DNA from: a bacterium | Lineage (GTDB): Bacteria; Patescibacteriota; Minisyncoccia; Phycocordibacterales; UBA9973 | Direction: 5' to 3' | DNA: 64,000 bases | Assembly: GCA_037143195.1 (NCBI GenBank) | Contig: JBAWZD010000002.1 | Coordinates: forward strand, 72,785-136,784 | In this document: positions 1 through 64,000 of the stretch, in pieces | How positions within the stretch are numbered: position 1 is the stretch's first letter | How the letters are laid out: the number at the start of each line of letters is the position of its first letter | Made by a program: the position numbers and the translations under genes | The notes under the pieces: model-generated | Database searches by the model: none | Seen by the model: only the letters and a program-made list of their open reading frames with translations | Told to the model about the DNA's origin: nothing

Positions 1-90
1 CGTGTGGTACATGTGCACGGAGTCGACGGGTCGTACGGGGCTTGATTTTCATTAGGAGGTGCGTGTGAGATAATACAAATACTAAATTAT

Positions 91-1788
91 ATGGAAACAA
101 AAAACTGCCAAAATTGCCACCTTGATTTCGTTATTGACGAGCGCGACCAAAATTACTATCAAAAGATTGATGTTCCGCATCCCACGTGGTGTCCGAAATG
201 TCGTTTTGAGCGCCGCATGTCTACGCATAATGTATGGAGTGTATACTGGCGGAATTGTGCGAAATGCGAAAAGCGCACGCTTTCCATGTACAACAAAACT
301 GTTCCGATTGAGGTCTATTGTAATGATTGTTGGTGGAGTGATGAGTGGGATGGAACTGAATATGGAATGGAATATGATCCGACTCGAAACTTTTTTGAAC
401 AAGTATATGAGCTCTCAAGGAAGACACCTTGGGTGGCACAGGAAGTCCTCGCCCCAACAATGGTGAATTCTGAATTTTGTAACGGCGCATCATATTTGCG
501 TAATTGTTATCTAACATTTTGGGCTGATTATTCTGAAAATGTTTCCAATGCGTCAGTCATTCTTGAATTGAAAGATTCAACAGATTGTCTTCGTGCACGT
601 GAATCACAGCTTTGCTCGGAATCAATTGGCATCAACAAATGCTACCGGACATTTTACTCAGAGGAATGTGATGCATGTACGGATGTTTGGTTCTCTCGTA
701 ATTGTTACAATTGTACGAATTGCATTGGTTGTGTAAATGTACGAGATGCTTCGTACATGATTTTTAATGTTCAGTATTCCAAAGATGAATATCTGCAGAA
801 ACTTGCTGAATTTGGCTTCGATACATACTCAGGAATTGAGGCAATGAAATCATCTATAAATGAATTTTGGGATACACTGCCATATCGTGAATATACGGGG
901 AATTCGATGAATTTGAATGTTACCGGAGAATATATTTTTGAATCGAAAAATTCCGAAGACATGTATCTTTGTACCAGTGCGGAGGATTCTCGATATTGCC
1001 AGTTCGTCACCGTGCCTTCGGCAAAGGAATGTTATGACTACTCAGGGTGGGGTGCTGGTGCTGAGCGAATATATGAATCACATTCTACGGGGGAGAATGT
1101 TGCGAATGTTAAGTTTTCCTACTGTTCGTACACTGATTGTCTTGATGTTGAATATTCATGGTGGGTGATTTCTGGTAAACAAAATTTCGGCTGCGTGAAT
1201 TTGAAACGCAAAAAATATTGCATTTTGAATAAGGAATATTCCAAGGAAGAATACGAGAAATTGCGTGGAGAAATAATCGCTGACATGAAGAAGAATCCGT
1301 ATGTTGACGAGCAGGGAAGAACATGGACATATGGTGAATCGTTTCCGCTCATGATGAATCACTTTGGCTATAATGAATGTTCAGGGAGCAAATATGCACC
1401 GAAGACTAAAGAACAGGCTCTCGCCGAAGGATATCGTTGGTACGATGATGAACCTGCGCTGCATTCTGTGACGCTTCTAGCAAAAGATCTTCCACAAACC
1501 GTGACTACTACCGATGAATCGGTTTTACGGGAGATTATTGGTTGCGCAGAATGTGGACGTGGTTACAAGATTGGACAACTCGAGCTTTCACTTCTTCAGA
1601 AAATGCAGTTGCCGTTGCCTCACACATGTCCGTCTTGTCGCCAGAACGCCCGTTTTGAGCGATTGAACCCACCCGAGCTCTGGGATAGAAATTGTGCGAA
1701 ATGCTCAGGACCAATCAAGACCGCTTTTTCTCCAGAGGGTAGAGAGACCGTGTATTGTGTGAGTTGTTACCAACAAGAATTCGTCTAG
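91..1788 (+). CDS. Cys-rich zinc-ribbon protein of unknown function (paralog 1 of a tandem pair)
   Basis: 565-aa ORF with ATG start. CxxC...CxxC pairs lie at the N- and C-termini, with a central cluster C-x8-C-x2-C-x2-C-x-C (CTDVWFSRNCYNCTNCIGC). It is about 50% identical to the next ORF, and the C-terminal tail ...TVYCVSCYQQEFV is the same in both. Confidence 0.6.
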   Translation: METKNCQNCHLDFVIDERDQNYYQKIDVPHPTWCPKCRFERRMSTHNVWSVYWRNCAKCEKRTLSMYNKTVPIEVYCNDCWWSDEWDGTEYGMEYDPTRNFFEQVYELSRKTPWVAQEVLAPTMVNSEFCNGASYLRNCYLTFWADYSENVSNASVILELKDSTDCLRARESQLCSESIGINKCYRTFYSEECDACTDVWFSRNCYNCTNCIGCVNVRDASYMIFNVQYSKDEYLQKLAEFGFDTYSGIEAMKSSINEFWDTLPYREYTGNSMNLNVTGEYIFESKNSEDMYLCTSAEDSRYCQFVTVPSAKECYDYSGWGAGAERIYESHSTGENVANVKFSYCSYTDCLDVEYSWWVISGKQNFGCVNLKRKKYCILNKEYSKEEYEKLRGEIIADMKKNPYVDEQGRTWTYGESFPLMMNHFGYNECSGSKYAPKTKEQALAEGYRWYDDEPALHSVTLLAKDLPQTVTTTDESVLREIIGCAECGRGYKIGQLELSLLQKMQLPLPHTCPSCRQNARFERLNPPELWDRNCAKCSGPIKTAFSPEGRETVYCVSCYQQEFV

Positions 1789-1835
1789 TCCTTTTTGGTT
1801 AGGTGCTTTTGTGTGGCATACTACAAATACTCACT

Positions 1836-3533
1836 ATGGAAACAAAAAACTGCCAAAATTGCAAAAGAGAATTCACCATTACGGCGGAGGATGCGGACTA
1901 CTATTCGAAGATGAAAGTTCCGCAGCCACTTTGGTGTTCAGAATGTCGTCGTGTGCGACGATTCTCGTTCCAAAATACATGGAATCTCAATTGGAGGAAT
2001 TGCGACAAATGCGGAAACAGGACTTTGTCGCTCTTTCCTGCTGATCAACAACTGACTGTCTATTGTCAGCCGTGTTGGTGGAAGGATGACTGGGACGGGA
2101 CTGAATATGCGATGGAGTATGATCCGTCGCGACCATTTTTGGAGCAGATGCAGGAGCTCGCGCGAAAAACACCGTATTCTGCGCTGACGAGTTTGTACAC
2201 GAGTTTGAAAAATTCTGATTACTCAAACGCGCTTGCGTGGAGTAAAGATTGTTCGTTCGTTTTCTGGGCGGACTTTTGTGAGAACGTCTACAACTCTTCG
2301 CTCTTGAATACACTGAAAAATAGCGTGGACTGTCTCCGTGGATTTGATTCTGATCTTTGCTATGAATCAATCGGTTTTGAAAAATGTTACCGCACATTCT
2401 ATTCAGAAGAATGTGACAACTGTGTGGACGTTTGGTTTTCACGTAATTGCTATAATTGTACGAATTGTATTGGGTGTGCGAATGTGCGCGGAGAATCGTA
2501 TTGTATTTTTAATGTGAAATATAGCCGAGAAGAATATATGGCTCGTGTTGCAAGCATGCGACTCGATACTCGCGCGGGGATTGATGCGGTATACCAACAA
2601 GCTGATGCGTTCTGGCTTTCAAGGCCGTACCGCGAATACCATGGAAGTCCGCTCAATGTTGCCGTCTCAGGGGAATATGTGTACGAGTCCAAAAATTCTC
2701 ATGAGATGTATCTTGCGAATGGCGCGGAGGACTGCAAATGGGCGGAATTTATAACGGTGCATTCGGCGAAGGATTGTCGAGATTATTCTGGGTGGGGGAA
2801 TAACGCGTCAGAAATATATGAAGCGGTCACTGTCGGAGAGAATGCGAACTCAGTCATGTTTGCACTTGAGTGCTGGCCCGATGTCATGAATTTAGAGTAC
2901 TGTATTTGGAATACTGCAGGGAAGAATAATTTTGGGTGTGTGAATTTGAAACGCAAACAGCATTGTATTTTGAACAAAGAATATACGAAGGAACAATTTG
3001 AAATACTTCGCGCGCAGATAGTCGAAGACATGAAGGTGCGACCATATATTGATGCTCAGGGACGTGCCGTCCCATACGGAGAATTTTTCCCGCACGAATT
3101 GAGTAATTTCCCGTACAATAAATCGAATGCCATGCGCTTCTTTCCAAAGACGAAGGAACAAGCACTCGCCGAAGGCTATGCGTGGAGTGATGCGGTGGCG
3201 CCACTCGTCGCGAGTACTATTCGTGCAGAAGTATTGCCCGAAACGATTCTCGAAGCGGATGAGAGTATCCTGAAGGAAGCGATTGAGTGTAGCGAATGTG
3301 GCCGAGCATACCGAATCGCAAAAATGGAATATGATTTGCTTCAGAAAATGAATCTCCCGCTTCCGCATCACTGTTTGAAATGTCGTGAAAATCGTCGCTT
3401 TGGAAGAATGAATAAGCCGAAATTGTGGGAACGCAATTGTGCGAAGTGCGGATCTGACATACAAACTGCGTATGATCCAGACGGACCAGAGACAGTCTAT
3501 TGTGTGAGTTGTTACCAGCAGGAGTTTGTGTAA
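1836..3533 (+). CDS. Cys-rich zinc-ribbon protein of unknown function (paralog 2)
   Basis: The ORF track begins at 1803, but the ATG giving METKNCQNC... at 1836 aligns with paralog 1. The conserved Cys motifs are identical. A hairpin/T-run terminator follows at about 3536-3573. Confidence 0.6.
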   Translation: METKNCQNCKREFTITAEDADYYSKMKVPQPLWCSECRRVRRFSFQNTWNLNWRNCDKCGNRTLSLFPADQQLTVYCQPCWWKDDWDGTEYAMEYDPSRPFLEQMQELARKTPYSALTSLYTSLKNSDYSNALAWSKDCSFVFWADFCENVYNSSLLNTLKNSVDCLRGFDSDLCYESIGFEKCYRTFYSEECDNCVDVWFSRNCYNCTNCIGCANVRGESYCIFNVKYSREEYMARVASMRLDTRAGIDAVYQQADAFWLSRPYREYHGSPLNVAVSGEYVYESKNSHEMYLANGAEDCKWAEFITVHSAKDCRDYSGWGNNASEIYEAVTVGENANSVMFALECWPDVMNLEYCIWNTAGKNNFGCVNLKRKQHCILNKEYTKEQFEILRAQIVEDMKVRPYIDAQGRAVPYGEFFPHELSNFPYNKSNAMRFFPKTKEQALAEGYAWSDAVAPLVASTIRAEVLPETILEADESILKEAIECSECGRAYRIAKMEYDLLQKMNLPLPHHCLKCRENRRFGRMNKPKLWERNCAKCGSDIQTAYDPDGPETVYCVSCYQQEFV

Positions 3534-3590
3534 ATGAAAAACGGCAGACCATATGGAGGTCTGCCGTTTTTTAATTTTGAGGCGCACGGA

Positions 3591-3989
3591 TTATACTCGA
3601 ACTTCTTGCCAAACGATTTCTGTGCAGTTGAAGTACTCTTTCGTGAAGGCAACTGCTTTTTCGTTGTCGAAGGGTTTACAAGTATACGCATCAACTGAGA
3701 CGAGACATTGGTCGGCTTTGCCTGTGACACTCCCTGAACCGGTCGTTACTGCTGGGTACGTGTACACATGTACGCCCGAAGTGACCCAATGTTGCCAGCC
3801 ACCATATCCCATATTGCCAGCAATATATGCAAGCGCTTGTCCGAGTGGGCGCATGCCAACTAGTTTGGTGAGTTTACTCATAAAATCCTTGATGTCGTCT
3901 TCTGTATAGAGACGATCGGTGAGGCCCTCTATCATGATGCGTTGACGAGGGAGTTTTGGGGCGAGATTGTACCAATTTTTAAATTCCAT
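3591..3989 (-). CDS. S-adenosylmethionine decarboxylase proenzyme-like (pyruvoyl-dependent, SpeH/SpeD family)
   Basis: 132 aa. The motif ...VTSGVHVYTYP...VSVDAYTCKPFD resembles the SpeH self-cleavage and active-site region (ESHISIHTWPE...VDIFTCG). Confidence 0.5.
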   Translation of the reverse strand: MEFKNWYNLAPKLPRQRIMIEGLTDRLYTEDDIKDFMSKLTKLVGMRPLGQALAYIAGNMGYGGWQHWVTSGVHVYTYPAVTTGSGSVTGKADQCLVSVDAYTCKPFDNEKAVAFTKEYFNCTEIVWQEVRV

Positions 3990-4106
3990 AACGTTTGTTT
4001 CTCAAATTCTGCTTTTTATTAAACAAATGTCTAATTTATTAGCTATTTTCAATATAAAGTAAATAAATACTTTACTTTATGACGCACATTTTGGTATGGT
4101 TATTGT

Positions 4107-4949
4107 GTGAAAATATCGAGCACTCGAATCGAAGACGAAGTTATCGCTCTTATTCAAAAACGTTCCATGACAGCAATGGAAATTTTGCAGGGTGTTCGAG
4201 TGGCTCGCCCAAAGACAACAAAGCAGGCCGTGTATTTGGCGATTCGGAATTTGAAACATAGAGAAATCGTGACAATACATGCGAAGCTCGTCTCGCTCTC
4301 GCGAATCTGGATTGACCAAATGGCAGATTTTTATATCTTTGCTCGAAAACAGTATGCTGAGTCGTCAGTGGCAGATAGTGGGTACTTAAATCTAGAAGAA
4401 AAAGATCGAATCACGTATTCATTTAAAAATCCGATCACGACGGATGTATTTTGGGCTCACACGCTCAGTGTACTTACAGAAATTACTCCGCAGAGTGAGC
4501 CAGTCTACATATGGAATCAGCATGAATGGTTTTTCTTGGCACACAGGGAGAGCGAGAGAGCATTGTTTCGCAATATGCGTGAGAAGCGAAAAAGAACGTA
4601 TGTCTTGTCGGCACACAAGAATCATATCGATATGCATGTCGCGAAGGAGTTTGATGGAGACTGGGCACAGTATTACGCACTCGGAGAGCAATTGTTTGCG
4701 AAGCCAAATTATTACACGAACGTAGTTGGAGATTATATTCTGGAAGTTTGGCTCGACGAGAAGATCCAAAGTTCTATCGATTCATTTTACGAGAACTATA
4801 CGTTGCCTACGGAGGAAGCGATTCACGAAATTCAGAGAATCACACGAGAAACAGGGCGAACAAAACTGCGGATTTCGAAAAACAAAAAAAGGGCGAAAGA
4901 AATAAAAAAAATCTTTAGTAAATATTTTCTGATTAAAAACGACAAATAA
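4107..4949 (+). CDS. hypothetical protein, possible N-terminal winged-helix domain
   Basis: 280-aa ORF with a GTG start. A Lys-rich C-terminus is followed by a bidirectional terminator at 4949-5000. Confidence 0.4.
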   Translation: MKISSTRIEDEVIALIQKRSMTAMEILQGVRVARPKTTKQAVYLAIRNLKHREIVTIHAKLVSLSRIWIDQMADFYIFARKQYAESSVADSGYLNLEEKDRITYSFKNPITTDVFWAHTLSVLTEITPQSEPVYIWNQHEWFFLAHRESERALFRNMREKRKRTYVLSAHKNHIDMHVAKEFDGDWAQYYALGEQLFAKPNYYTNVVGDYILEVWLDEKIQSSIDSFYENYTLPTEEAIHEIQRITRETGRTKLRISKNKKRAKEIKKIFSKYFLIKNDK

Positions 4950-5000
4950 AAAACGCCCTCTTTTCCAAACAATCGAAGGAAAAGAGGGCGTTTTTTTATT
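4949..5000. terminator. bidirectional rho-independent terminator
   Basis: AAAAAACGCCCTCTTTTCC...GGAAAAGAGGGCGTTTTTTT lies between convergent genes. Confidence 0.6.
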
Positions 5001-5004
5001 TCTA

Positions 5005-6534
5005 CTATCTCGCGTATTCGATGATGCGTGTCTCGCGAATCATAGTGACTTTGATTTCACCTGGATACTTGAGTTCAGCTTCAATCTTCTTGGCGATATC
5101 GCGAGCCATTTCTTTGGCTTCGACGTCGCTCACTTTTTCTGGAGTAACGAAGATGCGAATTTCGCGTCCAGCTGAAAGTGCGTATGACTTCTCGATATTT
5201 GGGAATGCGTTGACGAGCGATTCCATTTCTTGCAAGCGCTTGAGGTAATTCTCAACACTGTCGCGTCGAGCACCTGGACGGCCACCTGAAATATTGTCGG
5301 CTGTCTGCACGATGACGGCTTCGATTGATTCGTGCGGGCAGTCGTCGTGGTGACTCTTCATTGCAACTACAACGCGTGGATCAGCACCAAACTTCTGAAG
5401 AATACGGATACCGATTTCAATGTGTGTACCTTGGACTTCATGGTCGAGTGCCTTTCCGATGTCGTGTACAAGAGCACCTTGTTTTGCGACAGCAACATCG
5501 GCGCCGAGTTCTTCAGCCATCATTCCGGCGATATGTGCCATCTCAACTGAGTGCTGGAGAACGTTTTGTCCGTAACTTGTTCGGAAATACAATCGTCCCA
5601 AAATAGCAATGATACGAGGATCGAAATTGAAGATACCACATTCGTACACTGCCTGTTCACCTTTTTCCTTGATGATTTTGTTGATATCATCCTTTGCTTT
5701 AGTGACGACTTCTTCAATCTTGGCTGGCTGGATGCGTCCGTCGAGAATGAGATTTTCAAGTGCGACGCGGGCGATCTGACGGCGAACTGGGTCGAAGGCT
5801 GAAATGATGATTGTTCCAGGTGTCTCATCGACGATGAGCTCAACTCCAGCAGCACGTTCAAAGGCGCGAATATTACGTCCTTCTTTTCCAATGATCTTGC
5901 CCTTGATGTCGTCAGATGGGATCGCGACGTTTGTTGTCATTATCTCAGCTGCCGTACTTGAGGCGAGACGTTGAATCGAAGTTGCGAGGATATCCTTTGC
6001 ACGGCGACCGAGACGTTCCTCGGCATTTTGCTCCAATTTCTGCATGCGAACCATGAGATCTTCCTCGCTATCACGCTCGATCTCTTGGATGAGCTGATTC
6101 TTGGCATCGTCACGTGAAAGCCCCGCCACTTTTTCGAGTGTCGAGACGCGTTCGGCGAGCAAATTGTCGGCACGTTCCTTGATCTTCTTGATTTCTTCGA
6201 TCTTGCCCTTTTGAATCTCTGATTCCTTGTCGATTTCTGTCTGGCGCGCGTCAAGGAGCTCTTCTTTTTTGATGAGGCGCTCCTCAGTACGCTTGAAATC
6301 CTCGGCTTTTCGGCGTTCCGTCATACGGATGTCCGAATCAGCTTCGTCTGCCTTCTTCTTGGCCTCGTCGAGAATGCGCTGAGCTTCCTCCTTCGCACCG
6401 ACGAGCATCTGCTTGATATCTATCTCAATCGAGCGTCGCTTGCCGAGGGCGGTGACTTTGCGGAGATAGTATCCACCTGCCACGCCTCCTGCGAGAGCGA
6501 TTATAACGATGAGCAATACAATAAATGTACTCAT
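5005..6534 (-). CDS. rny: ribonuclease Y
   Basis: N-terminal TM helix, long coiled coil, KH region, and HD domain (LQHSVEMAHIAGMMAEELGADVAVAKQGALVHDIGKA). Confidence 0.9.
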   Translation of the reverse strand: MSTFIVLLIVIIALAGGVAGGYYLRKVTALGKRRSIEIDIKQMLVGAKEEAQRILDEAKKKADEADSDIRMTERRKAEDFKRTEERLIKKEELLDARQTEIDKESEIQKGKIEEIKKIKERADNLLAERVSTLEKVAGLSRDDAKNQLIQEIERDSEEDLMVRMQKLEQNAEERLGRRAKDILATSIQRLASSTAAEIMTTNVAIPSDDIKGKIIGKEGRNIRAFERAAGVELIVDETPGTIIISAFDPVRRQIARVALENLILDGRIQPAKIEEVVTKAKDDINKIIKEKGEQAVYECGIFNFDPRIIAILGRLYFRTSYGQNVLQHSVEMAHIAGMMAEELGADVAVAKQGALVHDIGKALDHEVQGTHIEIGIRILQKFGADPRVVVAMKSHHDDCPHESIEAVIVQTADNISGGRPGARRDSVENYLKRLQEMESLVNAFPNIEKSYALSAGREIRIFVTPEKVSDVEAKEMARDIAKKIEAELKYPGEIKVTMIRETRIIEYAR

Positions 6535-6756
6535 ACACGACCTGTAGCCGGTCGTCTAGAAAACGCTTCGAATAGTTCGAATCAAAATGACGGAATATGG
6601 GGAGCACACAATGCGGGAAGTCCTGAGATTCATAATGGTTTGAAGAGTAAACGGGGCTTTTTCTGTACGAACGGCCAAACTAATATACTAAAGTTCGATA
6701 TTCATAGAATACCAGAGCTTTGGCGGAATGTCGAGAAATGGTGCTGTATAGCACAA

Positions 6757-6790
6757 AAAACCACCGCGTGAGCGGTGGTTTTTTGTGCGT
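6757..6790 (-). terminator. rho-independent terminator after clpP
   Basis: AAAAAACCACCGCGTGAGCGGTGGTTTTTTG. Confidence 0.6.
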
Positions 6791-6802
6791 CATGTGTTTC
6801 AG

Positions 6803-7393
6803 TTATTTCCCGTTCTTTGACTTCACAACAATCTCGTCGATGATGCCATATTTCTTGGCTTCGTCGGCGCTCATGTAGTAGTCGCGATCAGAATCTTTTT
6901 CAACTTGAACGATTGGCTTGCCCGTATTCTTCGAGAGAATCTTGTTGAGATTTTCTTTGGTGCGAAGAATATGTTTCGCCACGATTGCGATATCAGATGC
7001 TTGGCCTTCTGCGCCACCCATGACTTGGTGAATCATCACCTCAGAATTTGGGAGACAGAATCGCTTACCCTTCGCACCGCTCGAGAGGAGGACGGCAGCA
7101 GCCGATGCGGCGATACCGACACACACAGTCGAAACATCGGGTTTGATGTGATTCATCGTGTCGTAGATTGCCATTGCAGCGGTGACTGAACCACCTGGGG
7201 AATTGATATAGAGTTTAATATCTTTTTTCGGGTCTTCGTTTTCAAGGAAGAGCAATTGAGCAATGACGATGTTTGCCATGTGGTCATCAATCGCTCCACC
7301 GAGGAAGATGATACGTTCGCGCAAGAGACGCGAGTAGATATCGTACGCGCGTTCGCCAAACTGACTTTTTTCGATGACTGTTGGGATGAGCAT
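6803..7393 (-). CDS. clpP: ATP-dependent Clp protease proteolytic subunit
   Basis: [10 protein letters not shown]...[19 protein letters not shown]...MIHQVMGG contains the Ser/His/Asp triad context. A terminator lies downstream at about 6757-6790. Confidence 0.9.
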
Positions 7394-7457
7394 ATAAGGT
7401 AAGTGTTACTAATAATGTTTTCTGACTATACCACAAAAATATAGAGAGTGTCGCCAA

Positions 7458-7560
7458 ATCAAAATACGTTTTGAGAAGGCCTCGCGCAGGCCCTTCGGGG
7501 GCCGAGCGGCGATGCTCGCGAGCACGCGAGACAGCGTTGCCTTTCAAAACGTATTTTGAT
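7458..7560. repeat. 63-bp-family dispersed repeat, diverged copy, inside 17-bp perfect inverted repeat
   Basis: ATCAAAATACGTTTTGA arms. The loop carries GAAGGCC...GCTCGCGAGCACGCGAGAC...GTTGCC, related to the 63-bp core. Confidence 0.6.
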
Positions 7561-7577
7561 ACTGGCCACTCTGTTTT

Positions 7578-8621
7578 TTATTGCTGAGCTTCGAGGAACT
7601 TAAAGATTTCTTCGTTGAGCATCATGTGCGCAACATACATGCGAGCACGGAGTGGGTCTGCGTCCTGATATGTTTGGATGAGACGCTTGGTTTCGTTTTC
7701 AACTTCTTCGGCTTTTGGTTCGAGTTTTTCTGCTTTTGCGATTTCCATCATGATGAGCTCGGTCTTTGCGCGCTTCTCAGCATCAGGAAGCAAATCTTTT
7801 TGAATATCAGCTTCTGACTTTTGTACGTGTTTGAGATATTCTTCAAACGGGATTCCAGCTTGAGCAATATCTGCCTTGAGACGATTGATGAGATTTTCTG
7901 CTTCGTTCTCAATGAGTACTTGAGGAATTTCGATTGTTGTTGCTTCAGCTATCTTTTCAAGTGTTGCGATACGGCGCTTCTCAAGATCGCGCGCGATTTT
8001 TTCTGCCTTGATATTTTCGCGGAATTTTGTTTTGAATGCATCCACGTTTTCGAACTCTCCGAGCAATTTTACATATTCGTCATCGAGTGTTGCATCGAAT
8101 TCAAGTTTCTCAAATTCAGCATGATCATGTTTCTCACCTGACTGATGAATCTCATTGTGCTTGCGAGCCTTTTTGAGTTCTTTTATTGCCTCGTCGAGCT
8201 CTGCGTCAGTGACAGTTACATCGGCAACAGTTTTGTTTTCAACTGCTGCGATCTTTTTGTATTCAGGAAGTTTGACTTCTGGAAGAGTCGCAACGACTGC
8301 AGTAAATTCGAGGTCGTTGTCTTTTGCGAGTTTGGTGAGCGTGATTGATGGGCGACCAATCGCGTCAATCTTCTCGTCCTTCAAAATCTTTGGGAAATGT
8401 TCATTGATCGCAATATCTGCCATCTCCTCAAGGAGCATCATTGGGTTGAGCTCTTTTTCAAGAATGTTTGCTGGTACCTTGCCTTTGCGGAATCCTGGGA
8501 TTTCGACGTGTTCGCCGGCGCGACTGAGTGCTTTTGCACGGTAGCTTTCAAATACTTCGGCTGGGATTACGACTTCAATCTGGGTTTCGCTCTTTGGTAA
8601 TTTTTTGATTGTATTTTTCAT
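7578..8621 (-). CDS. tig: trigger factor (short form)
   Basis: The N-terminal ribosome-binding domain carries the GFRKGKVP signature. At 347 aa the protein is short, which suggests loss of the PPIase domain. Confidence 0.8.
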   Translation of the reverse strand: MKNTIKKLPKSETQIEVVIPAEVFESYRAKALSRAGEHVEIPGFRKGKVPANILEKELNPMMLLEEMADIAINEHFPKILKDEKIDAIGRPSITLTKLAKDNDLEFTAVVATLPEVKLPEYKKIAAVENKTVADVTVTDAELDEAIKELKKARKHNEIHQSGEKHDHAEFEKLEFDATLDDEYVKLLGEFENVDAFKTKFRENIKAEKIARDLEKRRIATLEKIAEATTIEIPQVLIENEAENLINRLKADIAQAGIPFEEYLKHVQKSEADIQKDLLPDAEKRAKTELIMMEIAKAEKLEPKAEEVENETKRLIQTYQDADPLRARMYVAHMMLNEEIFKFLEAQQ

Positions 8622-8656
8622 GGTTTTCGCATACTAACACAAAAATCAAGCAGGAA

Positions 8657-8771
8657 CAAAAGCACACGCGCCTCCTTTGAAAAGGCAACCCGTTCCGCGT
8701 GCTCGCGGCCGGGCTTCTCGGCGCCAAGCGCCTGCGAAAGGCCTTCTTCAAAGGAGGCGCGTGTGCTTTTG
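8657..8771. repeat. 63-bp-family dispersed repeat copy (8684-8746) inside 25-bp perfect inverted repeat
   Basis: GGCAACCCGTTCCGCGTGCTCGCGGCCGGGCTTCTCGGCGCCAAGCGCCTGCGAAAGGCCTTC is flanked by CAAAAGCACACGCGCCTCCTTTGAA and its reverse complement. Confidence 0.7.
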
Positions 8772-8789
8772 TTTGTTGCTCGTTCGAGT

Positions 8790-8996
8790 TTAGTTTGTGA
8801 GAGACCCTGCGGCGTTGGCGTCGAGGTTGAGGCCGGCTTCGGCGGCGGTTTTGGCTTGGTGATTTTGGATGAGGTCAGTTTGTTTGCGCACGTTTTGGTA
8901 GAGGAAGTAGCCTGCGACAATCAAGATGGCGAGGATGATGACAATACCGGCGAGGGCACCACCGTTTTCTTTTGTTTTGCGCGCGCTTCCTTTCAT
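8790..8996 (-). CDS. small single-pass membrane protein
   Basis: The ATG at 8996 gives MKGSARKTKENGGALAGIVIILAILIVAGYFLY.... One TM helix is present. The longer ORF in the track has no support upstream of this ATG. Confidence 0.4.
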   Translation of the reverse strand: MKGSARKTKENGGALAGIVIILAILIVAGYFLYQNVRKQTDLIQNHQAKTAAEAGLNLDANAAGSLTN

Positions 8997-9038
8997 ATAC
9001 TCTGAGTATATACAATTTTCCGAAAAATGAAAGAAAAA

Positions 9039-9072
9039 ATCACGCACCAATTCGGTGCGTGATTTTTTCGTA
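9039..9072 (-). terminator. rho-independent terminator after ppa
   Basis: AAAAAATCACGCACCAATTCGGTGCGTGATTTTTT. Confidence 0.55.
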
Positions 9073-9082
9073 ATCCCCTCTG

Positions 9083-9667
9083 TTATTTTACTTTCGGAGC
9101 GTAGTTTTTTGCATACACATCGACACATTCTTTGATGACCTTCATTGCTTCTTCTGGTCCATAGAATGTTTCGACGACACCAGTACCTGGTTTCTTGAGT
9201 GCTTTGTAATTCTCCCAGTAGTATTGTGTCTGCTTTTTGAAATATTCTCCGAGCTGATCGACATGCGTGATGTGATCTTGGCGCTTGTCTTCACTGATGA
9301 CGGCGATGATTTTGTCATCAACTTCACCTCCATCGATATATTTCATGATACCGATGACGCGGAGTTCAACGACTGATCCTGGCACGAGTGGCTCAGTGAC
9401 ATTCACGACTTCAATATCGAGTGGGTCGTTGTCCTGATCCCATGTCATTGGAATCGCTCCGTAAGTGAATGGATATGCCATTGAAGAATATCCAACACGA
9501 TCGAGTTTGAGCTGACCACTCTCGGTGATGAGTTCGTACTTGTTGATAGATCCAGCAGAGACTTCGACGATTGCATTGATGATGCACTTTGATTCATCGA
9601 CGACGGCTGGGAGTACGTGCAACAAATTGAGCATGTACTTTGATGGTTCGTGATTGATGTTTGCCAT
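9083..9667 (-). CDS. ppa: inorganic pyrophosphatase (family I)
   Basis: Carries the family I pyrophosphatase fold motifs, e.g. DPLDIEVV...GSVVELRVIGIMKYIDGGEVDDKIIAV. Confidence 0.85.
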   Translation of the reverse strand: MANINHEPSKYMLNLLHVLPAVVDESKCIINAIVEVSAGSINKYELITESGQLKLDRVGYSSMAYPFTYGAIPMTWDQDNDPLDIEVVNVTEPLVPGSVVELRVIGIMKYIDGGEVDDKIIAVISEDKRQDHITHVDQLGEYFKKQTQYYWENYKALKKPGTGVVETFYGPEEAMKVIKECVDVYAKNYAPKVK

Positions 9668-9684
9668 ATGCTTCTATTATATGA

Positions 9685-10860
9685 TTAAGCAGCGTCTTCG
9701 GCTACTGTCTCTTTTTTCTCAACAACTGTTTCACCGTCTGATGATCCTACTGTTTCACCAGCGACTCCTTTGATATCAATTCTCCATCCTGTGAGTTTTG
9801 CGGCGAGACGAACGTTCTGTCCGCCCTTTCCAATCGCGAGTGAGAGCTGATCATCTGCGACTTCAACACTTGCAGTGTGCTCAGTGTCATTGATGACGAC
9901 TGAGAGTGCTTTTGCTGGAGAAAGTGCAGCTGAAACGAATTTTGCTGGGTCAGCATTCCATTCGATGATGTCAATCTTCTCGTTGCCGAGCTCACTCATA
10001 ACAGTTGTTACACGGATACCCTTCTGTCCAACACATGAACCGACTGGATCAACATGTTCGTCAGCTGAGAATACCGCAATTTTAGTACGAGCACCTGCTT
10101 CACGAGCAGTTGATTTGATTTCGACGGTACCACTTGCAACTTCCGGAGCTTCTTGGGCGAAGAGTGCAGTGATAAATTTTGGATGGGTGCGTGATATTTT
10201 GAGAGATACGCCACGAGGAGTTTCTTCGACAGCATAGAGATATGCGCGGATACGCTCACCACGACGGTAGTACTCGTTTGGAATCTGTTCTTCGCGAGGA
10301 AGAATAGCGGTAACGCGACCAATATCGACGAAGACATTGCCGCGCTCCATCTTTTGGATCATGCCACTGACGATATCACCTTCGTGACCGCCAAATTCAC
10401 TCATGATTGCGCCGTGTTCTGCCTCACGGATACGCTGAATGATGACCTGTTTTGCCGTTTGCGCTGCAATACGGCCGTAATCTTCTTTGGCTTCAAGGGG
10501 GAAATTGATTTCCTCACCGACAACTGCGTTTGATTTCATGATGCGAGCATCCTCAAGGAGAATGTGGTGTTCAGGATTGAAGCGAACACGCTCATCGCCT
10601 TCTGGAAGGTCTGGAGTATCAACACCATCTTCTACGAAGTAGACAGTTGATTCATCTGCAACGATTTTTACCTGAAAGAAGTCGGTGCGACCAGTTTCGA
10701 GGTCAAAATGCGCGCGGACGATCTGTCCACGTTTGCCGTAGTCTTTTTTGTAAGCGGCGGCGAGTGCCTGTTCGATGGCATCGATGATCTTCTCGCGGGG
10801 GACTCGGCGCTCTGTTTCGAGCTGATCGAGGGCTATTTTGAGTGCTTTGAGGTCTAACAT
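9685..10860 (-). CDS. nusA: transcription termination/antitermination factor NusA
   Basis: NusA N-terminal domain followed by S1 and KH regions (GARTKIAVFSADEHVDPVGSCVGQKGIRV). Confidence 0.9.
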   Translation of the reverse strand: MLDLKALKIALDQLETERRVPREKIIDAIEQALAAAYKKDYGKRGQIVRAHFDLETGRTDFFQVKIVADESTVYFVEDGVDTPDLPEGDERVRFNPEHHILLEDARIMKSNAVVGEEINFPLEAKEDYGRIAAQTAKQVIIQRIREAEHGAIMSEFGGHEGDIVSGMIQKMERGNVFVDIGRVTAILPREEQIPNEYYRRGERIRAYLYAVEETPRGVSLKISRTHPKFITALFAQEAPEVASGTVEIKSTAREAGARTKIAVFSADEHVDPVGSCVGQKGIRVTTVMSELGNEKIDIIEWNADPAKFVSAALSPAKALSVVINDTEHTASVEVADDQLSLAIGKGGQNVRLAAKLTGWRIDIKGVAGETVGSSDGETVVEKKETVAEDAA

Positions 10861-11059
10861 ATATGATTTTAGCCTTATTTTATAAGGCTCGTTATTAAAT
10901 TTTCTAATTTTTGATACGGCGCGCAGGTACTCCCTTTAAAAAAAAGAGCCGGCCCGATGGCCGACATACCGAAACACCTTATCTAGTAACATATATATAT
11001 TACTCTGGCTGGTAAAAAGTGTCAATACGGGATGTGCGGCGACATAATATGTGTTTGTC

Positions 11060-11147
11060 GCCGCCGAGGACTGACCGAGCGAGCGGTTTCGGAGTATAGA
11101 GCGTAAACTACAAGCGCATTATTACGCGAGCAAGATTCCGCAGGCAA
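11060..11147 (-). repeat. ~90-bp-family dispersed repeat copy (core TTGCTCGCGTAA...GAAACCGCTCGCTCGGTCAGTCCTCG)
   Basis: Reverse-orientation copy in the nusA upstream intergenic region, flanked by short GTGCGGCG/CGCCGCAC inverted repeats. Confidence 0.65.
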
Positions 11148-11228
11148 GATAAATACACTATTATGGCGCCGCACTTACGTGTTGTTGGTTTTCCACAGTA
11201 GAGTGATTGATATCCACTGTCGCGATAA

Positions 11229-11561
11229 GTGATACAATATATGTCTATGGATGCTCCAACACAGAAAGCAGTTCGTTCGTCGCGTTCAAATGTTACCGCG
11301 TTCCTTTTTATTATCATTGGGCTTGCCATTGTCGCGAGTGTGATTGTGTTTTTGAAGAAGACCACAAACAACAATCAGGCACAGAAAGCTGACCTGCATG
11401 CAGGTATTATCAATCAGATCGCGACAGACTCGACCCAAGGAGACTTGAGTACCAAAGAGAAGACCGATATTTTGAAACAAGTGAGCAAAAATACTCCCGT
11501 GACGAGTGCTCAAGACCGAGCGGCGATACTCGATTCTATTAGTAAGGCTTCAACACAATAA
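11229..11561 (+). CDS. small membrane-anchored protein
   Basis: 110 aa with a single N-terminal TM helix (AFLFIIIGLAIVASVIVFL). It lies directly upstream of the GYAW-repeat protein. Confidence 0.4.
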   Translation: MIQYMSMDAPTQKAVRSSRSNVTAFLFIIIGLAIVASVIVFLKKTTNNNQAQKADLHAGIINQIATDSTQGDLSTKEKTDILKQVSKNTPVTSAQDRAAILDSISKASTQ

Positions 11562-11566
11562 GCACA

Positions 11567-13153
11567 ATGACAACTATCACACAGTGGATCAAACAAAAAA
11601 GTGTCATGCTCGGAGTGGTAGCTTCGATAGCAATCGTCACGCTTTTTTCATACGCCACACTCAATCCTCGTTTGACGCATGCCGCAGCGGGCATGGGTGG
11701 AGACCTTCATGGATACGCATGGAGCTCAACTGTGGGTTGGATGAGCATGAACTGCGCTGAGGGCAGTGCTACTGGAGGCACGGTATGTTCAACTTCAAAC
11801 TACAAAGTCACACTCGACCCTGCGACGCAGATTTTTTCGGGATACGCATGGAGTTCAAACGTTGGATGGGTTTCATTTAATTCGAGCGATGTTTCTTTTT
11901 GTGGCTCGCAAGCAGCACTTTCTGCGGGGAGAATGACTGGCTGGGCTCGTGTGCTGAGCGGTGTATATCCGAATGGAGCAGATGGCTGTATCAGTTTTGG
12001 TTCTGCAACGACGAGCACCTATGGCGTGAATGTAGATTCAGTCGCCGGGACATTTTCTGGCTATGCATGGGGCTCAATTACGCTCGGCTGGCTTGATTTT
12101 AGTCGCGTTACGATGACGCCGACCACTGCGACTGTTGATTTGAAAGTCTTTGACCCATCGACAGGTGTTGCGACAAACGGACCACTCACGGTAGCGCTTG
12201 CTTCAGGTACAGGCACTGCAAAACTTTCGTGGACATCAAGTGGTGTTTCGTCATGTACGGCGAGTGTGACTCCTGCGACGACATCATCTGCGACTGACTG
12301 GCATGGATCAGTCGCAACGACGAGTACTGGCGTTACTGTTGGTTACTCACTCGCATCATCGGCGACTTACACATATACAATTACTTGTACGCCATCAGGA
12401 GGGACACTTTCACCCGTGTCTGATTCAGTACAAGTTGTTGTTTCAGGAAGTAGTACCGGAACATATGTTGATCTCAAAGTGCAGGGAGTGAGTGGCCCAA
12501 CAGACGGTCCAATCACTATGCCAGATTGGACTGGTGGACCAGAAGTATTGCTCTGGACTTCATCGTCTGATGTCACTTCATGTGTGGCTGATTCAAGCCC
12601 TCGTGTTTCAGATTGGAATAGTACAACTGCAATTGGAACATCAAGTGTTTCAACCGCGATTACACTTCCATCAAATATGACGACAGGAATGCTTACTTAC
12701 GTGTATAAGATCGTTTGTTCTGGTAGTACAATTGCAACTGACACTGTACTTATCAATGTGCCACCTGCAGACGTGCCAACATGTGCAGTTCGCCCAGGGC
12801 CATACACAATTGGAACAGGAACACATGTACATTTTGAAGTTCCAATCACGATTGCATGGACACCAAGCTTCAATCCGACAGATTTTTCTCTCGACTTGAG
12901 TAGTGCCTCTGGACTTGCTGTTTCGCTTGTTGATACTGCTACAGGCGCACCGGCAACATCAATCACGGCACGAGGTGGACGTCTCGGACTTTGGATTGAT
13001 GGCGCGATGCCGACTTCAACGAAGACCATCGTGGTGAATGCAAGTCCATCGAGTGCAGGTACGGGAGTGACTTCATGTGATTCCGCAAGCATTGTGATTA
13101 ATCCATCGGGCAGCGGAGGTGTTCGCGGTACGTTCCCATGGCAGGAAAAATAA
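11567..13153 (+). CDS. secreted/anchored surface protein with GYAW-x3-GW repeats and Ig-like Thr/Ser-rich region
   Basis: N-terminal signal-anchor. Three repeats of HGYAWSSTVGWMSMN / SGYAWSSNVGWVSFN / SGYAWGSITLGWLDF occur. The rest is low-complexity and beta-rich. Confidence 0.6.
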   Translation: MTTITQWIKQKSVMLGVVASIAIVTLFSYATLNPRLTHAAAGMGGDLHGYAWSSTVGWMSMNCAEGSATGGTVCSTSNYKVTLDPATQIFSGYAWSSNVGWVSFNSSDVSFCGSQAALSAGRMTGWARVLSGVYPNGADGCISFGSATTSTYGVNVDSVAGTFSGYAWGSITLGWLDFSRVTMTPTTATVDLKVFDPSTGVATNGPLTVALASGTGTAKLSWTSSGVSSCTASVTPATTSSATDWHGSVATTSTGVTVGYSLASSATYTYTITCTPSGGTLSPVSDSVQVVVSGSSTGTYVDLKVQGVSGPTDGPITMPDWTGGPEVLLWTSSSDVTSCVADSSPRVSDWNSTTAIGTSSVSTAITLPSNMTTGMLTYVYKIVCSGSTIATDTVLINVPPADVPTCAVRPGPYTIGTGTHVHFEVPITIAWTPSFNPTDFSLDLSSASGLAVSLVDTATGAPATSITARGGRLGLWIDGAMPTSTKTIVVNASPSSAGTGVTSCDSASIVINPSGSGGVRGTFPWQEK

Positions 13154-13177
13154 TCGTATTACTAACTTATCAATAAT

Positions 13178-14308
13178 TTGTATACATATATGTTAAAAAA
13201 AATTCCATCGCTTTTGATTGTGCTTTCGTTCCTCAGTCTCACTGGAGTTGCACATGCTGCACTTGGTACGACTACTACGGCAGATCCGTGCCTCACTTCA
13301 GCTGGCGGTTCATCGACATGGGTTGCTCCAACAGGTGCGGCTCCGTCAAATAATGTCGCTGCTCCAATTAATGTGAGTGGCACAGATCAGGTAAAGCCGG
13401 GCAAATTGACCGTTGGGACACTTCCATGTCCGGCTCCTATCAATAACATCTGGACACCAACGTCAAAATTGACGGTGAATGGCATCACTGATACGGCTGG
13501 ATTTTCAAACTGGGGTGCGACGTTTTTGAGTGGACTTGTTTCTGTCGGCAGTACCTATACAGTTACTGGTACGGCAAAAGCTCCAAAATTATACGTGAAA
13601 GCTGACCCATTGGTGGGCACCTTTTCATCGACAAATCTTCCTCAGATTGCTGCTTTGTTCGGTGGTAATGTTGCTGTTCGAGGCACACTTGGGGTTACGC
13701 AAAATGATGGAAGCGTCCTTCCTTCGTCCGGTCTCACCGTATCAAGTGGATACAATACGATTTATGTTCAAGGTATTCCAGTATGTCTTCAGAATGGTTC
13801 TAATTGTCCTACCGGACTTGGTACTTCGACTACTGGTACGACGACTACCACGAGTTCTTCATGGACTGCGTCGGGAACAAGTCTCTATAATACAAACACG
13901 GGAACAGTCATGCTTGGCACGACTTCAAATATTTACCCAAGCACAAAACTCTTTGTCTCAGGTACTGCTCGCGTTGGTGCTGACGTGAACTATGGAACAA
14001 GCCCTGTACTCAGTGTCGCTCCTGGTACCGTAAACTTTGACGCTCCTGGAGTCATTGGTGGTCGTATGTCTATCAATGGCACTACAGGTGAAGTTACCAT
14101 CCCTGGCAATTTGAAAGTCGGAGGATCGAGTGTCTGTCGTGCAGATGGTACAAACTGTCCGTCAGCAGGTGGTATCACTCTCGGATCGGCGGTATACATC
14201 AATCAATGCCCCGGTGTCGCTTTTGGAATGCTGACAACCGTTGCGAGTTCGTACTGTGATGGCACAACATTTACAACGAATACTCCTGCAGGACATTTGG
14301 TTCCGTAA
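13178..14308 (+). CDS. secreted Gly/Thr/Ser-rich fibrous protein (possible pilus-associated adhesin)
   Basis: Signal peptide (SLLIVLSFLSLTGVAHA). The protein is T/G/S-rich with Cys pairs. A terminator follows at about 14341-14372. Confidence 0.5.
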   Translation: MYTYMLKKIPSLLIVLSFLSLTGVAHAALGTTTTADPCLTSAGGSSTWVAPTGAAPSNNVAAPINVSGTDQVKPGKLTVGTLPCPAPINNIWTPTSKLTVNGITDTAGFSNWGATFLSGLVSVGSTYTVTGTAKAPKLYVKADPLVGTFSSTNLPQIAALFGGNVAVRGTLGVTQNDGSVLPSSGLTVSSGYNTIYVQGIPVCLQNGSNCPTGLGTSTTGTTTTTSSSWTASGTSLYNTNTGTVMLGTTSNIYPSTKLFVSGTARVGADVNYGTSPVLSVAPGTVNFDAPGVIGGRMSINGTTGEVTIPGNLKVGGSSVCRADGTNCPSAGGITLGSAVYINQCPGVAFGMLTTVASSYCDGTTFTTNTPAGHLVP

Positions 14309-14418
14309 TCTGATTCTGGTTGTATACAATAAATCAGTGAGCAAAAAATCCGCGTGAGCGGATTTTTTGCTAGGCAGAATTTTTTTTCATTGATATAATG
14401 AATGAGTAAAAAATTCTT

Positions 14419-16170
14419 ATGCAAATTAACCCTGAGCAACTCAAAAGATTTATTGTTGAAAGTGGACTTGTGTCGACGACAGATATTGCTGCTGCTGAAA
14501 AAACAATCGCAGGTAAGGGAGAAAAAATAGGGCAAGCACTTGTTGCTGCAGGCAAATTGAAAGCCGCAGATTTGAAACGTATCGAAGCATACGTGATTGG
14601 AATTCCGTTTGTGTTTCTTGGGAATGAAAAAATTGAACCAGAAGTGCTCGCATTGATCCCAGAACCAATCGCGCGCACAAACAACGTCGTTGCGTTCAAG
14701 CGAAATGACGATCGATTGCAAGTCGCAATGCTTGATGTGGACGATCTTCCAACGATTGATTTCGTCAAGAAGAAGACTGGCCTCAAAATCGTGCCATGTT
14801 TGACTGATGAAGCTTCGATCAAGTCTGCGCTTCAACAATACAAGAAAAGTCTCAAAGCTGAATTCGATGCAATCATTGCCAAGGAATCAGTGTCTGCAAA
14901 AACGATTGCTGAAGGATCAGTTGCCGACGCGAGTGAAAAGGAATTGAAGGCGCTCGCGGAAGATTTGCCAATCGTGAAGATTGCCGATACGCTCATCGCG
15001 CATGCTATTAGTCAAAATGCATCCGACATTCACATTGAACCAGGGGAGGAGTCACTCGTCGTTCGCTATCGTATCGATGGAATTTTGCACGATGCGATGA
15101 CGCTTCCAAAAGATGTTGCTCCAGGATTGACTGCACGTATCAAAGTGCTTTCTGGATTGAAACTCGACGAGAAACGCTTGCCACAAGATGGACGTTTCAA
15201 AATGGAGAGTGACGGAGAAAAAGTTTCGTTTCGTGTCTCCACACTTCCAACCTACTACGGAGAAAAGACGGTACTTCGTTTGCTTCGCGAAACTTCTCAC
15301 GGATATACGCTTGAGAATTTGGGATTTCATGGTGATGCGCTCGAACGTATTCATACGGCAATGAAACAGCGTGCGGGAATGATTCTTGCAGCGGGACCAA
15401 CGGGAAGTGGAAAGACCACGACGCTGTACACTATGCTCGATATTCTCAATACGACGGATGTAAACATTTCAACCGTTGAAGACCCGATCGAATATCAGGT
15501 GCCACGCATCAACCAAACACAGGTGAAGCCAGAGATTGGACTTACGTTCGCGAACGGTCTCCGTACGTTGCTTCGTCAGGATCCTGACATCATCATGGTG
15601 GGAGAAATTCGTGACGGAGAGACGGCTGGGCTTGCGGTCAACGCGTCTCTCACGGGTCACTTGGTGCTCTCAACGATTCACACCAATAGTGCCGCAGGAG
15701 CGATTCCGCGCATGATTGATATGGGAATCGAGCCGTTCCTAATCGTCTCGACAGTAAAGACAGTAATGGCACAACGTCTTGTTCGCCGACTCACGCATGC
15801 CCGTGAAAAATATGTGCTAAACGATGCTGAGCTTGCTGCGTTGGGCAAACTCATTGATCTTGATGCGATGCTTGCACTTTTGAAGAAAGAAAAAATTATT
15901 GACCCAGCGATTACATGGCAACAAATCCCGTTTTATCGCCCGAAGAAAAGTGAAGAATCAGAAGATGGATACAAGGGGCGTGTCGGTATTCATGAAGTGC
16001 TCACAGTGTCTCAAACGATTCGTGAATTGATTTTGAAGGGAGCATCTCAAGATGTGATCAATGATCAGGCGCGCAAAGAGGGGATGATGACAATGCTCGA
16101 AGATGGAATCTTTCTTGCTGTGCAGGGACTCACAACGACTGAAGAAGTGCTCCGTGTTATCTCTGAATAA
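14419..16170 (+). CDS. pilB: type IV pilus assembly ATPase PilB / GspE family
   Basis: Walker A GPTGSGKTTT, and the GspE_N plus ATPase core are present. Confidence 0.9.
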   Translation: MQINPEQLKRFIVESGLVSTTDIAAAEKTIAGKGEKIGQALVAAGKLKAADLKRIEAYVIGIPFVFLGNEKIEPEVLALIPEPIARTNNVVAFKRNDDRLQVAMLDVDDLPTIDFVKKKTGLKIVPCLTDEASIKSALQQYKKSLKAEFDAIIAKESVSAKTIAEGSVADASEKELKALAEDLPIVKIADTLIAHAISQNASDIHIEPGEESLVVRYRIDGILHDAMTLPKDVAPGLTARIKVLSGLKLDEKRLPQDGRFKMESDGEKVSFRVSTLPTYYGEKTVLRLLRETSHGYTLENLGFHGDALERIHTAMKQRAGMILAAGPTGSGKTTTLYTMLDILNTTDVNISTVEDPIEYQVPRINQTQVKPEIGLTFANGLRTLLRQDPDIIMVGEIRDGETAGLAVNASLTGHLVLSTIHTNSAAGAIPRMIDMGIEPFLIVSTVKTVMAQRLVRRLTHAREKYVLNDAELAALGKLIDLDAMLALLKKEKIIDPAITWQQIPFYRPKKSEESEDGYKGRVGIHEVLTVSQTIRELILKGASQDVINDQARKEGMMTMLEDGIFLAVQGLTTTEEVLRVISE

Positions 16171-16181
16171 TTTTTACCACA

Positions 16182-17399
16182 ATGCTATTTGCTTATACAG
16201 CGCGAGATGCGCAAGGAGAAACAATCGAAGGTACGCTTGAAGCGGCCGATCGTTTTACTGTTGCAAAAGAACTCCGCGAACGAGCACAAACTCCGATCAC
16301 TGTTCGTGAAATTGTACCCAGAAACAGAGTTGCGCTTGGATTGTCTCGCATATTCGCGCACGTGAGTTTGCATGAAAAAATTGTGTTCATGCACAATCTT
16401 TCTGGAATGCTCTCGGCTGGGTTGCCGCTTTTTCGAGCACTCGAGGTTGAGAAGAAACAAAACAAGAATGCGATGCTTGTTACTATTTTTGATGGATTGC
16501 TCGCAACTATTAACCAAGGAGGTACTTTGTCAGAAGGACTTGCGAAATTTGTGGATGTATTTCCACCACTTGTAGTATCGATGGTTCGTGCCGGTGAAGA
16601 ATCAGGAAACCTCGCCGGTACGCTCAAGGAAATCGGAGATAACCTCGAAAAAAGTTATAAGTTGAACCGCAAGGTAAAAGGTGCGTTGATGTACCCGACG
16701 ATTGTTATCTCCGCTATCTTTATTATCGGAGCATTGATGCTTGTGTTTGTTGTACCGACTCTCACGAAAATTTTTAAAGACTTTGGAACGAAATTGCCAG
16801 CGTCAACACAGTTTGTGATTACGATTTCTGATGGAGTTTCTGCTCATCCGATCTTCTTCCTTGATTGTGTCATTGTTGTGTTTGCGGCATTTTTCTACTT
16901 TTTCAATTCAAAGCAGATGCAACGAACAAATGATCGTATGGCTCTTTCGTTCCCGGCGATTAAAAGTATCACTCAGGAAATAAACACTGCTCGTACCGCA
17001 CGAACACTTTCGTCACTCTTGTCTGCTGGAGTCGAAATGACACGTGCACTTTCAATCACCAAAGATGTCGTGCAAAATTCGTATTACAAAGATGTGCTTG
17101 AGCGCGCAAGTATTGCACTTCAAAAAGGAGAAACACTTTCGTCTGTATTCAAAGGGGCGCCTGATTTGTATCCAGTGATGGTAGGAGAGATGGTCGCCGT
17201 TGGAGAAGAAACTGGTGCGTTGACCTCAATGCTTGCAGACATCGCGACGTACTATGAAGAAGAAGTTGACGCGCAAACCAAAAATCTTTCGACCATCGTT
17301 GAACCAATTCTGATGATCTTTATTGGAGCAGCGGTTGGATTCTTTGCGGTATCAATGATTTCACCAATGTATGGTCTCGTGAGTACGCTTTCATCATAA
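16182..17399 (+). CDS. pilC: type IV pilus platform protein PilC / GspF family
   Basis: 405-aa polytopic membrane protein with the typical tandem GspF repeats. Confidence 0.85.
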   Translation: MLFAYTARDAQGETIEGTLEAADRFTVAKELRERAQTPITVREIVPRNRVALGLSRIFAHVSLHEKIVFMHNLSGMLSAGLPLFRALEVEKKQNKNAMLVTIFDGLLATINQGGTLSEGLAKFVDVFPPLVVSMVRAGEESGNLAGTLKEIGDNLEKSYKLNRKVKGALMYPTIVISAIFIIGALMLVFVVPTLTKIFKDFGTKLPASTQFVITISDGVSAHPIFFLDCVIVVFAAFFYFFNSKQMQRTNDRMALSFPAIKSITQEINTARTARTLSSLLSAGVEMTRALSITKDVVQNSYYKDVLERASIALQKGETLSSVFKGAPDLYPVMVGEMVAVGEETGALTSMLADIATYYEEEVDAQTKNLSTIVEPILMIFIGAAVGFFAVSMISPMYGLVSTLSS

Positions 17400-17411
17400 C
17401 AAACAGAGAGT

Positions 17412-17891
17412 ATGCAATTATCATTCCAACACAAAAAAACTCAAGGTTTCATGCTCATTCAGTTGGTAATTGGTATTGTCGTTATTGGCATTCTCTCGGG
17501 AGTTGTTGCGCTCAATCTTGGCACATTTCTCGGGCACCAAGCGATAGACAACGGAGTCGGAGATGTAACGGCGCTCCTTGATGAAGCTCGTTCGCGTACT
17601 CTCGCACATGAAGCTGGATTACAATATGGTGTGCACCTTGAGACGACGAAGGCGGTTCTTTTTTCAGGGGCGACATATTCCACAATGGCCCCAGACAATC
17701 GAACCGTTCTTCTCGACCGCACGGTCGAGATCACCTCGATCTCGCTTGCTGGCGGGGGAACCGAAGTACTTTTTGACCCACTGACTGGAGATACCGAGGA
17801 AGATGGGACTTTTGTTGTGCAGGCAGTCACCTCGATGAGTGGTGCAAAAACGGTTACAATTACTCATGCGGGGCAAGTGAGTAGTCGGTAG
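17412..17891 (+). CDS. type IV (pseudo)pilin, prepilin-type N-terminus
   Basis: KKTQGFMLIQLVIGIVVIGILSG is a class III signal peptide with G|FMLIQ. Gln occupies +5 where Glu is usual. Confidence 0.7.
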   Translation: MQLSFQHKKTQGFMLIQLVIGIVVIGILSGVVALNLGTFLGHQAIDNGVGDVTALLDEARSRTLAHEAGLQYGVHLETTKAVLFSGATYSTMAPDNRTVLLDRTVEITSISLAGGGTEVLFDPLTGDTEEDGTFVVQAVTSMSGAKTVTITHAGQVSSR

Positions 17892-17897
17892 GTTTTC

Positions 17898-18413
17898 GTG
17901 TATCGTATGCAAAAACTATTTTTACGTATGCAGAATTTGAACGAGAAAGGATTCAACCTTGTTGAAATCGTTATCGCAACGGGAATTATTTCTCTGTCAC
18001 TTGTGTCTATTATCGCGATAGCGGGACGTTCAATTGCAGTCTCACATCGTGCACTCAATACATATACGGCAGCGCTCTTGCTTGAAGAAGGAGCTGAGGC
18101 TACACGCATTGTTCGAGACAATAGCTGGGCGACGATTTCAGGTTTGACTGCAGGTGATACCTATTATCCGGTGTTTGATCCTGCGACCAACACGTGGTCA
18201 CTTTCGACAAATCCGACGGATGGGGAGGTAGGTATGTATACTCGATCAATCATTCCACTCAATGTCCTTCGTAATTCAGGAGACGATATCGATGTTTCCG
18301 GGACGCTTGATACGGGGACACGATTCTTTACTGAAAATGTAACGTGGAGAGAGAGTAATGGACAGATGCAATCGAAGACGGAATCATTTTACCTGTCTGA
18401 TATATTTTCATAA
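17898..18413 (+). CDS. type IV pilin-like protein
   Basis: NEKGFNLVEIVIATGIISL carries the G|FNLVE prepilin motif. The true start is probably the internal Met around 17925. Confidence 0.7.
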   Translation: MYRMQKLFLRMQNLNEKGFNLVEIVIATGIISLSLVSIIAIAGRSIAVSHRALNTYTAALLLEEGAEATRIVRDNSWATISGLTAGDTYYPVFDPATNTWSLSTNPTDGEVGMYTRSIIPLNVLRNSGDDIDVSGTLDTGTRFFTENVTWRESNGQMQSKTESFYLSDIFS

Positions 18414-18418
18414 TAGTT

Positions 18419-18967
18419 ATGTGGCACTTTCAACAACAACTGAAAAATTTCGAGACACCTTCTCGCGAGGGAGGGTATTCATTTGTTGAAATTATTGTCT
18501 ATATGATGTTGTTTGTTACACTTTCAACGGTGCTAATCAGTTGTTTGATTGGCATGACCAAAAGTTATCGTGTCATGCGCTCAACAAATGACCTTATTGA
18601 TTCAGCGCATGTTTCTATGGAACGCATGACACGTGAAATACGTGGAGCAACAAGCATTGATTTGACGACGAGCGTTTTCGGAACAGATCCAGGTGTGCTC
18701 AAATTGAATACGACTGATTCGCTCGGGGTTTCGAAGACAGTTGAGTTTGATATGACGGGTGGAGCGCTTGAGATGGTAGACAGTAGTTATGGAACTCCGA
18801 CCGATTTGACGGGAGAAAGTGTTGCGGTGACTTCACTTATTTTTCGCAAGATCACACCCGCCCACGGAAGCGCCGTGAAAGTTGAAATGACGCTACACTC
18901 ACTTCGCTCTCCGATCGATCGTTCAATCTCACTGACTGATACTGTTGAACTTCGCGGAAGTTATTAA
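18419..18967 (+). CDS. pseudopilin / minor pilin-like protein
   Basis: REGGYSFVEIIVYMMLFVTL carries the G|YSFVE prepilin motif. Confidence 0.65.
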   Translation: MWHFQQQLKNFETPSREGGYSFVEIIVYMMLFVTLSTVLISCLIGMTKSYRVMRSTNDLIDSAHVSMERMTREIRGATSIDLTTSVFGTDPGVLKLNTTDSLGVSKTVEFDMTGGALEMVDSSYGTPTDLTGESVAVTSLIFRKITPAHGSAVKVEMTLHSLRSPIDRSISLTDTVELRGSY

Positions 18968-18972
18968 ATCGT

Positions 18973-20250
18973 ATGAATATCCGATCATCACAACAAAATA
19001 CGGAACGAGGTGCTGCGATGATGATTGCCGTAATCTTTTTTATTCTTGCCTCGGTGCTCCTCGTGCTCGGATTATCTGCACCTGCTGCTCGCGAATATCG
19101 TATTGGACTTGATGCTATCACTTCACGTCAAAGTCTTGCTGCAGGAGAGTCTGGGGTTGAAGATGGGTACTATCGTCTTAAAAATGGAATGCACCTCGGT
19201 TCGAGTACCTCATTTTTTATTGGGAATGTTTCTGCTTCGACAACGATTACAAATATTGGTGGCGGAGTTGAAGAGGTGGTTGGTACTGGAAATTCGTTGG
19301 GTGACCAACGTTCAAGCACGCTTCGCGCCGTCGTTGGAAGTAGCGTTCCTCTCCACTATGCTGTTATGTCTGATGATGGAGGTATAGATATGTCTGATAC
19401 ATCGTCGGTTACTGGCGATGTACATGCAGATAAGGAACTTCACGGACAAGATGGCGTCAGTATCAGTGGTACTGCAACGGTGGGAAATTCAGCGGCAGGT
19501 GCTTACGGAGTTGTGCGAGGAGATGATGCTGCACACCAGATTCATGTGGGCGTTGGTAGTGTCGGAAATGTGTATGCGCACACTGTCAACTACACAAATG
19601 CGACGGGGATATTGTACTGCACACTTGTGCTCAGTTCCTCAGGGCCGTGTTCTCCGTATCCGGACCCTGTCTATACAGAACTTCCAATTTCAAGCACCGA
19701 TATTTCAACATGGGAAACAGATGCAGCGAGCGGGGGAGTCATTTCGGGGAGCTATAGTGTTTCGACTGCGGGAGTTACGCTCGGACCAAAGAAAATCAAT
19801 GGTGATTTGATAATTCCTGATTCTGCAAATCTGACGCTCTCTGGGGTGCTGTGGGTCACCGGGAATCTCACAATCACAGGTAGTGGAAGTATCAATCTAT
19901 CTTCAAGTTTTGGATCAAACAGTAGCATGATTATTGTTGATGGTACGATTACTACGTCCGCGGGGAGCCATATTGTTGGGTCAGGAACTCCGGGAAGTTA
20001 TGTCTTGCTCCTTTCGAATAGTACAAGCTCAAGTGCGATTACTTACCGCGGAACAGGTTCGGCGGTTGTCTATGCTCGACAAGGAACAGCTATTTTGAAC
20101 GGTTCCGCTTCGGCAAGTTTTGTCGCAGGACAGACCGTACACTTGTTTGATACGTCCTCTGTTGTGTACGATTCAGCACTGCTCGGCACGGTATTTGTGA
20201 CAGGCGCAAGTACTCCCCCCGCAATTCTCTCGTGGAGAGAGACCAATTAG
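18973..20250 (+). CDS. PilX-like pilus assembly protein (N-terminal PilX_N-type anchor)
   Basis: ERGAAMMIAVIFFILASVLLVLGL at the N-terminus is followed by a large Ser/Gly/Thr-rich domain. Confidence 0.55.
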   Translation: MNIRSSQQNTERGAAMMIAVIFFILASVLLVLGLSAPAAREYRIGLDAITSRQSLAAGESGVEDGYYRLKNGMHLGSSTSFFIGNVSASTTITNIGGGVEEVVGTGNSLGDQRSSTLRAVVGSSVPLHYAVMSDDGGIDMSDTSSVTGDVHADKELHGQDGVSISGTATVGNSAAGAYGVVRGDDAAHQIHVGVGSVGNVYAHTVNYTNATGILYCTLVLSSSGPCSPYPDPVYTELPISSTDISTWETDAASGGVISGSYSVSTAGVTLGPKKINGDLIIPDSANLTLSGVLWVTGNLTITGSGSINLSSSFGSNSSMIIVDGTITTSAGSHIVGSGTPGSYVLLLSNSTSSSAITYRGTGSAVVYARQGTAILNGSASASFVAGQTVHLFDTSSVVYDSALLGTVFVTGASTPPAILSWRETN

Positions 20251-20322
20251 CACGCCGGCGCGCTTCATTGCGAAGATCAGAGGCGCGTTTTTGTGTGCGC
20301 GCCGGCGTGCTATAATCCACCC

Positions 20323-21111
20323 ATGCATAAGAAAAAACTCGTTATCGGTAATTGGAAAATGAACCCAAAATCTCTCCGCGAGGCTGAGGGTAATTTTGCA
20401 CTTATCAAAAAACAACTTCCCAAATTGAGAAATGTTGATGCCGCTATCGCTGCGCCATTCGTGTATCTCTCCTCACTCGGAAAGCTCGCGACTACGTCGC
20501 TCGCCACTGCCGCACAAAATGTGTCCGCTGAAAAGGAAGGCGCATTCACCGGCGAAGTTTCAGTGTCGATGCTCAAATCAATCAAAACCAAGTACGTCAT
20601 CCTCGGTCATTCAGAACGTCGCACGCTTGGCGAGACCAACGCGTTCATCAATAAGAAACTCGCACTTGTGTTGGCGAGCCAATTGACCCCCGTCCTTTGT
20701 GTCGGAGAAACAGAACGCGATCATGATATGTGGTACTTGAGTACGATCAAGACACAGATCGAAGAATGTTTTGCTGGTATCAGCAAGGCGTCTGCGCAAA
20801 AAATTGTCATTGCCTATGAGCCAGTCTGGGCGCTCTCAACGACAGAAAATCGTCGAGACGCAACACCAGAGGACTGTCTTGAAATGCGTATTTATATCAA
20901 AAAAGTTCTTTCGGATTTGTACGGCAATACCGTTGCAGAGAAAATAAAAATTTTGTATGGTGGTTCTGTTGACGAAAAGAACGCTATCGGATTCCTCATC
21001 GGGGGACATGCAGATGGATTGCTCCCTGGACGCGCGAGTCTGACTCCAAAAAAATTCGTCGCACTATTACAAGTCGCTAATTCTATCACTACCACCAATG
21101 ACCTCCGTTAA
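20323..21111 (+). CDS. tpiA: triosephosphate isomerase
   Basis: MHKKKLVIGNWKMN... and AYEPVWAL.T are present. The track ORF starts upstream at a GTG, so the ATG at 20323 was chosen. A TATAAT -10 box lies at 20310-20315. Confidence 0.85.
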   Translation: MHKKKLVIGNWKMNPKSLREAEGNFALIKKQLPKLRNVDAAIAAPFVYLSSLGKLATTSLATAAQNVSAEKEGAFTGEVSVSMLKSIKTKYVILGHSERRTLGETNAFINKKLALVLASQLTPVLCVGETERDHDMWYLSTIKTQIEECFAGISKASAQKIVIAYEPVWALSTTENRRDATPEDCLEMRIYIKKVLSDLYGNTVAEKIKILYGGSVDEKNAIGFLIGGHADGLLPGRASLTPKKFVALLQVANSITTTNDLR

Positions 21112-22216
21112 ATCAATCAAGGATTGCAAAGGCAAATACGTTCTCGTGCGCGCAGATTTTAATGTACCGCTTGCGGATGGCAAGATTCTCGATGCTACGC
21201 GCATCCTCGTTGCACTACCAACGATCAAACTTCTCCAGAAAAAGGGGGCACGTGTTGTTCTCTTGAGTCACATTGGTCGTGACCCTGAGGAATCACTCAA
21301 ACCAGTATACCGCGCTCTCAAAAAACATGTTCCTGTACGATTTGTGGAGGAATTGCTTGGTGCAAAAGTTGAGGAAGCGCTCGCTGAAATGAAGAATGGC
21401 GATGTTCTTCTCCTTGAGAACCTCCGATCAAACCCAGGGGAGAAAGCTGGCGACAAAACGTTTGCCAAAGCACTCGCCGCGCTCGGGGACATGTACGTCA
21501 ACGAAGCATTTCCTGTATCACACCGCGCCGATGCTTCAGTCGTCGCACTCGCGAAACTTCTGCCTGCATACGCAGGACTTCAGTTTGAACGTGAAGTCAA
21601 AGAACTTTCAAAAGTTTTACAGCCAAAGCGACCATTCCTCTTTATCCTCGGTGGAGGCAAAGCTGAAACCAAGATTCCACTTTTGAAGCGATATTTGAAA
21701 GAAGCTGACAACGTATTCATTGGAGGAATTCTCGCAAACAATTTTTTCAAAGCAAATGGAGCGAATGTTGGAACATCAAAGACTGATGACAATCTTCCTC
21801 CACTCGGAGCAATGATCAAAAACAAGAAGCTCATCATGCCGGAAAGTGTCATTGTCGCAAATGCAAACAAAAAGTCTCGCACGACTTCAGTTGACGATGT
21901 CCAAGCCGATGAAGCGATTCTCGATGTGGGTATGCCATCGATCGAAGCGATCGCTCCGATAATCAAAAAAGCGAAACTGATTCTTTGGAACGGACCAATG
22001 GGATATTATGAAGGGGGATACACGAAGGCGACTGGCGCACTGTTGAAATTGCTTGCTGAAGCAAAGGCGGAAACAATCATTGGAGGTGGTGACACATCGG
22101 TACTCGTTGAGCGCAAGAAGCTCGCCGACAAATTCACCTTCGTCTCAACTGGTGGCGGTGCCACACTCGACTATCTCGCAAAGGGGACTTTGCCAGGGAT
22201 AAAGGTGTTGAAATAA
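21098..22216 (+). CDS. pgk: phosphoglycerate kinase
   Basis: VLVRADFNVP, the N-terminal substrate-binding motifs, and a C-terminal GGGDT-type motif (IIGGGDTSV). Confidence 0.9.
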   Translation: MTSVKSIKDCKGKYVLVRADFNVPLADGKILDATRILVALPTIKLLQKKGARVVLLSHIGRDPEESLKPVYRALKKHVPVRFVEELLGAKVEEALAEMKNGDVLLLENLRSNPGEKAGDKTFAKALAALGDMYVNEAFPVSHRADASVVALAKLLPAYAGLQFEREVKELSKVLQPKRPFLFILGGGKAETKIPLLKRYLKEADNVFIGGILANNFFKANGANVGTSKTDDNLPPLGAMIKNKKLIMPESVIVANANKKSRTTSVDDVQADEAILDVGMPSIEAIAPIIKKAKLILWNGPMGYYEGGYTKATGALLKLLAEAKAETIIGGGDTSVLVERKKLADKFTFVSTGGGATLDYLAKGTLPGIKVLK

Positions 22217-22221
22217 AAGAA

Positions 22222-22265
22222 GCGGACAAAATCAAAAACGCCCTAGAGGGCGTTTTTGATTTTGT
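22222..22265. terminator. bidirectional terminator between pgk and HIT gene (20-bp perfect IR)
   Basis: GCGGACAAAATCAAAAACGCCC-TAGAG-GGCGTTTTTGATTTTGTCCGC. It overlaps the HIT gene stop. Confidence 0.55.
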
Positions 22266-22656
22266 CCGCAATTTGTTTTGCGCCATCGTCTTCATATTTT
22301 GTGCCGTGCCAGAGTTCGTAGCCGTCACCTTCGTGACGAGGCATAACGTGTACGTGTGCATGAAAGACGACTTGTCCGGCAAACGTGCCGTTGTTCATCG
22401 CGATATTGAGATCGGGCGAGGGGATGCCTGTTTGGATGCCGTGAGCGACCTTCTTTACGGTGTCCATGACTTTGCTCCAGACATCGGCGGGTGCTTCAAA
22501 TACATTCGCGTAGTGCTCTTTGGGAATGACGAGTGTATGCCCCGGATTGACCGGCATGATGTCGAGGAAGGCGAGGGTGTCGGCGTCCTCGTATATTTTT
22601 TCACACGGGATTTCGCCCGCGACGATTTTGCAAAAGAGGCAGTTTGTGTCTTTCAT
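22243..22656 (-). CDS. HIT-family (histidine triad) hydrolase
   Basis: MKDTNCLFCKIVAGEIP...HAHVHVMPR carries the histidine triad. Only the C-terminal 137 aa of the 299-aa track ORF is HIT-like, so the gene is called from the internal ATG. Confidence 0.75.
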   Translation of the reverse strand: MKDTNCLFCKIVAGEIPCEKIYEDADTLAFLDIMPVNPGHTLVIPKEHYANVFEAPADVWSKVMDTVKKVAHGIQTGIPSPDLNIAMNNGTFAGQVVFHAHVHVMPRHEGDGYELWHGTKYEDDGAKQIADKIKNAL

Positions 22657-22701
22657 ATGGGAATAGTCTAGCATATGCGCGATGCGTGATAGAATACCCC
22701 G

Positions 22702-24444
22702 ATGCAAAGGACTTTTATCGACGCCCGCCACATCCGAGATGAGGACCATAGCCTCGTGGGATATAGTCCACTTCTCACACGACTGCTCGTCAATCGTGGA
22801 TATACGACGCCTGAATTGGCGGAGCGATTTTTGAAACCAAGCTATGACGGACATATGAATGATCCGTTTTTGATGCACGACATGGAGAAGGCTGTTGTTC
22901 GTATTCACCAAGCGATTCAATTGAACGAAGCGATTGTCATTTATGCCGACTACGACTGTGATGGGATTCCGGGGGCGGTCATCGCGTATGATTTTTTTGA
23001 GAAGATTGGATACAAAAATGTGTCTGTGTATATTCCGGATCGTCATCTCGAGGGGTATGGTCTCAACCGAAAAGCGGTGGAGCAATTTGTCGATGCTGGC
23101 GCGAAGCTCATCATCACGATTGACCTTGGTACGAGTAATCACGAAGACATTGCCGTTGCTCAGTCAAAAGGCGTGGATGTGATTGTGACGGATCATCATA
23201 TTCCGCATGAGACACTTCCCGAAGCGTATGCCGTCGTGAATCCAAAAGTCGGTGATACATATCCTGATCCGATGCTCTGTGGTTCAGGCGTCATGTTCAA
23301 ACTCGTCCAAGCATACCTCGCTCGCTACGCGAGCTCGCTCTCCATCACCCCTGGCTGGGAAAAATGGCTCCTCGACATGGCAGGCCTTGCCACACTCTCC
23401 GATATGGTGCCACTCACTGGCGAGAATAGAATCATTGCGCGTTTCGGCATGCAGGTTTTTCAAAAATCTCCACGCCCAGGCATCATGCAACTTTTGCGTA
23501 AACTCAATATTGACCAGCGCACTATCAGTGAAGACGATATTACCTTCATGGTCACGCCACGCTTAAATGCGGCGAGTCGTATGGATTCACCGATGCGTGC
23601 ATTTGAATTGCTCTCCGTGCGCGATAGCGTGCAGGCTGGCATGGTGGCGGATCATCTCACGAAGATCAACGATGAACGCAAGAGTCTCGTCGCGCATATT
23701 ATGAAAGATGTGAAGGCGAAATTGGCCGAGCGTGAGCTCGGCCCAATCATCGTCATTGGCAATCCGGATTGGCGTGTCGGTATTCTCGGTATCGTAGCAG
23801 GGAAAATAATGGAAGAATGGGACAGACCTGTCTTCGTCTGGGGTAGACAGGGAAGCCCGATTGCTGAAGGAGGCACACCGGTCGTCAAAGGTTCCTGCCG
23901 ATCAAATGGTGCGGTCAATATCGTCGAGCTCATGACGGCTGGACGCGAACATTTTTTGGATTTCGGTGGACACGAACTCGCGGGTGGATTTTCAGTCACA
24001 GAAGACACCGTGCACACACTCGAAGATATGTTGTGTGGGCTGTATGAAAGTCAGAAGCGTGATAGCGCCACAAGCGACGGGAAATCAAACACGACTGGTC
24101 CGCAGATTGATGCCGTACTCTCACTCTCTGAGGTCAACGACAACACAGCGACAATGCTCGCCGGCCTCTCACCATTTGGTCTCGGTAATCCAAAGCCACT
24201 CTTTCTCTTTCCTCGCGTCTCCGTCCGCAAAACCAAACAATTCGGCAAAGAAAAAAATCACCTCGAACTCCTCGTTGCCGACGACATGCAAGTCGAGCGC
24301 ACCGCCATGGCCTTCTTCGCCGATGGCGACACGTTCACCCGACCCGTCCGCGAAGGCGATATCATCGACCTTGTTGCGACAATAGAAAAATCCTACTTCG
24401 CTGGACGCACCACCATCCGCCTTCGAATTGTTGATGTGCGATAG
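22702..24444 (+). CDS. recJ: single-stranded-DNA-specific exonuclease RecJ
   Basis: DHH motifs (IYADYDCDGI; VIVTDHHIP) and a DHHA1 domain. Confidence 0.9.
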   Translation: MQRTFIDARHIRDEDHSLVGYSPLLTRLLVNRGYTTPELAERFLKPSYDGHMNDPFLMHDMEKAVVRIHQAIQLNEAIVIYADYDCDGIPGAVIAYDFFEKIGYKNVSVYIPDRHLEGYGLNRKAVEQFVDAGAKLIITIDLGTSNHEDIAVAQSKGVDVIVTDHHIPHETLPEAYAVVNPKVGDTYPDPMLCGSGVMFKLVQAYLARYASSLSITPGWEKWLLDMAGLATLSDMVPLTGENRIIARFGMQVFQKSPRPGIMQLLRKLNIDQRTISEDDITFMVTPRLNAASRMDSPMRAFELLSVRDSVQAGMVADHLTKINDERKSLVAHIMKDVKAKLAERELGPIIVIGNPDWRVGILGIVAGKIMEEWDRPVFVWGRQGSPIAEGGTPVVKGSCRSNGAVNIVELMTAGREHFLDFGGHELAGGFSVTEDTVHTLEDMLCGLYESQKRDSATSDGKSNTTGPQIDAVLSLSEVNDNTATMLAGLSPFGLGNPKPLFLFPRVSVRKTKQFGKEKNHLELLVADDMQVERTAMAFFADGDTFTRPVREGDIIDLVATIEKSYFAGRTTIRLRIVDVR

Positions 24445-24472
24445 AAATAAGTATTTGATACAATAGTTTCTC

Positions 24473-25231
24473 ATGAAAGAAAACACGATTACGATATTTA
24501 CAGACGGATCTTCGCGTGGCAATCCAGGGCCTGGGGGGTGGGGTGCAGTGGTGATTGATGTTTCCGGCAAAGTCTACGAACTTGGTGGCAGGGAAGATCA
24601 TACGACGAACAACCGCATGGAGATTGCGGCGGCGCTTGGTGCGCTCGCGCACATTGAATCGCGCAAACTCGCGGGAGATATTGAGGTCAATACTGACTCG
24701 GCATATTTGCTCCAAGGGATTACGGGTTGGGTGTACGGCTGGGAGAAAAATGGATGGAAGACGAAGACGGGTGACGACGTGCTCAATCAGGATTTGTGGC
24801 GAGAATTGGGCGCGCTCGTTGCGCGACTCAAAATGAAGCATACGCTCATGTGGAACAAAGTCGGCGGGCACATCGGACTCCTCGGCAACGAGCGCGCCGA
24901 TCTCATCGCGACCAACTGTGCTGACAAGACACAACAGCTCCTCTATGTTGGTCCGCTCACTCAATATGAACAGCTCATCGGTGGCTCGGTATTTTCTGGC
25001 ACAAGCGATGACAAAATCGTGCAAAAAAAAGCCAAGAAAAAATCAAGTTCGACCGCACCAGCGTATTCATATGTCTCACTTCTTGATGGTAAGATAGAAA
25101 CACACAAGACGTGGGCAGAATGCGAACGACGAGTCAAAGGTAAAAAGGCAACGAAATTTAAAAAAGTGTTCAGCAAGCAGGAGGAAGATTCTTTGAAATA
25201 CGAATGGAGCACACTCGCTCACAAACCATAG
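24473..25231 (+). CDS. rnhA: ribonuclease HI with Lys-rich C-terminal extension
   Basis: TDGSSRGNPGPGGWGAVV...NNRMEIAAALGAL...TDSAYL. The extra ~90-aa C-terminal tail is basic. Confidence 0.8.
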   Translation: MKENTITIFTDGSSRGNPGPGGWGAVVIDVSGKVYELGGREDHTTNNRMEIAAALGALAHIESRKLAGDIEVNTDSAYLLQGITGWVYGWEKNGWKTKTGDDVLNQDLWRELGALVARLKMKHTLMWNKVGGHIGLLGNERADLIATNCADKTQQLLYVGPLTQYEQLIGGSVFSGTSDDKIVQKKAKKKSSSTAPAYSYVSLLDGKIETHKTWAECERRVKGKKATKFKKVFSKQEEDSLKYEWSTLAHKP

Positions 25232-26697
25232 ATGGATATCTGGCTTCCGGTATTGTAGGCTTTGCCACCGGAATTATTTTTGCTTCGCTTGCTCATATGA
25301 CCGCCCCCGCGACTATAGTCGCGGGGGCGGTCGGCGTTTGTCTCCTCGTCCTCGCCACAATCATTCGCAAAGCGAGATCCTACACACTGGTCGCGGGTCT
25401 CTTCATCTGCGCATTTGTCCTCGGCATGTATCGTGCCGAAATTGCAAAACCGAATACGAAAGATTTTGAAAACAACATCGGCGAGAGCGTCACTGTCGAA
25501 GGTCTGATCGCAGATGAACCATCAGTAAAATCATATGGAGCAGGTTTTACCCTCGCGACGCCTGACCTCAGTTTTTCAGTTCGTACCAAAAAGAATACGC
25601 ATCTCGCATACGGTGACAAAGTCCTCGTGTATGGCACACTCGCACTCCCTGAGAATTTCATGACTGATCAAGGCACGGAATTCGATTACATTTCATATCT
25701 CTACAAAAGTAATGTTGTGTATCAAATCAAAAACGCGAACGCGACCGTACTCGAACACAATCATGGCAATTGGATAGTCGCACACTTGATCCCCGTAAAG
25801 AACGCAATCGTAAACTGTTTCCATCGCATCTTGCCCGCGTCACAAGCCGATCTGCTCGCCGGTCTCAATCTCGGCGTCAAAGCAAACATTGATCCGCAAT
25901 TCCGCGACGACCTCGTCACGACTGGCACGATTCATATGATTGCGCTTTCTGGATACAACGTGACCGTCGTTGCAAACGCACTCCAAAGTTTTTTTATCGA
26001 TATTCTCGGACTATCCATGCGTGTCGCGTCAGCAAGTGGCGCACTGTGTATCGTGCTGTTTGTCGTCATGACAGGGATGCAATCATCGGCGGTGCGAGCG
26101 GGGATCATGGCGCTCATCGGACTTTTTGCGCGCACCAAAGGTCGCACCTATGATGCATTTCGTGCGCTTGTCATCGCCGGATTTTTGATGATACTCTACG
26201 ATCCAAAATATCTGGTTTACGATGTGTCGTTTCAACTTTCATACCTCGCTACGCTCGGTATTCTGTTCGTCACCCCAGTGCTCGAGCGAACATTCGCACG
26301 CGTGCCCAAAAAAGTCGCGTACATTATTCTGCTCCGCGAACTCATGTCCGTCACCCTTGGCGCACAGACAGGAGTCTTGCCCTTCATTCTTTACAAAATG
26401 GGCACACTCTCGCTCATTGCACTCCCCGCAAATGTCGCGATATTACCCGCGGTCCCGCTTGCCATGGGATTCGGCGCGCTCGCGGGACTCATCGGCGCAT
26501 TCAGTCTCGGACTCGCATACCCCGCCTCACTTATCACACACTATCTCCTCAGCTATATCACCGGAGCCGTGCAATTCCTCGCGCGCGTCCCGTTCGCGTC
26601 AGTCGTCATAAAACACTTTCCATTATGGCTGTGTATCTGTATGTATTTGTGTCTAATGTTTTTTTTGTATAAAAAATGGCACAGTGAAAAAGTGTAG
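25204..26697 (+). CDS. comEC: DNA internalization channel ComEC/Rec2 (membrane competence domain only, no fused MBL domain)
   Basis: DUF4131-like N-terminal region (FDYISYLYKSNVVYQI) and a competence domain (GTIHMIALSGYNVTVV). Multiple TM helices are present. The 5' end overlaps rnhA, so the true start may be an internal Met. Confidence 0.75.
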   Translation: MEHTRSQTIDGYLASGIVGFATGIIFASLAHMTAPATIVAGAVGVCLLVLATIIRKARSYTLVAGLFICAFVLGMYRAEIAKPNTKDFENNIGESVTVEGLIADEPSVKSYGAGFTLATPDLSFSVRTKKNTHLAYGDKVLVYGTLALPENFMTDQGTEFDYISYLYKSNVVYQIKNANATVLEHNHGNWIVAHLIPVKNAIVNCFHRILPASQADLLAGLNLGVKANIDPQFRDDLVTTGTIHMIALSGYNVTVVANALQSFFIDILGLSMRVASASGALCIVLFVVMTGMQSSAVRAGIMALIGLFARTKGRTYDAFRALVIAGFLMILYDPKYLVYDVSFQLSYLATLGILFVTPVLERTFARVPKKVAYIILLRELMSVTLGAQTGVLPFILYKMGTLSLIALPANVAILPAVPLAMGFGALAGLIGAFSLGLAYPASLITHYLLSYITGAVQFLARVPFASVVIKHFPLWLCICMYLCLMFFLYKKWHSEKV

Positions 26698-26704
26698 CAA
26701 AAAT

Positions 26705-26802
26705 AAAAACCTCTTTTGAAGAAGGCCTTTCGCAGGCGCTTGGCGCCGAGAAGCTCGCGCGCGAGCACGCGCGACGAGTTGCCTTTTCAAAAGAGGTTTT
26801 TA
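26705..26802. repeat. 63-bp-family dispersed repeat copy (26721-26783, reverse orientation) inside 16-bp inverted repeat
   Basis: The core is the exact reverse complement of the copy inside truB (63/63 by eye). Confidence 0.75.
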
Positions 26803-26814
26803 ATTTCGCCCAAA

Positions 26815-27402
26815 CTATTTCCCGAATCGCTCTTCAACCTTACTCCAATTCAAATTCTCAAAAAAAGCCTCAACGTATTTTTTCTTTTCGCTCGTCGGAT
26901 AATCATAGACATATGAGTGTTCCCACATGTCGATAGCGAGAATGAGCTTTGGTCCGTAGAGGTGCCCCATGTGTTGCTCGTCTACCCACTGTGTGAGCAA
27001 GTGACCTGATTCACTGCAGTAGTAGAGCATTGCCCAGCCGACTCCGCGAGTCATGGCGAGCGCTTTCAAACGCGCGAGAAAGGCATCGAAGCTTCCAAAA
27101 TCTTTTTCGATTTGGTGCGAGAGTGCACCGCCACTTGTGATTGACGCAGGACCACCTTCAAATTGGGAGAAATATATCTCGTGATTTTTCATACCATCGT
27201 GCTCGAAGGCGAAGCGACGCTGAAGTTCGGCAATCTCATACGAATTTTTCTCCGTGTCCTTACTCAATTCGCGAATTTGGTTTTGGATATAATTTGAGAA
27301 TTTTACGTAGCCAGCGTAGAGCTTGAGATGCTCCTCGACATTTTTGGCTGAGATTCCTTTGAGCTCAGGAAGAGCGAATGTTTTTGCAGTGAAGTAATCC
27401 AT
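26815..27402 (-). CDS. sodA: Fe/Mn superoxide dismutase
   Basis: Sod_Fe N- and C-terminal domains, including DMWEHSYVYDY. Confidence 0.85.
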   Translation of the reverse strand: MDYFTAKTFALPELKGISAKNVEEHLKLYAGYVKFSNYIQNQIRELSKDTEKNSYEIAELQRRFAFEHDGMKNHEIYFSQFEGGPASITSGGALSHQIEKDFGSFDAFLARLKALAMTRGVGWAMLYYCSESGHLLTQWVDEQHMGHLYGPKLILAIDMWEHSYVYDYPTSEKKKYVEAFFENLNWSKVEERFGK

Positions 27403-27452
27403 TTTTTTTCTTTACTATTTCTTGACGACGAGACTAGTATACTCTTTTTGGT

Positions 27453-28301
27453 ATGAAAATCCGAACGTTCTTTTTGCTCATCCCGACGATTGTGTCGCTT
27501 GCTTTTCCCCTTACAACAGGGGCTCAAAGCCTCCTTCGTGTAGCGTTTCTCGATATCGGTCAAGGCGATGCGATATATATCGAAGCCCCAAACGGCGCGC
27601 AGATGATAATTGACGGAGGTCCAGAAGGTTCGCTCGAGAGTCCGCTTTCTGCTGTTATGCCATATCTCGACCGATCTATCAATCTGATTATGGTTACGAA
27701 TCCTGACGCCGATCATTATGCTGGATTCATCGATCTCCTCCGCGACTACGACGTCGGTGCAGTGATTGAGCCCGGCACCGTGACTCATACGCCGACGCAT
27801 GCACAATTTCAAAAGGAAATTGCCGAGCGGAATATTCCCGAAGTCATGGCTCGAAAGGGAATGACGATTACGCTTGATCCTGATGCTGGCGTCACATTCA
27901 CCGTACTTTTTCCCGATCGGGACGTGTCGACATGGACGACGAATGATGGATCAATCATGGGTATCCTCACTTATGGCACGACGAAAATTATGTTTACGGG
28001 GGATGCGACAAAAAAGACGGAGCAGATAGTGCTCTCGGAGAATTCGCCGAGTAATTTGGCGAGTGACATTTTGAAAGTTGGGCATCATGGTTCCACGACG
28101 AGCTCGAGTGATGCATTCGTCGGCGCTATCGCGCCGACCACCGCAGTCATCTCCGCCGGTCGCAACAACAAATACGGCCTCCCTAAATCCGAAACCCTCG
28201 CCACCCTCAAGCGCCACAACGTCACAATTCTGCGGACTGACGAGCTCGGCACAATCCTCATTACTTCTGACGGAAAGACATTTACACAGTTATCGCAATA
28301 A
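27453..28301 (+). CDS. secreted MBL-fold metallo-hydrolase (ComEC C-terminal lactamase-like domain as stand-alone protein)
   Basis: Signal peptide, then VAFLDIGQGDAIYIEAPNGAQMIIDGGP and HxHxDH-type motifs (NPDADHYAG) typical of ComEC/ComEA-associated MBL domains. Confidence 0.7.
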   Translation: MKIRTFFLLIPTIVSLAFPLTTGAQSLLRVAFLDIGQGDAIYIEAPNGAQMIIDGGPEGSLESPLSAVMPYLDRSINLIMVTNPDADHYAGFIDLLRDYDVGAVIEPGTVTHTPTHAQFQKEIAERNIPEVMARKGMTITLDPDAGVTFTVLFPDRDVSTWTTNDGSIMGILTYGTTKIMFTGDATKKTEQIVLSENSPSNLASDILKVGHHGSTTSSSDAFVGAIAPTTAVISAGRNNKYGLPKSETLATLKRHNVTILRTDELGTILITSDGKTFTQLSQ

Positions 28302-28381
28302 TAAAATTGTATGGATAAAAGTGACAAACAAAAACCCAGAAATAGAATTGCTCTATTTCTGGGCCGCACATAGTGCTAGGT

Positions 28382-29530
28382 TTAAAGTTTGTCGATATTC
28401 CGAGGGTCTATCATATAGGCTCTCATGATTTTTTTGCCGTTCTCAAGTGACGGCGGGTACTTTTTTATGAGAGGTAGTATACCCTCATAAATTGGGTTAC
28501 CTGTGTACTTTTTCACCGGGTCGGTGATAATGCCACCCGGGAATAATTTTTGGCGTACCATTTCTTGCATGAGACAGATTCCCATGTAATGGACGGCGAC
28601 TTCATCGTACCTTGTGTAATCGCTCAGAATTTTTTCTGGGTTCTTAGCGTACGGTGGCCGGTTGAGACTGTCGAGAGACGCTTGGAGTCTTTTTTGAGAC
28701 ACTATTTTATGGAGTACCTCATAAAAAACTGATTCAAAGGTTTCTGCTTGACTGGGATTGACTGCGTCAATCGTTATCGGCTTTTCGAATACGTTTTGCA
28801 TCTCCCAGCTAGTGTCTGTTGCTCTGTAATAATCAATATTTTGTCCAGACTCGCCATACGTATTCAGCTCAATCGTGCCGGTTGTTCCGCCGACATTCGT
28901 TCCGTTAAAAAACCAATCGACTCGCCCAACATGTTGTTGGTATTGTCTTCCAGTAAGTGTTACTGCAAATGCATCAGATGCAATTTTTTTCTTACTTCCA
29001 TAATGAATAAATTCAATTCTGGATTTTTTGAATTGTAGACCTGTTTCTTTCCAATACTTTATTGCAAAGGGGAGCGCGTTTTGCACCGCGATTTCAACGG
29101 TAGGTAGGTAATCTTTTGGTAAGGGTTCAATTACTGTTTTCCAACCGAGAGTACGGTGCTCGATTACGAGTGTGTCGGTTGAGGCGAATGCAGTCCATTC
29201 TTTTCGAAATACAAAATAACTTGCGCTCGTACCTGGGAGCATTAACATTTGGGTTGCTATCGATTTAACAGTAGTCAAATCAATCGTGTCACTTCTCCTT
29301 TTGTAAAAAGAGTATTTAACCAATGTTGTTTCAACCCCGTCCCCTTTAAAATCAAGGCCGAAGGATAGGGTACAAAATGGTTTATTTTCGTCAAACGCCG
29401 TATCTGGCGTTGACTCGAAAAAGTGAGTCGTGTCAGGTACGGATGCAGTCAACGATTGCTTTTTTGTGCTCGTCGTGGAGCATGCAGCTAAAAGCATAAA
29501 GCTGGCGAGAATTACCATAATTCTAGTCAT
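28382..29530 (-). CDS. lipoprotein of unknown function
   Basis: Lipobox LLAAC|S follows the signal peptide. 382 aa. Confidence 0.5.
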   Translation of the reverse strand: MTRIMVILASFMLLAACSTTSTKKQSLTASVPDTTHFFESTPDTAFDENKPFCTLSFGLDFKGDGVETTLVKYSFYKRRSDTIDLTTVKSIATQMLMLPGTSASYFVFRKEWTAFASTDTLVIEHRTLGWKTVIEPLPKDYLPTVEIAVQNALPFAIKYWKETGLQFKKSRIEFIHYGSKKKIASDAFAVTLTGRQYQQHVGRVDWFFNGTNVGGTTGTIELNTYGESGQNIDYYRATDTSWEMQNVFEKPITIDAVNPSQAETFESVFYEVLHKIVSQKRLQASLDSLNRPPYAKNPEKILSDYTRYDEVAVHYMGICLMQEMVRQKLFPGGIITDPVKKYTGNPIYEGILPLIKKYPPSLENGKKIMRAYMIDPRNIDKL

Positions 29531-29630
29531 GTTTTTATTTTTTTAAAAAAGTGAGTTTTTATGTTTCGTGTTGCATATTAACACAAAATTTTAAAAAATC
29601 AAGTAGAAATACATCGTGAGACGAAACAAC

Positions 29631-29660
29631 AAAAACCGCCCCGTTGGGGCGGTTTTTGGG
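29631..29660. terminator. bidirectional terminator after rpmB
   Basis: AAAAACCGCCCCGTTGGGGCGGTTTTTGGG. Confidence 0.55.
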
Positions 29661-29672
29661 AGATACCATTAG

Positions 29673-29918
29673 TTACTTAATGATTCCAGCCTTTTTGAGC
29701 GCAGCATATGCACCAAGTTTGGTGATTGTGCGGATACCACGAGTACTGACGTCAATGACGAAAGTCTTCTTGAGCTCCGGAACATAGACTCGCTTCTTCT
29801 GCATGTTCGGATACTTACGAACCATGCCGGTTGGGTTGAACTTCGTTGCACGGGTGCGGTTAGAATAGCCACCTGCAACGATCGAACCTTTTTTAGTTAT
29901 TGCGCATACTTTTGCCAT
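29673..29918 (-). CDS. rpmB: 50S ribosomal protein L28
   Basis: MAKVCAITKKGSIVAGGYSNRTRATKFNPTGM... shows the L28 pattern. The internal ATG was chosen over the longer track ORF. Confidence 0.65.
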   Translation of the reverse strand: MAKVCAITKKGSIVAGGYSNRTRATKFNPTGMVRKYPNMQKKRVYVPELKKTFVIDVSTRGIRTITKLGAYAALKKAGIIK

Positions 29919-29931
29919 AGGGATTTGCGAA

Positions 29932-30594
29932 GTGCATGCTATCATAGAGATACATTCTATGCAAGGCTTTCTCGGATCTATCTTCTATATCGTCGTTCTC
30001 ATCATGTCGGTCGTGGTCCACGAAGTGGCGCACGGTTTCGCTGCCGAGAGCCAAGGCGACCCGACCGCTCGCTATGCTGGACGACTCACGATGAACCCGC
30101 TTCGCCACCTCGACATGGTCGGTTCGGTCATTCTTCCGCTCCTCCTCGTGCTCTTTCACGCGGGATTTATGATTGGCTGGGCCAAGCCTGTGCCATACAA
30201 CGAACGCAACCTCCGCAACAAACGCTGGGGGACTGCAATCGTCGCTTCTGCGGGTATCCTCGTGAATCTTTGTCTTGCAATTTTGTTTGGTCTTCTCATT
30301 CGTGTCGCACCACTTGTGCTCGGAAGTTCCGCACAAGCGTTCACTGATATCGCAAGTGTGATCGTGATTGTGAATTTGGTGCTCGCGCTTTTCAACCTCA
30401 TTCCTATTCCGCCACTCGATGGATCCAAAATTCTGTTTTCACTCTTTCCACGAAGCACGATAAAATTTCAAGCGATGGTCGAATACCTTTCACTCCCACT
30501 CCTCATTCTCTTTTTGTTTTATCTCTGGCCACTTATTTTCCCGTTTGTCGGCACACTGTTCACGTTTATCACGGGCACGTCGCTTGGTTTCTAG
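29932..30594 (+). CDS. M50-family (site-2 protease-like) membrane metalloprotease
   Basis: HEVAHG is an HExxH motif, and LDGSKIL is the second zinc-ligand motif. The protein is polytopic. Confidence 0.7.
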   Translation: MHAIIEIHSMQGFLGSIFYIVVLIMSVVVHEVAHGFAAESQGDPTARYAGRLTMNPLRHLDMVGSVILPLLLVLFHAGFMIGWAKPVPYNERNLRNKRWGTAIVASAGILVNLCLAILFGLLIRVAPLVLGSSAQAFTDIASVIVIVNLVLALFNLIPIPPLDGSKILFSLFPRSTIKFQAMVEYLSLPLLILFLFYLWPLIFPFVGTLFTFITGTSLGF

Positions 30595-30603
30595 TCACAC
30601 ATC

Positions 30604-32718
30604 ATGCGCCCCTCACGTCTTTTCATTCTGATCGCGAGTGTTATCGGATTCCTCATTCCGGTGGCACTTTTTGCTTCCACGGGTGGCATTGATGCGACGA
30701 ATCACACCGCACGATTGTGTTCGAACGAGGATTGTTCCGCCTATTCAATCGTCAATTGGAAACCAACAAACGGTGGGGGAGTTTCAATTACCGATACAAC
30801 ACTTTCTGGATATATTTGGTCAAACAAACTCGGATGGATCAATCTCGCGCCAATAAATGGCGGAGTGCACAACACCTCGAGCGGTACAGTCTCGGGCGAT
30901 GCATGGGGCTCGACCGCGAGTTGGGTGAATTTTCGTCCAACACACGGCGGAGTCACGATCAATCCGTCGACGGGGGAATTTTCTGGCTATGCATGGGTTT
31001 CCGGTGGCGGCTGGATGCTGTTTGATTGTTCCAAAGCCGATGCTTGTGTGAAGACTGATTGGCGTCCAACTGTTGTGGTGACGACGCACACCACTCCACC
31101 TCCTCCGCTCATTTGTCTCGACCGCACAGCGCTCAATTATGGAGGATCGCTTCCGTGTGTGTACCCGACACTGTGTACTGATACAACTGCGACCAATTAT
31201 GGTTCCGTTGGAATGTGTACGTACGCATTATTGTGTCAGGATCGAACGGCAACAAATTTCGGCGGGTCATTACCGTGTACGTATACGCTGACGTGTACTG
31301 ACACAACGGCGACGAATTACGGTTCTACCGGTAGCTGCACCTACGCGCTATTGTGTCGAGACCGCACCGCTACCAACTATGGCGGAGCATTGCCATGTTC
31401 CTATGCGACGACTTGTACCGATACTGCAGCGACCAACTACGGCGCGACGGGTGCGTGTACGTATGCGCCACCACCACTATGTCTTGATACAACTGCGACG
31501 AACTACCTCGGTTCATTTCCATGTGTATACGCAAGCACAATCTGTACTGATCCATCAGCTAGCAATTTCCGACAATCTGGCACCTGTGTGTATCCAACAA
31601 TAGTTCACACTGAAACGACCGGAGGGGGAGGCGGTTGTCCAATTTCTACCGCGACTGACATTGTCGGAGAAGTTATCGGCCAAGTAAAAAATAGTTACTG
31701 TAATACGACGCAGACTGTCGGCACGACATACAAAAAAGTAAAAGCGATTCTTGGTACGAGCACTGCCACAAAAGCTGAAGCTGTTGCTGCGACCGTGGGA
31801 GTTGTTGCAAGTGCTGCAACATCAATTTTCACCGCGCTCTTTTTGAATCCACTTTCATTCTCCGAAATCTTCCTGATCCCTGCTCGCTTGTGGTCGCTTC
31901 TCCTCGCTGCGCTCGGACTCAAAAAACGTCACCAGCCATGGGGCACGGTCTATGACAGTATCACCAAACAACCACTTGATCCTGCATATGTGACACTCCG
32001 TACTATTGAAGGAGAAGACGTCGTTTCCAATTTGACCGACCTCGATGGACGATTCGGATTCGTGGTGCCAAAGCCAGGTGTGTATTCAATCTTCGCGCAG
32101 AAGACGAACTATCTTTTCCCATCACAGCAACTCGTCGGACGTGACCACGACGAGCTCTACCGAGATTTGTATTTCGGCGAACACTTTACTGTTGAGAATG
32201 CGGGAGATGTCGTCATCAAAAATATTCCGATGGATCCAATGCATTTCGATTGGAATGAATTCGCGAAGAATCAACAGAACCTCATGAAGTTCTATTCGAA
32301 GCGTGACAAGATTTTGCGTCGCGTGTCCGACGTCCTTTTTGGCGCAGGATTTGCAATTGCGATTCTTGCGACAGTATTTGCCCCAAAACTATACAATATT
32401 ATTGTCCTCGTTTTGTATGTCGGACTCTTCTTCCTCCGTCAATATGGCAAACATTCACGACCATACGGAGATATCACCGATGCGAAAACCGGTTTGCCAC
32501 TTTCATTTGCGCTCATTCGCATCGCGTCGCTTTCAACTGGCGTTGAGGTCATGCACCGCATTGCCGATGCGCAAGGCCGATATTACGCACTTCTCCCAAA
32601 TGCCGACTACAAAGTCCGCATCGATCGCAAACTGCCCGACGGCACCTATCAAACCGCAGTCACTGACCTACCCGCAACCGTCAAGAAAGGCTATCTCTCG
32701 AGTAAATTCAAGGTGTAG
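30604..32718 (+). CDS. large surface/membrane protein with GYAW repeats, eight 20-aa two-Cys tandem repeats, and a C-terminal TM domain
   Basis: N-terminal anchor. Three repeats of LSGYIWSNKLGWINL / VSGDAWGSTASWVNF / FSGYAWVSGGGWMLF. Eight copies of xC(T/Q/R)DxTATNYGxxxxC(T/V)Yxx. A Gly5 linker and about four C-terminal TM helices. The stop codon lies inside a 42-bp perfect inverted repeat. Confidence 0.65.
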   Translation: MRPSRLFILIASVIGFLIPVALFASTGGIDATNHTARLCSNEDCSAYSIVNWKPTNGGGVSITDTTLSGYIWSNKLGWINLAPINGGVHNTSSGTVSGDAWGSTASWVNFRPTHGGVTINPSTGEFSGYAWVSGGGWMLFDCSKADACVKTDWRPTVVVTTHTTPPPPLICLDRTALNYGGSLPCVYPTLCTDTTATNYGSVGMCTYALLCQDRTATNFGGSLPCTYTLTCTDTTATNYGSTGSCTYALLCRDRTATNYGGALPCSYATTCTDTAATNYGATGACTYAPPPLCLDTTATNYLGSFPCVYASTICTDPSASNFRQSGTCVYPTIVHTETTGGGGGCPISTATDIVGEVIGQVKNSYCNTTQTVGTTYKKVKAILGTSTATKAEAVAATVGVVASAATSIFTALFLNPLSFSEIFLIPARLWSLLLAALGLKKRHQPWGTVYDSITKQPLDPAYVTLRTIEGEDVVSNLTDLDGRFGFVVPKPGVYSIFAQKTNYLFPSQQLVGRDHDELYRDLYFGEHFTVENAGDVVIKNIPMDPMHFDWNEFAKNQQNLMKFYSKRDKILRRVSDVLFGAGFAIAILATVFAPKLYNIIVLVLYVGLFFLRQYGKHSRPYGDITDAKTGLPLSFALIRIASLSTGVEVMHRIADAQGRYYALLPNADYKVRIDRKLPDGTYQTAVTDLPATVKKGYLSSKFKV

Positions 32719-32856
32719 CACAGAAAAGTGCAAAAAGGTGCTCTCGGAAGCACCAGCGTAAAATCCTGCTGGATTTTCGCCTCACGCTCGCGCCGTCGCG
32801 CTCCGCGAGTGCTTCCGAGAGCACCTTTTTGCACTTTTCTGTGCTACACCTTGCTT
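32715..32856. repeat. 42-bp perfect inverted repeat with ~58-nt structured loop, overlapping stop codon of surface-protein gene
   Basis: The arm GGTGTAGCACAGAAAAGTGCAAAAAGGTGCTCTCGGAAGCAC pairs with its exact reverse complement. The loop contains a CGCTCGCG motif and an inner small hairpin. Confidence 0.7.
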
Positions 32857-32957
32857 TTTTTCGAGACTCTATGTATAGTACTGACCTAAGCGAGTGCTCC
32901 TAGATATTGTTCGAGTTGCTTCTGGGTGTTACCTTGGCTTTTTATTTTAATTACTAC

Positions 32958-33383
32958 ATGCCTACAATAAATCAACTCTCAAAGAAGGGACGCAAACAAG
33001 TCGTCCAGAAGTCTCGAACGACCGCGCTTTCGCGTGGTTTTAACGCGCTTAAGAACCGCCCAATCTACTATTCGGCTCCGTTCAAGCGCGGTGTTTGTAC
33101 AAAGGTCACAACTACTACTCCAAAGAAGCCGAACTCAGCGCTCCGAAAGATTGCCCGTGTTCGTCTCTCAAACGGAATGGAAGTTACCGCTTACATCCCA
33201 GGTGAAGGACACAACCTCCAAGAACACTCAGTCGTCATGCTCCGTGGTGGACGTGTGAAGGACCTTATCGGAGTTCGTTACCACATCGTTCGCGGACGTC
33301 TCGATGCAGCAGGTGTTGAGAAGCGTCGCCAGTCGCGCTCTCTCTACGGTAACAAAAAGCCTAAGGCTGCCGTCAAGAAATAA
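32958..33383 (+). CDS. rpsL: 30S ribosomal protein S12
   Basis: PTINQL...[16 protein letters not shown]... Confidence 0.9.
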
Positions 33384-33403
33384 TCCTCTAATCTCTACTT
33401 ACT

Positions 33404-33874
33404 ATGCGAAGACCAGTTAAAAAACGAAATATCCCAGGAGCAGACATCAAGTTCGGCTCAGAGCGTCTCGAAAAGTTCATCAACTACGTTATGCTTGATG
33501 GCAAGAAAGACAAATCACGCAAGTGTGTCTATGACGCCCTCGAAATCATCAAGGTCAAGACTGGAAACGAAAATCCTCTCGAAATCTTCGATGCTGCGAT
33601 CAAGAACGTCGGACCAGCAATTGAAGTTCGCTCACGCCGTGTCGGTGGAGCAAACTATCAGGTCCCACGCGAAGTTCGCCCAGAGCGCAAGCAAGCACTC
33701 GCATACCGCTGGATTATCGATGCTGCACGTGGCGGCAAAGGCAAACCAATGGCTGAGAAGCTCGCGAACGAACTCATGCAAGCTTTCAACAACGAAGGTG
33801 CCGCAATCAAAAAGCGCGACGATACAAAGAAGATGGCAGAATCAAACAAAGCTTTTGCTCACCTTGCTTGGTAA
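33404..33874 (+). CDS. rpsG: 30S ribosomal protein S7
   Basis: Canonical S7 sequence. A terminator follows at about 33888-33919. Confidence 0.9.
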   Translation: MRRPVKKRNIPGADIKFGSERLEKFINYVMLDGKKDKSRKCVYDALEIIKVKTGNENPLEIFDAAIKNVGPAIEVRSRRVGGANYQVPREVRPERKQALAYRWIIDAARGGKGKPMAEKLANELMQAFNNEGAAIKKRDDTKKMAESNKAFAHLAW

Positions 33875-34011
33875 ATCACACTTCATTTTTAAAAAATCCC
33901 CCATCGGGGGATTTTTTATTTGCAAAAACGCTCGCGATTCTGTATAGTTTCCGAACAAATGGGACTCGGTGTCTCTTTTTTTATTAGAATTGATTATATA
34001 TAAGTAATTAC

Positions 34012-36177
34012 ATGGAACGCGATTATCCTCTCAATAAGGTTCGAAACTTCGGTATCATTGCCCACATTGATGCCGGCAAGACCACGACATCTGAGCGTGT
34101 GCTCTTTTATACGGGTGTCTCCCATAAGATCGGAGAAGTGCACGAAGGTGAAGCTGTGATGGACTGGATGGAGCAGGAGCGTGAGCGTGGAATCACGATT
34201 ACGGCTGCTGCGACAACATGTTTTTGGACACCGACCTACGTCCCCGACGTCAAAGACTTGAGCAAGAAGTTCCGCTTCAACCTCATCGATACTCCTGGAC
34301 ACATCGACTTCACTGTGGAAGTGAAGCGTTCTCTCCGTGTGCTTGACGGTGCAGTCGTCGTCTTCGACGGTGTTGCCGGAGTTGAGCCACAGTCAGAGAC
34401 CAACTGGCGCTACGCCGACGAGGCCAATGTTCCTCGTATCTGTTTCATCAACAAGCTCGACCGAACAGGTGCAAACTTTGAGAAATCATTCGCATCTATC
34501 ATCGACCGTCTCAGTAAGAAAGCTGTTCGTCTCCACCTCCCAATCGGTCTCGAAGAAAAATTCGAAGGTGTTATTGACCTCCTCCAAAACAAAGCAGTTC
34601 GCTTTGAAGGAGACAAGGGTGAAAAGGTCGTTGTTTCAGACAACATTCCAGAAGATATGAAGGCCGATGTTGCAAAATATCGTGCAGAACTCATCGAAGC
34701 AATCGTTGCAAACGACGATGCAATGATGACTGCATATCTCGATGGTAAAGAGCCATCACTTGCTGACCTCAAAAAGGTGCTCCGCAAGGCTGTTATCGCA
34801 AACGACATCTTCCCAGTGCTCGCTGGAACGGCACTCAAGAACAAGGGTGTTCAGCTCGTGCTCGACGCAGTTGTCGACTACCTCCCATCACCATCTGACA
34901 TGCCACCAATGCATGCAATCAACCCTGACACCGAAGAGGATGTTGTCATCACGGCAAACGACAATGAGCCACTCTCAGCGCTTGCCTTCAAAGTTGCGTC
35001 TGACCCATTCGTTGGACAGCTCATCTTCTTCCGCGTGTACTCAGGAACGCTTTCTGCTGGATCATATGTCTACAACCCACGCACTCGCAACAAAGAGCGC
35101 GTTGGCCGTATCGTTCGTATGCACGCAAACGAACGTGAAGAAGTGAAGAAAGTATTCGCTGGAGAAATCGCAGCGGCAGTTGGACTCAAAGAGGCGATCA
35201 CCTCTGATACACTCTGTGAGCCAGAGCACCCAATCGCCCTTGACCGTATCGTCTTCCCAGAGCCTGTTATCTCGATGCGTATCGAGCCAAAGACAAAGGC
35301 TGACCAAGAAAAAATGGGTATGGCACTCAACCGTCTCGGTCAAGAAGATCCAACATTCCGCGTTTCAACAGATCAGGAAACAGGTGAGACAATAATCGCC
35401 GGAATGGGAGAACTTCACCTCGAAATCATCGTTGACCGTCTCAAGCGCGAATTCACTGTTGAAGTGAACGTTGGTAAGCCTCAGGTTGCGTACCGCGAAA
35501 CAATTTCGTCTGAATCAGAGGCTGAAGGTAAGTACATCAAGCAGACGGGAGGTCGTGGAAACTACGGTCACGTCAAGATCAAGATGAAGCCAATGGTCAA
35601 AATGACCAAGGAAGAAATCGAAGACCTTCCACGCAACACCAAGCGCGAAGAACACTTCGAATTCATCAACACAATCAAGGGAGGAGCTATTCCATTGGAA
35701 TACATCCCAGCCTGTGAAAAAGGATTCAAAGAAGGTCTCGATCGTGGAGTTGTTGCCGGATTCAAAATGGAAGATATTTCTGTTGAACTCTGGGATGGTT
35801 CGTACCACGATGTGGACTCAAACGAAATGGCCTTCAAGATTGCAGCCTCAATGGCAGTACAAGAAGCTGCGAAGCGTGCAAACCCTGTTATCCTTGAGCC
35901 AATGATGAGTGTTGAAGTGGTGACTCCAGACAAATTCATGGGAGACGTCACTGGATCGCTCTCAGCAAAACGTGGAATCATCGAAGGTATGGAGCAGCGT
36001 GGACTCAACCAAGCCGTCAAAGCTGTGGTGCCACTCTCTGAAATGTTCGGTTACATGACGAACCTTCGCTCAATGACAGAAGGTCGCGCAGGATTCACAA
36101 TGGAATTCCTCCGCTACGACATCGTTCCGAAGAACGTTGCTGATGAAATCGTCAAGGCTCGTTCAGCGACAGCGTAA
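34012..36177 (+). CDS. fusA: elongation factor G
   Basis: AHIDAGKTTT G-domain and EF-G domains II-V. Confidence 0.95.
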   Translation: MERDYPLNKVRNFGIIAHIDAGKTTTSERVLFYTGVSHKIGEVHEGEAVMDWMEQERERGITITAAATTCFWTPTYVPDVKDLSKKFRFNLIDTPGHIDFTVEVKRSLRVLDGAVVVFDGVAGVEPQSETNWRYADEANVPRICFINKLDRTGANFEKSFASIIDRLSKKAVRLHLPIGLEEKFEGVIDLLQNKAVRFEGDKGEKVVVSDNIPEDMKADVAKYRAELIEAIVANDDAMMTAYLDGKEPSLADLKKVLRKAVIANDIFPVLAGTALKNKGVQLVLDAVVDYLPSPSDMPPMHAINPDTEEDVVITANDNEPLSALAFKVASDPFVGQLIFFRVYSGTLSAGSYVYNPRTRNKERVGRIVRMHANEREEVKKVFAGEIAAAVGLKEAITSDTLCEPEHPIALDRIVFPEPVISMRIEPKTKADQEKMGMALNRLGQEDPTFRVSTDQETGETIIAGMGELHLEIIVDRLKREFTVEVNVGKPQVAYRETISSESEAEGKYIKQTGGRGNYGHVKIKMKPMVKMTKEEIEDLPRNTKREEHFEFINTIKGGAIPLEYIPACEKGFKEGLDRGVVAGFKMEDISVELWDGSYHDVDSNEMAFKIAASMAVQEAAKRANPVILEPMMSVEVVTPDKFMGDVTGSLSAKRGIIEGMEQRGLNQAVKAVVPLSEMFGYMTNLRSMTEGRAGFTMEFLRYDIVPKNVADEIVKARSATA

Positions 36178-36204
36178 GGTAAGACGACAAACGAATGAAA
36201 GAAG

Positions 36205-36240
36205 CAAAAGGCGCGCCCTTCGGGCGCGCCTTTTGTATAC
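36205..36240. terminator. bidirectional GC-hairpin terminator (copy 1 of identical pair)
   Basis: CAAAAGGCGCGCCCTTCGGGCGCGCCTTTTGTAT lies after fusA. Confidence 0.6.
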
Positions 36241-36388
36241 CGAAATGTGCCAATGATGCGTAGCCATATTTTGGTCAGTTTCTTTTTTTGTGTAGTAGTA
36301 TACAATTAAATGAGATTGATTAATTTAGGTTTATGCTAAGAATGAAAAAAATAATTTTAAACAAATATATCTGGGGGCACTATTTTTA

Positions 36389-37210
36389 GTGTGTTTTTGT
36401 CCTGTTACGTTGTTCGCGCAAGTATTATTTGGTGGTGATACTGGTTTTCGTGTCATATTATCCAATCTTACAACTACATCAGTAACAGTAACTATTCCCC
36501 CAGTTACAGGAAAAGTAGAGAAGGACGCGGTGTTTCATTTAAGAGATGCAACTGATAATAAAAATTGGGTCGGTGGGGATACATGGGCAGACCCAGTCGG
36601 TGGTTTCGATTTCGTTCCCTGCTGTACTGTAAAAATTGCGAACGGAACGATAACAAAAACGTTCACCTTGAAGCCCCAACATATTTATAACATTGATGCG
36701 ATGGTAAATTTTGAAAGCGATTTTCAGGACACCGATGCGATAGAATTTAATACAGGCTGCCCAGACTTGCCGGCCGGTCAACAGCGAGTCTCAGGTTCAT
36801 CATGTGACGACCCGAAACTTTCACCACCGGGAACAGTAAAGTCCTCTGGCTCGTCTGGATCTAACGATACAGGAAGTAACTCAACCTCAGGAGGTACTCA
36901 AAATGGAAATACGCTCGATGTAAAAGCATCAGGATTAAATCTCAAATTGAGTCTTGATAATCCAGTTGGTGATATCAAAACGATACCGGATTTTGTTGAG
37001 AAATGCCTAACCGCGGTGATGCTCCTGCTTTCGCCAATTATTGTGATAATGATACTTTATTCTGGATTCCTTTTTGTTACAGCACAGGGAAACTCAGAAA
37101 AGTTACAGACCGCAAAAAGTACGATTTTATACGCACTCATTGGCGCCGCTATCATTATTGGAGCGAAAGGATTTTCAACGGTAGTCGCGTCATTTTTTAG
37201 TCATTCGTAA
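36389..37210 (+). CDS. secreted protein with C-terminal double-TM segment (TrbC/VirB2 pilin-like tail), unknown function
   Basis: N-terminal hydrophobic signal. The C-terminus AVMLLLSPIIVIMILYSGFLFVTAQG...ILYALIGAAIIIGAKGF has two TM helices. The gene is bracketed by identical hairpins at about 36205-36240 and about 37223-37258. Confidence 0.5.
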   Translation: MCFCPVTLFAQVLFGGDTGFRVILSNLTTTSVTVTIPPVTGKVEKDAVFHLRDATDNKNWVGGDTWADPVGGFDFVPCCTVKIANGTITKTFTLKPQHIYNIDAMVNFESDFQDTDAIEFNTGCPDLPAGQQRVSGSSCDDPKLSPPGTVKSSGSSGSNDTGSNSTSGGTQNGNTLDVKASGLNLKLSLDNPVGDIKTIPDFVEKCLTAVMLLLSPIIVIMILYSGFLFVTAQGNSEKLQTAKSTILYALIGAAIIIGAKGFSTVVASFFSHS

Positions 37211-37222
37211 ACGAGAGAATAT

Positions 37223-37258
37223 ATATTTAGCAAAAGGCGCGCCCGAAGGGCGCGCCTT
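37223..37258. terminator. bidirectional GC-hairpin terminator (copy 2, loop inverted relative to copy 1)
   Basis: CAAAAGGCGCGCCCGAAGGGCGCGCCTTTTGTAT. The stem is identical to that of the hairpin at 36205-36240 and the loop is its reverse complement. Confidence 0.6.
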
Positions 37259-37364
37259 TTGTATTTCTCAACAATTCCTTTGCATAAACTTGATACCCAT
37301 TTTGGTAGTCTTTCTATAGCAAATTGTTCGTTGACAGCACTATAGCAATATTGATATATTTACT

Positions 37365-37670
37365 ATGTACCAGAATAAAGTATTAAGAAACGTTTCTGAA
37401 TTTATAAATAATCTTTCAAACAAAGAGCAAGGAAAAGTTCGACTTGCGCTCGATGCGCTACTGTATGGGCACTTTCAATCAGTCCATACTAAAATGCTCC
37501 GCTTTCCGATTCGTGAGTTGATAGTACTAAATTATCGTATTTTATTTTTCATCGAATCTGACGAAATATATTTTGTTTCTGCATTTACAAAAAAGACAGC
37601 CAAAACGCCGCTTCAGGAAATCGAAAATGCATTGCGAATCTATCACTATCTAAAAAACATATGGAAATAA
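37365..37670 (+). CDS. type II toxin, HigB/RelE-superfamily (Gp49-like)
   Basis: IRELIVLNYRILFFIESDEIYFVSAFTKKTAKTPLQEIENA matches the Gp49/HigB signature. It overlaps the downstream HTH gene by 10 nt. Confidence 0.6.
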   Translation: MYQNKVLRNVSEFINNLSNKEQGKVRLALDALLYGHFQSVHTKMLRFPIRELIVLNYRILFFIESDEIYFVSAFTKKTAKTPLQEIENALRIYHYLKNIWK

Positions 37671-37951
37671 TTAACGGGTTGGAATTTTATACAATGGACG
37701 AAGTCTTCAAAAAGGCTTCAAAATCAAAGGCTTTTATCAAGTCCTATAACGAGGAAGCCATGCGCTTAAATCTCGTCGTGGAGATCAAGCGCGTTCGCAA
37801 AGAGAAGAGGATGACCCAGCTCGCAGTAGCAAAGAAAGCCAAAATGCCACAGTCTGTCATCGCTCGCATCGAGAGTGGTCAACACAGCATTTCGCTCGCC
37901 ACACTCAACCGCATTGCTCACGCCCTCGGCAAACGCGTTCAGCTTGTGTAA
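37661..37951 (+). CDS. XRE-family HTH antitoxin (HigA-like)
   Basis: MTQLAVAKKAKMPQSVIARIESGQHSISLATLNRIAHALG is an HTH_3 domain. Confidence 0.65.
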   Translation: MEIINGLEFYTMDEVFKKASKSKAFIKSYNEEAMRLNLVVEIKRVRKEKRMTQLAVAKKAKMPQSVIARIESGQHSISLATLNRIAHALGKRVQLV

Positions 37952-38465
37952 TTCGAGCAAGTGTCGTCTCCTTAAACTCGACGCCGTAGTTTTTTGTGTT
38001 ACTCGTGTGATTTTAGCCTTATTTTGCTAGGTTATAGGATGTTGCGTTGTATAATTGTAAACAAGGTTCACTCATTTGTAAGTATTTCCCGAGAGCAACA
38101 CTGATAATGGGTTGTTTATCGGGGTATATTTATAAGTAACAGGGTCGAACCCCAGCCCTAACAATCATTCTATGATGAATTATTGTCAGTGTGCACAAAA
38201 GTGTGTAGCGTACATAACTCGCAGGAATGGGCAACGTGATTATGCTTATAAGCATGGTTATAAATGTTGGCCTGTACTTGATAAGAGGTCGTGTTCGGTA
38301 CATAACAAAAAACGATAATAGTTATTAATAACTATTATCGCGAAATGAAAAAGTCTCCTCTCTTTGTCCCGATGGGGACTTTTTCTTTTTTACCTCTACA
38401 TGAGAGAGTATAACCTATTATTTTTATTCTCGCTGTGGAAAAATAAAATAAAGGACATTTTTCAG

Positions 38466-38495
38466 TTGACATAGCCCCTAAATCTGCTAATATCA
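38466..38495 (+). promoter_or_regulatory. sigma70-like promoter upstream of tuf (TTGACA-16/17-TAATAT)
   Basis: Near-consensus -35 and -10 hexamers with 16-17 nt spacing lie about 230 nt upstream of the tuf ATG. Confidence 0.4.
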
Positions 38496-38724
38496 ACCTC
38501 GATAGCTCTCCCCAGGCTATTTTTTCGTGCCTGGGTGCGGACTTTCAGACGGTTAGTGGCTGTGGCAGAGGCAGTTTTGTCTTTTATTTCAAGGCTATTT
38601 TCACGAATAGTTCAAAGGCAAGCTTGGTGCCCCTGCTCTCGCCAGTAACCACCCTCGCGCAGGCTCGCGCATTATTAGTTCTTAATTTTATAAGCTTACT
38701 TTACTAAGTAGCTCAAAAAATCAT

Positions 38725-39924
38725 ATGGCAGAAGAATTCAACCGTTCCAAGCCCCATGTCAACGTAGGAACCATCGGTCACGTTGACCACGGCAAAACTA
38801 CTCTTACAGCAGCGATCCTCACGGTTCTTGCTCGACAGGGAAATGGTTACAGTGCAAAGCTCAAGGGTGTTGGAGATATCGACAAGGCTCCTGAAGAAAA
38901 GGCTCGTGGAATCACGATCGCCCTCTCTCACAACGAGTACGAGACTCCTACTCGCCACTACGCTCACATTGACGCTCCAGGACACGCCGACTACATCAAG
39001 AACATGATTACCGGTGCCGCTCAAATGGACGGAGCAATCATCGTTGTTGCTGCGACTGACGGTGTTATGCCACAGACTCGTGAACACATCCTCCTTGCAA
39101 AACAGGTTGGAGTGCCAAAGATCATCGTGTTCCTCAACAAGTGCGACATGGTTGATGATCCAGATCTCATCGAGCTCGTTGAAGAAGAAGTCCGCGAACT
39201 CCTCACCAAGCAGGGCTTCGACGGCGCAGGATGTCCTGTCATCCGTGGTTCAGGTCTCAAGGCTCTCGAGTCTGCAGACAACAATGATCCATGGGCACAG
39301 AAAGTTCTTGAGCTCGCAAACGCTCTCGATACTTACTTCCCACTTCCAGAACGCGACATCACAAAGCCATTCCTCATGCCGGTTGAAGATATCTTCTCAA
39401 TCGAAGGACGCGGAACTGTTGTTACAGGCCGTATCGAGCGTGGAGTTGTGAAGGTTGGTGAAGAAGTTGAAATCGTTGGAATCAAAGATACACAGAAGAC
39501 AACAGTCACTGGTATCGAAATGTTCAACAAGAACCTCAAAGAAGGTATCGCCGGCGACAACGCTGGAATCCTTCTCCGCGGTCTTAAGAAAGAAGACATT
39601 ACTCGTGGACAGGTGCTCGCAAAGATGGGTACTGTGAAGCCTCACTCTGAATTCGAATGTGAAGTTTACATTTTGAAGAAGGAAGAAGGTGGACGTCACA
39701 CTCCATTCTTTAAGGGATACAAGCCTCAGTTCTACGTTCGTACAACTGACGTGACAGGAGATGTCGTGCTTCCAGAAGGAAAGGAAATGGTTATGCCAGG
39801 AGATACAGTAACCCTCAAGGTTAAGCTCGTTACTCCAGTCGCCATGGAACAGGGAATGCGCTTCGCTATCCGCGAAGGAGGCAAGACTGTCGGTGCCGGA
39901 GTCGTAACCAGTATCATCGCGTAG
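38725..39924 (+). CDS. tuf: elongation factor Tu
   Basis: [18 protein letters not shown] and NKCD motifs. Confidence 0.95.
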
Positions 39925-40001
39925 AACTCGTTCTTAGGTTCTCGGGGCTCGGTTCGAGCATTCGCTCGAACCGAGAACCGAGAAACTAAAACCTCATCAT
40001 T

Positions 40002-40355
40002 ATGGCTACAACAAAAACAAAAAAAACAGCTGAGGCTGCAAAAAGTGGTGAAGTTCGTCTCCGCATCCGCGTTCGAGCCTACGAGAACAAAGTTCTCGAC
40101 AACTCGGTCAAGCAGATCATGGACACAGCACTTCGTCATGACGCAGTCATCGCAGGACCAACACCGCTTCCAACAGAAATCAAAAAGTACACGGTCAACC
40201 GTTCACCATTCATCTACAAGAACACCCGTGAACAGTTTGAAATCCGCGTGCACAAGCGCGTGATTGATATCCTCAATCCAGGTGCAAAAACAATCGAAGC
40301 ACTCACCAGTCTCTCACTCCCAAGTGGTGTCGAGGTGGATGTCAAGATGATGTAG
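40002..40355 (+). CDS. rpsJ: 30S ribosomal protein S10
   Basis: Canonical S10 sequence. Confidence 0.9.
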   Translation: MATTKTKKTAEAAKSGEVRLRIRVRAYENKVLDNSVKQIMDTALRHDAVIAGPTPLPTEIKKYTVNRSPFIYKNTREQFEIRVHKRVIDILNPGAKTIEALTSLSLPSGVEVDVKMM

Positions 40356-40524
40356 AAAATTTAGGTTTGTACTCAAACCAAATTTTCTTATCCCCTCTGG
40401 GGATGTAGAAAACAACCCCGCAAGGGGATGTAGAAAATCCCGCTAGGGATTTAATCCTCAAGGAGCGAAGCGATATTATTAATTCATGAACAGTAGTAAT
40501 AAGCTGTTCCGCTGAAAAGAAAAA

Positions 40525-41142
40525 ATGAAATTCATATTAGGAACAAAACAGAATATGACCGAGTATTTTGCCGAAGACGGCAAAATGCACGCTGCAACGA
40601 TCGTGGCTATTGAGCCAGTCGTCGTTACGCAGATCAAGAACATGGAGAAAGACGGATACACTGCAGTCCAAGTTGGCTATGGAGTCCGCAAGGAAAAGAA
40701 TGTTACCAAGGCTTTGAAAGGTCACTTCGGTGACAACGGTCTCTTCATGTCGACTCGCGAGTTTCGCGTATCAGCAGATGAGGCAGGAAAGATGAACAGT
40801 GGAGACAAACTTACGAGTGAAGTATTTGCTGCCGGTGACGTTGTCACAGTCAGTGGTATCTCAAAGGCGAAAGGTTTCCAAGGTGTCATCAAACGTCATA
40901 ACTTCAAAGGAGGACCTCGTTCACACGGTCAGAAACACTCTGAGCGTGCACCAGGATCCATCGGTGGAGGTCTCCGTAATCGCGTTCCAAAAGGAATGCG
41001 CATGGGAGGACGCATGGGTGGTGAGCGCATCACCGTTTCCAATTTGAAAGTACTTGCTGTTGATGCAGAAACAAACACGCTTCTCATCAGTGGCGCAGTT
41101 CCAGGTCGACGAGGTACTATGCTCGAAATCGTAACGAAGTAA
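40525..41142 (+). CDS. rplC: 50S ribosomal protein L3
   Basis: Canonical L3 sequence. Confidence 0.9.
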   Translation: MKFILGTKQNMTEYFAEDGKMHAATIVAIEPVVVTQIKNMEKDGYTAVQVGYGVRKEKNVTKALKGHFGDNGLFMSTREFRVSADEAGKMNSGDKLTSEVFAAGDVVTVSGISKAKGFQGVIKRHNFKGGPRSHGQKHSERAPGSIGGGLRNRVPKGMRMGGRMGGERITVSNLKVLAVDAETNTLLISGAVPGRRGTMLEIVTK

Positions 41143-41146
41143 TCAT

Positions 41147-41824
41147 ATGAAAAATCCTACATACAACGCAAAAGGCGAAAAGAAAGGAGAGATCAATCTT
41201 CCAGAGAATGTGTTCGGAGTCTCATGGAATGGTGACCTCGTTCACCAAGTACTTCGTGCAATTCGCGCAAACACTCGTGCCGGAACAGCAGATACAAAAG
41301 GACGTGCAGAAGTTCGTGGAGGAGGAAAGAAGCCATGGAAGCAAAAGGGAACAGGACGTGCTCGTCACGGATCATCCCGCTCTCCAATCTGGAAAGGTGG
41401 AGGTGTTACTCATGGACCTCTCGCTGAGAAGAACTACAAACAGAAGGTCAACAAGAAGATGGCAAGCAAGGCTCTTGCAACCGCTCTCTCTGCAAAGATG
41501 AAAGATGGTCAGGTGCTCTTCACAGAGACACTTGGTTTTGGAAAAGCTCCAAAGACACAAGATGCAGCAGCTATCGTTCAGGCATTCGCTAAGATCAATG
41601 GCTTTGAGAAGCTTGCAAAGGCTCGCACTCCAAAGGCAATGGTTGTTATCCCAGCTGTAGACAAAGTATTCTCACAGAGTTTCCGCAACATCCCACAGGT
41701 TTCACTTTCACTCGCCAAGGACCTCAACACGTTTGATGTCCTCAACCACCAGTACGTCATCTTCGTCGATGCTGACGCAAGTGTTGCTACGCTTGAAAAG
41801 CGCTGCACAGTATCAAAGAAGTAA
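41147..41824 (+). CDS. rplD: 50S ribosomal protein L4
   Basis: Canonical L4 sequence. Confidence 0.9.
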   Translation: MKNPTYNAKGEKKGEINLPENVFGVSWNGDLVHQVLRAIRANTRAGTADTKGRAEVRGGGKKPWKQKGTGRARHGSSRSPIWKGGGVTHGPLAEKNYKQKVNKKMASKALATALSAKMKDGQVLFTETLGFGKAPKTQDAAAIVQAFAKINGFEKLAKARTPKAMVVIPAVDKVFSQSFRNIPQVSLSLAKDLNTFDVLNHQYVIFVDADASVATLEKRCTVSKK

Positions 41825-41827
41825 TCT

Positions 41828-42166
41828 ATGGCAACGAAAAAAGTAACCAAAAAAGCTGACAAGAAAGAAGAGAAAGTTGTTGCTCCAAAGAGTTCGATCA
41901 TCTTGAATGCTCGTATCACTGAAAAAGCAGCATTGCTCTCTGAGCAAAACGTGTACACATTCAACGTTGCAGTACATGCAACAAAGAGTGAAATCATCAA
42001 AGCTATCAAAGCGATGTACAAAGTTACTCCAGTTGCTGTTCGCACCGTCAACATGTCCGAGAAAAAGGTCATGCCACGCGGACGCCGAGGCAAAGTAGGT
42101 ACCACCGCAGGTGGACGAAAGGCCTACGTTTATTTGAAAAAGGGCGATAAGATCGAAGTCCTGTAA
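41828..42166 (+). CDS. rplW: 50S ribosomal protein L23
   Basis: Canonical L23 with a Lys-rich N-terminus. Confidence 0.85.
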   Translation: MATKKVTKKADKKEEKVVAPKSSIILNARITEKAALLSEQNVYTFNVAVHATKSEIIKAIKAMYKVTPVAVRTVNMSEKKVMPRGRRGKVGTTAGGRKAYVYLKKGDKIEVL

Positions 42167-42208
42167 TCCGAAGGGAAACCCTCGAGATATACGAAATCTT
42201 TTTAGCGT

Positions 42209-43051
42209 ATGAAAAAATATTCACCGACAACACCATCACGCCGTCACATGACTACCGTCACGTACCGTGGCGTGATCACAAAATCTGAACCGCATAAGGC
42301 GCTCACCTCAGGTGGCAAGCGCGATATGGGTCGCAACAACCTCGGACGCATTACGGTGCGTCACAAGGGAGGAGGCAACAAGAAGCTCTACCGTGATGTA
42401 GACTTCAGTTTTGACAAGAAAGAAATTCCGGCGAAAGTCGTCTCAGTTGAGTACGATCCATTCCGAACTTCATTCATCTCGCTCGTTGTGTACAAGGACG
42501 GAGAGAAGCGTTACATGCTCACACCGAAGTCTGTTCGCCCAGGCGCAACATTCATCGTTTCAGCAGAAGCAACACTCTCGTCTCCAAACCGTCTCCCGCT
42601 CTCAAAAATCCCTGTTGGTACCTTCGTATACAACATTGAGCTCAAACCGCTTGGCGGGGCCAAATTGGTCCGCTCAGCAGGTAACTTTGCTCAGGTTGTG
42701 GCGAACGACAACGGGTACACGCTTATCAAGCTCCCATCATCAGAAGTCCGCAAGGTATCTGAGAAATGCTGGGCAACGATTGGTGAGGTCTCAAACGAAG
42801 AACATCACCTCGTAAACATTGGTAAGGCTGGACGTTCCCGCCATAAGGGTATTCGACCAACAGTTCGTGGTACTGCCATGAACCCAGTCGACCATCCATA
42901 CGGAGGAGGAGAAGGACGCCAAGGCCGTGGAACACGTCGCCCAAAGACAATGTGGGGAAAGGTCACCGGAGGTCGCAAGACTCGTGGACCAAAGAAATAC
43001 TCAAACCACCTCATCGTCTCACGACGCGTCGTCGGAAAGAAGAAGAAATAA
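42209..43051 (+). CDS. rplB: 50S ribosomal protein L2
   Basis: Canonical L2 sequence. Two strong terminators follow at about 43066-43095 and about 43228-43260. Confidence 0.9.
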   Translation: MKKYSPTTPSRRHMTTVTYRGVITKSEPHKALTSGGKRDMGRNNLGRITVRHKGGGNKKLYRDVDFSFDKKEIPAKVVSVEYDPFRTSFISLVVYKDGEKRYMLTPKSVRPGATFIVSAEATLSSPNRLPLSKIPVGTFVYNIELKPLGGAKLVRSAGNFAQVVANDNGYTLIKLPSSEVRKVSEKCWATIGEVSNEEHHLVNIGKAGRSRHKGIRPTVRGTAMNPVDHPYGGGEGRQGRGTRRPKTMWGKVTGGRKTRGPKKYSNHLIVSRRVVGKKKK

Positions 43052-43065
43052 TTTGCATTACACAC

Positions 43066-43095
43066 AAAAACGCGCCCAGACGGGCGCGTTTTTGC
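43066..43095 (+). terminator. rho-independent terminator after rplB
   Basis: AAAAACGCGCCCAGACGGGCGCGTTTTTGC. A second hairpin lies at about 43228-43260. Confidence 0.6.
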
Positions 43096-43357
43096 TTGAC
43101 TTTTTCACCCCAGAGTACTAAATTAAAAATATGTTCGTCCGAAATACAATTATTAGTACCCTCATTATTATCCGCTCGGCGCGGGGGTCTGCTTTTATTG
43201 TATAAATTTCTTGATTCAATAAAACAAAAGCCCCCGCGTACGCGGGGGCTTTTGTTTTATGAGTTTTGAGCCACAGCTCTCGAGAACCCCAAGATTCTTT
43301 AGAGCTGTGGTCCAAAATGAATGACCACGTATTTTCTTCATTAAAAAACCAAAATTT

Positions 43358-43720
43358 ATGACATCAACCATTAGCCAGCTTTCAATAGCTGGAACTCAAT
43401 TCCAAATCATGCACACGATTGCATGTTCATGTCCTTGGCTTAAGCAAATGCTTAAGCGAGAAGAATTTAAATTAAGTACAGAAACGTTCGTCTTAATGAT
43501 GGCAAACGCCCATATGGCAGGATTGCCAAATGAAATTGAGCATGAATACCCTGTCCAATCCTTTTCTGGATGGACCTTTGTTAAAAGGAAGTACAAATCA
43601 GTCTATCTCGTCTCATACAAGAATCATTTGTATGAGTTCACCGGGGCAGGATTTATTTTCGCTGACCCAGACCGTTATTACGGTGCAGGGGCGATAATTC
43701 TTGCTCCAGCAAGAAAGTAA
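43358..43720 (+). CDS. hypothetical protein (inserted between rplB and rpsS)
   Basis: 120-aa ORF with ATG start and no recognisable motifs. Confidence 0.35.
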   Translation: MTSTISQLSIAGTQFQIMHTIACSCPWLKQMLKREEFKLSTETFVLMMANAHMAGLPNEIEHEYPVQSFSGWTFVKRKYKSVYLVSYKNHLYEFTGAGFIFADPDRYYGAGAIILAPARK

Positions 43721-43796
43721 AACGAAGAAAACAAAACTAAGAAAAAAGACGTGAGCGATTATCTGCTTGCGTCTTTTTCTATGGTACACTTTTCGT

Positions 43797-44189
43797 ATGC
43801 AACCAGGGGAACACAAAAAGCCGTTTAGTTTGCGCAAACGTATTCATCATACAAACCACGCACTTCGCGGAGTGGGGATATTTATCAAAGACACACATGC
43901 TGCGTGGCTTCACCTTTTTTTCGCGCTGCTCGCCGTGTATCTCGGATTCTTGCTTCGTATTTCAAATATGGAATGGATCGTTATTCTCCTCACGATGAGT
44001 CTTATTCTTGCTGCTGAAGCTGTGAATACAGCTATCGAAATTGACGTTGACCTCAAGAGCCCAGAATACAATCCCAAAGCACGTGATATCAAAGACATCG
44101 CCGCTGGCGCCGTACTCATCACTGTCTTCCTCGGGGGAATTATTGGAATGATTATTTTTCTTCCAAAAGTATTCGCACTGTTTTATTAA
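43797..44189 (+). CDS. dgkA: prokaryotic diacylglycerol kinase-like membrane protein
   Basis: Three TM helices and AAEAVNTAIE...IKDIAAGAVL, which is DAGK_prokar-like. The internal ATG was chosen. Confidence 0.6.
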   Translation: MQPGEHKKPFSLRKRIHHTNHALRGVGIFIKDTHAAWLHLFFALLAVYLGFLLRISNMEWIVILLTMSLILAAEAVNTAIEIDVDLKSPEYNPKARDIKDIAAGAVLITVFLGGIIGMIIFLPKVFALFY

Positions 44190-44254
44190 AATATGCAAAA
44201 GAAAAAGCGTGCATTGTGAGTACGCTTTTTCAATTTGAATAATTTCGTCGCTCG

Positions 44255-44794
44255 CTATACAACGAGTTTAGCGCGCAATTTGGCGAGCTTCTTGTCAGTA
44301 CAATCACCGCGTAGCTTGATTGTACCAAGCAGATCTGCCGCCTTCATTAGTCCAGGCTCTTTATCCAGACTAATAATTGAGAGTACTCCCTTAAAATCGA
44401 GGCTGGGAAGAGCACTGAGAAAATTTGAACCATTAATCTCAGCTTCTGTTTTGGTTAAAGAAAAAATTATCACCCGAGGCTTTCTTTTTTCTTGCACCTT
44501 CGGCACCACTCCATAGCCGTCAGTGTTAAAAAATGTTCCTCCATCAAAGTGGAGAAACTGTGCATCGATAATCGACGCACAGTTTTCAGCAAGTGGATTT
44601 TTTTTCACTACTGAAATAAGGTAATCAATTTTTTTAAATTCCTTTACATTGATTAGCACATTTGTAAAAACAGGAAACACTTCTGTTTTTAAAAGGCGCT
44701 TCGTAATGACTTTTTCAAGTTTGTCCTCTTTGTGGATGAGAGCATCGGCAAGTTCCCAAAGGAGGAACGCCTCAAGTTGTTGTTGAGTGAACAT
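44255..44794 (-). CDS. hypothetical protein (opposite strand, inside ribosomal operon)
   Basis: 179-aa ORF. It is the only minus-strand gene within the rplB-rpsS gap. Confidence 0.4.
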   Translation of the reverse strand: MFTQQQLEAFLLWELADALIHKEDKLEKVITKRLLKTEVFPVFTNVLINVKEFKKIDYLISVVKKNPLAENCASIIDAQFLHFDGGTFFNTDGYGVVPKVQEKRKPRVIIFSLTKTEAEINGSNFLSALPSLDFKGVLSIISLDKEPGLMKAADLLGTIKLRGDCTDKKLAKLRAKLVV

Positions 44795-44941
44795 TAGATT
44801 TTAAATTTTTGGTTGACGAAACTCAAATACAAAACTACTATTTCGTCAAATAGGGGAATATGGGAGGTAGGGGATTTGACAATCTCCGCGTTTTTGCTAG
44901 TATGTCTGGACACGGCTCCTCGGAGCTATTTTAATTACTGT

Positions 44942-45289
44942 ATGACACGATCACTCAAAAAAGGACCATATGTAGACGAGCGCCTCATGAAAAAGATTGA
45001 GGGTAAAACAGCGCAAGGTTCCGCTGTTATTAAGACATGGGCACGCGCATGTCAGATTGCCCCAGAGATGGTGGGCTTCACTTTTGGTGTTCACAACGGC
45101 AAGGTGCACGTTGAAGTTCTCGTTACTGAAGACATGGTTGGTCACCGTTTGGGTGAATTTTCTCCTACACGTACATTCCGTAAGCACGGAGGTAAGATGC
45201 AGAAGGAACTTGAAACCAAGCAGAAGGAGAGTGACATCGCCGCTGCTCAGGCTGCAAAGGCTTCTACCGCTGATGCCAAGAAGAAGTAA
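44942..45289 (+). CDS. rpsS: 30S ribosomal protein S19
   Basis: [13 protein letters not shown].... The internal ATG was chosen. A Lys/Ala-rich C-terminal tail is present. Confidence 0.85.
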
Positions 45290-45302
45290 TATCTAAACTA
45301 CT

Positions 45303-45734
45303 ATGAAAGCTTTTCTCAAAAACTATCGCCAAGCTCCTCGCAAAGTCCGCCTCGTAGCGGGTCTCATTAAGGGCAAGCCAGTCGCTGTGGCTGAACTCGA
45401 ACTCAAGCACCTTGCAAAGCGTGCTGCTCTTCCTATGGAAAAGCTCCTTGCTTCAGCTGTTGCAAACGCAAAGGTAGGCGGCGCCGATGTTGCAAACCTC
45501 TTCGTCAAAGATGTCACTGTAGACAAGGGCATCGTTATGAAGCGCCACATGCCACGAGCTTTCGGACGCGCTTCAGCAATCCACAAACATTCAAGCCATG
45601 TTACTCTTACTCTCGCTGAGACCGGTGTCAAAGCCATCAAAGAAGAGAAGAAGACCAAGGCCGTGAAAGCTGAGCCAAAGGCGAAAAAGGCTCCAGTAAA
45701 GAAAGCTACTAAGGCTAAGTCAGTAACGAAATAA
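45303..45734 (+). CDS. rplV: 50S ribosomal protein L22
   Basis: L22 core plus a Lys/Ala-rich C-terminal extension. Confidence 0.85.
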   Translation: MKAFLKNYRQAPRKVRLVAGLIKGKPVAVAELELKHLAKRAALPMEKLLASAVANAKVGGADVANLFVKDVTVDKGIVMKRHMPRAFGRASAIHKHSSHVTLTLAETGVKAIKEEKKTKAVKAEPKAKKAPVKKATKAKSVTK

Positions 45735-45737
45735 TAT

Positions 45738-46430
45738 ATGTCAAAAGTTGTCCATCCATACGCACACCGACTTGTCATCCTCCGAGATTGGAAATCTCGC
45801 TGGTTTGCAGGACCAAAGAAGTACCGCGAATACCTCAAAGGAGATGTTCTTGTTCGTGAATACCTCGAGAAGCGCATGCGCGGTCTCTACGTCTCATCAA
45901 TCGAGATGGAGCGCTCACCAAAGTCTACTCGTTTCATCATCCGCACATCACGCCCAGGTATGGTTATCGGTCGCTCAGGTGAGGGATCAACCAAACTCAA
46001 ACAGGAAATCGTCACTTTCATGAAAAAGAAGGGTATTCCAGTTCCAGAAGAACTCAAGCTCGACATCATCGAAGTTATGAACCCAGATGCTGACGCACAC
46101 ATTGTTGCGTATGGTATCGCTGAAGCTCTTGAAAAGCGTCTTCCATTCCGCCGTGTTATGAAGCAGGCTGTAGAGCGTGTTATCGCTACTCGCGGAGTTG
46201 AAGGAGTCAAGATCGTCATCTCAGGACGTCTCGGTGGTGCAGAAATCGCCCGCATCGAAGAGCAGAAGCGTGGATCAATTCCACTTCAGACTTTCCGTGC
46301 AGACGTCGACTACACTCGCGAGCGTGCACACATGACCTATGGAGACATCGGTATCAAGGTGTGGATTTACCGTGGTGAGGTCTTCGACATCAAGGAGGAC
46401 GCAAAAAATTCGACCGTAGCGAAGAAATAA
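45738..46430 (+). CDS. rpsC: 30S ribosomal protein S3
   Basis: KH and S3_C domains. Confidence 0.9.
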   Translation: MSKVVHPYAHRLVILRDWKSRWFAGPKKYREYLKGDVLVREYLEKRMRGLYVSSIEMERSPKSTRFIIRTSRPGMVIGRSGEGSTKLKQEIVTFMKKKGIPVPEELKLDIIEVMNPDADAHIVAYGIAEALEKRLPFRRVMKQAVERVIATRGVEGVKIVISGRLGGAEIARIEEQKRGSIPLQTFRADVDYTRERAHMTYGDIGIKVWIYRGEVFDIKEDAKNSTVAKK

Positions 46431-46450
46431 TCTAATTTAACGATACATTT

Positions 46451-46870
46451 ATGCTTTTCCCTAAGAAAATAAAATTCAGAAAGTGGCAGACCGGACGCAA
46501 GGACATGAGTGCCTTGAAGCCTGACACACGCGGTACGACAATCTCGTACGGATCTTTCGGTCTCAAAGCCGAGACATCTGGACGTATTCGTTCAAACCAG
46601 CTCGAGGCTGCTCGTAAGGCAATGGCACGTCAGATGACAAAGACAGGCAAAGCATGGATTCGTATCTTCCCAGACCGACCATATACTGCAAAGCCACCAG
46701 AAGTGGGAATGGGTAAGGGTAAAGGAGATCCACAGGGATTCTGTATGGAAATTCGCCCAGGCCGTGTCATTTTTGAAATCGATGGTATGGATGAAGCAGG
46801 TGCTCGTGAGGCTCTCCGCAAGGCGGGAACCAAACTCCCAGTCAAAACTCGCGTCGTCTCTCGTGCATAA
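46451..46870 (+). CDS. rplP: 50S ribosomal protein L16
   Basis: Canonical L16 sequence. Confidence 0.9.
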   Translation: MLFPKKIKFRKWQTGRKDMSALKPDTRGTTISYGSFGLKAETSGRIRSNQLEAARKAMARQMTKTGKAWIRIFPDRPYTAKPPEVGMGKGKGDPQGFCMEIRPGRVIFEIDGMDEAGAREALRKAGTKLPVKTRVVSRA

Positions 46871-46878
46871 GTATTTTT

Positions 46879-47139
46879 ATGAAAACAAAAACACCAGAAA
46901 AAAGTAATACAAAGAAGACCGTACTCGCGGGAACTGTCGTCAAAGCAGCAATGCAAAAGACAGTCACTGTAGCGGTCACACGCTTCGAGAAGCACCCAAA
47001 GTATCTCAAGTATCAGACACTTACAAAGAAGTACAAGGTACATGATGAGAACGGAGTTGCAAAAGTGGGGGACAAGGTTGAGATCGTCGAGACAAAACCT
47101 ATCTCAAAAGACAAGCGTTTCACTCTCGTCACTAAGTAA
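46879..47139 (+). CDS. rpsQ: 30S ribosomal protein S17
   Basis: Canonical S17 sequence. It follows L16 directly with no rpmC (L29) between them. Confidence 0.85.
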   Translation: MKTKTPEKSNTKKTVLAGTVVKAAMQKTVTVAVTRFEKHPKYLKYQTLTKKYKVHDENGVAKVGDKVEIVETKPISKDKRFTLVTK

Positions 47140-47162
47140 TAGTTTTAGGTAACACACATTAT

Positions 47163-47540
47163 ATGATTCAGCCACAAACAATAGTCAAAATAGCAGACAA
47201 CGCCGGAGGAAAAGTCGGCATGGTCTTCAAGGTGCTTGGTTCATCCAAGCGTCGCTACGCACGCATCGGCGATGTCGTTGTGATTTCGGTCAAAGTGGCT
47301 GAACCTCGCAAAGGTGTCAAGAAGAAGGGTGTCCACCATGCAGTTGTTGTCCGTCAGCGCGAAGCTATGCGCCGCAAAGATGGTTCATACATCAGTTTTG
47401 ATGACAACGCAGTTGTGCTCATTGGTTCTGGCAAACAGCGCTTTGAGCCAATCGCAGGACGCATTTTCGGACCAATCCCCCGCGAGCTCGGTGAGCGTGG
47501 ATACCAGAAGATTATTTCTCTTGCCCCTGAGGTTATCTAA
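47163..47540 (+). CDS. rplN: 50S ribosomal protein L14
   Basis: Canonical L14 sequence. Confidence 0.9.
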   Translation: MIQPQTIVKIADNAGGKVGMVFKVLGSSKRRYARIGDVVVISVKVAEPRKGVKKKGVHHAVVVRQREAMRRKDGSYISFDDNAVVLIGSGKQRFEPIAGRIFGPIPRELGERGYQKIISLAPEVI

Positions 47541-47562
47541 CGATTAATCTACCTTCAATTCT

Positions 47563-47868
47563 ATGAATATCAAAAAAGGAGACAACGTAATAGTCACAAA
47601 AGGCAAAGATGCTGGTAAGAAAGGCAAAGTCCTCGCAGTATTCCCAAAGGAGAACAAAGTTCTCGTTGAGGGTCTCAACATGAAGAAGCGTCACCAGAAG
47701 AGTACTACTCGTGGAGGCAAAGGCCAGATGGTAGACATTGCTCACCCAGTAAATCGCTCAAACGTCGCAATCCTCGATCCAAAGTCGGGCAAACCAACTC
47801 GCTTGGGTGCCAAGGACGTTAATGGAAAGAAGATTCGCGTCGCTAAGAAGAGCGGACAGGAAGTATAA
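47563..47868 (+). CDS. rplX: 50S ribosomal protein L24
   Basis: KOW motif (KGDNVIVTKGKDAGKKGKV). Confidence 0.9.
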   Translation: MNIKKGDNVIVTKGKDAGKKGKVLAVFPKENKVLVEGLNMKKRHQKSTTRGGKGQMVDIAHPVNRSNVAILDPKSGKPTRLGAKDVNGKKIRVAKKSGQEV

Positions 47869-47869
47869 T

Positions 47870-48430
47870 ATGACTGTAAAAGAAAAAGCACAAAAATCAT
47901 ACGAAGTTTTGAAGCCAAAGTTTGGCTACAAGAACGTCATGGGAGCTCCAAAGCTTTTGAAGGTTGTTGTTGGTTCCGGAACTGGAAACGCTATGAAGCG
48001 CAACAAGAATCACAACGATCTCGTTGCTGACCGTTTGACCAAAATCACCGGACAGAAAACAGCACTCCGTGGCGCAAAGCAATCAATCGCAACATTCAAG
48101 ATTCGTCAGGGCGACCCAGTTGGTGTTTCTGTGACACTCCGCGGTCCTCGCATGTACGGATTCCTCGAAAAGTTTTTCAATATCGCCGTGCCTCGCACGA
48201 AGGACTTCCGCGGATTCAATCCTTCAGCTGTTGACTCAATCGGTAACCTCACTCTCGGTATCAAGGAACACACAATCTTTCCTGAAACTGCAGATGAAGA
48301 TATCAAAGACGTCTTCGGTCTCTCAGTCACACTCGTCTCGAGTGCAAAGACAAAGGCAGAAGGTCTCGCATTCTTCGAACTCATCGGTGTTCCATTCAAG
48401 AAAGAAGAGGACGTAAAGAAAAAGAAGTAA
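47870..48430 (+). CDS. rplE: 50S ribosomal protein L5
   Basis: The internal ATG was chosen. Canonical L5 sequence. A terminator follows at about 48431-48466. Confidence 0.85.
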   Translation: MTVKEKAQKSYEVLKPKFGYKNVMGAPKLLKVVVGSGTGNAMKRNKNHNDLVADRLTKITGQKTALRGAKQSIATFKIRQGDPVGVSVTLRGPRMYGFLEKFFNIAVPRTKDFRGFNPSAVDSIGNLTLGIKEHTIFPETADEDIKDVFGLSVTLVSSAKTKAEGLAFFELIGVPFKKEEDVKKKK

Positions 48431-48466
48431 TAAAAAACCCGCGAGTGAAAGCTCGCGGTTTTTTTA
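48431..48466 (+). terminator. rho-independent terminator after rplE
   Basis: AAAAAACCCGCGAGTGAAAGCTCGCGGTTTTTTTATT. Confidence 0.6.
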
Positions 48467-48493
48467 TTGCCGTACCTGTGCTATTCTTCGCAT

Positions 48494-49072
48494 ATGCAAA
48501 AGCGCAACATCATCACCATCTGTGGCATGCTTGGTTCGGGCAAATCGACCGCTGCCAAGCGTGTAGCTACCGCACTCGGGTATCCGCACTACTCGGCAGG
48601 GGATTTCATGCGCGCGATGGCGAGCGAACGCGGACTGACGATCATTGAACTCAATTTGCTTGCGGAGAATGACCCTGCCGTTGACCGTGAGATTGATGCC
48701 AAGCAAAAGGCTTTTATGGATACCAACAACAATTTCGTGATTGATTCACGTATTGGATGGTTCTTCGCACAGGACTCATTCAAAGTATTTTTGAACCTCG
48801 ATTTGGATACGGCGAGTGCTCGCGTGTTTGGTGATATTCAAGCCAAGAAATCTGAACGCAAAGAGGAAATGTCTGAGACACTTGAGGCTGTGAAGACACG
48901 ACTCTCTGAACGACTCGCGAGTGAGAAAGAACGCTACAACAAATATTATGCGATTGAAAACTATCAAGACCCGAGTCATTTTGATTTGGTGATTGATACC
49001 AAAACGAACGATATCCCAACGGTTGAGCGAATGATTCTCGACGCATATACGGCGTGGCAAGCGAAGGTATAA
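48494..49072 (+). CDS. cmk: cytidylate kinase-like P-loop NMP kinase
   Basis: ITICGMLGSGKST P-loop, a Cmk-like layout, and a Lys-rich C-terminus. Confidence 0.55.
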   Translation: MQKRNIITICGMLGSGKSTAAKRVATALGYPHYSAGDFMRAMASERGLTIIELNLLAENDPAVDREIDAKQKAFMDTNNNFVIDSRIGWFFAQDSFKVFLNLDLDTASARVFGDIQAKKSERKEEMSETLEAVKTRLSERLASEKERYNKYYAIENYQDPSHFDLVIDTKTNDIPTVERMILDAYTAWQAKV

Positions 49073-49875
49073 AAAACGTATATCGGGTATACAAAGAGTG
49101 GGGAGAGACCCCGCTTGTTTGTTTGGAACGACTCCGTGCGAGAGAAGGAATAGATGCGAATGTGCCAATGACGTATGCTGGCCGACTTGATCCGGCCGCA
49201 GAAGGTGAACTTATCATCCTTGTGGGTGATGAATGCAAAAACAAGGATGCGTATAGCGGGCTCTCAAAAACATACGTTGCTGAAATTCTATTTGGTGTAT
49301 CAACTGACACGTATGATTTACTTGGTCTCCCAAAATTAAGTGAAGCACTCAGCAAATCTTCTTTCAAAAAGGCAACTCGTCGCGCGTGCTCGCGCGCGAG
49401 CTTCTCGGCGCCAAGCGCCTGCGAAAGGCCTTCTTTGAAAGAAGATTTGCTGAGTGCTTACCTTGATTCTCGAATTGGCAAACAAATGCAGATGTATCCA
49501 GCATATTCGTCAAAGACGGTCGGTGGAGTGCAGTTACATGCACACGCGCGGGCGGGGAAGGACGTTGATTTGCCTATACATGAGGTGGAACTCATTGCTT
49601 ACGCCGACCTCACGGTCGGCTTGCGTACTCGAGCCGAAGTAATTGATCGAGTCCGCGATCTCACGAGTATTGTCAAAGGTGATTTTCGTCAGACCGAAAT
49701 TCTTGAATCGTGGACGAGTCTTGTAACTGAATTGCCCGAGGAACTACTTGCCGTGAAAGTACACCTTACTGTTTCAAGCGGATTTTATATACGCCAATTT
49801 GCTCATGACATCGGGGAAGTTTTTGGTGCTGACACTTGTTTGTATTCGCTCGTGCGAAATCACATTGAGCAGTAG
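49054..49875 (+). CDS. truB: TruB-family pseudouridine synthase carrying an in-frame 63-bp repeat insertion
   Basis: YAGRLDPAAEGELIILVGD is the catalytic Asp motif. KTYVAEILFGVSTDTYD and MYPAYSSK are also present. The GTG start overlaps the cmk stop. A 63-bp dispersed-repeat core at 49371-49433 is inserted in-frame. Confidence 0.7.
   Translation: MASEGIKNVYRVYKEWGETPLVCLERLRAREGIDANVPMTYAGRLDPAAEGELIILVGDECKNKDAYSGLSKTYVAEILFGVSTDTYDLLGLPKLSEALSKSSFKKATRRACSRASFSAPSACERPSLKEDLLSAYLDSRIGKQMQMYPAYSSKTVGGVQLHAHARAGKDVDLPIHEVELIAYADLTVGLRTRAEVIDRVRDLTSIVKGDFRQTEILESWTSLVTELPEELLAVKVHLTVSSGFYIRQFAHDIGEVFGADTCLYSLVRNHIEQ
49351..49452. repeat. 63-bp-family dispersed repeat copy (49371-49433) flanked by 18-bp perfect inverted repeat, located in-frame inside truB
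   Basis: GGCAACTCGTCGCGCGTGCTCGCGCGCGAGCTTCTCGGCGCCAAGCGCCTGCGAAAGGCCTTC, with flanks AGCAAATCTTCTTTCAAA and TTTGAAAGAAGATTTGCT. Confidence 0.75.
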
Positions 49876-49931
49876 ATGCTAAAACAGACACTAAATGATA
49901 GTGTCTGTTTAAGAATAAGGTTGAGGGGCTG

Positions 49932-50201
49932 TTACTTGCGAAAGAAAAATAACTGAAACATTGTTGAGGCTATGATCATTCCTGCTACGACGAACAGGAC
50001 GAATGTCCCCTTTTTTCTTTTAGCGAATCCGTATGCTCCAAGTAGGAGCATTATTTCGCTGGCTCCGATTGGAACCAGGAAGAAAAATAGAAACCTTAAT
50101 GGCAGAATTGTTGGTATTGTGAATACCAACACACTCTGTACTAGAGTCGTGAAGTGCCCGAGCAGTGCTCCGGGACTTAGTAAATTTTTAGTTGAGAACA
50201 T
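49932..50201 (-). CDS. small membrane protein
   Basis: 89 aa with two or three TM helices. Confidence 0.4.
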   Translation of the reverse strand: MFSTKNLLSPGALLGHFTTLVQSVLVFTIPTILPLRFLFFFLVPIGASEIMLLLGAYGFAKRKKGTFVLFVVAGMIIASTMFQLFFFRK

Positions 50202-50283
50202 AACTATTTTTTTGGTTTAATTATATTATACACCCTAGAAGTAAATATGTCAAGGTTAGACAATGAGTCTCTCAGTGCTGGGT

Positions 50284-50311
50284 AAGGTGAGTTGACACGA
50301 AGCAAAAATCT
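50284..50311 (+). promoter_or_regulatory. sigma70-like promoter (TTGACA-16-TAATAT) restarting ribosomal operon at rpsZ
   Basis: Consensus hexamers lie about 130 nt upstream of rpsZ, and the leader has predicted stem-loops. Confidence 0.4.
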
Positions 50312-50442
50312 GATAATATGAGCGTCGAGGCAGATTAAGTCAGTGGCGTCCGTTTTTCTCCTTTAGTTTCCTAGGTTTCTCCTGCTCTAGGGATATAAAG
50401 AACAAACACGTGATACGCGCTGGCGGGCCTCCTATTTTCACT

Positions 50443-50628
50443 ATGGCAAAGACATCAACAAAATATCGCGCTACGCGCACGCCGAAGTTCTCTACACGGG
50501 CGAAGAATCGTTGTTTTAAGTGTGGCCGAGGTCGAGGTTTTATGCGTGATTTCGGACTATGTCGAATCTGTTTCCGTGAACTTGCCAATGAAGGCATGAT
50601 CCCGGGCGTCCGTAAGTCGTCTTGGTAA
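50443..50628 (+). CDS. rpsZ: 30S ribosomal protein S14 type Z (zinc-binding)
   Basis: 61 aa with C..C...C..C (CFKCGRG...CRICFRE). Confidence 0.85.
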
Positions 50629-50646
50629 TCACTCTAAAGTAAATCT

Positions 50647-51033
50647 ATGGATCCAGTATCAAATATGCTCACAGGAATGAAAAACGCCAATCGCGCACTC
50701 CGCGACGTCGTTGTCGTTCCAGAATCGAAGCTCTGTCTCGCAATCGCACAAAAACTTTCGAAAGAAGGATTTGTCGGTGCTATTACAAAGAAATCACGTC
50801 GCGGACGACCAGTATTTGAGGTTTCTCTCATTGCTGTCGACCGAATCCCAAAGATCAATGAAGTTGTGCGTATCTCGAAGCCGTCACGTCGTATGTACGC
50901 TGGCGCGCAGGATATTAGGTCAATCAAGAATGGCAAGGGATTGCTCGTCCTTTCAACTCCGAAAGGCATTCTTACTGACAAAGAAGCTCGCAAGGAACAC
51001 GTCGGCGGCGAGGTATTGTTCTCTATCTGGTAA
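50647..51033 (+). CDS. rpsH: 30S ribosomal protein S8
   Basis: Canonical S8 sequence. Confidence 0.9.
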   Translation: MDPVSNMLTGMKNANRALRDVVVVPESKLCLAIAQKLSKEGFVGAITKKSRRGRPVFEVSLIAVDRIPKINEVVRISKPSRRMYAGAQDIRSIKNGKGLLVLSTPKGILTDKEARKEHVGGEVLFSIW

Positions 51034-51038
51034 ATTAT

Positions 51039-51575
51039 ATGTCACGAATCGCTAAACAACCCATCCCAATCCCAGCCGGTACAGAGGTCAAACTCGACGC
51101 TGGTGTCCTCACAGTCAAGGGCCCAAAAGGCACGCTTACTCGTGAAGTCAAACCTGATGTCATCATTCTCGTTGACGGTGGCTATGTCACTCTCAAACCA
51201 AAGAATGATTCAGATATCTTTTCTCGCGCACTCTGGGGCACATACGCATCTCATGTCAAAAACATGCTTGCCGGTGTGAACACTCCATACGCGAAGAAAC
51301 TCATCCTCGAAGGAGTTGGATTTAAGAGTGAAGTCAAAGGTACAGACCTCAACCTCGCACTTGGATTTTCTCACGGAGTTGTCGTTCCAATCCCAACAGG
51401 CCTCACGGTTACTGCGGAAAAGAACAACATCACCATCACTGGTGTCGACAAAGAAATGGTCGGTCAATTTGCAGCCAAGGTACGCGCAATGAAGAAGCCA
51501 GAACCATACAAGGGTAAGGGCTTCCGTTACGATACTGAGGTTATCCGTCGCAAACAGGGTAAGAAGGCTGCGTAA
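51039..51575 (+). CDS. rplF: 50S ribosomal protein L6
   Basis: Canonical L6 sequence. Confidence 0.9.
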   Translation: MSRIAKQPIPIPAGTEVKLDAGVLTVKGPKGTLTREVKPDVIILVDGGYVTLKPKNDSDIFSRALWGTYASHVKNMLAGVNTPYAKKLILEGVGFKSEVKGTDLNLALGFSHGVVVPIPTGLTVTAEKNNITITGVDKEMVGQFAAKVRAMKKPEPYKGKGFRYDTEVIRRKQGKKAA

Positions 51576-51595
51576 TCAGTAAATAGATATATCGT

Positions 51596-51943
51596 ATGAA
51601 AACAAAAAACATCAAAACTGAAAAGCGCATGCGTTTGAAGAAGAAGATCCGCATGCGAATCGCTGGGGACGCACAGCGCCCACGTCTCGCTGTCTTCCGT
51701 TCAAACAAATTCATCTACGCACAGGCTATCGACGACAACAAACAGATCACACTCGTTGCAGCAAGTGATTCCGCACAAAAGGGAACCAAAGTTGCTGGAG
51801 CTGAGTTCGTTGGAAAGACAATTGCAGGCCTTTTGAAAGAAAAGGGAATTACTACAGTCGTCTTCGATCGTGGCGGTTTCCGCTACGCAGGTCGTGTTAA
51901 AATTCTTGCCGACGCAGCACGTGCGAGTGGCCTTAACTTCTAA
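51596..51943 (+). CDS. rplR: 50S ribosomal protein L18
   Basis: Canonical L18 sequence. Confidence 0.85.
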   Translation: MKTKNIKTEKRMRLKKKIRMRIAGDAQRPRLAVFRSNKFIYAQAIDDNKQITLVAASDSAQKGTKVAGAEFVGKTIAGLLKEKGITTVVFDRGGFRYAGRVKILADAARASGLNF

Positions 51944-51948
51944 ATTCT

Positions 51949-52635
51949 ATGGCTGAAACTACAAATACAACAAAACCAGCAGGATCAAGCGCTCGCGGTG
52001 GAGCTTCTCGCGGAGGTTCATCATACGGCGGTTCTCGCGGTGGTGCAGCAGGTGCAGGTGCGCGTCCAGGTGGCTCACGTCCAGGTGGACGTCGCCCATT
52101 TACAGAGCGCGCAAAGCCTGAGTACGATCAGAAGATTCTCGCGATTCGTCGCGTGACTCGTGTGGTCTCAGGTGGACGTCGTATGACGTTTAGTGTTGCG
52201 CTCGCTATCGGTGACCGCAAGGGAATGGTAGGACTTGGAACTGGAAAGGCTATCGATACATCAATGGCAATCCAGAAGGCTCAAAAGGCTGCCAAGAAAA
52301 ACATGCTCAAATTGAAGCTCACCAAGACACAGTCACTCCCACATGATATTTCTGCAAAGTTCTCTTCAGCACGAGTTATGCTCATGCCGAACCGTGGACG
52401 CGGACTCATCTCAGGAAGTGCAACACGTGACATGCTTCTCCTCGCTGGAGTCAAGGATGTAACGACAAAGATTCTCTCAGGTTCAAAGAACAAGCTCAAC
52501 AATGCTCGCGCAACAATGAAAGCGTTTGAAGCTATCGGTACAAAAGTTATCCATCACAAGATTGCTTCTGACCGTGCTGAAGCCGCAGCTGCAACAGTAA
52601 AGCTTGCTGAAGAATCTGCAGTGGTCGCGAAGTAA
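51949..52635 (+). CDS. rpsE: 30S ribosomal protein S5 with N-terminal Gly/Arg-rich (RGG-like) extension
   Basis: S5 dsRBD and C-terminal domains, preceded by about 60 aa of GSSARGGASRGGSSYGGSRGG.... Confidence 0.85.
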   Translation: MAETTNTTKPAGSSARGGASRGGSSYGGSRGGAAGAGARPGGSRPGGRRPFTERAKPEYDQKILAIRRVTRVVSGGRRMTFSVALAIGDRKGMVGLGTGKAIDTSMAIQKAQKAAKKNMLKLKLTKTQSLPHDISAKFSSARVMLMPNRGRGLISGSATRDMLLLAGVKDVTTKILSGSKNKLNNARATMKAFEAIGTKVIHHKIASDRAEAAAATVKLAEESAVVAK

Positions 52636-52651
52636 TCTCGAGGAGAAATAT

Positions 52652-53086
52652 ATGCAAACACATACAGTAAAACGAAATACAAAAGAAAAGTCTCATGTTC
52701 AGCTTGGCCGTGGCGGACGCCATGGTAAGACTTCAGGACGTGGAGGCAAAGGACAGACTGCACGTGCTGGTAACAAGCGCCGTCCAGAACTTCGAGATGC
52801 GATCAAAAAGATCCCAAAGCTCCGCGGATACAAATTTGCTTCAATCCAGAACACATTCTACGCAATCAACCTCGATGCACTCAACACTGCGTACAACGCA
52901 GGGGAAGTAGTGTCACTTGAGACACTTATGGCAAAGAAAGTTGTTCGCGTGAAGGGTGGAAACAACCCACGCGTCAAGATTCTTGCTCGTGGAACTCTCT
53001 CAAAGAAACTCTCAGTCAAAGGCTGCACGCTTTCAGCGGCAGCAAAAGCAGCAATCGAAAAAGTCGGAGGAACAGTAGAAGCGTAA
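52652..53086 (+). CDS. rplO: 50S ribosomal protein L15
   Basis: The internal ATG was chosen. GRGGRHGKTSGRGGKGQ is present. No rpmD (L30) lies between S5 and L15. Confidence 0.85.
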   Translation: MQTHTVKRNTKEKSHVQLGRGGRHGKTSGRGGKGQTARAGNKRRPELRDAIKKIPKLRGYKFASIQNTFYAINLDALNTAYNAGEVVSLETLMAKKVVRVKGGNNPRVKILARGTLSKKLSVKGCTLSAAAKAAIEKVGGTVEA

Positions 53087-53102
53087 TCGCTTTCGAACCA
53101 CT

Positions 53103-54377
53103 ATGAATACTTTTTTTTCAAAGCTCAAGATCATTTGGCGCGACAAGGCTTTGCGCAACCGCATGTTTGTCATGCTTGGTTTGCTCGTGGTCTTCCGCTT
53201 GCTTGCGACAATTCCAGTTCCTGGAGTTGACCCAGCTCGTCTCGCACAATTCCTCGCGAACAACCAATTCTTCGGCGTGTTGAACCTCTTCTCTGGAGGA
53301 GGACTCACAACACTCTCGATCATCATGCTTGGTGTTGGACCGTACATCACGGCTTCGATCATCATGCAGTTGCTCACGATGATGAGTACTCGTTTGAAGG
53401 CATTGAACCAAGACGAGGGTGAGGCAGGGCGCAAAAAGTTTGCACAGTACTCACGTATTCTTGCAATCCCACTCGCGCTCTTGCAGGGTCTCGGACTCAT
53501 GTTGCTCCTTGAGAAGCAGGGAATCTTTAGTCATCTCGCACCAGTTGCGCTCATTACGAGTCTCGTGGTCGTGACGGCAGGATCACTCTTCCTCATGTGG
53601 CTTGGAGAAGTGATGACAGAATTTGGAGTATCAAACGGTATCTCAGTCATCATCTTCGCTGGTATCATCGCCGCACTTCCAACACACATTAGTCAGACAT
53701 TGTTCACGTTCAGTGTTGCACAGATTCCTTTCTACGCGCTCTTTATCGTTCTCGGTATTGCGCTCATCGTTGGAGTTGTTGTGATCACTGAAGCTGAGCG
53801 TCCAATCCCCGTGACGTATGCACGTCAGGTGCGCGGGGGAGCATCGACTGGAGGAGTTTCAACATACGTTCCACTTCGTGTGAACCAAGCTGGAGTTATC
53901 CCAATCATCTTCGCGCTCTCAATCTTGCTCTTGCCACAGCTCATTGGAAATCTTATGACGACGTTTGCTCACAATAGTCACTTGCTTGCTATTGGTCGTG
54001 CGCTTGCGAACTTCTCGCAGACGACATGGCTCTACGGCATCATCTACTTCGTGCTTGTATTCGTCTTCACATACTTCTACACAGCAGTGACGTTTGATCC
54101 ACAGCAGATGGCGGAAAATCTCCAGAAGGGAGGTGCCTTCATCCCCGGTATTCGTCCAGGTCTTTCGACCGAACAGTACCTCTCAGGTGTGGTCTCACGT
54201 ATTACGCTCGTTGGAGCATTGTTCCTCGGTGTCATCGCCGTCTTGCCACTCGTTGCTCGTGCCGTCACTGGTATCACTTCGATTGCGCTTGGAGGTACGG
54301 CACTTCTCATAGTTGTTTCTGTGATTCTCGACCTCATCAAAAAGGTTGATGCTCAGATTTCGATGCACGAGTACTAA
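53103..54377 (+). CDS. secY: preprotein translocase subunit SecY
   Basis: Ten TM helices and the canonical SecY motifs. Confidence 0.9.
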   Translation: MNTFFSKLKIIWRDKALRNRMFVMLGLLVVFRLLATIPVPGVDPARLAQFLANNQFFGVLNLFSGGGLTTLSIIMLGVGPYITASIIMQLLTMMSTRLKALNQDEGEAGRKKFAQYSRILAIPLALLQGLGLMLLLEKQGIFSHLAPVALITSLVVVTAGSLFLMWLGEVMTEFGVSNGISVIIFAGIIAALPTHISQTLFTFSVAQIPFYALFIVLGIALIVGVVVITEAERPIPVTYARQVRGGASTGGVSTYVPLRVNQAGVIPIIFALSILLLPQLIGNLMTTFAHNSHLLAIGRALANFSQTTWLYGIIYFVLVFVFTYFYTAVTFDPQQMAENLQKGGAFIPGIRPGLSTEQYLSGVVSRITLVGALFLGVIAVLPLVARAVTGITSIALGGTALLIVVSVILDLIKKVDAQISMHEY

Positions 54378-54386
54378 TATCGTATC

Positions 54387-54503
54387 CGCCGTGCGCATGC
54401 ACGCATAAAAAAAGGCTACCCCATAAAATTCTGTTGAATTTTTGGGCCCGCTCAGGCCGTCGCCTTCCGCGAGGCCTTTTTTTATGCGTGCATGCGCATG
54501 GCG
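54387..54503. repeat. ~30-bp near-perfect inverted repeat with ~57-nt loop downstream of secY
   Basis: CGCCGTGCGCATGCACGCATAAAAAAAGGC pairs with GCCTTTTTTTATGCGTGCATGCGCATGGCG with one mismatch. Confidence 0.6.
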
Positions 54504-54629
54504 TTCCGAATCTGGCGTAGACTTCTCACAGGACTTTATCCACATTTTTTTAATTGTTGCTGATTGTCGTTTCCACTGTAGTTTGATTATAAGTCTAATA
54601 ATAGGCGCAATCTTTAAAAATAAATAATA

Positions 54630-55436
54630 ATGAGCAATCCAAAAAACATTACTAACTACACACAAGTAGTAGAATTACTGAGACCTAAGCCCGAGTGCTG
54701 GACTCCAGACATGATGTACTCTCTCTTTGGTGAAAAACCCGACGCAGACATTCAAGATGTCAAACTTTCGTTTGAAAGATTAGAATACCTCTATTCAAAC
54801 CGGATAAGTCTGATTACATTTGTAAATAGACCAGCGCTGGAGTTAATTCAAAAAGTGAACAACAGATTCAGGAATGGGGAACTAATAATACCAAACCACC
54901 CAGATTTTGACCCGAAGTGTCTTACTGCTATTGAAAAATATCCGACACAAGGACCCTGCCTTATTAGCATAGGTTGTATCCCGAAAAGTAAAGAGAAGAA
55001 TTACTGGAAACAAACACTTGTGCTAGCAGATTATGTTGAAGAATTTTTGCCTGAAATTACAAGTACGCTTTTCTGGAAAGAAGCTCGGCTTGAATTAGTC
55101 AATTTGAGTTCCAATATTGGTTCGTTGTTAGAGGAAAAAGAACCAGGTATTGCTTTGGGTCGACTTAAAGAACTTAAAATTAATCAACATTTTAGGCCAA
55201 GTGCTTCTGAAACACTGCAGCAGATTATCGCATGCGATTATTTGTCTGGTAAAAAGCTGTTCTCCGGTGACTCAACACTGACTTCTGATTTTTTGGCAAT
55301 GGGCGATGTTTCTCCGGTATCTATGCACATGTTCGGCGATTGTTTGGGTATGCTCTCCGCACGAGTTAACAATTACCATGTAGAAATCGGATGTTCATTC
55401 AAGTGTAATTTAGGTTGGTTGGCCATGTTGCAATAA
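54630..55436 (+). CDS. hypothetical protein (low-GC, accessory)
   Basis: 268-aa ORF that is AT-rich relative to its neighbours and has no recognisable motif. Confidence 0.4.
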   Translation: MSNPKNITNYTQVVELLRPKPECWTPDMMYSLFGEKPDADIQDVKLSFERLEYLYSNRISLITFVNRPALELIQKVNNRFRNGELIIPNHPDFDPKCLTAIEKYPTQGPCLISIGCIPKSKEKNYWKQTLVLADYVEEFLPEITSTLFWKEARLELVNLSSNIGSLLEEKEPGIALGRLKELKINQHFRPSASETLQQIIACDYLSGKKLFSGDSTLTSDFLAMGDVSPVSMHMFGDCLGMLSARVNNYHVEIGCSFKCNLGWLAMLQ

Positions 55437-55613
55437 TCAATCAACGGTAAGGAATAATTTGACTTTTTGCGTAGCTTTGCTAGCATCAATTCCGTGGTGT
55501 CCGTCGCTGGAAACAATTGACACCAAACAATAAAGGTCCCAGGTACAATTTGCCTGGGACTTATTTTTTTTATAAGACATTGACAATGTATATACATTGA
55601 GTATACAATCGAA

Positions 55614-55883
55614 TTGATGAATACAGTAATCAATATACGAACGGACAAGAAGGTTCGTGATGAGGCTTCGAGGATTTTTGAGCGCATGGGTCTGACTTTG
55701 TCCGCTGGCATGAATATGTTTTTGCGTCAGGTCATTCAAGAAAAAGGTTTACCGTTTCAGCCGACGCTTGATCCTGAAAAAATTGCCGAAAAATGGAAGA
55801 GGGAAGCGGAATGGGCACTCAAACATGGCAAGGGATATACTTCAACAAAAGAAATGTTTGATGATATTATGGTAGGGAGATAG
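55614..55883 (+). CDS. dinJ: type II antitoxin, RelB/DinJ family
   Basis: INIRTDKKVRDEASRIFERMGLTLSAGMNMFLRQVIQEKGLPF is a DinJ-like RHH fold. Confidence 0.65.
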   Translation: MMNTVINIRTDKKVRDEASRIFERMGLTLSAGMNMFLRQVIQEKGLPFQPTLDPEKIAEKWKREAEWALKHGKGYTSTKEMFDDIMVGR

Positions 55884-55886
55884 CAC

Positions 55887-56165
55887 ATGTACATTCGGTA
55901 TTACACAAAACACTTTCAAAAATCAGTTCAAAAGGTCATTCGTTCGGGCAAGATTAGCCGAACGGAGATAGAAAGCGTGGTTGATTTGATAGCCCAAGGA
56001 GAGCCACTTCCATTGAAGTATCAAGATCATCAGTTGAAAGGAATTTTTCGAGAATATCGAGAATGTCATATAAGAGGAGATCTTCTTTTGGTATATCAAA
56101 TCCAAAATAAGAATCTTATTCTCCTCTTAATCGATATCGGCTCCCACTCGTATCTTGGCGTTTGA
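55887..56165 (+). CDS. yafQ: type II toxin, YafQ/RelE family
   Basis: ...YQDHQLKGIFREYRECHIRGDLLLVYQIQNKNLILLLIDIGSHS is a YafQ-type signature. The gene starts 4 nt after the antitoxin stop. Confidence 0.65.
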   Translation: MYIRYYTKHFQKSVQKVIRSGKISRTEIESVVDLIAQGEPLPLKYQDHQLKGIFREYRECHIRGDLLLVYQIQNKNLILLLIDIGSHSYLGV

Positions 56166-56184
56166 TATGGTATATTCGAGCCAT

Positions 56185-56775
56185 ATGAACGCACCGAAAA
56201 CCTATGTATTTTTTGGGATTGTGGGGGCTGGAAAGGGCACTCAAGTTGAGCTTTTGAAGAAGCTCCTTGCCGAGCAGGACAGTCGCAAGATTGTGTATGC
56301 GTACCCAGGCAATGAATACCGCGCTTTGACTGCTGGCGATGGCTATACAGGGAGTCTTGTGAAGGCCAAACTTGAGCGTGGCGAGCTTCAGCCTGATTTC
56401 TTGACCATCGGGGTCTTTACGAACATTCTCATCCGCGAACTCACAGCGGACTGTCATCTCATCGCCGACGGATATCCTCGCACGCTCGAACAAGAGGCTG
56501 CGTTTACGAGTGCGATGGATTTTTACAAACGCGAGAATGTTGAGATCGTGTACATCGAAGTTTCAAAAGAAGAAGTCATCAAACGCATGAAGCTTCGTGG
56601 ACGCTCTGATGATACCGACGAAGGCATCAATCGCAGATTCTGGGAATATGAGACGAACGTCATTCCGGCGATGCAGGCGCTCAAGACCAAGTCTGGCTAC
56701 ACACTTCATACAATCAATGGCGCGCAGTCGATCGAGGCTGTGCACGAAGATATCAAAAAGGCGCTCGGTTTTTAA
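56185..56775 (+). CDS. adk: adenylate kinase-like NMP kinase (divergent)
   Basis: GIVGAGKGTQ P-loop, sitting in the adk position after secY. It lacks an obvious long LID. Confidence 0.55.
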   Translation: MNAPKTYVFFGIVGAGKGTQVELLKKLLAEQDSRKIVYAYPGNEYRALTAGDGYTGSLVKAKLERGELQPDFLTIGVFTNILIRELTADCHLIADGYPRTLEQEAAFTSAMDFYKRENVEIVYIEVSKEEVIKRMKLRGRSDDTDEGINRRFWEYETNVIPAMQALKTKSGYTLHTINGAQSIEAVHEDIKKALGF

Positions 56776-56778
56776 TCT

Positions 56779-57465
56779 ATGGAAAATATTTCTTGGACAG
56801 TCATTTCACTTGGAGGGTCACTCATTTGTCCTGACCGTGTTGATGGCGATTATGTAAGTGCGATTAGTACGCTCATTCGTACTCGCGCCCAAAAAGGGGA
56901 GCGCTTCGCAATCATTACGGGTGGCGGCAAATTGTGTCGCGAATATCAGGACGCCCTTCGTAAAGCGCACACTCCTTCGAACGACGAACTCGATTGGCTC
57001 GGAATATACACGACTCGTTACAATGCAGAATTGTTGCGACTCGCGATTGGAGACGTGGTAGAACCCGCAATATATCTTGACCCACGTGAGCTCTCGCTCA
57101 CTGGCCGCTCAGTACTCGTGGGTGGTGGATATGAACCTGGTCACTCAAGTGATGGTGCTGCGGTAACGCTCGCAAAATCGCTCGGTGCAAAAAAGGTCAT
57201 CAATCTTTCAAACATTGATTACGTCTACACCGCAGATCCACGCAAGGATGCGACAGCAACTCCGATCAAAACATCGTCATGGGATGATTTTCGCAAACTT
57301 TTGCCTGAGACATGGGACCCTGGTTTCAACGCTCCGTTTGATCCTATCGCTGCCAAAATGGCACAAGAGCTTGGACTTGAAGTTGCGGTCATGAACGGCA
57401 AGAATTTGGAAAATCTTTCAGCATATCTCGACGGCAAAGAATTTGTAGGAACAGTCATTCGATAA
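56779..57465 (+). CDS. pyrH: UMP kinase-like amino-acid-kinase-family protein
   Basis: VISLGGSLI...IITGGG...VLVGGGYEPGHSSD is AAK-fold and UMP-kinase-like. Confidence 0.55.
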   Translation: MENISWTVISLGGSLICPDRVDGDYVSAISTLIRTRAQKGERFAIITGGGKLCREYQDALRKAHTPSNDELDWLGIYTTRYNAELLRLAIGDVVEPAIYLDPRELSLTGRSVLVGGGYEPGHSSDGAAVTLAKSLGAKKVINLSNIDYVYTADPRKDATATPIKTSSWDDFRKLLPETWDPGFNAPFDPIAAKMAQELGLEVAVMNGKNLENLSAYLDGKEFVGTVIR

Positions 57466-57468
57466 TAT

Positions 57469-58242
57469 ATGGCAATCATCATCAAAACACCGAAAGAAAT
57501 TGAAATCATTCGAGAAGGGGGACGACGTCTCGCGCAGGTGCTTGCTGATACGGCAAAGCAAGTGCGCCCAGGGATTTCGGCGACTGAGCTTGATGCGTTT
57601 GCACAAAATGAAATCAAAAAGCTTGGTGATACACCAGCATTTTTGGGTTACAAGCCAGTCGGTCATCGTAAGGCATATCCAGCCGCACTCTGTGTTTCGG
57701 TGAACGCAGAAGTGGTGCACGGAATTCCGAAGGATACGACTATCTTGAAGGAAGGTGATGTTGTGTCGCTTGACCTTGGGCTCAACCACAAAGGACTTTT
57801 CACTGACCACGCTGTGACCGTTGGGGTCGGAGCACTCACCAAAGAAAAACAGAAACTGCTCGCAGTCACAGAACAATCAATGTACGAAGGAATCGAGGCG
57901 ATCAAGCCAGGTGCACGTGTCGGAGATATCGGATTCGCTGTTTCTTCCTATGCAAAGAAGAATGGGAAATATGGTCTCATCAAAGTGCTCGCTGGTCATG
58001 GAGTTGGCAAAGCAATTCACGAAGACCCGTATATCCCAAACTACGGAAAGGCCCACACGGGTGATCCACTTGTACCAGGTATGATTATCGCAATCGAGCC
58101 AATGCTCACACTCGGCACGGAACATGTCGACGAGACAGGGGACGGCTACACACTCAAAACTATCGACGGATCAACCGCCGCACATTTTGAGCATACAGTA
58201 CTTGTTACCGAAACAGGGTACGAAATACTCACTCTTGTGTAA
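57469..58242 (+). CDS. map: methionine aminopeptidase type I
   Basis: Pita-bread fold with metal ligands (D...D...H...E...E). Confidence 0.9.
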   Translation: MAIIIKTPKEIEIIREGGRRLAQVLADTAKQVRPGISATELDAFAQNEIKKLGDTPAFLGYKPVGHRKAYPAALCVSVNAEVVHGIPKDTTILKEGDVVSLDLGLNHKGLFTDHAVTVGVGALTKEKQKLLAVTEQSMYEGIEAIKPGARVGDIGFAVSSYAKKNGKYGLIKVLAGHGVGKAIHEDPYIPNYGKAHTGDPLVPGMIIAIEPMLTLGTEHVDETGDGYTLKTIDGSTAAHFEHTVLVTETGYEILTLV

Positions 58243-58252
58243 AAAATAGAGC

Positions 58253-58401
58253 CTCCGTACGGAATAAAAATACGCCCTTTGGCTTGTCTGCGAAATCTTG
58301 CTCGCGTAACAAATTTTAGGAGTTCATATTCTTTGCTTTGAAACCGCTCGCTCGGTCAGTCCTCGACTGCGCCAAAGGGGTATTTTTACTCCGTACGGAG
58401 G
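58253..58401 (+). repeat. ~90-bp-family repeat copy (58283-58373) inside ~32-bp inverted repeat
   Basis: Arms CCTCCGTACGGAATAAAAATACGCCCTTTGGC and GCCAAAGGGGTATTTTTACTCCGTACGGAGG. The core is CTTGTCTGCGAAATCTTGCTCGCGTAAC...GAAACCGCTCGCTCGGTCAGTCCTCGACTGCGCC. Confidence 0.7.
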
Positions 58402-58433
58402 GGCGTATTTTGCGCCAGCCGACAAGGTAAAAT

Positions 58434-58871
58434 TTATGCCTCCTCGATGATTTCGCGGTAGGTTATGGGTTCTTCAAAAATTTCAGTGGGAGTGTAGCGA
58501 CGGACATAGAGTTCGCTGTCTTGATTCTTGCCTGAGCCTTTCGATTTGAGTGTTATTTCTGTCGCGAGACCTGTGGTGCGGTCGATGAGATTGGCCGCCT
58601 CAAGAATCGCGGCGACTTTGGAGTGTTTGTTTTCTTTGCGATATTTTTCAGCTTGTTCGAAGAGGTATTCAAGCGCTGTTACCGTTGAGATATCTTTAAA
58701 AACCTCGGCAATCTTTTTTGCATTATGTGTTTCGATATGGAGATTCGCCAAATGTTTGGCGTTTTTTTCTGCCATTTTCTTCCACTCATGATCACCGATG
58801 GTCTTCTTCATACCTCTATTGTCGTATGTTCCGTGAAATAAATCAATCTCTGGGCTATAATAGGGGAACAT
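58434..58871 (-). CDS. hypothetical protein
   Basis: 145-aa ORF divergent from the large ATPase gene. Confidence 0.4.
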   Translation of the reverse strand: MFPYYSPEIDLFHGTYDNRGMKKTIGDHEWKKMAEKNAKHLANLHIETHNAKKIAEVFKDISTVTALEYLFEQAEKYRKENKHSKVAAILEAANLIDRTTGLATEITLKSKGSGKNQDSELYVRRYTPTEIFEEPITYREIIEEA

Positions 58872-61607
58872 ATGGAATCATTCGAAGCCAAAAACATACC
58901 CCAGTTCAAATCTCCTGAGGAGGAAGTCGCATATCTCCGTGCGCACCTTGAAAAACAGGAACGAGCACTCGCTTTGAAAGGGGAAGAAGCAAACAAAGAA
59001 AAAATTGCTGACGAAACAATCAAAGCCTATCGATCAATGGATTCGAAAGATGTTTTGTCTCCTGGTCACAAACTCACAAGTTCTGAGCAAGAAGCATTTG
59101 TCCTTCGCCTCAAGCCAGAGCCGCATGACTCAATCATGGAGGAACTTCTTGGTGTTTTGCTTGAGAATGGAGTCAAAAACGCACTTGATATCGTTGACGG
59201 AATGGAGAATCCTCATGTGGCCGATGATTTTCATCGATTCCTTGTTCAGTACCTTCAGTCAACCAAGAAGGTACCAGGGCTTAAAGAGTCAACCGTTTTG
59301 TATCGAGCGCTCGATACACGCCTTTTTGAAGTGACACTTCCTGAAGTAGAAGAGGGAAAGAAAAAGGGACTCAAAGAATTGTTGTCGGCGATGGAGCAAT
59401 TTTATGCGGGTATGCACTCGATTGGCTTTGGCCGTGAGAACAAAGACAAGAGTCATTTCACACTCGAGATTGCACTTGCTAACAATGGAGAACAGTTCGT
59501 GATTTACGCTTCAATCCCGAGCGGCAAAGTCGACTTGTTTGAAAAACAATTGGTTGCAGTCCAGCCTGATGCCAAGCTCGTTGAAGTGACGGACGATTAC
59601 AATATCTTTGCAGAAGGCCGTGACACAGCAGTCGCATCTTATTCAAAATTTGCTGAACACGATATTTTCCCAATCAAAACATATGATTCGTTTGATCACG
59701 ATCCAATGAATATCATCCTTAACGCCTTCAGTAAGTTGAAAGCGCAAGGGGAGGGTGCGGCGATTCAGTTCGTCCTCTGTCCAGAAGACGATGCCTTGAT
59801 GCATCGATTCCATTTGGTCCTCGAAGATGTGAAGAGCGGATACTCTGTCAAAACAGCGCGTAGTATCGGACGACAAATCGGATTTGAATTTTTGCGTGTC
59901 GGTAAAGAGCTTGTGTTTGGAAGCAAGCCAAAAGAAGAGGGAGAGCACAAAGTAAACGAGCGTGCGGTCGAGCATATTACGGAGAAGTTGAAATCAACCT
60001 TGATGGCGACGAATATCCGCATCGTTGCGTCTGCTGAAAACCGCGAACGCTCAACTCAAATCCTCGCCGAACTTGAATCTGCGTTCAACCAATTTACCGA
60101 AGCTGGACGTAATAGTTTCAGTTGGAAGAGAGTAGTTGGTAGTGATTTGCGCGCACTCTTGCACGACTTCTCGTTCCGCATGTTCAACGATTCGCAGAGT
60201 ATGCCGATGAACCTCAAGGAGCTCTCGACCATTTTTCACTTTCCATACGGTATCAACAAGATGCCACAACTCAAACAGGCAAAGAGTACAACAGCGCCGG
60301 CTCCAATCGAAATGGGTACGCAGGGAGTGGCACTTGGTACTAATACGTATCGTGGAGAAACAAAGAAGATTGTTATGTCCAAAGAGGACCGCGTTCGTCA
60401 CTTCTACGTGATCGGTCAGACCGGCACCGGTAAGACAACAATTTTGAAAAACATGATCGCCCAAGATATCGCAAACGGCGATGGATGTTGTTTTATCGAC
60501 CCACACGGTACGGATATTCAAGATATTCTTTCGTATATTCCTCGCGAACGTATCGACGATGTCATTTACTTTGACCCGGCGTACATTCAGCGACCAATGG
60601 GTCTCAACATGCTTGAGTACGATGTAAACTATCCTGAGCAAAAGACATTCGTGGTCAACGAATTGCTCGCTATTTTTAACAAGCTTTTTGATATGAAGAC
60701 AGCTGGAGGTCCGGCTTTTGAACAGTATTTCCGTAACTCGTCACTCCTTGTGATGGAGGACCCTGACTCAGGATCAACACTGCTCGAGATCGGGCGAGTG
60801 CTTGCAGACAAATCGTTCCGAGACATGAAGCTCTCACGTTGTAAGAATCCAATCATCAAACAATTCTGGGAGAACGCAGAAAAGACGACAGGGGAGCAGT
60901 CGCTCGCGAACTTCGTGCCGTATATCACAAACAAATTTGACGTGTTTGTCAGTAACGACATTATGCGCCCAGTTATTGCGCAACAACAATCTGTCTTTAA
61001 TTTCCGTAAGATTATGGACGAGAAGAAAATTTTACTTGTGAACCTCTCAAAGGGACGTCTTGGTGAAATAAACGCCAACTTGATTGGTCTTATCCTTGTC
61101 GGCAAAATTCAGATGGCAGCGCTTTCTCGTGTCGATATGTTTGGCAAACCAATGAATGACTTCTACTTGTATATCGACGAGTTCCAAAACGTTACGACTG
61201 ATTCGATTGCGTCTATTCTCTCTGAGGCGCGTAAATATCGTCTCTCATTAAACATTGCTCACCAATATATCGCACAGCTTGGAGAAAAGATTCGTGATGC
61301 CGTATTTGGAAACGTCGGTTCAATGGCCGTATTCCGTGTCGGTCCCGATGATGCTGAATATCTCGCAAAACAATTTGATCCAGTGTTCACACCGCAAGAT
61401 ATCATTAAACTTGAAAACAGAACTGCGTATGCAAAAATGCTCGTGAATGGTACTCCAGTGAAGCCGTTTAATATTGCGACATTTCCACCACCACAAGGCA
61501 TGGAGGCAATCGTACCAAAAATCAAAGAGCTCTCGTATCTCAAATATGGACGTGATCGTGCTGAAGTCGAAGAGGAAATCATGGCGCGCTACACTGCTGG
61601 AAGATAG
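58872..61607 (+). CDS. large ATPase: novel ~470-aa N-terminal domain fused to VirD4/TraG/TrwB-like (type IV coupling protein / DUF87-type) P-loop NTPase
   Basis: Walker A VIGQTGTGKTT, a DPHG motif, Walker B LYIDEFQN, and a C-terminal region resembling the TraD/TraG C-terminus (NIAHQYIAQL). Confidence 0.6.
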   Translation: MESFEAKNIPQFKSPEEEVAYLRAHLEKQERALALKGEEANKEKIADETIKAYRSMDSKDVLSPGHKLTSSEQEAFVLRLKPEPHDSIMEELLGVLLENGVKNALDIVDGMENPHVADDFHRFLVQYLQSTKKVPGLKESTVLYRALDTRLFEVTLPEVEEGKKKGLKELLSAMEQFYAGMHSIGFGRENKDKSHFTLEIALANNGEQFVIYASIPSGKVDLFEKQLVAVQPDAKLVEVTDDYNIFAEGRDTAVASYSKFAEHDIFPIKTYDSFDHDPMNIILNAFSKLKAQGEGAAIQFVLCPEDDALMHRFHLVLEDVKSGYSVKTARSIGRQIGFEFLRVGKELVFGSKPKEEGEHKVNERAVEHITEKLKSTLMATNIRIVASAENRERSTQILAELESAFNQFTEAGRNSFSWKRVVGSDLRALLHDFSFRMFNDSQSMPMNLKELSTIFHFPYGINKMPQLKQAKSTTAPAPIEMGTQGVALGTNTYRGETKKIVMSKEDRVRHFYVIGQTGTGKTTILKNMIAQDIANGDGCCFIDPHGTDIQDILSYIPRERIDDVIYFDPAYIQRPMGLNMLEYDVNYPEQKTFVVNELLAIFNKLFDMKTAGGPAFEQYFRNSSLLVMEDPDSGSTLLEIGRVLADKSFRDMKLSRCKNPIIKQFWENAEKTTGEQSLANFVPYITNKFDVFVSNDIMRPVIAQQQSVFNFRKIMDEKKILLVNLSKGRLGEINANLIGLILVGKIQMAALSRVDMFGKPMNDFYLYIDEFQNVTTDSIASILSEARKYRLSLNIAHQYIAQLGEKIRDAVFGNVGSMAVFRVGPDDAEYLAKQFDPVFTPQDIIKLENRTAYAKMLVNGTPVKPFNIATFPPPQGMEAIVPKIKELSYLKYGRDRAEVEEEIMARYTAGR

Positions 61608-61646
61608 TTCGATGTGTTGCTCCAAATGTATGGGGGCATGTCTCTT

Positions 61647-61739
61647 GTCTTGTCTGTGAAATCTCGCTCGCGTAATAAATTGTGATGGTTTGTATTCTCT
61701 GCCTCGAAACCGCTCGCTCGGTCAGTCCTCGACTGCGCC
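61647..61739 (+). repeat. ~90-bp-family repeat copy
   Basis: CTTGTCTGTGAAATCTCGCTCGCGTAAT...GAAACCGCTCGCTCGGTCAGTCCTCGACTGCGCC. The variable middle differs from the other copies. Confidence 0.7.
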
Positions 61740-61877
61740 AATGGGCATAATGCCGAATAGAATTTGCAGCAACTTTTGACTTACGATTCGAGCAAATCGA
61801 GCAAAGCAATAGTAATTGACTTTTTTGAAAAAAATGGTAAATTAAAATTATAGTTTCACCTTAAAATAATAAATAGA

Positions 61878-62666
61878 ATGAACAATCTGATTCGTGAGAA
61901 ACTTTTTAGAGTTCAGGAGAACGAAAATAAGATTCACTTTATACTTGCAAATACAAGTATATCTGAAGGGACGCTGGTAAAGGGGGCCGTAGTAGCGCGG
62001 AAAAATCCATACCATAATTATGGGCACGCACTCGGTGCCACAGAGTATGCGATAAAATTAGCGATAGCAGAAGGACTTACTCCTCAAGAAATCAATATTC
62101 TTGGGCTTTCGATGATTTTCCATGATGCTGGTCACAGAGGGCGAGTACACTTGTATGACGAAATGCGAGCAGTTCAACTCGCTGACGAAATACTCGATTT
62201 AAGCGACACGCAATGTGTTCATGGTTATACCAGAGAAAGTGTTACGCAAAATATGCGTAACTTAATACTGGATACGATGTTCCCAGACGCACGTGGCCAA
62301 AAATTGAATCCACTCGCTCGCATTGTACAGGACGCTGACTTGGCTCATCTTGGTCAAGGCCCTGAGTATTGGGTATGGGCCTCAATGGGCCTTATTGAGG
62401 AATTCAATCTCAATAGACTTCATCCGCTAACGCCACAGGATTTTATTGTTGATGAACAGGAAAAGTTTGTAAATTTTTTAGCAAAACTTTCTGGAAGTGG
62501 TGATGTTTATTTGTCGGCCGGTGCAAAGAAAATTTTTCGTAACCCACTCGAAGATGTACTCGCTGTAAAAAAATACAGTTTACAAGCGATTGAGTACGCT
62601 TACAATGTTCGTTATGAAGACGTAACGCTCGACGAATTCAAAAAACAGCTCCTGCAGTTCGCATAA
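61878..62666 (+). CDS. HD-domain phosphohydrolase
   Basis: H..GH...HD..H...D metal ligands (YHNYGHALG; IFHDAGHRG; DADLAHLG). Low GC. Confidence 0.55.
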   Translation: MNNLIREKLFRVQENENKIHFILANTSISEGTLVKGAVVARKNPYHNYGHALGATEYAIKLAIAEGLTPQEINILGLSMIFHDAGHRGRVHLYDEMRAVQLADEILDLSDTQCVHGYTRESVTQNMRNLILDTMFPDARGQKLNPLARIVQDADLAHLGQGPEYWVWASMGLIEEFNLNRLHPLTPQDFIVDEQEKFVNFLAKLSGSGDVYLSAGAKKIFRNPLEDVLAVKKYSLQAIEYAYNVRYEDVTLDEFKKQLLQFA

Positions 62667-62770
62667 AGTGTAATCTGTAGCTTAAAAATTAAGCGGTCAA
62701 AATATGGCCGCTTTTTTTGCGCAAAAATATAGCTCTATTTTAGAGCTAAAGTTGGCACTTCGAAAGTGAG

Positions 62771-62897
62771 CGCGGGCGGATATCTCCTCGGTGCAGTCGA
62801 GGACTGACCGAGCGAGCGGTTTCGAAGCAGAGAATATAAAGTACTAAAATCTATTACGCGAGCAAGATTCCGCAGACAAGCCGAGGAGATATCCGCC
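62771..62897 (-). repeat. ~90-bp-family repeat copy (62792-62880) inside 17-20-bp inverted repeat
   Basis: Arms GCGGGCGGATATCTCCTCGG and CCGAGGAGATATCCGCC. The core is in reverse orientation. Confidence 0.7.
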
Positions 62898-62974
62898 AGC
62901 ACTTATTTGTAAATACCTCCCATTTCTGTTAGTATCCGTGCATTACTATCAGTGCTTATTCATTATTTTTATTT

Positions 62975-63445
62975 ATGCCAACACAGGAAAAATCTCTCAT
63001 TATCGTCAAGCCAGACGCAATTCAGCGCAATCTCGCGGGTGAAATCATTTCACGCCTCGAGAAGAAAGGTCTCAAAATCATCGGTCTCAAGATGATGAAT
63101 CTCGAAGACGCAAAGATTGAAGAGCACTACGCTCACATCAAGGACAAGCCATTTTTCCCAGGCATCCGTGATTTCATGAAATCAACTCCTGTCATCGTTA
63201 TGGCAGTTGAAGGAATCAATGCTGTCAGTTCGATCCGTCTTCTCGTCGGTCCAACAAAGGCATGGGAAGCGACAGCTGGTACTATCCGTGGAGATTTTTC
63301 TCTTTCAACTCAGTCAAACCTTGTGCACGCATCAGATTCAGTTGAAGCTGGTATTGCAGAAATCTCTCGCTTCTTCGAATTTGGTGAATTGTTCACCTAC
63401 GATCGCGTTGATACAGACTTCGTATATGCTGAACACAAGAAGTAA
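62975..63445 (+). CDS. ndk: nucleoside diphosphate kinase
   Basis: IIVKPDAIQRNLAGEIISRLEKKG...NLVHASDS. Confidence 0.9.
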   Translation: MPTQEKSLIIVKPDAIQRNLAGEIISRLEKKGLKIIGLKMMNLEDAKIEEHYAHIKDKPFFPGIRDFMKSTPVIVMAVEGINAVSSIRLLVGPTKAWEATAGTIRGDFSLSTQSNLVHASDSVEAGIAEISRFFEFGELFTYDRVDTDFVYAEHKK

Positions 63446-63500
63446 GAATTTTTTGTCAACTTGCGACAAAAATGTTTGCGTGGCACTTAGGTAATTCACA

Positions 63501-63696
63501 CTTGCACATGATGCTCACACAAGTATAATCGAAGTAGGATTATTTGCCCTGTTACCTAGAACACTTTGTGTACGGGAATCCGCGTTGTTAATCGCCTTGG
63601 CTGTTAGCATAAGATACCCACTTGGCCTCTGGCTAGGGTAACACAACGCAAATAGTCCTAAAAGAAACCTCTCACTCACGTGAGGGATTTTTTTTA
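63501..63696 (+). ncRNA. candidate small RNA / cis-regulatory leader (promoter TTGCAC-17-ATAATC to intrinsic terminator)
   Basis: The -35 box lies at 63501-63506 and the -10 box at 63524-63529. About 160 nt of structured sequence follows, including the long-range pairing CCCTGTTACCTAG...CTAGGGTAACAC. It ends in CCTCTCACTCACGTGAGGGATTTTTTTT at about 63668-63696, about 40 nt before a membrane-protein gene. Confidence 0.3.
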
Positions 63697-63734
63697 CCCG
63701 ATCACACACATTTCCTCACAATCTGCTACACTTT

Positions 63735-64000
63735 ATGGAGATGCCCCGCACTATTATTCTCAATCGACTCGCACTTTCGACTATCGTTCTCGCGATAGTC
63801 AATTTTTTCGCTACGCATTTTTCGTGGTACTCGTTGCTTTGGTGGTTTGATATGCCGATGCATTTTCTTGGCGGGGGAGTTGTCTTTTATTTGAGCGCAT
63901 ATGTGTGGGCTCCGGCGCTCCGTTACGTACCGCTCTGGCGTTTTGTGTACGAAAGCTTGATTACTGCACTCTTGCTCGGACTTCTGTGGGAAGCGCTGGA
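63735..64000 (+). CDS. membrane protein (5' part; runs off window end)
   Basis: The ATG at 63735 gives MEMPRTIILNRLALSTIVLAIVNFF... with several TM helices. No stop codon occurs before the window end. Confidence 0.4.
   Translation, partial: MEMPRTIILNRLALSTIVLAIVNFFATHFSWYSLLWWFDMPMHFLGGGVVFYLSAYVWAPALRYVPLWRFVYESLITALLLGLLWEAL

Follow-up and report, generated by a model that had tools for sequence, protein, structure and literature searches.

We analyzed a 64 kb stretch of DNA (the window) that encodes two proteins, here called A and B, with a shared sequence motif. The features of both genes and their neighbors are listed in Table 1. A six-frame regular-expression scan, together with the translations, found the canonical motif GYAWSxxxGW(I/V/M)xF exactly six times in the window, starting at residues 49, 92, and 165 of protein A and at residues 68, 97, and 127 of protein B. 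This agrees with the three motifs per protein described in the initial annotation. The random expectation for this expression is estimated at ~4e-4 per 128,000 translated residues. The spacing of 35-45 residues given previously was not reproduced, as the motifs are 43 and 73 residues apart in A and 29-30 residues apart in B. The larger gap in A holds a degenerate fourth hairpin (GWARVLSG…DGCISF, residues 122-145). A tRNA scan and an Rfam scan of the whole window were both empty.

Table 1. Features of the protein A and protein B loci (window coordinates)
Feature	Position	Strand	Basis or remarks
Small single-pass membrane protein, ~106 aa	11241..11561	+	Translation; directly 5' of A
Protein A, 528 aa	11567..13153	+	Signal peptide, GYAW barrel, Ig/PKD-like domains, C-terminal W-x-E tail
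A Sec-type signal peptide, aa 1-39 (…LTHA-AAG)	11567..11683	+	Read from sequence; putative cleavage site
A GYAW beta-barrel (predicted), aa 38-191	11678..12139	+	Domain HMM, AF2
A canonical hairpins	11699-11755, 11831-11881, 12047-12103	+	
A degenerate hairpin	11930-12001	+	
A Ser/Thr-rich Ig/PKD-like domains, aa 192-510, one Cys pair each	12140..13096	+	Homologue-profile matches
A C-terminal tail, GTFPWQEK-COOH	13127..13150	+	Case of family-wide aromatic-x-Glu terminus
Secreted Thr/Gly-rich protein, 376 aa	13178..14308	+	Between A and pilB; no family match
pilB, T2SSE ATPase	14419-16170	+	Pfam E 1.4e-122
pilC, T2SSF platform	16182-17399	+	Pfam E 4e-56
Four minor-pilin-like genes (159, 171, 182, 425 aa)	17412..20250	+	Prepilin-like N-termini
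M50 intramembrane metalloprotease	29932..30594	+	Pfam 2.9e-16; conserved 5' neighbor of B
Protein B, 704 aa	30604..32718	+	Signal peptide, barrel, Cys-repeat stalk, membrane domain (4 TM helices and 2 transthyretin-like domains)
B GYAW barrel (predicted), aa 27-155	30682..31068	+	HMM, AF2
B degenerate first hairpin	~30706-30759	+	
B canonical hairpins	30799-30846, 30883-30933, 30973-31023	+	
Eight Cys units, aa 171-330	31114..31593	+	17-aa core C-x-D-x-x-A-x-N-Y/F-G-x-x-x-P-C-x-Y, 20-23-aa period
Gly5 run, aa 340-344	31621..31635	+	Between stalk and membrane-proximal helix
B conserved membrane domain	31771..32712	+	
B TM1-2	31771-31926	+	
B CarboxypepD_reg/transthyretin-like domain 1	31942-32238	+	
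B TM3-4	32299-32445	+	
B CarboxypepD_reg/transthyretin-like domain 2	32467-32712	+	

The predicted structures show that the GYAW motifs are beta-hairpins belonging to a single compact, all-beta domain of ~130-150 residues, and not the repeats they had been taken for. The domain is predicted to have four hairpins, of which as a rule three are canonical and the other is degenerate, and these form a small closed up-and-down beta-barrel. The AF2 model of the domain in A has a pLDDT of 88.8 and a pTM of 0.84, and the barrel module of B has a pLDDT of 91-98. Structure prediction had been suggested previously as a way to look for a beta-propeller or beta-helix; the models are neither, nor are they an open repeat array. 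They do not match an open superhelical hairpin solenoid of the choline-binding type, and A and B lack the 4-8 four-stranded blades of propeller repeats such as FG-GAP, Kelch, PQQ, and WD40.

Both proteins have the four hairpins, the G-x-x-W-S…G-W signature, and a match to the domain HMM. The HMM envelope in A spans residues 38-191 with an E-value of 6e-61 (A itself is included in the model), and a family HMM built on homologues of A recovers B (E = 3e-17). At least 120 proteins among the listed matches of the protein A search match the domain HMM, that is, all 120 of 120. The invariant columns are G12, W15, S16, G20, W21, W58, G63, W64, G88, G103, A130, W131, G132, G137, and W138. Within hairpins, the anchor spacings are constant (8 and 6 residues) and the cores contain near-invariant Gly and Trp, while the linkers from one hairpin to the next range in length from ~12 to 40 residues.

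The motif had been called unusual, but it marks a family in which the domain profile matches 9,229 clusters (50% identity) at E<=1e-3 and 1,789 at E<=1e-30. No Pfam or NCBIfam model matched the GYAW region of 27 proteins (A, B, and 25 homologues), with A and B scanned at E<=10. A PDB sequence search with the homologue profile returned only Ig/PKD chains, through its C-terminal columns, and the barrel was without a match. By these searches, the family is shown to be very large and to have no curated model, in line with the earlier view that the motif lies outside known repeat families. The earlier distinction from choline-binding repeats and GW modules also held, as hmmscan against Pfam at E<=10 gave no match to the choline-binding repeat (CW_binding_1, a ~20-residue GW…YY tandem) in A or in the N-terminus of B. 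Searches of the full-text literature for the motif and for sorting signals of CPR bacteria returned nothing relevant. Family members are overwhelmingly from Patescibacteria. The modules are not strictly lineage-specific, as there is at least one robust case outside the group: P0273, a 3,269-residue protein with two canonical GYAW copies on a contig of a diderm Desulfobacterales MAG.

The barrel occurs in three alternative architectures, namely A-type, B-type, and fused to a type IV prepilin N-terminus. A-type proteins have Ig/PKD-like domains and a conserved aromatic-x-Glu C-terminal tail, and B-type proteins have a stalk and a C-terminal 4-TM domain. In both of these, the barrel directly follows the signal peptide; in pilin fusions, as in many proteins with several copies, it is internal or C-terminal. 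A prepilin N-terminus is present in five family matches (P0054, with PF07963 at 3.7e-6, P0028, P0081, P0109, and P0252). A and B themselves are not type IV pilins or pseudopilins, since they have ordinary hydrophobic signal peptides; class III signals are found only in the fused relatives. Partner domains across the family include PKD, Ig, TIG, TSP3, Laminin_G, and VWA, which, with the signal peptides, fit exported proteins and surface display. We judged A and B to be extracellular because both have a signal peptide, an even number of Cys that all lie in exported parts, and partner domains of the Ig/PKD type; this favors the original reading of both as surface proteins.

In homologues of A, the hydrophobic N-terminus ends in an AxA-like site immediately before the first hairpin. 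The full-length homologue profile matches Ig-like and PKD chains (9ncf_S, 6e-6; 6nz0_Z, 2e-4), and homologues carry Ig_Rha78A_N, PKD, TIG, or InlB-B at the equivalent region. The aromatic-x-Glu tail ends 146 of 252 anchorless GYAW proteins, compared with 1.3% of internal 8-mers, and is absent from all five pilin-fused and all 120 B-family proteins. It lies within the last 2-8 residues in A and most homologues with no TM helix behind it. It is not a sortase- or exosortase-type signal (LPXTG, PEP-CTERM), as these are followed by a TM helix, and no NCBIfam model matched.

The eight two-Cys units described previously in B were confirmed with the pattern C-x-D-x-x-[AS]-x-N-[YF]-x5-C-x-Y. They had been called tandem, which is correct for the protein, but TRF finds no tandem repeats in the DNA. 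Drawing the statistics from the B-family matches, we found the unit in 24 of 121 members, with 1-11 copies each. The AF2 model of the region has a pLDDT of 40-82 and almost no regular secondary structure, and searching the region alone against PDB sequences gave no match. A homologue search with the Cys repeats only was empty and is uninformative, as it missed even P0121 at 92% identity. We read the units as a disulfide-stapled stalk, the disulfides being putative. The Gly5 hinge and four TM helices noted previously were both recovered, with helices predicted at residues 390-414, 419-441, 566-592, and 596-614. The C-terminal half of B scores above the curated CarboxypepD_reg (PF13620) cut-off. 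Comparison with CarboxypepD_reg/transthyretin-like and CnaB-type domains covers only this half, and, unlike in those, the two domains of B are interleaved with two TM hairpins. The membrane module, which has no characterized member, is conserved among Patescibacteria. The gene order M50-B-rpsL is kept in L084, and also in L085 and L086 with one or two extra genes inserted.

Protein A had been placed immediately upstream of a type IV pilus operon. The neighborhood is indeed conserved, but the 376-residue ORF intervenes before pilB. Its counterparts are unannotated and of variable length (438 residues in L001, 289 in L003); tblastn similarity was detected in L001 (62%) and not in L003. A gene of 104-106 residues occupies the equivalent place 5' of the A homologue in both loci. 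At the locus of a 44%-identical homologue, whose upstream region differs, the order of small TM gene, A, the intervening ORF, pilB, pilC, and pilins is unchanged. The prepilin-like N-termini read G-FMLIQL, G-FNLVEI, and G-YSFVEI, with the putative processing point after G. The 425-residue minor pilin ends in …SWRETN, and this W-x-E-x-x terminus is kept in five distinct orthologues (L001/L002, L003, L006, L023, and L053), so that A and the largest (GspK/PilX-like) minor pilin of the operon have a W-x-E terminus in common. Of the 43 family loci whose downstream sequence extends for 8 kb or more, 12 have a same-strand pilB in that direction; in most GYAW loci, pilB is absent over a distance of 10 kb. 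Four loci (L009, L018, L037, and L075) have the order NusA-A-TIM and no pilB match within the 10 kb examined. The association of A with the pilus may therefore be, in part, inherited gene order. A promoter-like site lies at 14371-14399, just 5' of pilB, so co-transcription of A and pilB cannot be assumed; the promoter/terminator scan was not above shuffled controls.

Several known systems resemble the GYAW proteins in part. Like PilY1 and PilC-type tip proteins, A is Sec-secreted, lacks a prepilin N-terminus, is encoded beside minor-pilin genes, and is modular with a candidate binding domain at its N-terminus; relatives fuse the barrel to a pilin. Unlike PilY1 and Neisseria PilC, it has an Ig/PKD-like C-terminal region in place of a C-terminal beta-propeller and no match to their Pfam models. 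It is also much smaller than PilY1, with Ig-like spacers and a short W-x-E tail, and its pilus association is putative. The eight-stranded soluble barrels of Gram-negative bacteria (TbpB/LbpB lobes, HpuA, fHbp, NHBA, and hemophilin) are likewise surface-exposed with variable loops, and bind ligands, as we propose for GYAW barrels. However, identity to TbpB/HpuA/fHbp/hemophilin-type barrels is 5-15% with Foldseek TM <=0.43, which is not significant; GYAW proteins lack a lipobox and handle domain, and the Gram-negative barrels lack the internal repetition of four hairpins with invariant Gly and Trp. CW_binding_1 and Listeria GW modules share with them short aromatic- and Gly-rich beta-hairpin repeats, exported proteins, bacteria without an outer membrane, and a binding role (proposed here), but form open superhelical arrays or SH3-like domains, whereas four GYAW hairpins are predicted to make one closed barrel of fixed copy number.

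Our result is descriptive, and from it we infer a function for the barrel. With modest confidence, we think the conserved scaffold with variable loops is probably a binding module displayed on the surface or pilus, with a putative role in adhesion. The barrel would be exposed on the cell surface or pilus, and its variable loops would bind a putative ligand (glycan, wall polymer, or protein). Protein A, exported by the Sec route, may serve the neighboring type IV pilus cluster as an accessory protein in a PilY1-like role; its barrel would point outward, its Ig-like domains would act as a spacer, and its W-x-E tail would dock to a partner on the pilus or in the envelope. In protein B, a stalk of eight disulfide-closed loops would hold the barrel off the membrane, and the membrane module probably cooperates with the neighboring M50 protease.

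A different reading, unlikely in our view but deserving real weight, is that the barrel anchors proteins to the cell's own envelope (peptidoglycan, secondary wall polymer, or S-layer), much as SLH, LysM, choline-binding, or GW modules do. B would then tether membrane to wall over a stalk of set length, and the variable C-terminal domains of A-type proteins would face outward as the functional parts. Aromatic residues are abundant in the hairpins, whose strong conservation is greatest in the single-copy, syntenic B family, where many barrel columns are at least 90% conserved across 92 sequences; variation among members falls after the barrel and not in its core; and stalk copy number ranges from 1 to 11. 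A protein so conserved and syntenic is a poor fit to a fast-evolving, host-specific adhesin, and the conservation of B and its linkage to the M50 protease and housekeeping genes appear to fit a conserved ligand of the cell's own better than a role in recognizing hosts. Against envelope anchoring, the pilin fusions place the barrel on the pilus, at a distance from the producer's wall, the conserved tail of A-type proteins is a separate part that resembles an attachment element, barrel loop lengths vary, and no known wall-binding module in Pfam or NCBIfam matches by sequence or profile.

The co-occurrence of tail and N-terminal barrel in those 146 anchorless proteins, and in no anchored ones, also invites a head-to-tail arrangement, in which the aromatic-x-Glu tail of an A-type molecule or the large minor pilin docks or inserts into the GYAW barrel of another to build fibers or load the pilus tip. 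The conserved W-x-E-x-x end of the operon's largest minor pilin would suit this. Yet B-family proteins and pilin fusions have the barrel and no tail, a few secreted proteins (L041 and L043) have the tail and no barrel hairpins detectable by regular expression, and we regard the arrangement as very improbable. That the motifs are a chance or low-complexity likeness, or a divergent known repeat (choline-binding, GW, FG-GAP, Kelch, or PQQ propeller blades), is hardly tenable. The short Gly/Trp-rich hairpin does superficially resemble GW-type and choline-binding repeats, but the six copies far exceed the chance estimate, HMM E-values reach 1e-91 over thousands of proteins, and the empty Pfam and NCBIfam scans at E<=10 already contradict it.

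A large part of bacterial diversity belongs to the Patescibacteria, which live attached to other cells and whose surface proteins are mostly unannotated. The GYAW domain is now defined across thousands of protein clusters, with boundaries, a confident predicted fold, and three recurrent anchoring modes (C-terminal tail, 4-TM module, and pilin helix). With a curated model, many "hypothetical" proteins could be annotated at one stroke, and the barrel loops and W-x-E tail offer defined targets for work on binding and localization. A broader and doubtful extension of the binding-module reading is that barrel and tail make up a loading system of a Patescibacteria type, which would put interchangeable secreted binders onto the pilus tip or cell surface, with the tail as a new TM-free C-terminal docking or sorting signal and the barrel as a host- or glycan-recognition head. 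If true, sequence would offer a way into the question of how ultrasmall episymbionts select and retain their hosts. The genomic link is to an organelle that binds hosts in cultivated Saccharibacteria, where binding is mediated by type IV pili and lectin-like minor pilins (PMC11623550). One of the pilin-fused GYAW genes is itself adjoined by a PilM_2 gene.

Proteins A and B, both predicted to be exported, each carry three GYAW motifs, as the initial annotation had stated. A six-frame regular-expression scan of the whole 64-kb window gave 6 matches, all in these two proteins, against a chance expectation that we estimate at ~4e-4. The motif spacing, put earlier at 35-45 residues, is in fact 43 and 73 residues in protein A and 29-30 in protein B. 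The positions of all features are collected in the table.

Features of the two GYAW proteins, their surroundings and selected relatives (window positions unless a locus is named)
Feature	Coordinates	Residues	Details
Protein A	11567-13153 (+)	528 aa	
Signal peptide of A			Sec-type; ends …LTHA, before AAG
Barrel domain of A		38-191	~150 aa; local HMM iteration
Motifs of A (translation)		49, 92, 165	HGYAWSSTVGWMSMN, SGYAWSSNVGWVSFN, SGYAWGSITLGWLDFS
Terminus of A	13127-13150		…FPWQEK
Secreted protein	13178-14308	376 aa	between A and pilB
Largest minor pilin	18973-20250		ends …SWRETN
recJ, RNase H gene, comEC	22702-26697		between pilus cluster and B
M50 protease, B, rpsL, rpsG, fusA	29932-33383		
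Protein B	30604-32718 (+)	704 aa	
Motifs of B (translation)		68, 97, 127	SGYIWSNKLGWINLA, SGDAWGSTASWVNFR, SGYAWVSGGGWMLFD
Cys units of B		171-330	eight C-x-D-x-x-[AS]-x-N-[YF]-x5-C-x-Y
Cys-repeat query	31096-31608		
Gly5 run of B		340-344	
P0273 gene	L089 8001-17810	3,269 aa	hairpin clusters at aa 48-160 and 490-580
Peptidase_S74 genes	L086 3413-5974; L087 1352-3529		

In homologues of protein A, the motifs mostly follow directly after the signal peptide. An alignment of the domain (A2) shows four units, three of them canonical (L-x-G-Y-A-W-S-x-x-x-G-W-I-x-F) and the fourth a conserved variant, G-W-A-R-A-L-S-G…G-W-D-G-W-I-S-L, which reads GWARVLSG…DGCISF in protein A. Invariant positions are G12, W15, S16, G20, W21, W58, G63, W64, G88, G103, A130, W131, G132, G137, and W138. 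Spacing within hairpins is constant, and the connecting segments range from 12 to 40 residues. An HMM of the hairpin only found 3 canonical hairpins in each protein and missed the degenerate ones, and a profile HMM built from A homologues matches protein B at E = 3e-17. AlphaFold2 folded the protein A domain, with 82 sequences, into an all-beta model (pLDDT 88.8, pTM 0.84). The initial annotation had asked about a beta-propeller or beta-helix; the prediction is instead a closed four-hairpin barrel, which as modeled rules out both as well as an open solenoid. Foldseek returned no match at E ≤ 1e-3 (TM up to 0.43). Based on the HMM match and these AlphaFold2 and Foldseek results, proteins A and B have one domain in common, a predicted four-hairpin closed barrel. 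Identity to the structures compared, among them TbpB, LbpB, fHbp, NHBA, avidins, and Gid4, was 2-18%, and the likeness to known barrels, including those of the TbpB and hemophilin type, appears to be one of general topology only. Of the diagnostic features that were tested for choline-binding repeats, GW modules, propeller repeats, pilins, PilY1, and sortase-type signals, the barrel family showed none.

The A2 profile was searched against 1.84 billion representatives at 50% identity, giving 9,229 matches at E ≤ 1e-3, 6,948 at E ≤ 1e-10, and 1,789 at E ≤ 1e-30, with single proteins matching in up to 12 separate stretches. In the protein A search, the homologues listed were all unnamed or "hypothetical," and the few with an organism name came from Patescibacteria MAGs. 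In a scan with one genome per species, 555 of 599 candidate stretches were confirmed, the best 80 of which were all from Patescibacteria except for two oddly labelled bins. The earlier description of a lineage-specific module does not hold strictly, however, as homologue P0273 (E 1.4e-52) carries canonical hairpins on a contig of a Desulfobacterales MAG; the family is therefore not confined to Patescibacteria. This contig also codes for Toluene_X, CsgG, and LpoB-type genes, and P0273 itself for Big_6, Big_13, Lcl_C, and Peptidase_C13 domains. Partner domains across GYAW proteins include Ig_Rha78A_N, PKD, TIG, InlB-B, TSP3_bac, Laminin_G_3, Glug, and VWA. Scans of A, B, and 25 homologues with Pfam and NCBIfam left the GYAW region without a match, in agreement with the initial annotation, and no description of the motif was found in full-text literature. 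The barrel is thus a domain family without a curated model.

After its signal peptide, protein A (10 Cys) consists of the barrel followed by Ser/Thr-rich Ig/PKD-like domains; the A-homologue profile matches the Ig-like/PKD chains 9ncf_S (6e-6) and 6nz0_Z (2e-4). The gene order is nusA (minus strand), a small TM protein, A, the 376-aa secreted protein, pilB, pilC, four minor-pilin-like genes, tpiA, and pgk, with a promoter-like site before pilB. Protein A had been placed immediately upstream of the pilus operon, but the secreted ORF intervenes. That ORF has no family match; its orthologues in L001, L004, and L008 share a loosely conserved end, G-[YH]-L-x-P, the family termini being AGHLVP, AGYLLTPVTP, LLGYLQPL, and IGYLMP. 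The A/pilus arrangement is retained in relatives 63% and 44% identical, the latter having a different upstream region with yidC, R3H, and T4SS genes. Downstream sequence of 8 kb or more was available for 43 GYAW loci, which are not phylogenetically independent; in 12 of them a same-strand pilB (33-82% identical to that of the window) follows, where we estimate 1-2% by chance for a random gene in a ~1 Mb genome. The link to the pilus is limited by the promoter-like site in front of pilB and by four loci (L009, L018, L037, and L075) in which A lies between nusA and tpiA and the ~10 kb retrieved on each side gave no pilB match. The pilus cluster appears to be a block that can be inserted or removed at this position. 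The stretch from this cluster to protein B contains recJ, an RNase H gene, and comEC, so that DNA uptake may be a role of the pilus besides attachment.

Most A homologues end in P-x-[WFY]-x-E-Φ-COOH or LPLP-x-W-x-E-[VI]-x-P-x regardless of their middle domains (for example PPWxEF, PIFEEF, and LPLPxWxEVxP… among P0001-P0120 and P0241-P0380, loci L003-L083). An aromatic-x-Glu within the last eight residues occurs in 146 of 252 GYAW proteins without another anchor (background in internal 8-mers, 1.3%), in 0/5 pilin-fused members, and in 0/120 B-family proteins. No TM helix follows the motif and the tail therefore differs from LPXTG and PEP-CTERM signals. A similar terminus, [SFG]-W-x-E-x-x, is found on the largest minor pilin of the operon and on every complete orthologue examined, five distinct ones (L001, L003, L006, L023, and L053). 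The tail of the GYAW proteins may act as a novel signal for docking or sorting. In P0043, P0078, and P0110 (similarly P0032 and P0046), a different Cys motif, C-x-N/D-G-x-C-E-x-x-E-x-x-x-x-C-P-x-D-C, stands in place of the W-x-E tail or ahead of it.

The eight two-Cys units, Gly5 run, and four predicted TM helices reported for protein B were all recovered. TRF finds no tandem repeat at the DNA level over the Cys units, which are therefore diverged copies. The 22 Cys of protein B are all in the ectodomain, where they can be arranged as local pairs, and one disulfide per unit (C1-C15) is likely. In the model, the Cys-repeat region is loosely structured (pLDDT 40-82), and a predicted long helix, two TM, a transthyretin-like domain (PF13620, 48 bits against a cut-off of 32.3), two TM, and a second transthyretin-like domain follow. 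A homologue search with protein B gave 630 matches. Conservation is strong in the C-terminal half, where identity in the best local alignments is mostly 40-70% and many columns do not vary, and nearly all members have the barrel motifs at aa ~70, ~100, and ~130. The insert between barrel and membrane domain varies (for example Cys units, VWA, FG-GAP, or chitobiase-C type domains); Cys units occur in 24 of 121 members, in 1-11 copies with a period of 19-24. A word-index search with the Cys-repeat region alone had no match and missed even the 92%-identical P0121, negatives from this tool being unreliable for such short repetitive queries. The order M50 protease, B, rpsL, rpsG, and fusA is essentially conserved in three diverged Patescibacteria genomes (L084, L085, and L086), two of them having one or two additional genes in between and one a different upstream region. 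Protein B is therefore a conserved, syntenic envelope protein and not an accessory adhesin, and the shared order suggests that its 4-TM module is either a partner or a substrate of the M50 protease.

The barrel probably serves in binding: its conserved scaffold and variable loops would be displayed on the surface or pilus. Protein A would be an accessory protein of the pilus cluster with a role like that of PilY1, and protein B a membrane-anchored version on a stalk. Five family members have a prepilin N-terminus, including P0054 (PF07963), and one prepilin-fused member (pilin, Laminin_G_3, and four hairpins) adjoins a PilM_2 gene. The barrel is accompanied by three mutually exclusive candidate anchors, the tail, the 4-TM module, and the pilin helix, from which we infer that the barrel would be the displayed part and the other element the attachment. 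The main competing explanation, in which the barrel attaches to the wall or S-layer of its own cell and B tethers membrane to wall, fits the strong conservation and synteny of B, but we think it unlikely given the pilin fusions and the separate tail. That the tail and barrel dock or polymerise is more improbable still. Chance, or a known repeat family behind the motifs, retains a negligible probability, since the profile matches and the fold speak against both. The family is of a familiar kind, that of beta-barrel binding modules displayed at the surface on stalk domains beside pilus genes, and the finding is conceptually unsurprising, its functional role being the part we infer; the family has a wide reach and offers testable handles in its loops, in the tail, and in the connection to M50.

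Across the whole 64-kb window, ARAGORN found no tRNA or tmRNA and Rfam gave no family at the gathering threshold. At two unrelated loci, large Peptidase_S74 proteins, with a tailspike-type intramolecular chaperone domain, are encoded directly beside GYAW genes.

Follow-up and report, generated by a model that had tools for sequence, protein, structure and literature searches.

The locus raises the question of what a long, perfect inverted repeat lying between the end of a 704-aa open reading frame (ORF) and rpsL might be, and whether its perfection reflects recent formation or active maintenance. The window, meaning the whole 64,000-nt stretch of DNA that was analysed, had been described in a first-pass annotation as holding, at this site, 42-bp perfect arms, a spacer of about 58 nt, an overlap with a stop codon and an internal hairpin, AAAATCC-TGCTG-GATTTT. 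The arms held and are longer than proposed, pairing over 45 nt with zero mismatches (32709-32753 with 32809-32853); the spacer held only in part, measuring 55 nt; and the internal hairpin held with TGCT as its loop and AAAATCC/GGATTTT as its stem. The overlap was also confirmed, the TAG (32716-32718) of ORF 30604..32718 lying inside the left arm. Before this codon the left arm takes in two full codons and one base of the ORF, whose end reads TTC AAG GTG, and after it 35 nt of 3' non-coding sequence. The C-terminus of the ORF product (..GYLSSKFKV*) is also kept in the orthologues of relatives L005 and L008; thus the coding part of the left arm represents the ancestral state and its counterpart in the right arm is the copy, a mirror of CAAGGTGTAG, which comprises the conserved coding end and the stop codon.

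The hairpin occupies the gap from the stop codon of the 704-aa ORF to a -35-like hexamer before rpsL, the start of which is at 32958; the final bases of the right arm, CCTTG, merge into this hexamer, TTGCTT. The promoter-like site was read by eye and was missed by a simple consensus scan; in L008 a hairpin is likewise followed by TTGCaT-17-TATAGT, the same layout as in the window. A repeat finder returned longer, 63-nt arms at 90% (32696-32758 with 32804-32866), and in the decayed outer extension so delimited 9 of 13 positions are paired, TCTCGA/TCGAGA among them. Coordinates are collected in Table 1. This inverted repeat far exceeds what chance would provide. The window contains 27 perfect inverted repeats with arms of at least 12 nt and spacers of at most 110 nt, whereas first-order Markov simulations (n=30) gave 0.4 on average and a longest arm of 14. 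Folded as RNA, the segment 32690-32875 has an energy of -118.4 kcal/mol; 200 dinucleotide-shuffled versions gave -49.2 +/- 4.2 (z = -16.6), and not one of them folds as stably.

Table 1. Positions of the hairpin upstream of rpsL, its parts and the other hairpins of the window.
Feature	Coordinates	Strand	Description
Decayed outer extension, left arm	32696..32708	.	Coding CTC TCG AGT AAA T
Left arm	32709..32753	.	Perfect, 45 nt
Apical module, 'family B' core	32754..32808	+	55-nt three-way junction; covariance model R1, 84.8 bits
P2 of apical module	32760-32777		AAAATCC-TGCT-GGATTTT
P3 of apical module	about 32784-32806		CGC..GCGCC-GTC-GCGC..GCG
Right arm	32809..32853	.	Exact reverse complement of left arm
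Decayed outer extension, right arm	32854..32866	.	Holds T7 tract, 32855-32861
Promoter-like site before rpsL	32851..32879	+	TTGCTT 32851-32856; 17-nt spacer; TG 32872-32873; TATAGT 32874-32879
Second family-B hairpin, directly 3' of secY	54387..54503	+	30-nt arms, one mismatch; 57-nt core; 77.5 bits
tig-clpP hairpin	7442..7574	-	Core 7468-7547, A/B intermediate; 17-nt perfect arms plus imperfect extension
Family-A hairpin, ppa-tig	8655..8773	+	27-nt perfect arms; 65-nt core
Family-A hairpin from comEC stop codon	26697..26809	-	Core 100% identical to truB copy; arms unrelated
Family-A hairpin inside truB (ORF 49054..49875)	49334..49468	+	In frame
Family-C hairpin after map	58252..58401	+	28-nt arms; 94-nt core
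Family-C hairpin	62764..62908	-	28-nt arms
Family-C hairpin preceding nusA	11038..11181	-	Just upstream of -35-like TTGACA
Family-C core copy	61649..61739	+	Short flanking complementarity only

The conserved, phylum-wide part of this structure is the 'loop' rather than the arms, a point that goes beyond the first-pass annotation. The consensus fold and covariation of the tip were computed on 34 copies: in the three-way junction 92% of cells are paired, compared with 73% when shuffled, and the covariation score is 0.492, compared with 0.156 for shuffled controls and at most 0.155 with the partners slid. It is possible that this covariation itself stems from copying at the DNA level, in which case it is no proof of selection on structure. 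An exact-pattern scan of a genome collection returned 66 stretches with the motif, nearly all of them from Patescibacteria and spread over many classes; the tip module ranges from Saccharibacteria, with copies in the MAGs L032, L039, L047 and L065, to Paceibacteria. Nearly every match caps a flanking inverted repeat of 4-45 nt, the one at 32709-32853 being the longest. Conservation across distant classes extends to unpaired nucleotides of the tip, namely those of the CAC junction, the loops UGCU and CGUC and the internal loop UC/UGC, and many copies carry a base module, CGCUCGG...CCUCGCU, enclosing a stem of variable sequence. The family-B covariance model also picks up family-A copies, which have a 65-nt loop, at 25-33 bits.

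Known families do not account for the module. Rfam gave no match at the gathering threshold over the whole window, and in E-value mode over the hairpin it returned only generic miRNA-hairpin models with at most 28 bits against thresholds of 43-100 bits; at five other loci it found RNase P RNA and tRNAs only, none coinciding with an element. Compared by eye, the tip fitted neither a hammerhead core, with which the Rfam result agrees, nor -35/-10 promoter hexamers, and both readings were rejected. The literature searched (on Patescibacteria/CPR hairpins, inverted repeats, MITEs, palindromic elements and the motif sequence) describes no such elements, and the motif scan of viral contigs gave no matches, so that there is no evidence for a phage vector. 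The hairpin upstream of rpsL belongs to a family of palindromic DNA elements that occurs across Patescibacteria (CPR) and is apparently undescribed.

Within the window, the proposal that this repeat forms a class with the palindrome 3' of secY was borne out, the apical module being common to both sites. At least eight long inverted repeats with spacers of 45-94 nt are present, seven of the spacers falling in three repeat families, and neither outcome that would have refuted the first-pass annotation, imperfect arms or a structure unique to this site, was met. Its placement of the class at gene ends held only in part, as one copy sits in frame inside truB and one slot is flanked by genes of divergent orientation. 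In all, the window carries at least 10 such hairpins per 64 kb, compared with 8 model matches in about 1 Mb of relatives; a further match at 32223-32300, inside the 704-aa ORF (20 bits), contains many non-standard pairs and was not counted as a copy. The elements of this genome sit in short gaps between transcription units. Their copies share only 5-11 nt of arm beside the core (yTTTTGAA), and the remainder of each arm is locus-specific. No second copy of the arms of the window hairpins was found in the sequences compared, which cover only 64 kb of this genome, and a donor for movement of a whole hairpin therefore remains unseen.

Copies also occur inside genes. The insert in truB, whose product is 100% identical to the MAG protein WCG55_02860, divides the gene into two Pfam stretches, leaves the reading frame intact and is missing from the aligned orthologues that are more distant; in other genomes, copies lie in frame in a TsaD-like and a ComEC-like ORF, both identified by eye from their sequences.

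Comparison of relatives with about 90% nucleotide identity shows that whole hairpins turn over as units, being present, absent or replaced. The tig-clpP hairpin is missing from L156/L157, which are about 90% identical, and from L158/L159, with its flanks intact, the filled site reading AAAAC[..]CTATATTTTTG and the empty site AAACTATTTTTG. This single pair shows no clear direct repeat of the kind that a target-site duplication would leave, and the arms, of about 35 nt, have no counterpart in the empty allele; either they arrived with the insertion or the relative precisely deleted the whole palindrome, and the direction of change is not proven. The slot upstream of nusA holds a family-C hairpin in the window, a plain palindrome in L156 and a family-B hairpin with 39-nt arms in L158, all three sharing the right boundary TTGACAC and the left context ..GGAAAAC. 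The slot after secY also holds a family member in L126, and many relatives carry plain long-armed hairpins 3' of secY; the SecY relatives scanned reach at most 66% identity and are too distant for empty-site tests. Two general rules were considered and set aside. Insertion into pre-existing terminator palindromes fails at tig-clpP, where the empty site has no palindrome, and at truB, which could not have housed a 35-bp palindrome before the insertion. The rule that one arm always copies the local flank fails at tig-clpP, the arms being unmatched in the empty allele, although it does apply to truB and to the outer part of the 32709-32853 hairpin.

Of the two alternatives offered by the first-pass annotation, recent formation or active maintenance, the data favor maintenance over youth. 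Relative L007, in which the ORF product is 92% identical, carries the same hairpin, and the non-coding part of its left arm matches that of the window at 27 of 35 positions (77%), while third codon positions of the neighboring gene are 63% identical between the two, which we take as neutral divergence. Maintenance is favored because the arm has thus come near neutral divergence and yet the arms in the window remain paired at 45 of 45 positions. Substitutions mirrored in both arms were observed at two further loci, three in the truB hairpin between the window and L003 and two in the ppa-tig hairpin between the window and L156. Arm pairs comprise 871 Watson-Crick pairs and only 3 G.U pairs, and the mismatches are strand-asymmetric, with 19 A.C against the 3 G.U; read on the opposite strand, the A.C mismatches become wobble pairs and the base module becomes tandem G.A. 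This pattern of concerted change is shown, and it points to copying between the arms at the DNA level as what keeps them complementary; the mechanism of such copying is inferred.

The tip itself is found in both orientations. In L007 the tip of the 32709-32853 hairpin is inverted, 28 of 29 positions matching the reverse complement, and at truB the independent assemblies L003 and L004 both have an inverted tip, the window and L002 sharing the opposite orientation. These orientations were compared between relatives and not within one population, and orientation from short-read assemblies is trustworthy only when the k-mer exceeds the arm length. The possibility that the hairpin is an assembly artefact, a chimeric fold-back made by the assembler, draws some support from public short-read contigs, which often stop inside the elements (L001, L005-L007, L009, L160); these breaks arise because the element cores are repeated. 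Independent assemblies of a relative (L005-L007) show the same hairpin with a diverged arm, and many independent projects assemble across other family members, so that an artefact can be all but ruled out.

A second alternative is a functional structured RNA, either cis-acting or a small RNA, in which the stem is a variable helix kept by selection on RNA folding and the three-way junction binds a conserved Patescibacteria protein or serves RNA processing or stability. In its favor are the unpaired tip nucleotides conserved across distant classes, the strong covariation of the tip, the shared base module around a variable stem, which is a trait of structured RNAs, and the A.C over G.U asymmetry, which suggests that one folded strand matters. 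Against it, where the flanking genes are co-directional the elements lie in either orientation to them (20 versus 11), and the tip flips between close relatives; transcription of the host genes therefore does not consistently include any one RNA strand of the element. The near absence of G.U pairs, the lack of an Rfam family, the in-frame copies within protein-coding genes and the gain and loss of whole hairpins between relatives of about 90% identity also oppose it, and we regard both forms of this explanation as unlikely.

Also unlikely in our judgment is a classical MITE or REP/REPIN-type repeat whose arms are its own terminal inverted repeats and whose transposase, such as an HUH/Y1 enzyme that acts on hairpins in single-stranded form, is encoded elsewhere in the genome. 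Multiple, mostly intergenic copies and presence that varies between relatives fit this view, the strand asymmetry is compatible with a single-stranded intermediate, and in Doudnabacteria MFEQ01, the C24 bin 233 and Saccharibacteria the whole 100-150-nt hairpin is repeated, arms included. Opposing it are the restriction of arm sharing in this genome to the few nucleotides beside the core, the comEC and truB copies with identical cores and unrelated arms, the want of a clear target-site duplication at the sole filled/empty pair, a taxon range of the motif far beyond that of a typical MITE family, and the absence of transposase or recombinase domains from the approximately 30 window ORFs scanned against Pfam.

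The surroundings of the element bear features of transcription ends. The T7 tract begins 2 nt past the perfect stem, inner stems of 6-7 bp are followed by T5 on both strands, and TTTT lies within 24 nt 3' of the core in 22 of 51 copies, compared with a background of 18%. With an A-tract, a stable fold and a T-tract on both strands, the element would probably act as a bidirectional terminator or insulator; this is inferred, as terminator activity is untested and there are no expression data, and the slot flanked by divergently oriented genes, which require no terminator between them, speaks against it. The plain palindromes in the window are classical terminators built of an A-tract, a GC stem and a T-tract. 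A notion that they are perfect through their centers, true for only 4 of about 18, was not used.

The remaining alternative is an unusually long intrinsic bidirectional terminator under ordinary selection on its RNA hairpin, the likeness between loops being incidental. Its position after a stop codon and ahead of the next promoter-like site, the T tracts after the stem, the terminator form of the plain palindromes in this genome and the long-armed plain hairpins after secY in many relatives support it. The first-pass annotation had judged the arms far longer than termination needs, which held: the plain terminator-like palindromes in the window have arms of 12-23 nt. Selection on RNA folding would not yield 45 perfect base pairs without G.U, termination inside truB would be harmful, and a slot between divergent genes is not expected; above all, the loop is a conserved, multi-copy module found phylum-wide, and because the tip is conserved this alternative is largely refuted and must be considered very unlikely.

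Taken together, these results lead us to prefer, at a probability of about 0.55, a mobile palindromic element at transcription-unit boundaries that is kept perfect by template switching or gene conversion. It would be a non-autonomous element composed of a conserved branched tip of about 55-65 nt on a helix of free sequence; this composition is shown, as are the turnover of whole hairpins and the occasional landing of copies in frame within genes, and the steps that follow are inferred. Template switching is known to turn imperfect inverted repeats into perfect ones (PMC7202029, PMC5941160), and intramolecular template switching or gene conversion inside the hairpin is the likely means by which the arms would be kept perfect. 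Such arm-to-arm copying would also invert the asymmetric tip, and the palindrome would grow outward until it met selected sequence, which at this locus would be the final ORF codons to the left and the promoter-like site to the right. Movement would probably involve one particular strand in single-stranded form, through an enzyme and a mechanism as yet unidentified. The element may be tolerated at unit boundaries because of its probable role as a bidirectional terminator or insulator. Against the preferred reading, conservation of unpaired tip nucleotides across classes exceeds the needs of a purely selfish element and hints at an unidentified cellular function. A bolder reading is conceivable, in which the element is a self-maintaining palindromic cassette, a previously undescribed kind of genetic element of Patescibacteria. 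An unknown conserved enzyme might then recognize the folded single strand through the tip and the tandem-G.A base module; that recognition could be what drives cassette insertion, tip inversion and the copying by which the perfect stem is maintained and lengthened; and the host might use the cassettes as portable bidirectional terminators or insulators in a very compact genome.

Patescibacteria, mostly uncultivated, make up a very large share of bacterial diversity, and hardly any study has addressed their non-coding DNA. A multi-copy module with conserved structure, absent from Rfam and from the literature searched, would rank among the few conserved non-coding features known from the group. 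The element family could reveal how perfect palindromes arise, persist and are tolerated in genomes with reduced repair; it accounts for breaks of short-read assemblies at particular intergenic sites in Patescibacteria, and its in-frame insertions in housekeeping genes (truB, tsaD) may distort gene annotation and protein alignments.

Several known systems resemble the element in part. Rho-independent bidirectional terminators likewise place a stable stem-loop immediately behind a stop codon, between an A tract and a T tract, and the transcript of either strand ends in a hairpin followed by a U run, a form also taken by the plain palindromes of the window. The 32709-32853 hairpin meets the criterion of a stable stem-loop with a U/T tract and fails that of a short simple hairpin (stem of about 5-14 bp, loop of 3-8 nt), having 45 bp without wobble pairs, a conserved 55-nt branched 'loop', and relatives inside a gene and between divergent genes. 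Invertons likewise have a short segment flanked by inverted repeats in both orientations among close relatives, and the criterion of both orientations between identical inverted repeats is met (window versus L007; window and L002 versus L003 and L004). Here, in contrast, the 55-nt segment contains no promoter or gene, no recombinase domain was found among the window ORFs tested, and each locus has inverted repeats of its own, so that no site-specific recombinase could recognize them all. Integron attC sites have conserved structure with variable sequence and an active folded single strand with one strand favored; they conserve the base of the hairpin and vary the center, and no integrase or cassette array accompanies the window elements.

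REP, BIME and REPIN sequences of Proteobacteria are mobilized by RAYT, a Y1 HUH transposase. Like the window elements, they are extragenic palindromes that occur in many copies at gene ends and fold into long hairpins, with a likely single-strand biology and effects on transcript ends. REPINs have conserved arms and a free spacer, a criterion that the window elements fail, as they conserve the tip and leave the arms free to vary; the taxon also differs, copies here lie in frame, and no RAYT (Y1) gene was among the approximately 30 window ORFs compared with Pfam, which represent only 64 kb of the genome. Shared terminal inverted repeats, the criterion for a MITE, amount to 5-11 nt here and to whole arms in the Doudnabacteria and C24 genomes. 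In quasipalindrome template-switch mutagenesis (PMC7202029) and the perfect inverted repeats of Proteobacteria (PMC5941160), templating by the nascent strand perfects the repeats, and we invoke such a process, inferred rather than observed here, for the mirrored substitutions and the 45/45 pairing. Those studies concern a mutational hotspot or a modest bias on short repeats, whereas template switching here would act on arms of 20-45 bp at many loci and would flip the tip as well. Rickettsia palindromic elements (RPEs), mentioned in a review of MITEs (PMC10969869), are likewise palindromes, about 100-150 bp long, that occur in a reduced genome and enter protein-coding genes in frame without destroying them, and in-frame insertion into conserved protein-coding genes, the criterion of this behavior class, is met here. 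Each RPE family is conserved over its full length and confined to one genus of another phylum; the Patescibacteria family, by contrast, spans a superphylum and its stems vary.

The inverted repeat at the end of the 704-aa ORF has two 45-nt arms, fully complementary by base-by-base diagonal extension and separated by 55 nt; a repeat finder extends the arms to 63 nt at 90%. The first-pass annotation had described a perfect 42-bp inverted repeat overlapping a stop codon and had read its perfection as a sign of recent formation or active maintenance. The claim of a long, perfect repeat held, with the arm length corrected from 42 to 45 nt, and the interpretation is supported overall. The TAG stop of the ORF lies within the left arm, and the intervening sequence contains an inner hairpin (AAAATCC-TGCT-GGATTTT). 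Folded as RNA, the region has an energy of -118.4 kcal/mol (z = -16.6 against shuffles). In the window, 27 perfect inverted repeats have arms of at least 12 nt and spacers of up to 110 nt, against a mean of 0.4 in first-order Markov simulations, whose longest arm was 14 nt. The upstream ORF encodes a carboxypeptidase-regulatory-like domain, and the hairpin is followed by rpsL, an ORF at the rpsG position and an EF-G-sized ORF, an order that agrees with the S12-S7-EF-G annotated in L008, a relative at 60% identity. Homologues of the neighbouring proteins all come from Patescibacteria or Paceibacteria-like MAGs. The right arm ends in CCTTG, which overlaps a TTGCTT; TG-n-TATAGT lies beyond a spacer of 17 nt. 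This promoter-like layout recurs in L008, immediately behind another hairpin. The focal hairpin thus occupies the gap between a stop codon and a promoter-like site. A T7 run begins 2 nt past the stem, and a T5 run follows the inner 17 bp of each arm on either strand.

Coordinates of hairpins and neighbouring features in the window
Feature	Coordinates	Remarks
Focal hairpin, left and right arms	32709-32753, 32809-32853	family B, core 55-57 nt
Second family-B hairpin	54387-54503	core 55-57 nt
Family-A hairpins	8655-8773, 26697-26809, 49334-49468	core 65 nt; third copy lies in truB
Family-C hairpins		core about 90 nt; four copies
Intermediate copy	7468-7547	new, found with the family-B covariance model; core of the tig-clpP hairpin
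tig-clpP hairpin	7442-7574	134 nt
704-aa ORF	30604..32718	ends in the focal left arm
rpsL	32958	start
truB ORF	49054..49875	
comEC ORF	25204..26697	
Palindrome in comEC	25299-25332	34 nt, perfect, no spacer
Unclassified inverted repeat	20248-20312	16-nt arms, 33-nt spacer
Unclassified inverted repeat	24809-24898	14-nt arms, 62-nt spacer
Weak covariance-model match	32223-32300	minus strand; 20-26 bits across the window, L005 and L007
EF-G-sized ORF	34012..36177	
Duplicate terminator palindrome	36205-36235, 37231-37261	loops TTC and GAA
Pilin-domain ORF	36389..37210	
Zinc-finger ORFs	91-1788, 1803-3533	565 and 576 aa
Segment extra to L156	3993-4986	~990 nt
ORF in that segment	4107..4949	weak TraI_2B-like match

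Side-by-side comparison of the eight inverted repeats in the window with spacers of 45-94 nt revealed that no two share their arms and that seven spacers can be grouped into three families (A, B and C); the repeated unit is therefore the spacer, or core, and not the arms. An exact-pattern scan with one genome per species recovered the family-B motif in 66 stretches, nearly all from Patescibacteria and spanning many classes (Paceibacterota, Doudnabacteria, Saccharibacteria, Nomura-, Zambryski-, Lloyd-, Wolfe-, Kaiser-, Vogel-, Collier-, Magasanik- and Peribacteria). With few exceptions the motif caps an inverted repeat of its flanks, 4-45 nt long; the 45 nt of the window are the maximum. The consensus fold of 34 copies is a three-way junction, in which the arms make up P1, P2 combines an invariant upper stem and a UGCU loop with a lower stem that covaries, and P3, with its internal loop, covaries strongly in the distal stem. 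Compensatory changes are found in 17 of its 24 pairs, 92% of cells are paired (73% when shuffled), and the covariation score of 0.492 compares with 0.156 for shuffled alignments and at most 0.155 with partners slid. This covariation could arise from the same DNA-level copying as the arms, and it is therefore no proof of selection on the structure of the tip. With the derived covariance model, the two B copies of the window reach 84.8 and 77.5 bits, and all three A copies and the intermediate copy are also matched, at 25-33 bits, so A and B form one superfamily; family C, judged by eye, shares only the GCUCGG...CUGCGC stretch of P3. The window is particularly rich in the elements, with at least 10 hairpins against 8 model matches in about 1 Mb of SecY relatives; the census is limited to 64 kb of the source genome.

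Several sequences fall outside this scheme. The spacers of two inverted repeats in the window belong to none of the three families, and long-armed hairpins 3' of secY in five relatives (L098, L102, L125, L137 and L145) bear apical sequences of 47-87 nt unlike A, B or C; judging from these secY relatives, further families may exist. The weak model match inside the 704-aa ORF contains many non-standard pairs and is conserved in position in the related contigs L005 (3566-3643) and L007 (1910-1987); it is either spurious or an in-frame copy that has degenerated strongly.

In contigs L005-L007, where the product of the upstream ORF is 92% identical, this hairpin again follows the conserved C-terminus. 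Outside the coding sequence, the focal left arm is identical to these relatives at only 27 of 35 positions, yet the arms of the window pair at 45 of 45. Over the neighbouring 600 nt, identity at third codon positions is 63%, and the arm has therefore evolved at a roughly neutral rate. All three substitutions that separate the well-paired arm part of the truB hairpin from its counterparts in L003 and L004 are mirrored in the opposite arm, as are two G-to-A changes in the ppa-tig hairpin relative to L156 (~90% nucleotide identity), where the palindrome stays perfect for 9 nt further out and the window matches at only 6 of 9. Selection on RNA folding alone could be proposed to keep the arms paired; it would be expected to tolerate wobble pairs, contrary to the arms of 58 family-B hairpins, which contain 871 Watson-Crick pairs and only 3 G.U. 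At two loci, moreover, relatives carry the asymmetric tip in opposite orientations: the focal tip of L007 matches the reverse complement of that of the window at 28 of 29 bases, and in L003/L004, two independent assemblies, the truB tip is inverted such that the insert is translated from the opposite strand into a different peptide. Recombination or template switching from one arm to the other would be expected to produce both the mirrored substitutions and the tip inversion, and we infer that such exchange is responsible for the perfect arms here; imperfect inverted repeats are known to become perfect by template switching (PMC7202029; PMC5941160). At its outer end the perfect left arm carries 10 nt, CAAGGTGTAG, that code for the conserved C-terminus ...FKV* of the ORF, which means that their counterpart in the right arm, CTACACCTTG, must have been copied from them. 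Outside the perfect arms 9 of 13 positions pair, including TCTCGA/TCGAGA; over these 13 nt, coding sequence occupies the left side and the T7 run has arisen on the right. This pattern fits a palindrome that spreads outward and stops where both sides are under selection.

Orthologous DNA retrieved via Tig homologues provided two sets of relatives, L156/L157 (Tig 98% identical, ~90% nucleotide identity to the window) and L158/L159 (Tig 82%); the polarity of presence/absence differences rests on few taxa. The tig-clpP gap, filled by a hairpin in the window, contains only TAGAAACTATTTTTGTGG in L156/L157, with intact flanks and neither arm traceable, and is also empty in L158/L159. The slot directly before the -35-like TTGACA that lies ahead of nusA, between divergently oriented genes, holds a family-C hairpin in the window, a plain palindrome with 16-nt arms and no spacer in L156, and a family-B hairpin with 39-nt arms in L158/L159, with the same right boundary (TTGACAC) and left context (..GGAAAAC) in all three versions. 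Taken together, these two sites indicate that hairpins turn over as units. Cores can also be recent copies on unrelated stems: the 65-nt cores of the truB and post-comEC copies are 100% identical and their arms unrelated. No other copy of the arms of the window's hairpins was found in the window or the retrieved DNA of relatives. Unlike in the window, the repeated unit in Doudnabacteria MFEQ01, C24 bin 233 and some Saccharibacteria is the entire 100-150-nt hairpin with its arms. Neither insertion into an existing palindrome nor a rule by which the flank always serves as the template for one arm accounts for every case. Other length differences were seen in these relatives: a segment of the window is extra to L156, and L156 has ~510 nt (5210-5724) between clpP and the RNase Y gene that the window lacks. 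At the position of two neighbouring ORFs with treble-clef zinc-finger matches at both ends, possibly paralogues, L156-L159 have one 565-aa ORF only.

The element behaves as inserted DNA. The truB ORF contains a 135-nt family-A hairpin in frame and without a stop codon, which splits the Pfam TruB_N match into two flanking stretches; the insert (~25-35 residues) is missing from aligned orthologues at ≤58% identity and present in the four closest relatives. The TruB homologue P0004 has a second insert adjoining the palindromic one. In-frame family-B copies lie in a ComEC-like ORF (L057) and a TsaD-like ORF (L063), both recognised by eye without a domain scan. Most elements are intergenic, 10-150 nt from gene ends, and occur in both orientations between co-directional genes (20 and 11). 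No transposase or recombinase domain was detected in about 30 ORFs of the window. The comEC ORF holds a spacerless palindrome of its own (GACCGCCCCCGCGACTA followed by TAGTCGCGGGGGCGGTC).

Family-B copies in loci L010-L075 and at 32738-32824 of the window also differ between strands. Arm mismatches on the TAAAAT... strand comprise 19 A.C and 3 G.U (17 and 3 without the C24 genome), and these A.C mismatches are wobble pairs on the opposite strand. A base module, 5'-CGCUCGG...stem...tip...stem'...CCUCGCU-3', terminates many copies from numerous lineages; read on the TAAAAT... strand it gives tandem U.C/C.U mismatches, and on the other a tandem G.A in a CGAG context, which is a stable motif. One particular folded strand may thus matter independently of the direction of host transcription, which could fit a single-stranded mobility intermediate; we regard both as leads and not as results.

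The window's plain palindromes are bidirectional terminators of the classical type (A-tract, GC-stem, T-tract). In the families, the tip is often preceded by an A tract and followed by a T tract, with TTTT within 24 nt in 22 of 51 copies against a background of 18%. Among 78 relatives, the 220 nt after secY contain a perfect inverted repeat of at least 10 nt in 30 and of at least 15 nt in 15, and one of them, L126, has a family-B member in the same post-secY slot as the second B copy of the window. A role as terminator or insulator is plausible, although inferred from sequence alone. Just after the EF-G-sized ORF, a duplicated terminator palindrome (GCAAAAGGCGCGCCC and GGGCGCGCCTTTTGT) brackets an ORF with a type IV secretion pilin domain, possibly a gene cassette inserted with the terminator.

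Public short-read contigs from the source organism and its relatives (L001, L005-L007, L009 and L160) repeatedly start or end inside hairpins or repeated cores, apparently because the cores are repeated, and these hairpins are a practical cause of fragmented Patescibacteria assemblies.

The focal hairpin is real and belongs to a family of palindromic elements that occurs across Patescibacteria and has apparently not been described; its members combine a conserved branched tip with stems that evolve in concert. Element sequences reached no Rfam family threshold, the literature searched yielded no paper on such elements in Patescibacteria and none containing the motif, and a scan of a viral contig collection did not find it. 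There is a real chance that the tip marks a new mechanism; the known kind behind the element would be intergenic palindromic repeats and terminator hairpins kept perfect by template switching.

What the first reader, a model, noticed from the sequence alone, without database searches (positions are those of the whole stretch)
36205..37951. Gene cassette bounded by two identical GC hairpins in inverted orientation, followed by a HigB-like/HTH toxin-antitoxin pair
The hairpins at about 36205-36240 and about 37223-37258 have identical 14-bp GC stems and identical flanks (AGCAAAAGG...CCTTTTGTAT). They differ only in that the loop is reverse-complemented (TTCG vs GAAG). They are therefore inverted copies bracketing a ~1-kb cassette. 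The single gene in the cassette encodes a secreted protein whose C-terminus resembles TrbC/VirB2-type pilins, with two TM helices. A Gp49/HigB-like toxin and XRE-HTH antitoxin pair follows immediately, overlapping by 10 nt. Such inverted-repeat-bounded cassettes are candidates for site-specific inversion or insertion.
Basis: seen in the sequence. Interest (0 to 1): 0.5.

Follow-up and report, generated by a model that had tools for sequence, protein, structure and literature searches.

The report
Duplicated terminator hairpins flanking a pilin gene
Two near-identical hairpins that most likely act as transcription stop signals bracket an extra pilin-like gene between two translation-factor genes of a tiny uncultured bacterium; a close relative has one hairpin and no such gene, so the hairpins mark where the gene is gained or lost, with no sign of a flipping switch.

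Summary
Two 31-nt perfect palindromes (14-bp stem, 3-nt loop) lie at 36205-36235 and 37231-37261. Their stems are identical and their loops (TTC/GAA) are reverse complements. They follow the stop codons of fusA and of a VirB2-like pilin gene (PF18895). A Gp49/HigB-like toxin and an HTH antitoxin come next, overlapping by 10 nt, and then tuf.

The hairpins have the same form as about ten other gene-end hairpins in the window: A-tract, GC stem, T-tract. I read them as bidirectional intrinsic terminators. A lineage whose pilin is 81% identical keeps both hairpins as direct copies (both loops TTC), with one compensatory base-pair change. So "inverted" is a loop flip specific to the window's lineage.

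A close relative (L019) has fusA, one hairpin, then the toxin-antitoxin pair, and no pilin gene. The alignment breaks exactly inside the hairpin. The 1,026-bp unit (pilin gene plus one hairpin) is therefore a precise insertion/deletion.

I found no inverted orientation, no recombinase, no spread of the hairpin through a related genome and no copy on viral contigs. The fusA-tuf gap is a gene-flux hot spot, with at least eight different contents among relatives. The window's pilin gene is frameshifted in a G5 run.

Verdict: ordinary biology with a neat evolutionary footprint. Interest is low to moderate.

The parts
34012..36177 (+). fusA (elongation factor G), the conserved left anchor of the locus
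   Evidence: 721-aa ORF. It is 92-99% identical to Patescibacteria/Paceibacteria EF-G.
36205..36235 (+). Hairpin 1: palindromic, bidirectional intrinsic-terminator-like stem-loop (14-bp stem, loop TTC), 27 nt after the fusA stop. The direct-repeat copy spans 36203-36238.
   Evidence: -29.4 kcal/mol. It is identical in the related lineage (L002 5866-5896).
36236..36341 (+). Spacer inside the cassette, presumed to carry the pilin gene's own promoter (inferred only). It is strongly diverged between the window and L002.
   Evidence: Sequence comparison. No consensus promoter was called here.
36342..37210 (+). VirB2-like pilin gene (T4SS_pilin, PF18895) with an N-terminal beta-rich domain and a Ser/Gly linker. 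It is frameshifted in the window: ATG at 36342, G5 run at 36373-36377, and the uninterrupted ORF begins at GTG 36389.
   Evidence: The exact protein is NCBI WCG55_02755.
37231..37261 (+). Hairpin 2: same 14-bp arms as hairpin 1, loop GAA, 20 nt after the pilin stop. The direct-repeat copy spans 37229-37264.
   Evidence: The ortholog in L002 (6883-6913) has loop TTC and one compensatory G-C to A-T pair change.
37331..37360 (+). Promoter-like site of the toxin-antitoxin operon (TTGACA-18-TATATT, 11 of 12 matches). The 31-nt block TTGACAGCACTATAGCAATATTGATATATT is identical in the window, L002 and L019.
37365..37670 (+). Gp49/HigB-like (RelE/ParE superfamily) toxin
   Evidence: PF05973, E 3e-10. 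NCBI names it a RelE/ParE family toxin. It is intact in L019 and degraded to a pseudogene in L002.
37661..37951 (+). XRE-type HTH antitoxin, overlapping the toxin by 10 nt
   Evidence: PF01381, E 1.6e-13. It is conserved in L002 and L019.
37952..38465 (.). Non-coding stretch of the island, with a 28-nt AT-rich palindrome (38313-38340) and a terminator-like hairpin (38366-38379). The related lineage has MazEF here instead.
   Evidence: There is no tblastn trace of MazEF. There is no Rfam match above threshold.
38466..38724 (+). tuf promoter (TTGACA-16-TAATAT) and conserved structured leader; the right-hand boundary of the variable island
38725..39924 (+). tuf (elongation factor Tu), the conserved right anchor
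   Evidence: The Pfam labels come from the orthologous loci.

Best explanation
The two hairpins are paralogous copies of one palindromic, bidirectional Rho-independent terminator. Copy 1 ends fusA. Copy 2 ends an accessory VirB2-like pilin gene that sits in a gene-flux hot spot between fusA and tuf of a Patescibacteria (Paceibacteria-like) genome.

Their everyday job is inferred to be transcription termination and insulation. They would stop fusA and pilin transcripts on the + strand and any antisense transcripts on the - strand.

Because they are also 31-36-nt repeats 1,026 nt apart, they are the points at which the unit 'pilin gene plus one hairpin' is lost or gained. Recombination or replication slippage between the two copies leaves exactly one hairpin, as seen in the relative L019. 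Loss in L019 is favoured over gain, but the direction is not settled.

The reverse-complemented loop is a flip-flop micro-inversion, or a gene conversion in inverted register, of a perfect palindrome. It does not change the RNA's stability, and it is not the mark of a programmed invertible element.

Shown here: the repeat, the fold, the gene-end position, the compensatory change, the empty site and the hot spot. Inferred: terminator activity, the mechanism and direction of the indel, and the origin of the loop flip.
For: 1. Form. About ten other gene-end hairpins in the window share the A-tract/GC-core/T-tract perfect-palindrome design. Examples are 29630 CAAAAACCGCCCC..., 33890 after rpsG and 43065 CAAAAACGCGCCC... 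after rplB.

2. Position and stability. The hairpins lie 27 and 20 nt after stop codons. Each folds at -29.4 kcal/mol on the + strand and -27.5 on the - strand.

3. Conservation of structure. In L002-L010 the orthologous hairpin 2 is CAAAAAGCGCGCCC-TTC-GGGCGCGCTTTTTG. That is one G-C to A-T double change that keeps the pair. Its loop is in the same orientation as hairpin 1.

4. Empty site. L019 reads fusA, then AGCAAAAGGCGCGCCC-GGA-GGGCGCGCCTTTTGCT, then the toxin-antitoxin promoter and genes. Its left flank matches that of hairpin 1 and its right flank matches that of hairpin 2. BLAST alignment to the window ends at 36235 and restarts at 37229. Gene lists show the same arrangement in contigs from several samples.

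5. Polarity. Across fusA, L002 and L019 are each other's nearest relatives (95.1% nt, against 93.4% and 92.8% to the window). Two pilin-carrying lineages therefore bracket the lineage that lacks it.

6. Hot spot. The fusA-tuf gap is empty (259-277 nt) in L037-L041 and L043. Elsewhere it holds small ORFs, MazEF, HigB-like genes or the pilin.

7. Rarity. The stem is rare and always single elsewhere. Two copies 1 kb apart are therefore related by descent, not by chance.

8. No mobility signs. No recombinase was found in the window. There is no copy of the hairpin or of the gene on viral contigs.

9. Precedent. Loop flip-flops of gene-end hairpins that leave the folding energy unchanged are documented in plastomes (PMC6824564).
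Against: - Terminator activity is inferred from form and position only. The four T's directly after the GC core are part of the extended stem, and the tail continues GTAT, so the U-tract is short.
- The direction of the indel is not settled. The L019 antitoxin is closer to the window's (86.6%) than to L002's (83.2%) and looks mosaic. The local history is therefore reticulate, and the empty site could be ancestral.
- How the hairpin first became duplicated is unknown.
- Only 64 kb of the window's own genome could be searched for further copies.
- A neighbouring insertion in L002 (a 211-aa gene after the rpsG terminator) has no duplicated hairpin, only a TTTG microhomology. Hairpin duplication is therefore not the general rule in this clade.
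Confidence: 0.7

Rival explanations
1. The hairpin is a recombination site (att- or attC-like, or a hairpin target of a single-strand transposase). The 1-kb pilin cassette is captured and excised by a site-specific enzyme encoded elsewhere in the genome.
For: - The cassette is one ORF plus one hairpin, about 1 kb, bounded by the same hairpin on both sides.
- A precise empty site retaining one hairpin exists.
- Assemblies tend to break at the hairpin: L006 starts inside it, L009 has an N-gap in it, and the Logan contigs L001 and L029 end in it. Population heterogeneity could cause this.
Against: - No integrase, transposase or invertase domain was found in about 45 ORFs of the 64-kb window.
- The hairpin is a perfect palindrome without the bulged bases or the GTTRRRY/RYYYAAC cores of attC sites (read directly from the sequence).
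- Only one copy exists in the whole species-representative genome of the close relative. The full-length pilin protein exists in only two lineages, always at this locus.
- There are no viral-contig copies.
- The assembly breaks are also expected for a 31-nt palindrome whose two copies are the same canonical 31-mer.
Confidence: 0.1
2. The two hairpins are the inverted repeats of a programmed invertible segment, that is, phase variation of the pilin gene by inversion.
For: In the window the two 31-mers are exact reverse complements of each other. The cargo is a surface pilin-like protein, a typical subject of phase variation.
Against: - The flanks are direct.
- The related lineage has direct copies with non-identical stems and a single orientation in all 10 retrieved contigs (24 contigs carry the gene).
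- No invertase was found.
- Terminators on both sides and a spacer upstream of the gene inside the segment mean that inversion would not obviously switch expression.
- The only on/off-like feature is a G5 frameshift.
Confidence: 0.03
3. The hairpins were not duplicated by the insertion. The pilin gene arrived with its own terminator of the same general CPR type. Later gene conversion with the neighbouring fusA terminator made them alike, and identical in the window's lineage.
For: - The A-type stem CAAAAAGCGCGCCC of L002 hairpin 2 is exactly the variant seen as a lone terminator in other CPR genomes (L014, L016, L017, L020).
- The window's rplB terminator has a similar core.
- Stems are identical in the window but not in L002, which shows ongoing homogenisation or divergence.
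Against: The stem family is very rare: 11 loci in 185,579 genomes and 7 loci in 241 million metagenome records. Starting with two independent members side by side is therefore improbable. This rival differs from the best explanation only in how the second copy arose.
Confidence: 0.12

Closest known systems
Bidirectional Rho-independent (intrinsic) terminators
   Same: A GC-rich stem-loop directly after a stop codon. An A-tract lies 5' and a T-tract 3', so that both strands encode a hairpin followed by a U-run. Many hairpins of similar design sit at other gene ends in the same window.
   Different: Two copies with identical arms lie 1 kb apart. The stem is unusually long and perfect (14 bp), with a minimal 3-nt loop. 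Activity was not measured.
Flip-flop small inversions of hairpin loops (described mainly in plastid genomes; PMC6824564)
   Same: The loop is exactly reverse-complemented between copies while the stem and the folding energy stay unchanged. The hairpins sit at gene 3' ends.
   Different: Here the comparison is between two paralogous copies in a bacterial genome, and between orthologs in related lineages, not between plastomes of related species.
Deletion between short direct repeats by replication slippage or recombination, which palindromes stimulate (established bacterial genetics; from my own knowledge)
   Same: The relative retains exactly one repeat copy and lacks everything between the two copies.
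   Different: The event itself was not observed and its direction (loss or gain) is inferred. Recombination between lineages is evident at the locus.
Integron gene cassettes (attC)
   Same: A single ORF of about 1 kb with a hairpin-forming site at its 3' end, and a precise present/absent polymorphism.
   Different: There are no attC core sequences or bulged bases, no intI, no cassette array and no attI. Both sites are perfect palindromes of terminator design.
VirB2-like pilins of Patescibacteria (PF18895/PF04956; PMC12102498)
   Same: A C-terminal two-helix hydrophobic hairpin that matches PF18895 above its cut-off. That survey detected VirB2-like pilins in 1,948 Patescibacteria assemblies and 441 multi-gene pilin arrays in 383 assemblies.
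   Different: This one carries an extra N-terminal domain of about 170 aa found in only two lineages. It is not next to virB4 but between fusA and tuf. It is frameshifted in the window.
HigBA-type (Gp49/RelE-ParE toxin with XRE-HTH antitoxin) type II toxin-antitoxin modules
   Same: The toxin gene comes first, the genes overlap, and the domain pair is PF05973 plus PF01381.
   Different: It is chromosomal, lodged inside the str/S10 translation-gene cluster. The toxin has decayed in one related lineage.

Membership tests
Rho-independent terminator | Stable GC-rich stem-loop | tested here: met
   14-bp perfect stem with 10 G-C pairs. Folding energy -29.4 kcal/mol, z = -5.4 and -7.0.
Rho-independent terminator | U-rich tract immediately 3' of the stem | tested here: inconclusive
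   TTTTGTAT follows the 9-bp GC core, but those four T's can pair with the 5' A-tract. The simple scan called hairpin 1 on the - strand and only a shortened version of hairpin 2 on the + strand.
Rho-independent terminator | Location just downstream of a stop codon, in the sense orientation | tested here: met
   27 nt after the fusA stop and 20 nt after the pilin stop.
Rho-independent terminator | Structure kept by compensatory change in relatives | tested here: met
   One G-C to A-T double change in hairpin 2 of L002-L010. This is a single pair, so the support is modest. The L011 variant has two non-compensated changes.
Rho-independent terminator | Transcripts end there | not testable with these tools
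   No RNA data were available.
Integron cassette / attC | Imperfect palindrome with RYYYAAC...GTTRRRY cores and extrahelical bases | tested here: not met
   The palindrome is perfect. Its boundaries read AGCAAAAGG...CCTTTTGTAT, with no GTTRRRY.
Integron cassette / attC | intI integrase and attI nearby; an array of cassettes | tested here: not met
   There is a single unit. No integrase domain was found in about 45 window ORFs. The rest of the genome was not available.
Invertible DNA switch | Both orientations present in populations | tested here: not met
   All 10 retrieved contigs of the related lineage show one orientation (24 contigs carry the gene). The window's genome has one assembly plus Logan unitigs that cannot tell orientation. 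Reads were not available.
Invertible DNA switch | Adjacent invertase or recombinase | tested here: not met
   None lies between fusA and tuf, and none was detected in the window.
REP/REPIN or IS200/IS605-type palindromic element | Many dispersed copies per genome and an associated Y1 transposase | tested here: not met
   Two copies in 64 kb. One copy in all contigs of the related species-representative genome. At most two copies in any genome scanned. No transposase hit.
T4SS_pilin (PF18895) / VirB2-like pilin | Match to the family model above its curated cut-off | tested here: met
   30.7 bits against 26.6, residues 198-266. The homologs found by search also carry PF18895 or PF04956.
T4SS_pilin (PF18895) / VirB2-like pilin | Signal peptide followed by two hydrophobic helices | tested here: inconclusive
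   Helices 212-244 and 249-282 are modelled with pLDDT 83-91 in the ortholog. The signal peptide is intact in the ortholog but cut off by a frameshift in the window.
T4SS_pilin (PF18895) / VirB2-like pilin | Works with a VirB4-type secretion machine | not testable with these tools
   It is not adjacent to T4SS genes. A TrwB/TraG-like ATPase lies 21 kb away at 58872-61607.
Type II toxin-antitoxin, HigBA-like | RelE/ParE-fold toxin paired with an HTH antitoxin in one small operon, toxin first | tested here: met
   PF05973 (3e-10) and PF01381 (1.6e-13), a 10-nt overlap, and a shared conserved promoter.
Type II toxin-antitoxin, HigBA-like | Toxicity and neutralisation | not testable with these tools
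   This needs an experiment.

The most novel reading that the evidence does not exclude
In Patescibacteria, strong palindromic terminators that punctuate the ribosomal-protein and elongation-factor gene clusters might double as recombination sites. Single-gene cassettes (here a surface pilin) would be captured and shed there, either through hairpin or cruciform DNA intermediates or through an unrecognised enzyme. That would be an integron-like way to vary surface genes at a highly expressed locus.
Probability: 0.07. Interest if true: 0.65.

Novelty: new member of a known kind. Interest (0 to 1): 0.25.

Why it matters
It gives a clean, base-pair-resolved example of how accessory genes enter and leave the otherwise rigid translation-gene cluster of a reduced CPR genome. 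Variable cargo sits immediately after terminator hairpins. In this case a duplicated terminator defines the exact unit of gain or loss.

It also carries a practical warning. A 31-nt palindrome whose two copies are reverse complements collapses to one k-mer in k=31 assembly graphs. Public unitigs break there, and orientation or presence/absence can be mis-assembled.

It does not reveal a new mechanism.

Tried and rejected
- **Rfam.** Nothing in the whole window at gathering thresholds. In the island at E <= 1, only sub-threshold hits of the hairpins to terminator parts of enterobacterial sRNAs.
- **tRNA scan.** No tRNAs, so this is not a tRNA-linked island.
- **Structure of the pilin-like protein.** Only the C-terminal helical hairpin is confident (mean pLDDT 57). 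The N-terminal domain is not modelled. Foldseek against the PDB gave no match with E <= 0.001. A profile search of PDB sequences gave nothing.
- **Exact look-ups.** The window's EF-G is not on record. The pilin and the toxin returned only short Logan unitigs bounded by the hairpins. More of the same genome could therefore not be fetched.
- **Metagenome scans.** The fusA-side flank plus left arm gave 0 hits. The hairpin alone gave 7 unrelated single terminators.
- **Toxin homolog search.** It returned only the toxin's own cluster.
- **Viral contigs.** No hairpin and no pilin relative.
- **Is hairpin duplication general?** I tested it on the extra gene after the rpsG terminator in L002. It is not: only a TTTG microhomology flanks that insertion.
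- **MazEF remnants.** None found in the window's 500-nt non-coding stretch.
- **Chance pairing.** Rejected, given the rarity of the stem. **Programmed inversion.** Rejected, for the reasons given under the rival explanations.
Full report
**What is in the sequence**

The region lies between fusA (34012-36177) and tuf (38725-39924), in a window that also carries rpsL/rpsG upstream and the S10 operon downstream. The EF-G is 92-99% identical to those of Patescibacteria (Paceibacteria/Nomurabacteria-like) MAGs.

Two exact 31-nt palindromes are present: CAAAAGGCGCGCCC-TTC-GGGCGCGCCTTTTG at 36205-36235, and the same arms with loop GAA at 37231-37261. There is no third copy in 64 kb, even with three mismatches, and none is expected by chance.

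The match extends by AG on the left and TAT on the right in direct orientation, giving a 36-nt direct repeat spaced 1,026 nt. Because the arms are a perfect palindrome, only the 3-nt loop distinguishes 'direct' from 'inverted', and the loop is exactly reverse-complemented. Each hairpin folds at -29.4 kcal/mol on the + strand and -27.5 on the - strand.

**The genes**

Between the hairpins there is one gene.
- Its product matches PF18895 (T4SS_pilin) above the curated cut-off.
- Full-length relatives exist in only one other lineage (P0002, 81% identity). All other hits share only the C-terminal 70-100 residues.
- An AlphaFold model of P0002 is confident only for two C-terminal helices, residues 212-282. 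The beta-rich N-terminal domain is unresolved, and structure and sequence searches against the PDB gave nothing.
- VirB2-like pilins of this family are widespread and often multi-copy in Patescibacteria (PMC12102498).
- In the window the gene is frameshifted. ATG 36342 opens MKKIILNKYIWG and then hits a stop. One extra G in the G5 run at 36373-36377 restores a 289-aa protein whose signal peptide aligns with P0002. An independent Logan unitig from SRR12676973 has the same G5 run.

After hairpin 2 come three features: a conserved promoter-like site (37331-37360), a Gp49/HigB-like toxin (37365-37670) and an HTH antitoxin (37661-37951). The two genes overlap by 10 nt.

**The hairpins are of the genome's terminator type**

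A scan for perfect stem-loops finds about ten further gene-end hairpins in the window with the same design: A-tract, GC core, short loop, GC core, T-tract. Examples follow rpsG (33890-33918) and rplB (43065-43094, CAAAAACGCGCCC-AGAC-GGGCGCGTTTTTG). The two hairpins sit 27 and 20 nt after stop codons.

Across 185,579 species-representative genomes, the stem (allowing the R/Y variant) occurs at only 11 loci. Nine of these are in CPR genomes, always as a single copy per locus, between genes, and several follow rplB or rpsG. In 241 million metagenome records it occurs at 7 loci, with varied loops. It is absent from viral contigs.

So the stem is a recurrent but rare terminator sequence. Two copies 1 kb apart cannot be a coincidence.

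**Related genomes**

*The lineage carrying P0002 (L002-L011, ENA GROS21-1 metagenomes).* It has the same order: fusA, hairpin 1, pilin, hairpin 2, a decayed toxin, the antitoxin, an extra MazEF pair, then tuf.
- Hairpin 1 is identical to the window's.
- Hairpin 2 is CAAAAAGCGCGCCC-TTC-GGGCGCGCTTTTTG. That is one compensatory G-C to A-T change, with the loop in the same orientation as hairpin 1. This holds in every contig that covers it.
- All ten retrieved contigs have the gene in the same orientation relative to fusA or the antitoxin.
- The 'inverted' relation is therefore specific to the window's lineage, and it rests on a 3-nt flip.

*L019 (CAITQP010000009.1).* It has fusA, one hairpin (AGCAAAAGGCGCGCCC-GGA-GGGCGCGCCTTTTGCT, a 16-bp stem), then directly the toxin-antitoxin promoter and genes.
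- Its left flank matches that of hairpin 1 and its right flank matches that of hairpin 2.
- BLAST alignment to the window runs to 36235 and resumes at 37229.
- Gene lists for contigs from several samples show the same fusA, 162-nt gap, toxin arrangement.
- The unit 'pilin gene plus one hairpin' is therefore a precise indel whose junction is the hairpin.

**Direction of the indel**

Across fusA, L002 and L019 are nearest relatives (95.1% nt) and the window is the outlier (93.4% and 92.8%). That favours loss in L019 by recombination or slippage between the two hairpins.

The antitoxin tells a different story. L019 is closer to the window there (86.6% against 83.2%) and looks mosaic. The locus therefore recombines between lineages, and the direction is not proven.

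The L019 loop (GGA) is one change from the window's hairpin-2 loop (GAA). Its stem is the hairpin-1 type. This fits a hairpin-1 by hairpin-2 exchange (inference).

**A hot spot, not a special device**

Among genomes with EF-G at least 92% identical, the fusA-tuf gap takes many forms:
- empty, 259-277 nt (L037-L041, L043);
- a small ORF (L042, L024);
- MazEF plus a hypothetical gene (L023);
- a HigB-like toxin after a different terminator (L028);
- the arrangements described above.

In all of them a terminator hairpin follows fusA, and a conserved promoter plus leader precedes tuf.

The window and L002 also diverge completely right after the rplB terminator. In the window a diacylglycerol-kinase island lies at about 43100-44800. 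L002 has an extra gene right after the rpsG terminator, flanked only by a TTTG microhomology and with no duplicated hairpin. So insertion next to terminators is common in this clade, but duplication of the terminator is particular to the pilin unit.

**Tests of the recombination-device readings**

- No integrase, invertase or transposase domain was found in about 45 ORFs of the window.
- The hairpin lacks attC features.
- It is single-copy in the whole genome of the close relative.
- The cassette gene is confined to this locus.
- Assemblies do break at the hairpin. Logan unitigs L001 and L029 start or end in it, L006 starts inside it and L009 has an N-gap in it. This is expected, because the two copies form the same canonical 31-mer and the palindrome is very stable. 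It could also hide strain heterogeneity, which only reads can resolve.

**Conclusion**

The best reading is a duplicated, palindromic, bidirectional terminator flanking an accessory pilin-like gene in a gene-flux hot spot.
- The hairpin pair serves as the substrate for precise loss (or gain) of the gene.
- The loop underwent a flip-flop micro-inversion of the kind documented for gene-end hairpins in plastomes (PMC6824564).
- Site-specific insertion by an unknown enzyme remains possible at low probability.
- Programmed inversion is unlikely.

Novelty is limited to a new, well-resolved instance of known processes in a CPR genome.

Noticed in passing
window 36342-36389 (G5 run 36373-36377): The pilin-like gene is frameshifted inside its signal peptide. 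One extra G restores a 289-aa ORF that aligns with the intact ortholog. The same G5 run is present in an independent Logan unitig. It could be a pseudogene, a slippage-prone tract, or use of the downstream GTG start.
   Followed up: partly
window 38466-38724; also L002 8251-8478, L037 6251-6443, L043, L042, L024, L023: A strong promoter is followed by a conserved leader of about 175-230 nt upstream of tuf. It has invariant blocks (GATAGCTCTCCCCAGG, GGTTAGTGGCYGTGGCAGAGG, AAGCTTGGT, ATTATTAGTT). A long-range helix encloses an apex of variable length. There is no Rfam match. It is a candidate structured 5' UTR or small RNA in this clade.
   Followed up: partly
window 43052-44942: A second low-GC island splits rplB from rpsS. 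It follows the terminator hairpin at 43065-43094 and a second hairpin at 43219-43260. It holds a 120-aa ORF, a diacylglycerol kinase (43767-44189) and a 179-aa ORF on the minus strand. The related lineage (L005) has unrelated sequence right after its rplB terminator. The motif CGCGTTTTTGCT recurs at both island ends (43083 and about 44889).
   Followed up: partly
window 37952-38465: About 500 nt without ORFs between the antitoxin and the tuf promoter. It contains a 28-nt AT-rich perfect palindrome (38313-38340) and a terminator-like hairpin (38366-38379). The only Rfam hit is sub-threshold (ohsC_RNA, E 0.45). The related lineage has MazEF here, but no remnant is detectable in the window.
   Followed up: partly
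L002 7017-7250 and 7578-8173: In the related lineage the HigB-like toxin is a pseudogene, with a stop at codon 9 and a deletion of about 62 nt, while the antitoxin is intact. A MazE/PemK pair has been added downstream.
   Followed up: partly
L019 (minus strand) about 170-460, compared with window 37661-37951 and L002 7251-7541: The L019 antitoxin is mosaic: its N-terminal part resembles the window's and its C-terminal part resembles L002's. This indicates homologous recombination between these lineages right next to the hairpin.
   Followed up: partly
L001, L029, L006 (start), L009 (about 983-992): Public assemblies break at the hairpin. Logan unitigs end in it, one scaffold starts inside it and another has a 10-N gap in it. 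The two window copies are the same canonical 31-mer, which is a trap for k=31 assembly graphs.
   Followed up: partly
L013 and L015 (one Saccharibacteria MAG), L016, L020, L022: The identical 31-mer, including loop TTC or GAA, recurs as a lone terminator in distant CPR lineages, several times right after rplB or rpsG. Among CPR hits in genome representatives the loops are mostly TTC or GAA. This suggests selection for this particular stem-loop, or occasional transfer.
   Followed up: partly
L002 2838-3576, compared with window 33916-33922: The related lineage carries an extra 211-aa gene of unknown function, inserted immediately after the rpsG terminator and flanked by a 4-nt TTTG repeat.
   Followed up: partly
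window 91-3533; 14419-17399; 25204-26697; 58872-61607: Other gene content of the window. Two tandem paralogous proteins of about 570 aa have treble-clef zinc-finger ends. A type IV pilus ATPase and platform protein (PilB/PilC-like) are present. So are ComEC and a TrwB/TraG-like coupling ATPase. The last could belong to the secretion system that the pilin-like protein works with.
   Followed up: no
L037-L041 about 1400-2800: In a related lineage a reverse transcriptase (RVT_1) and a bAvd-like gene sit just upstream of rpsL. This looks like a diversity-generating retroelement.
   Followed up: no
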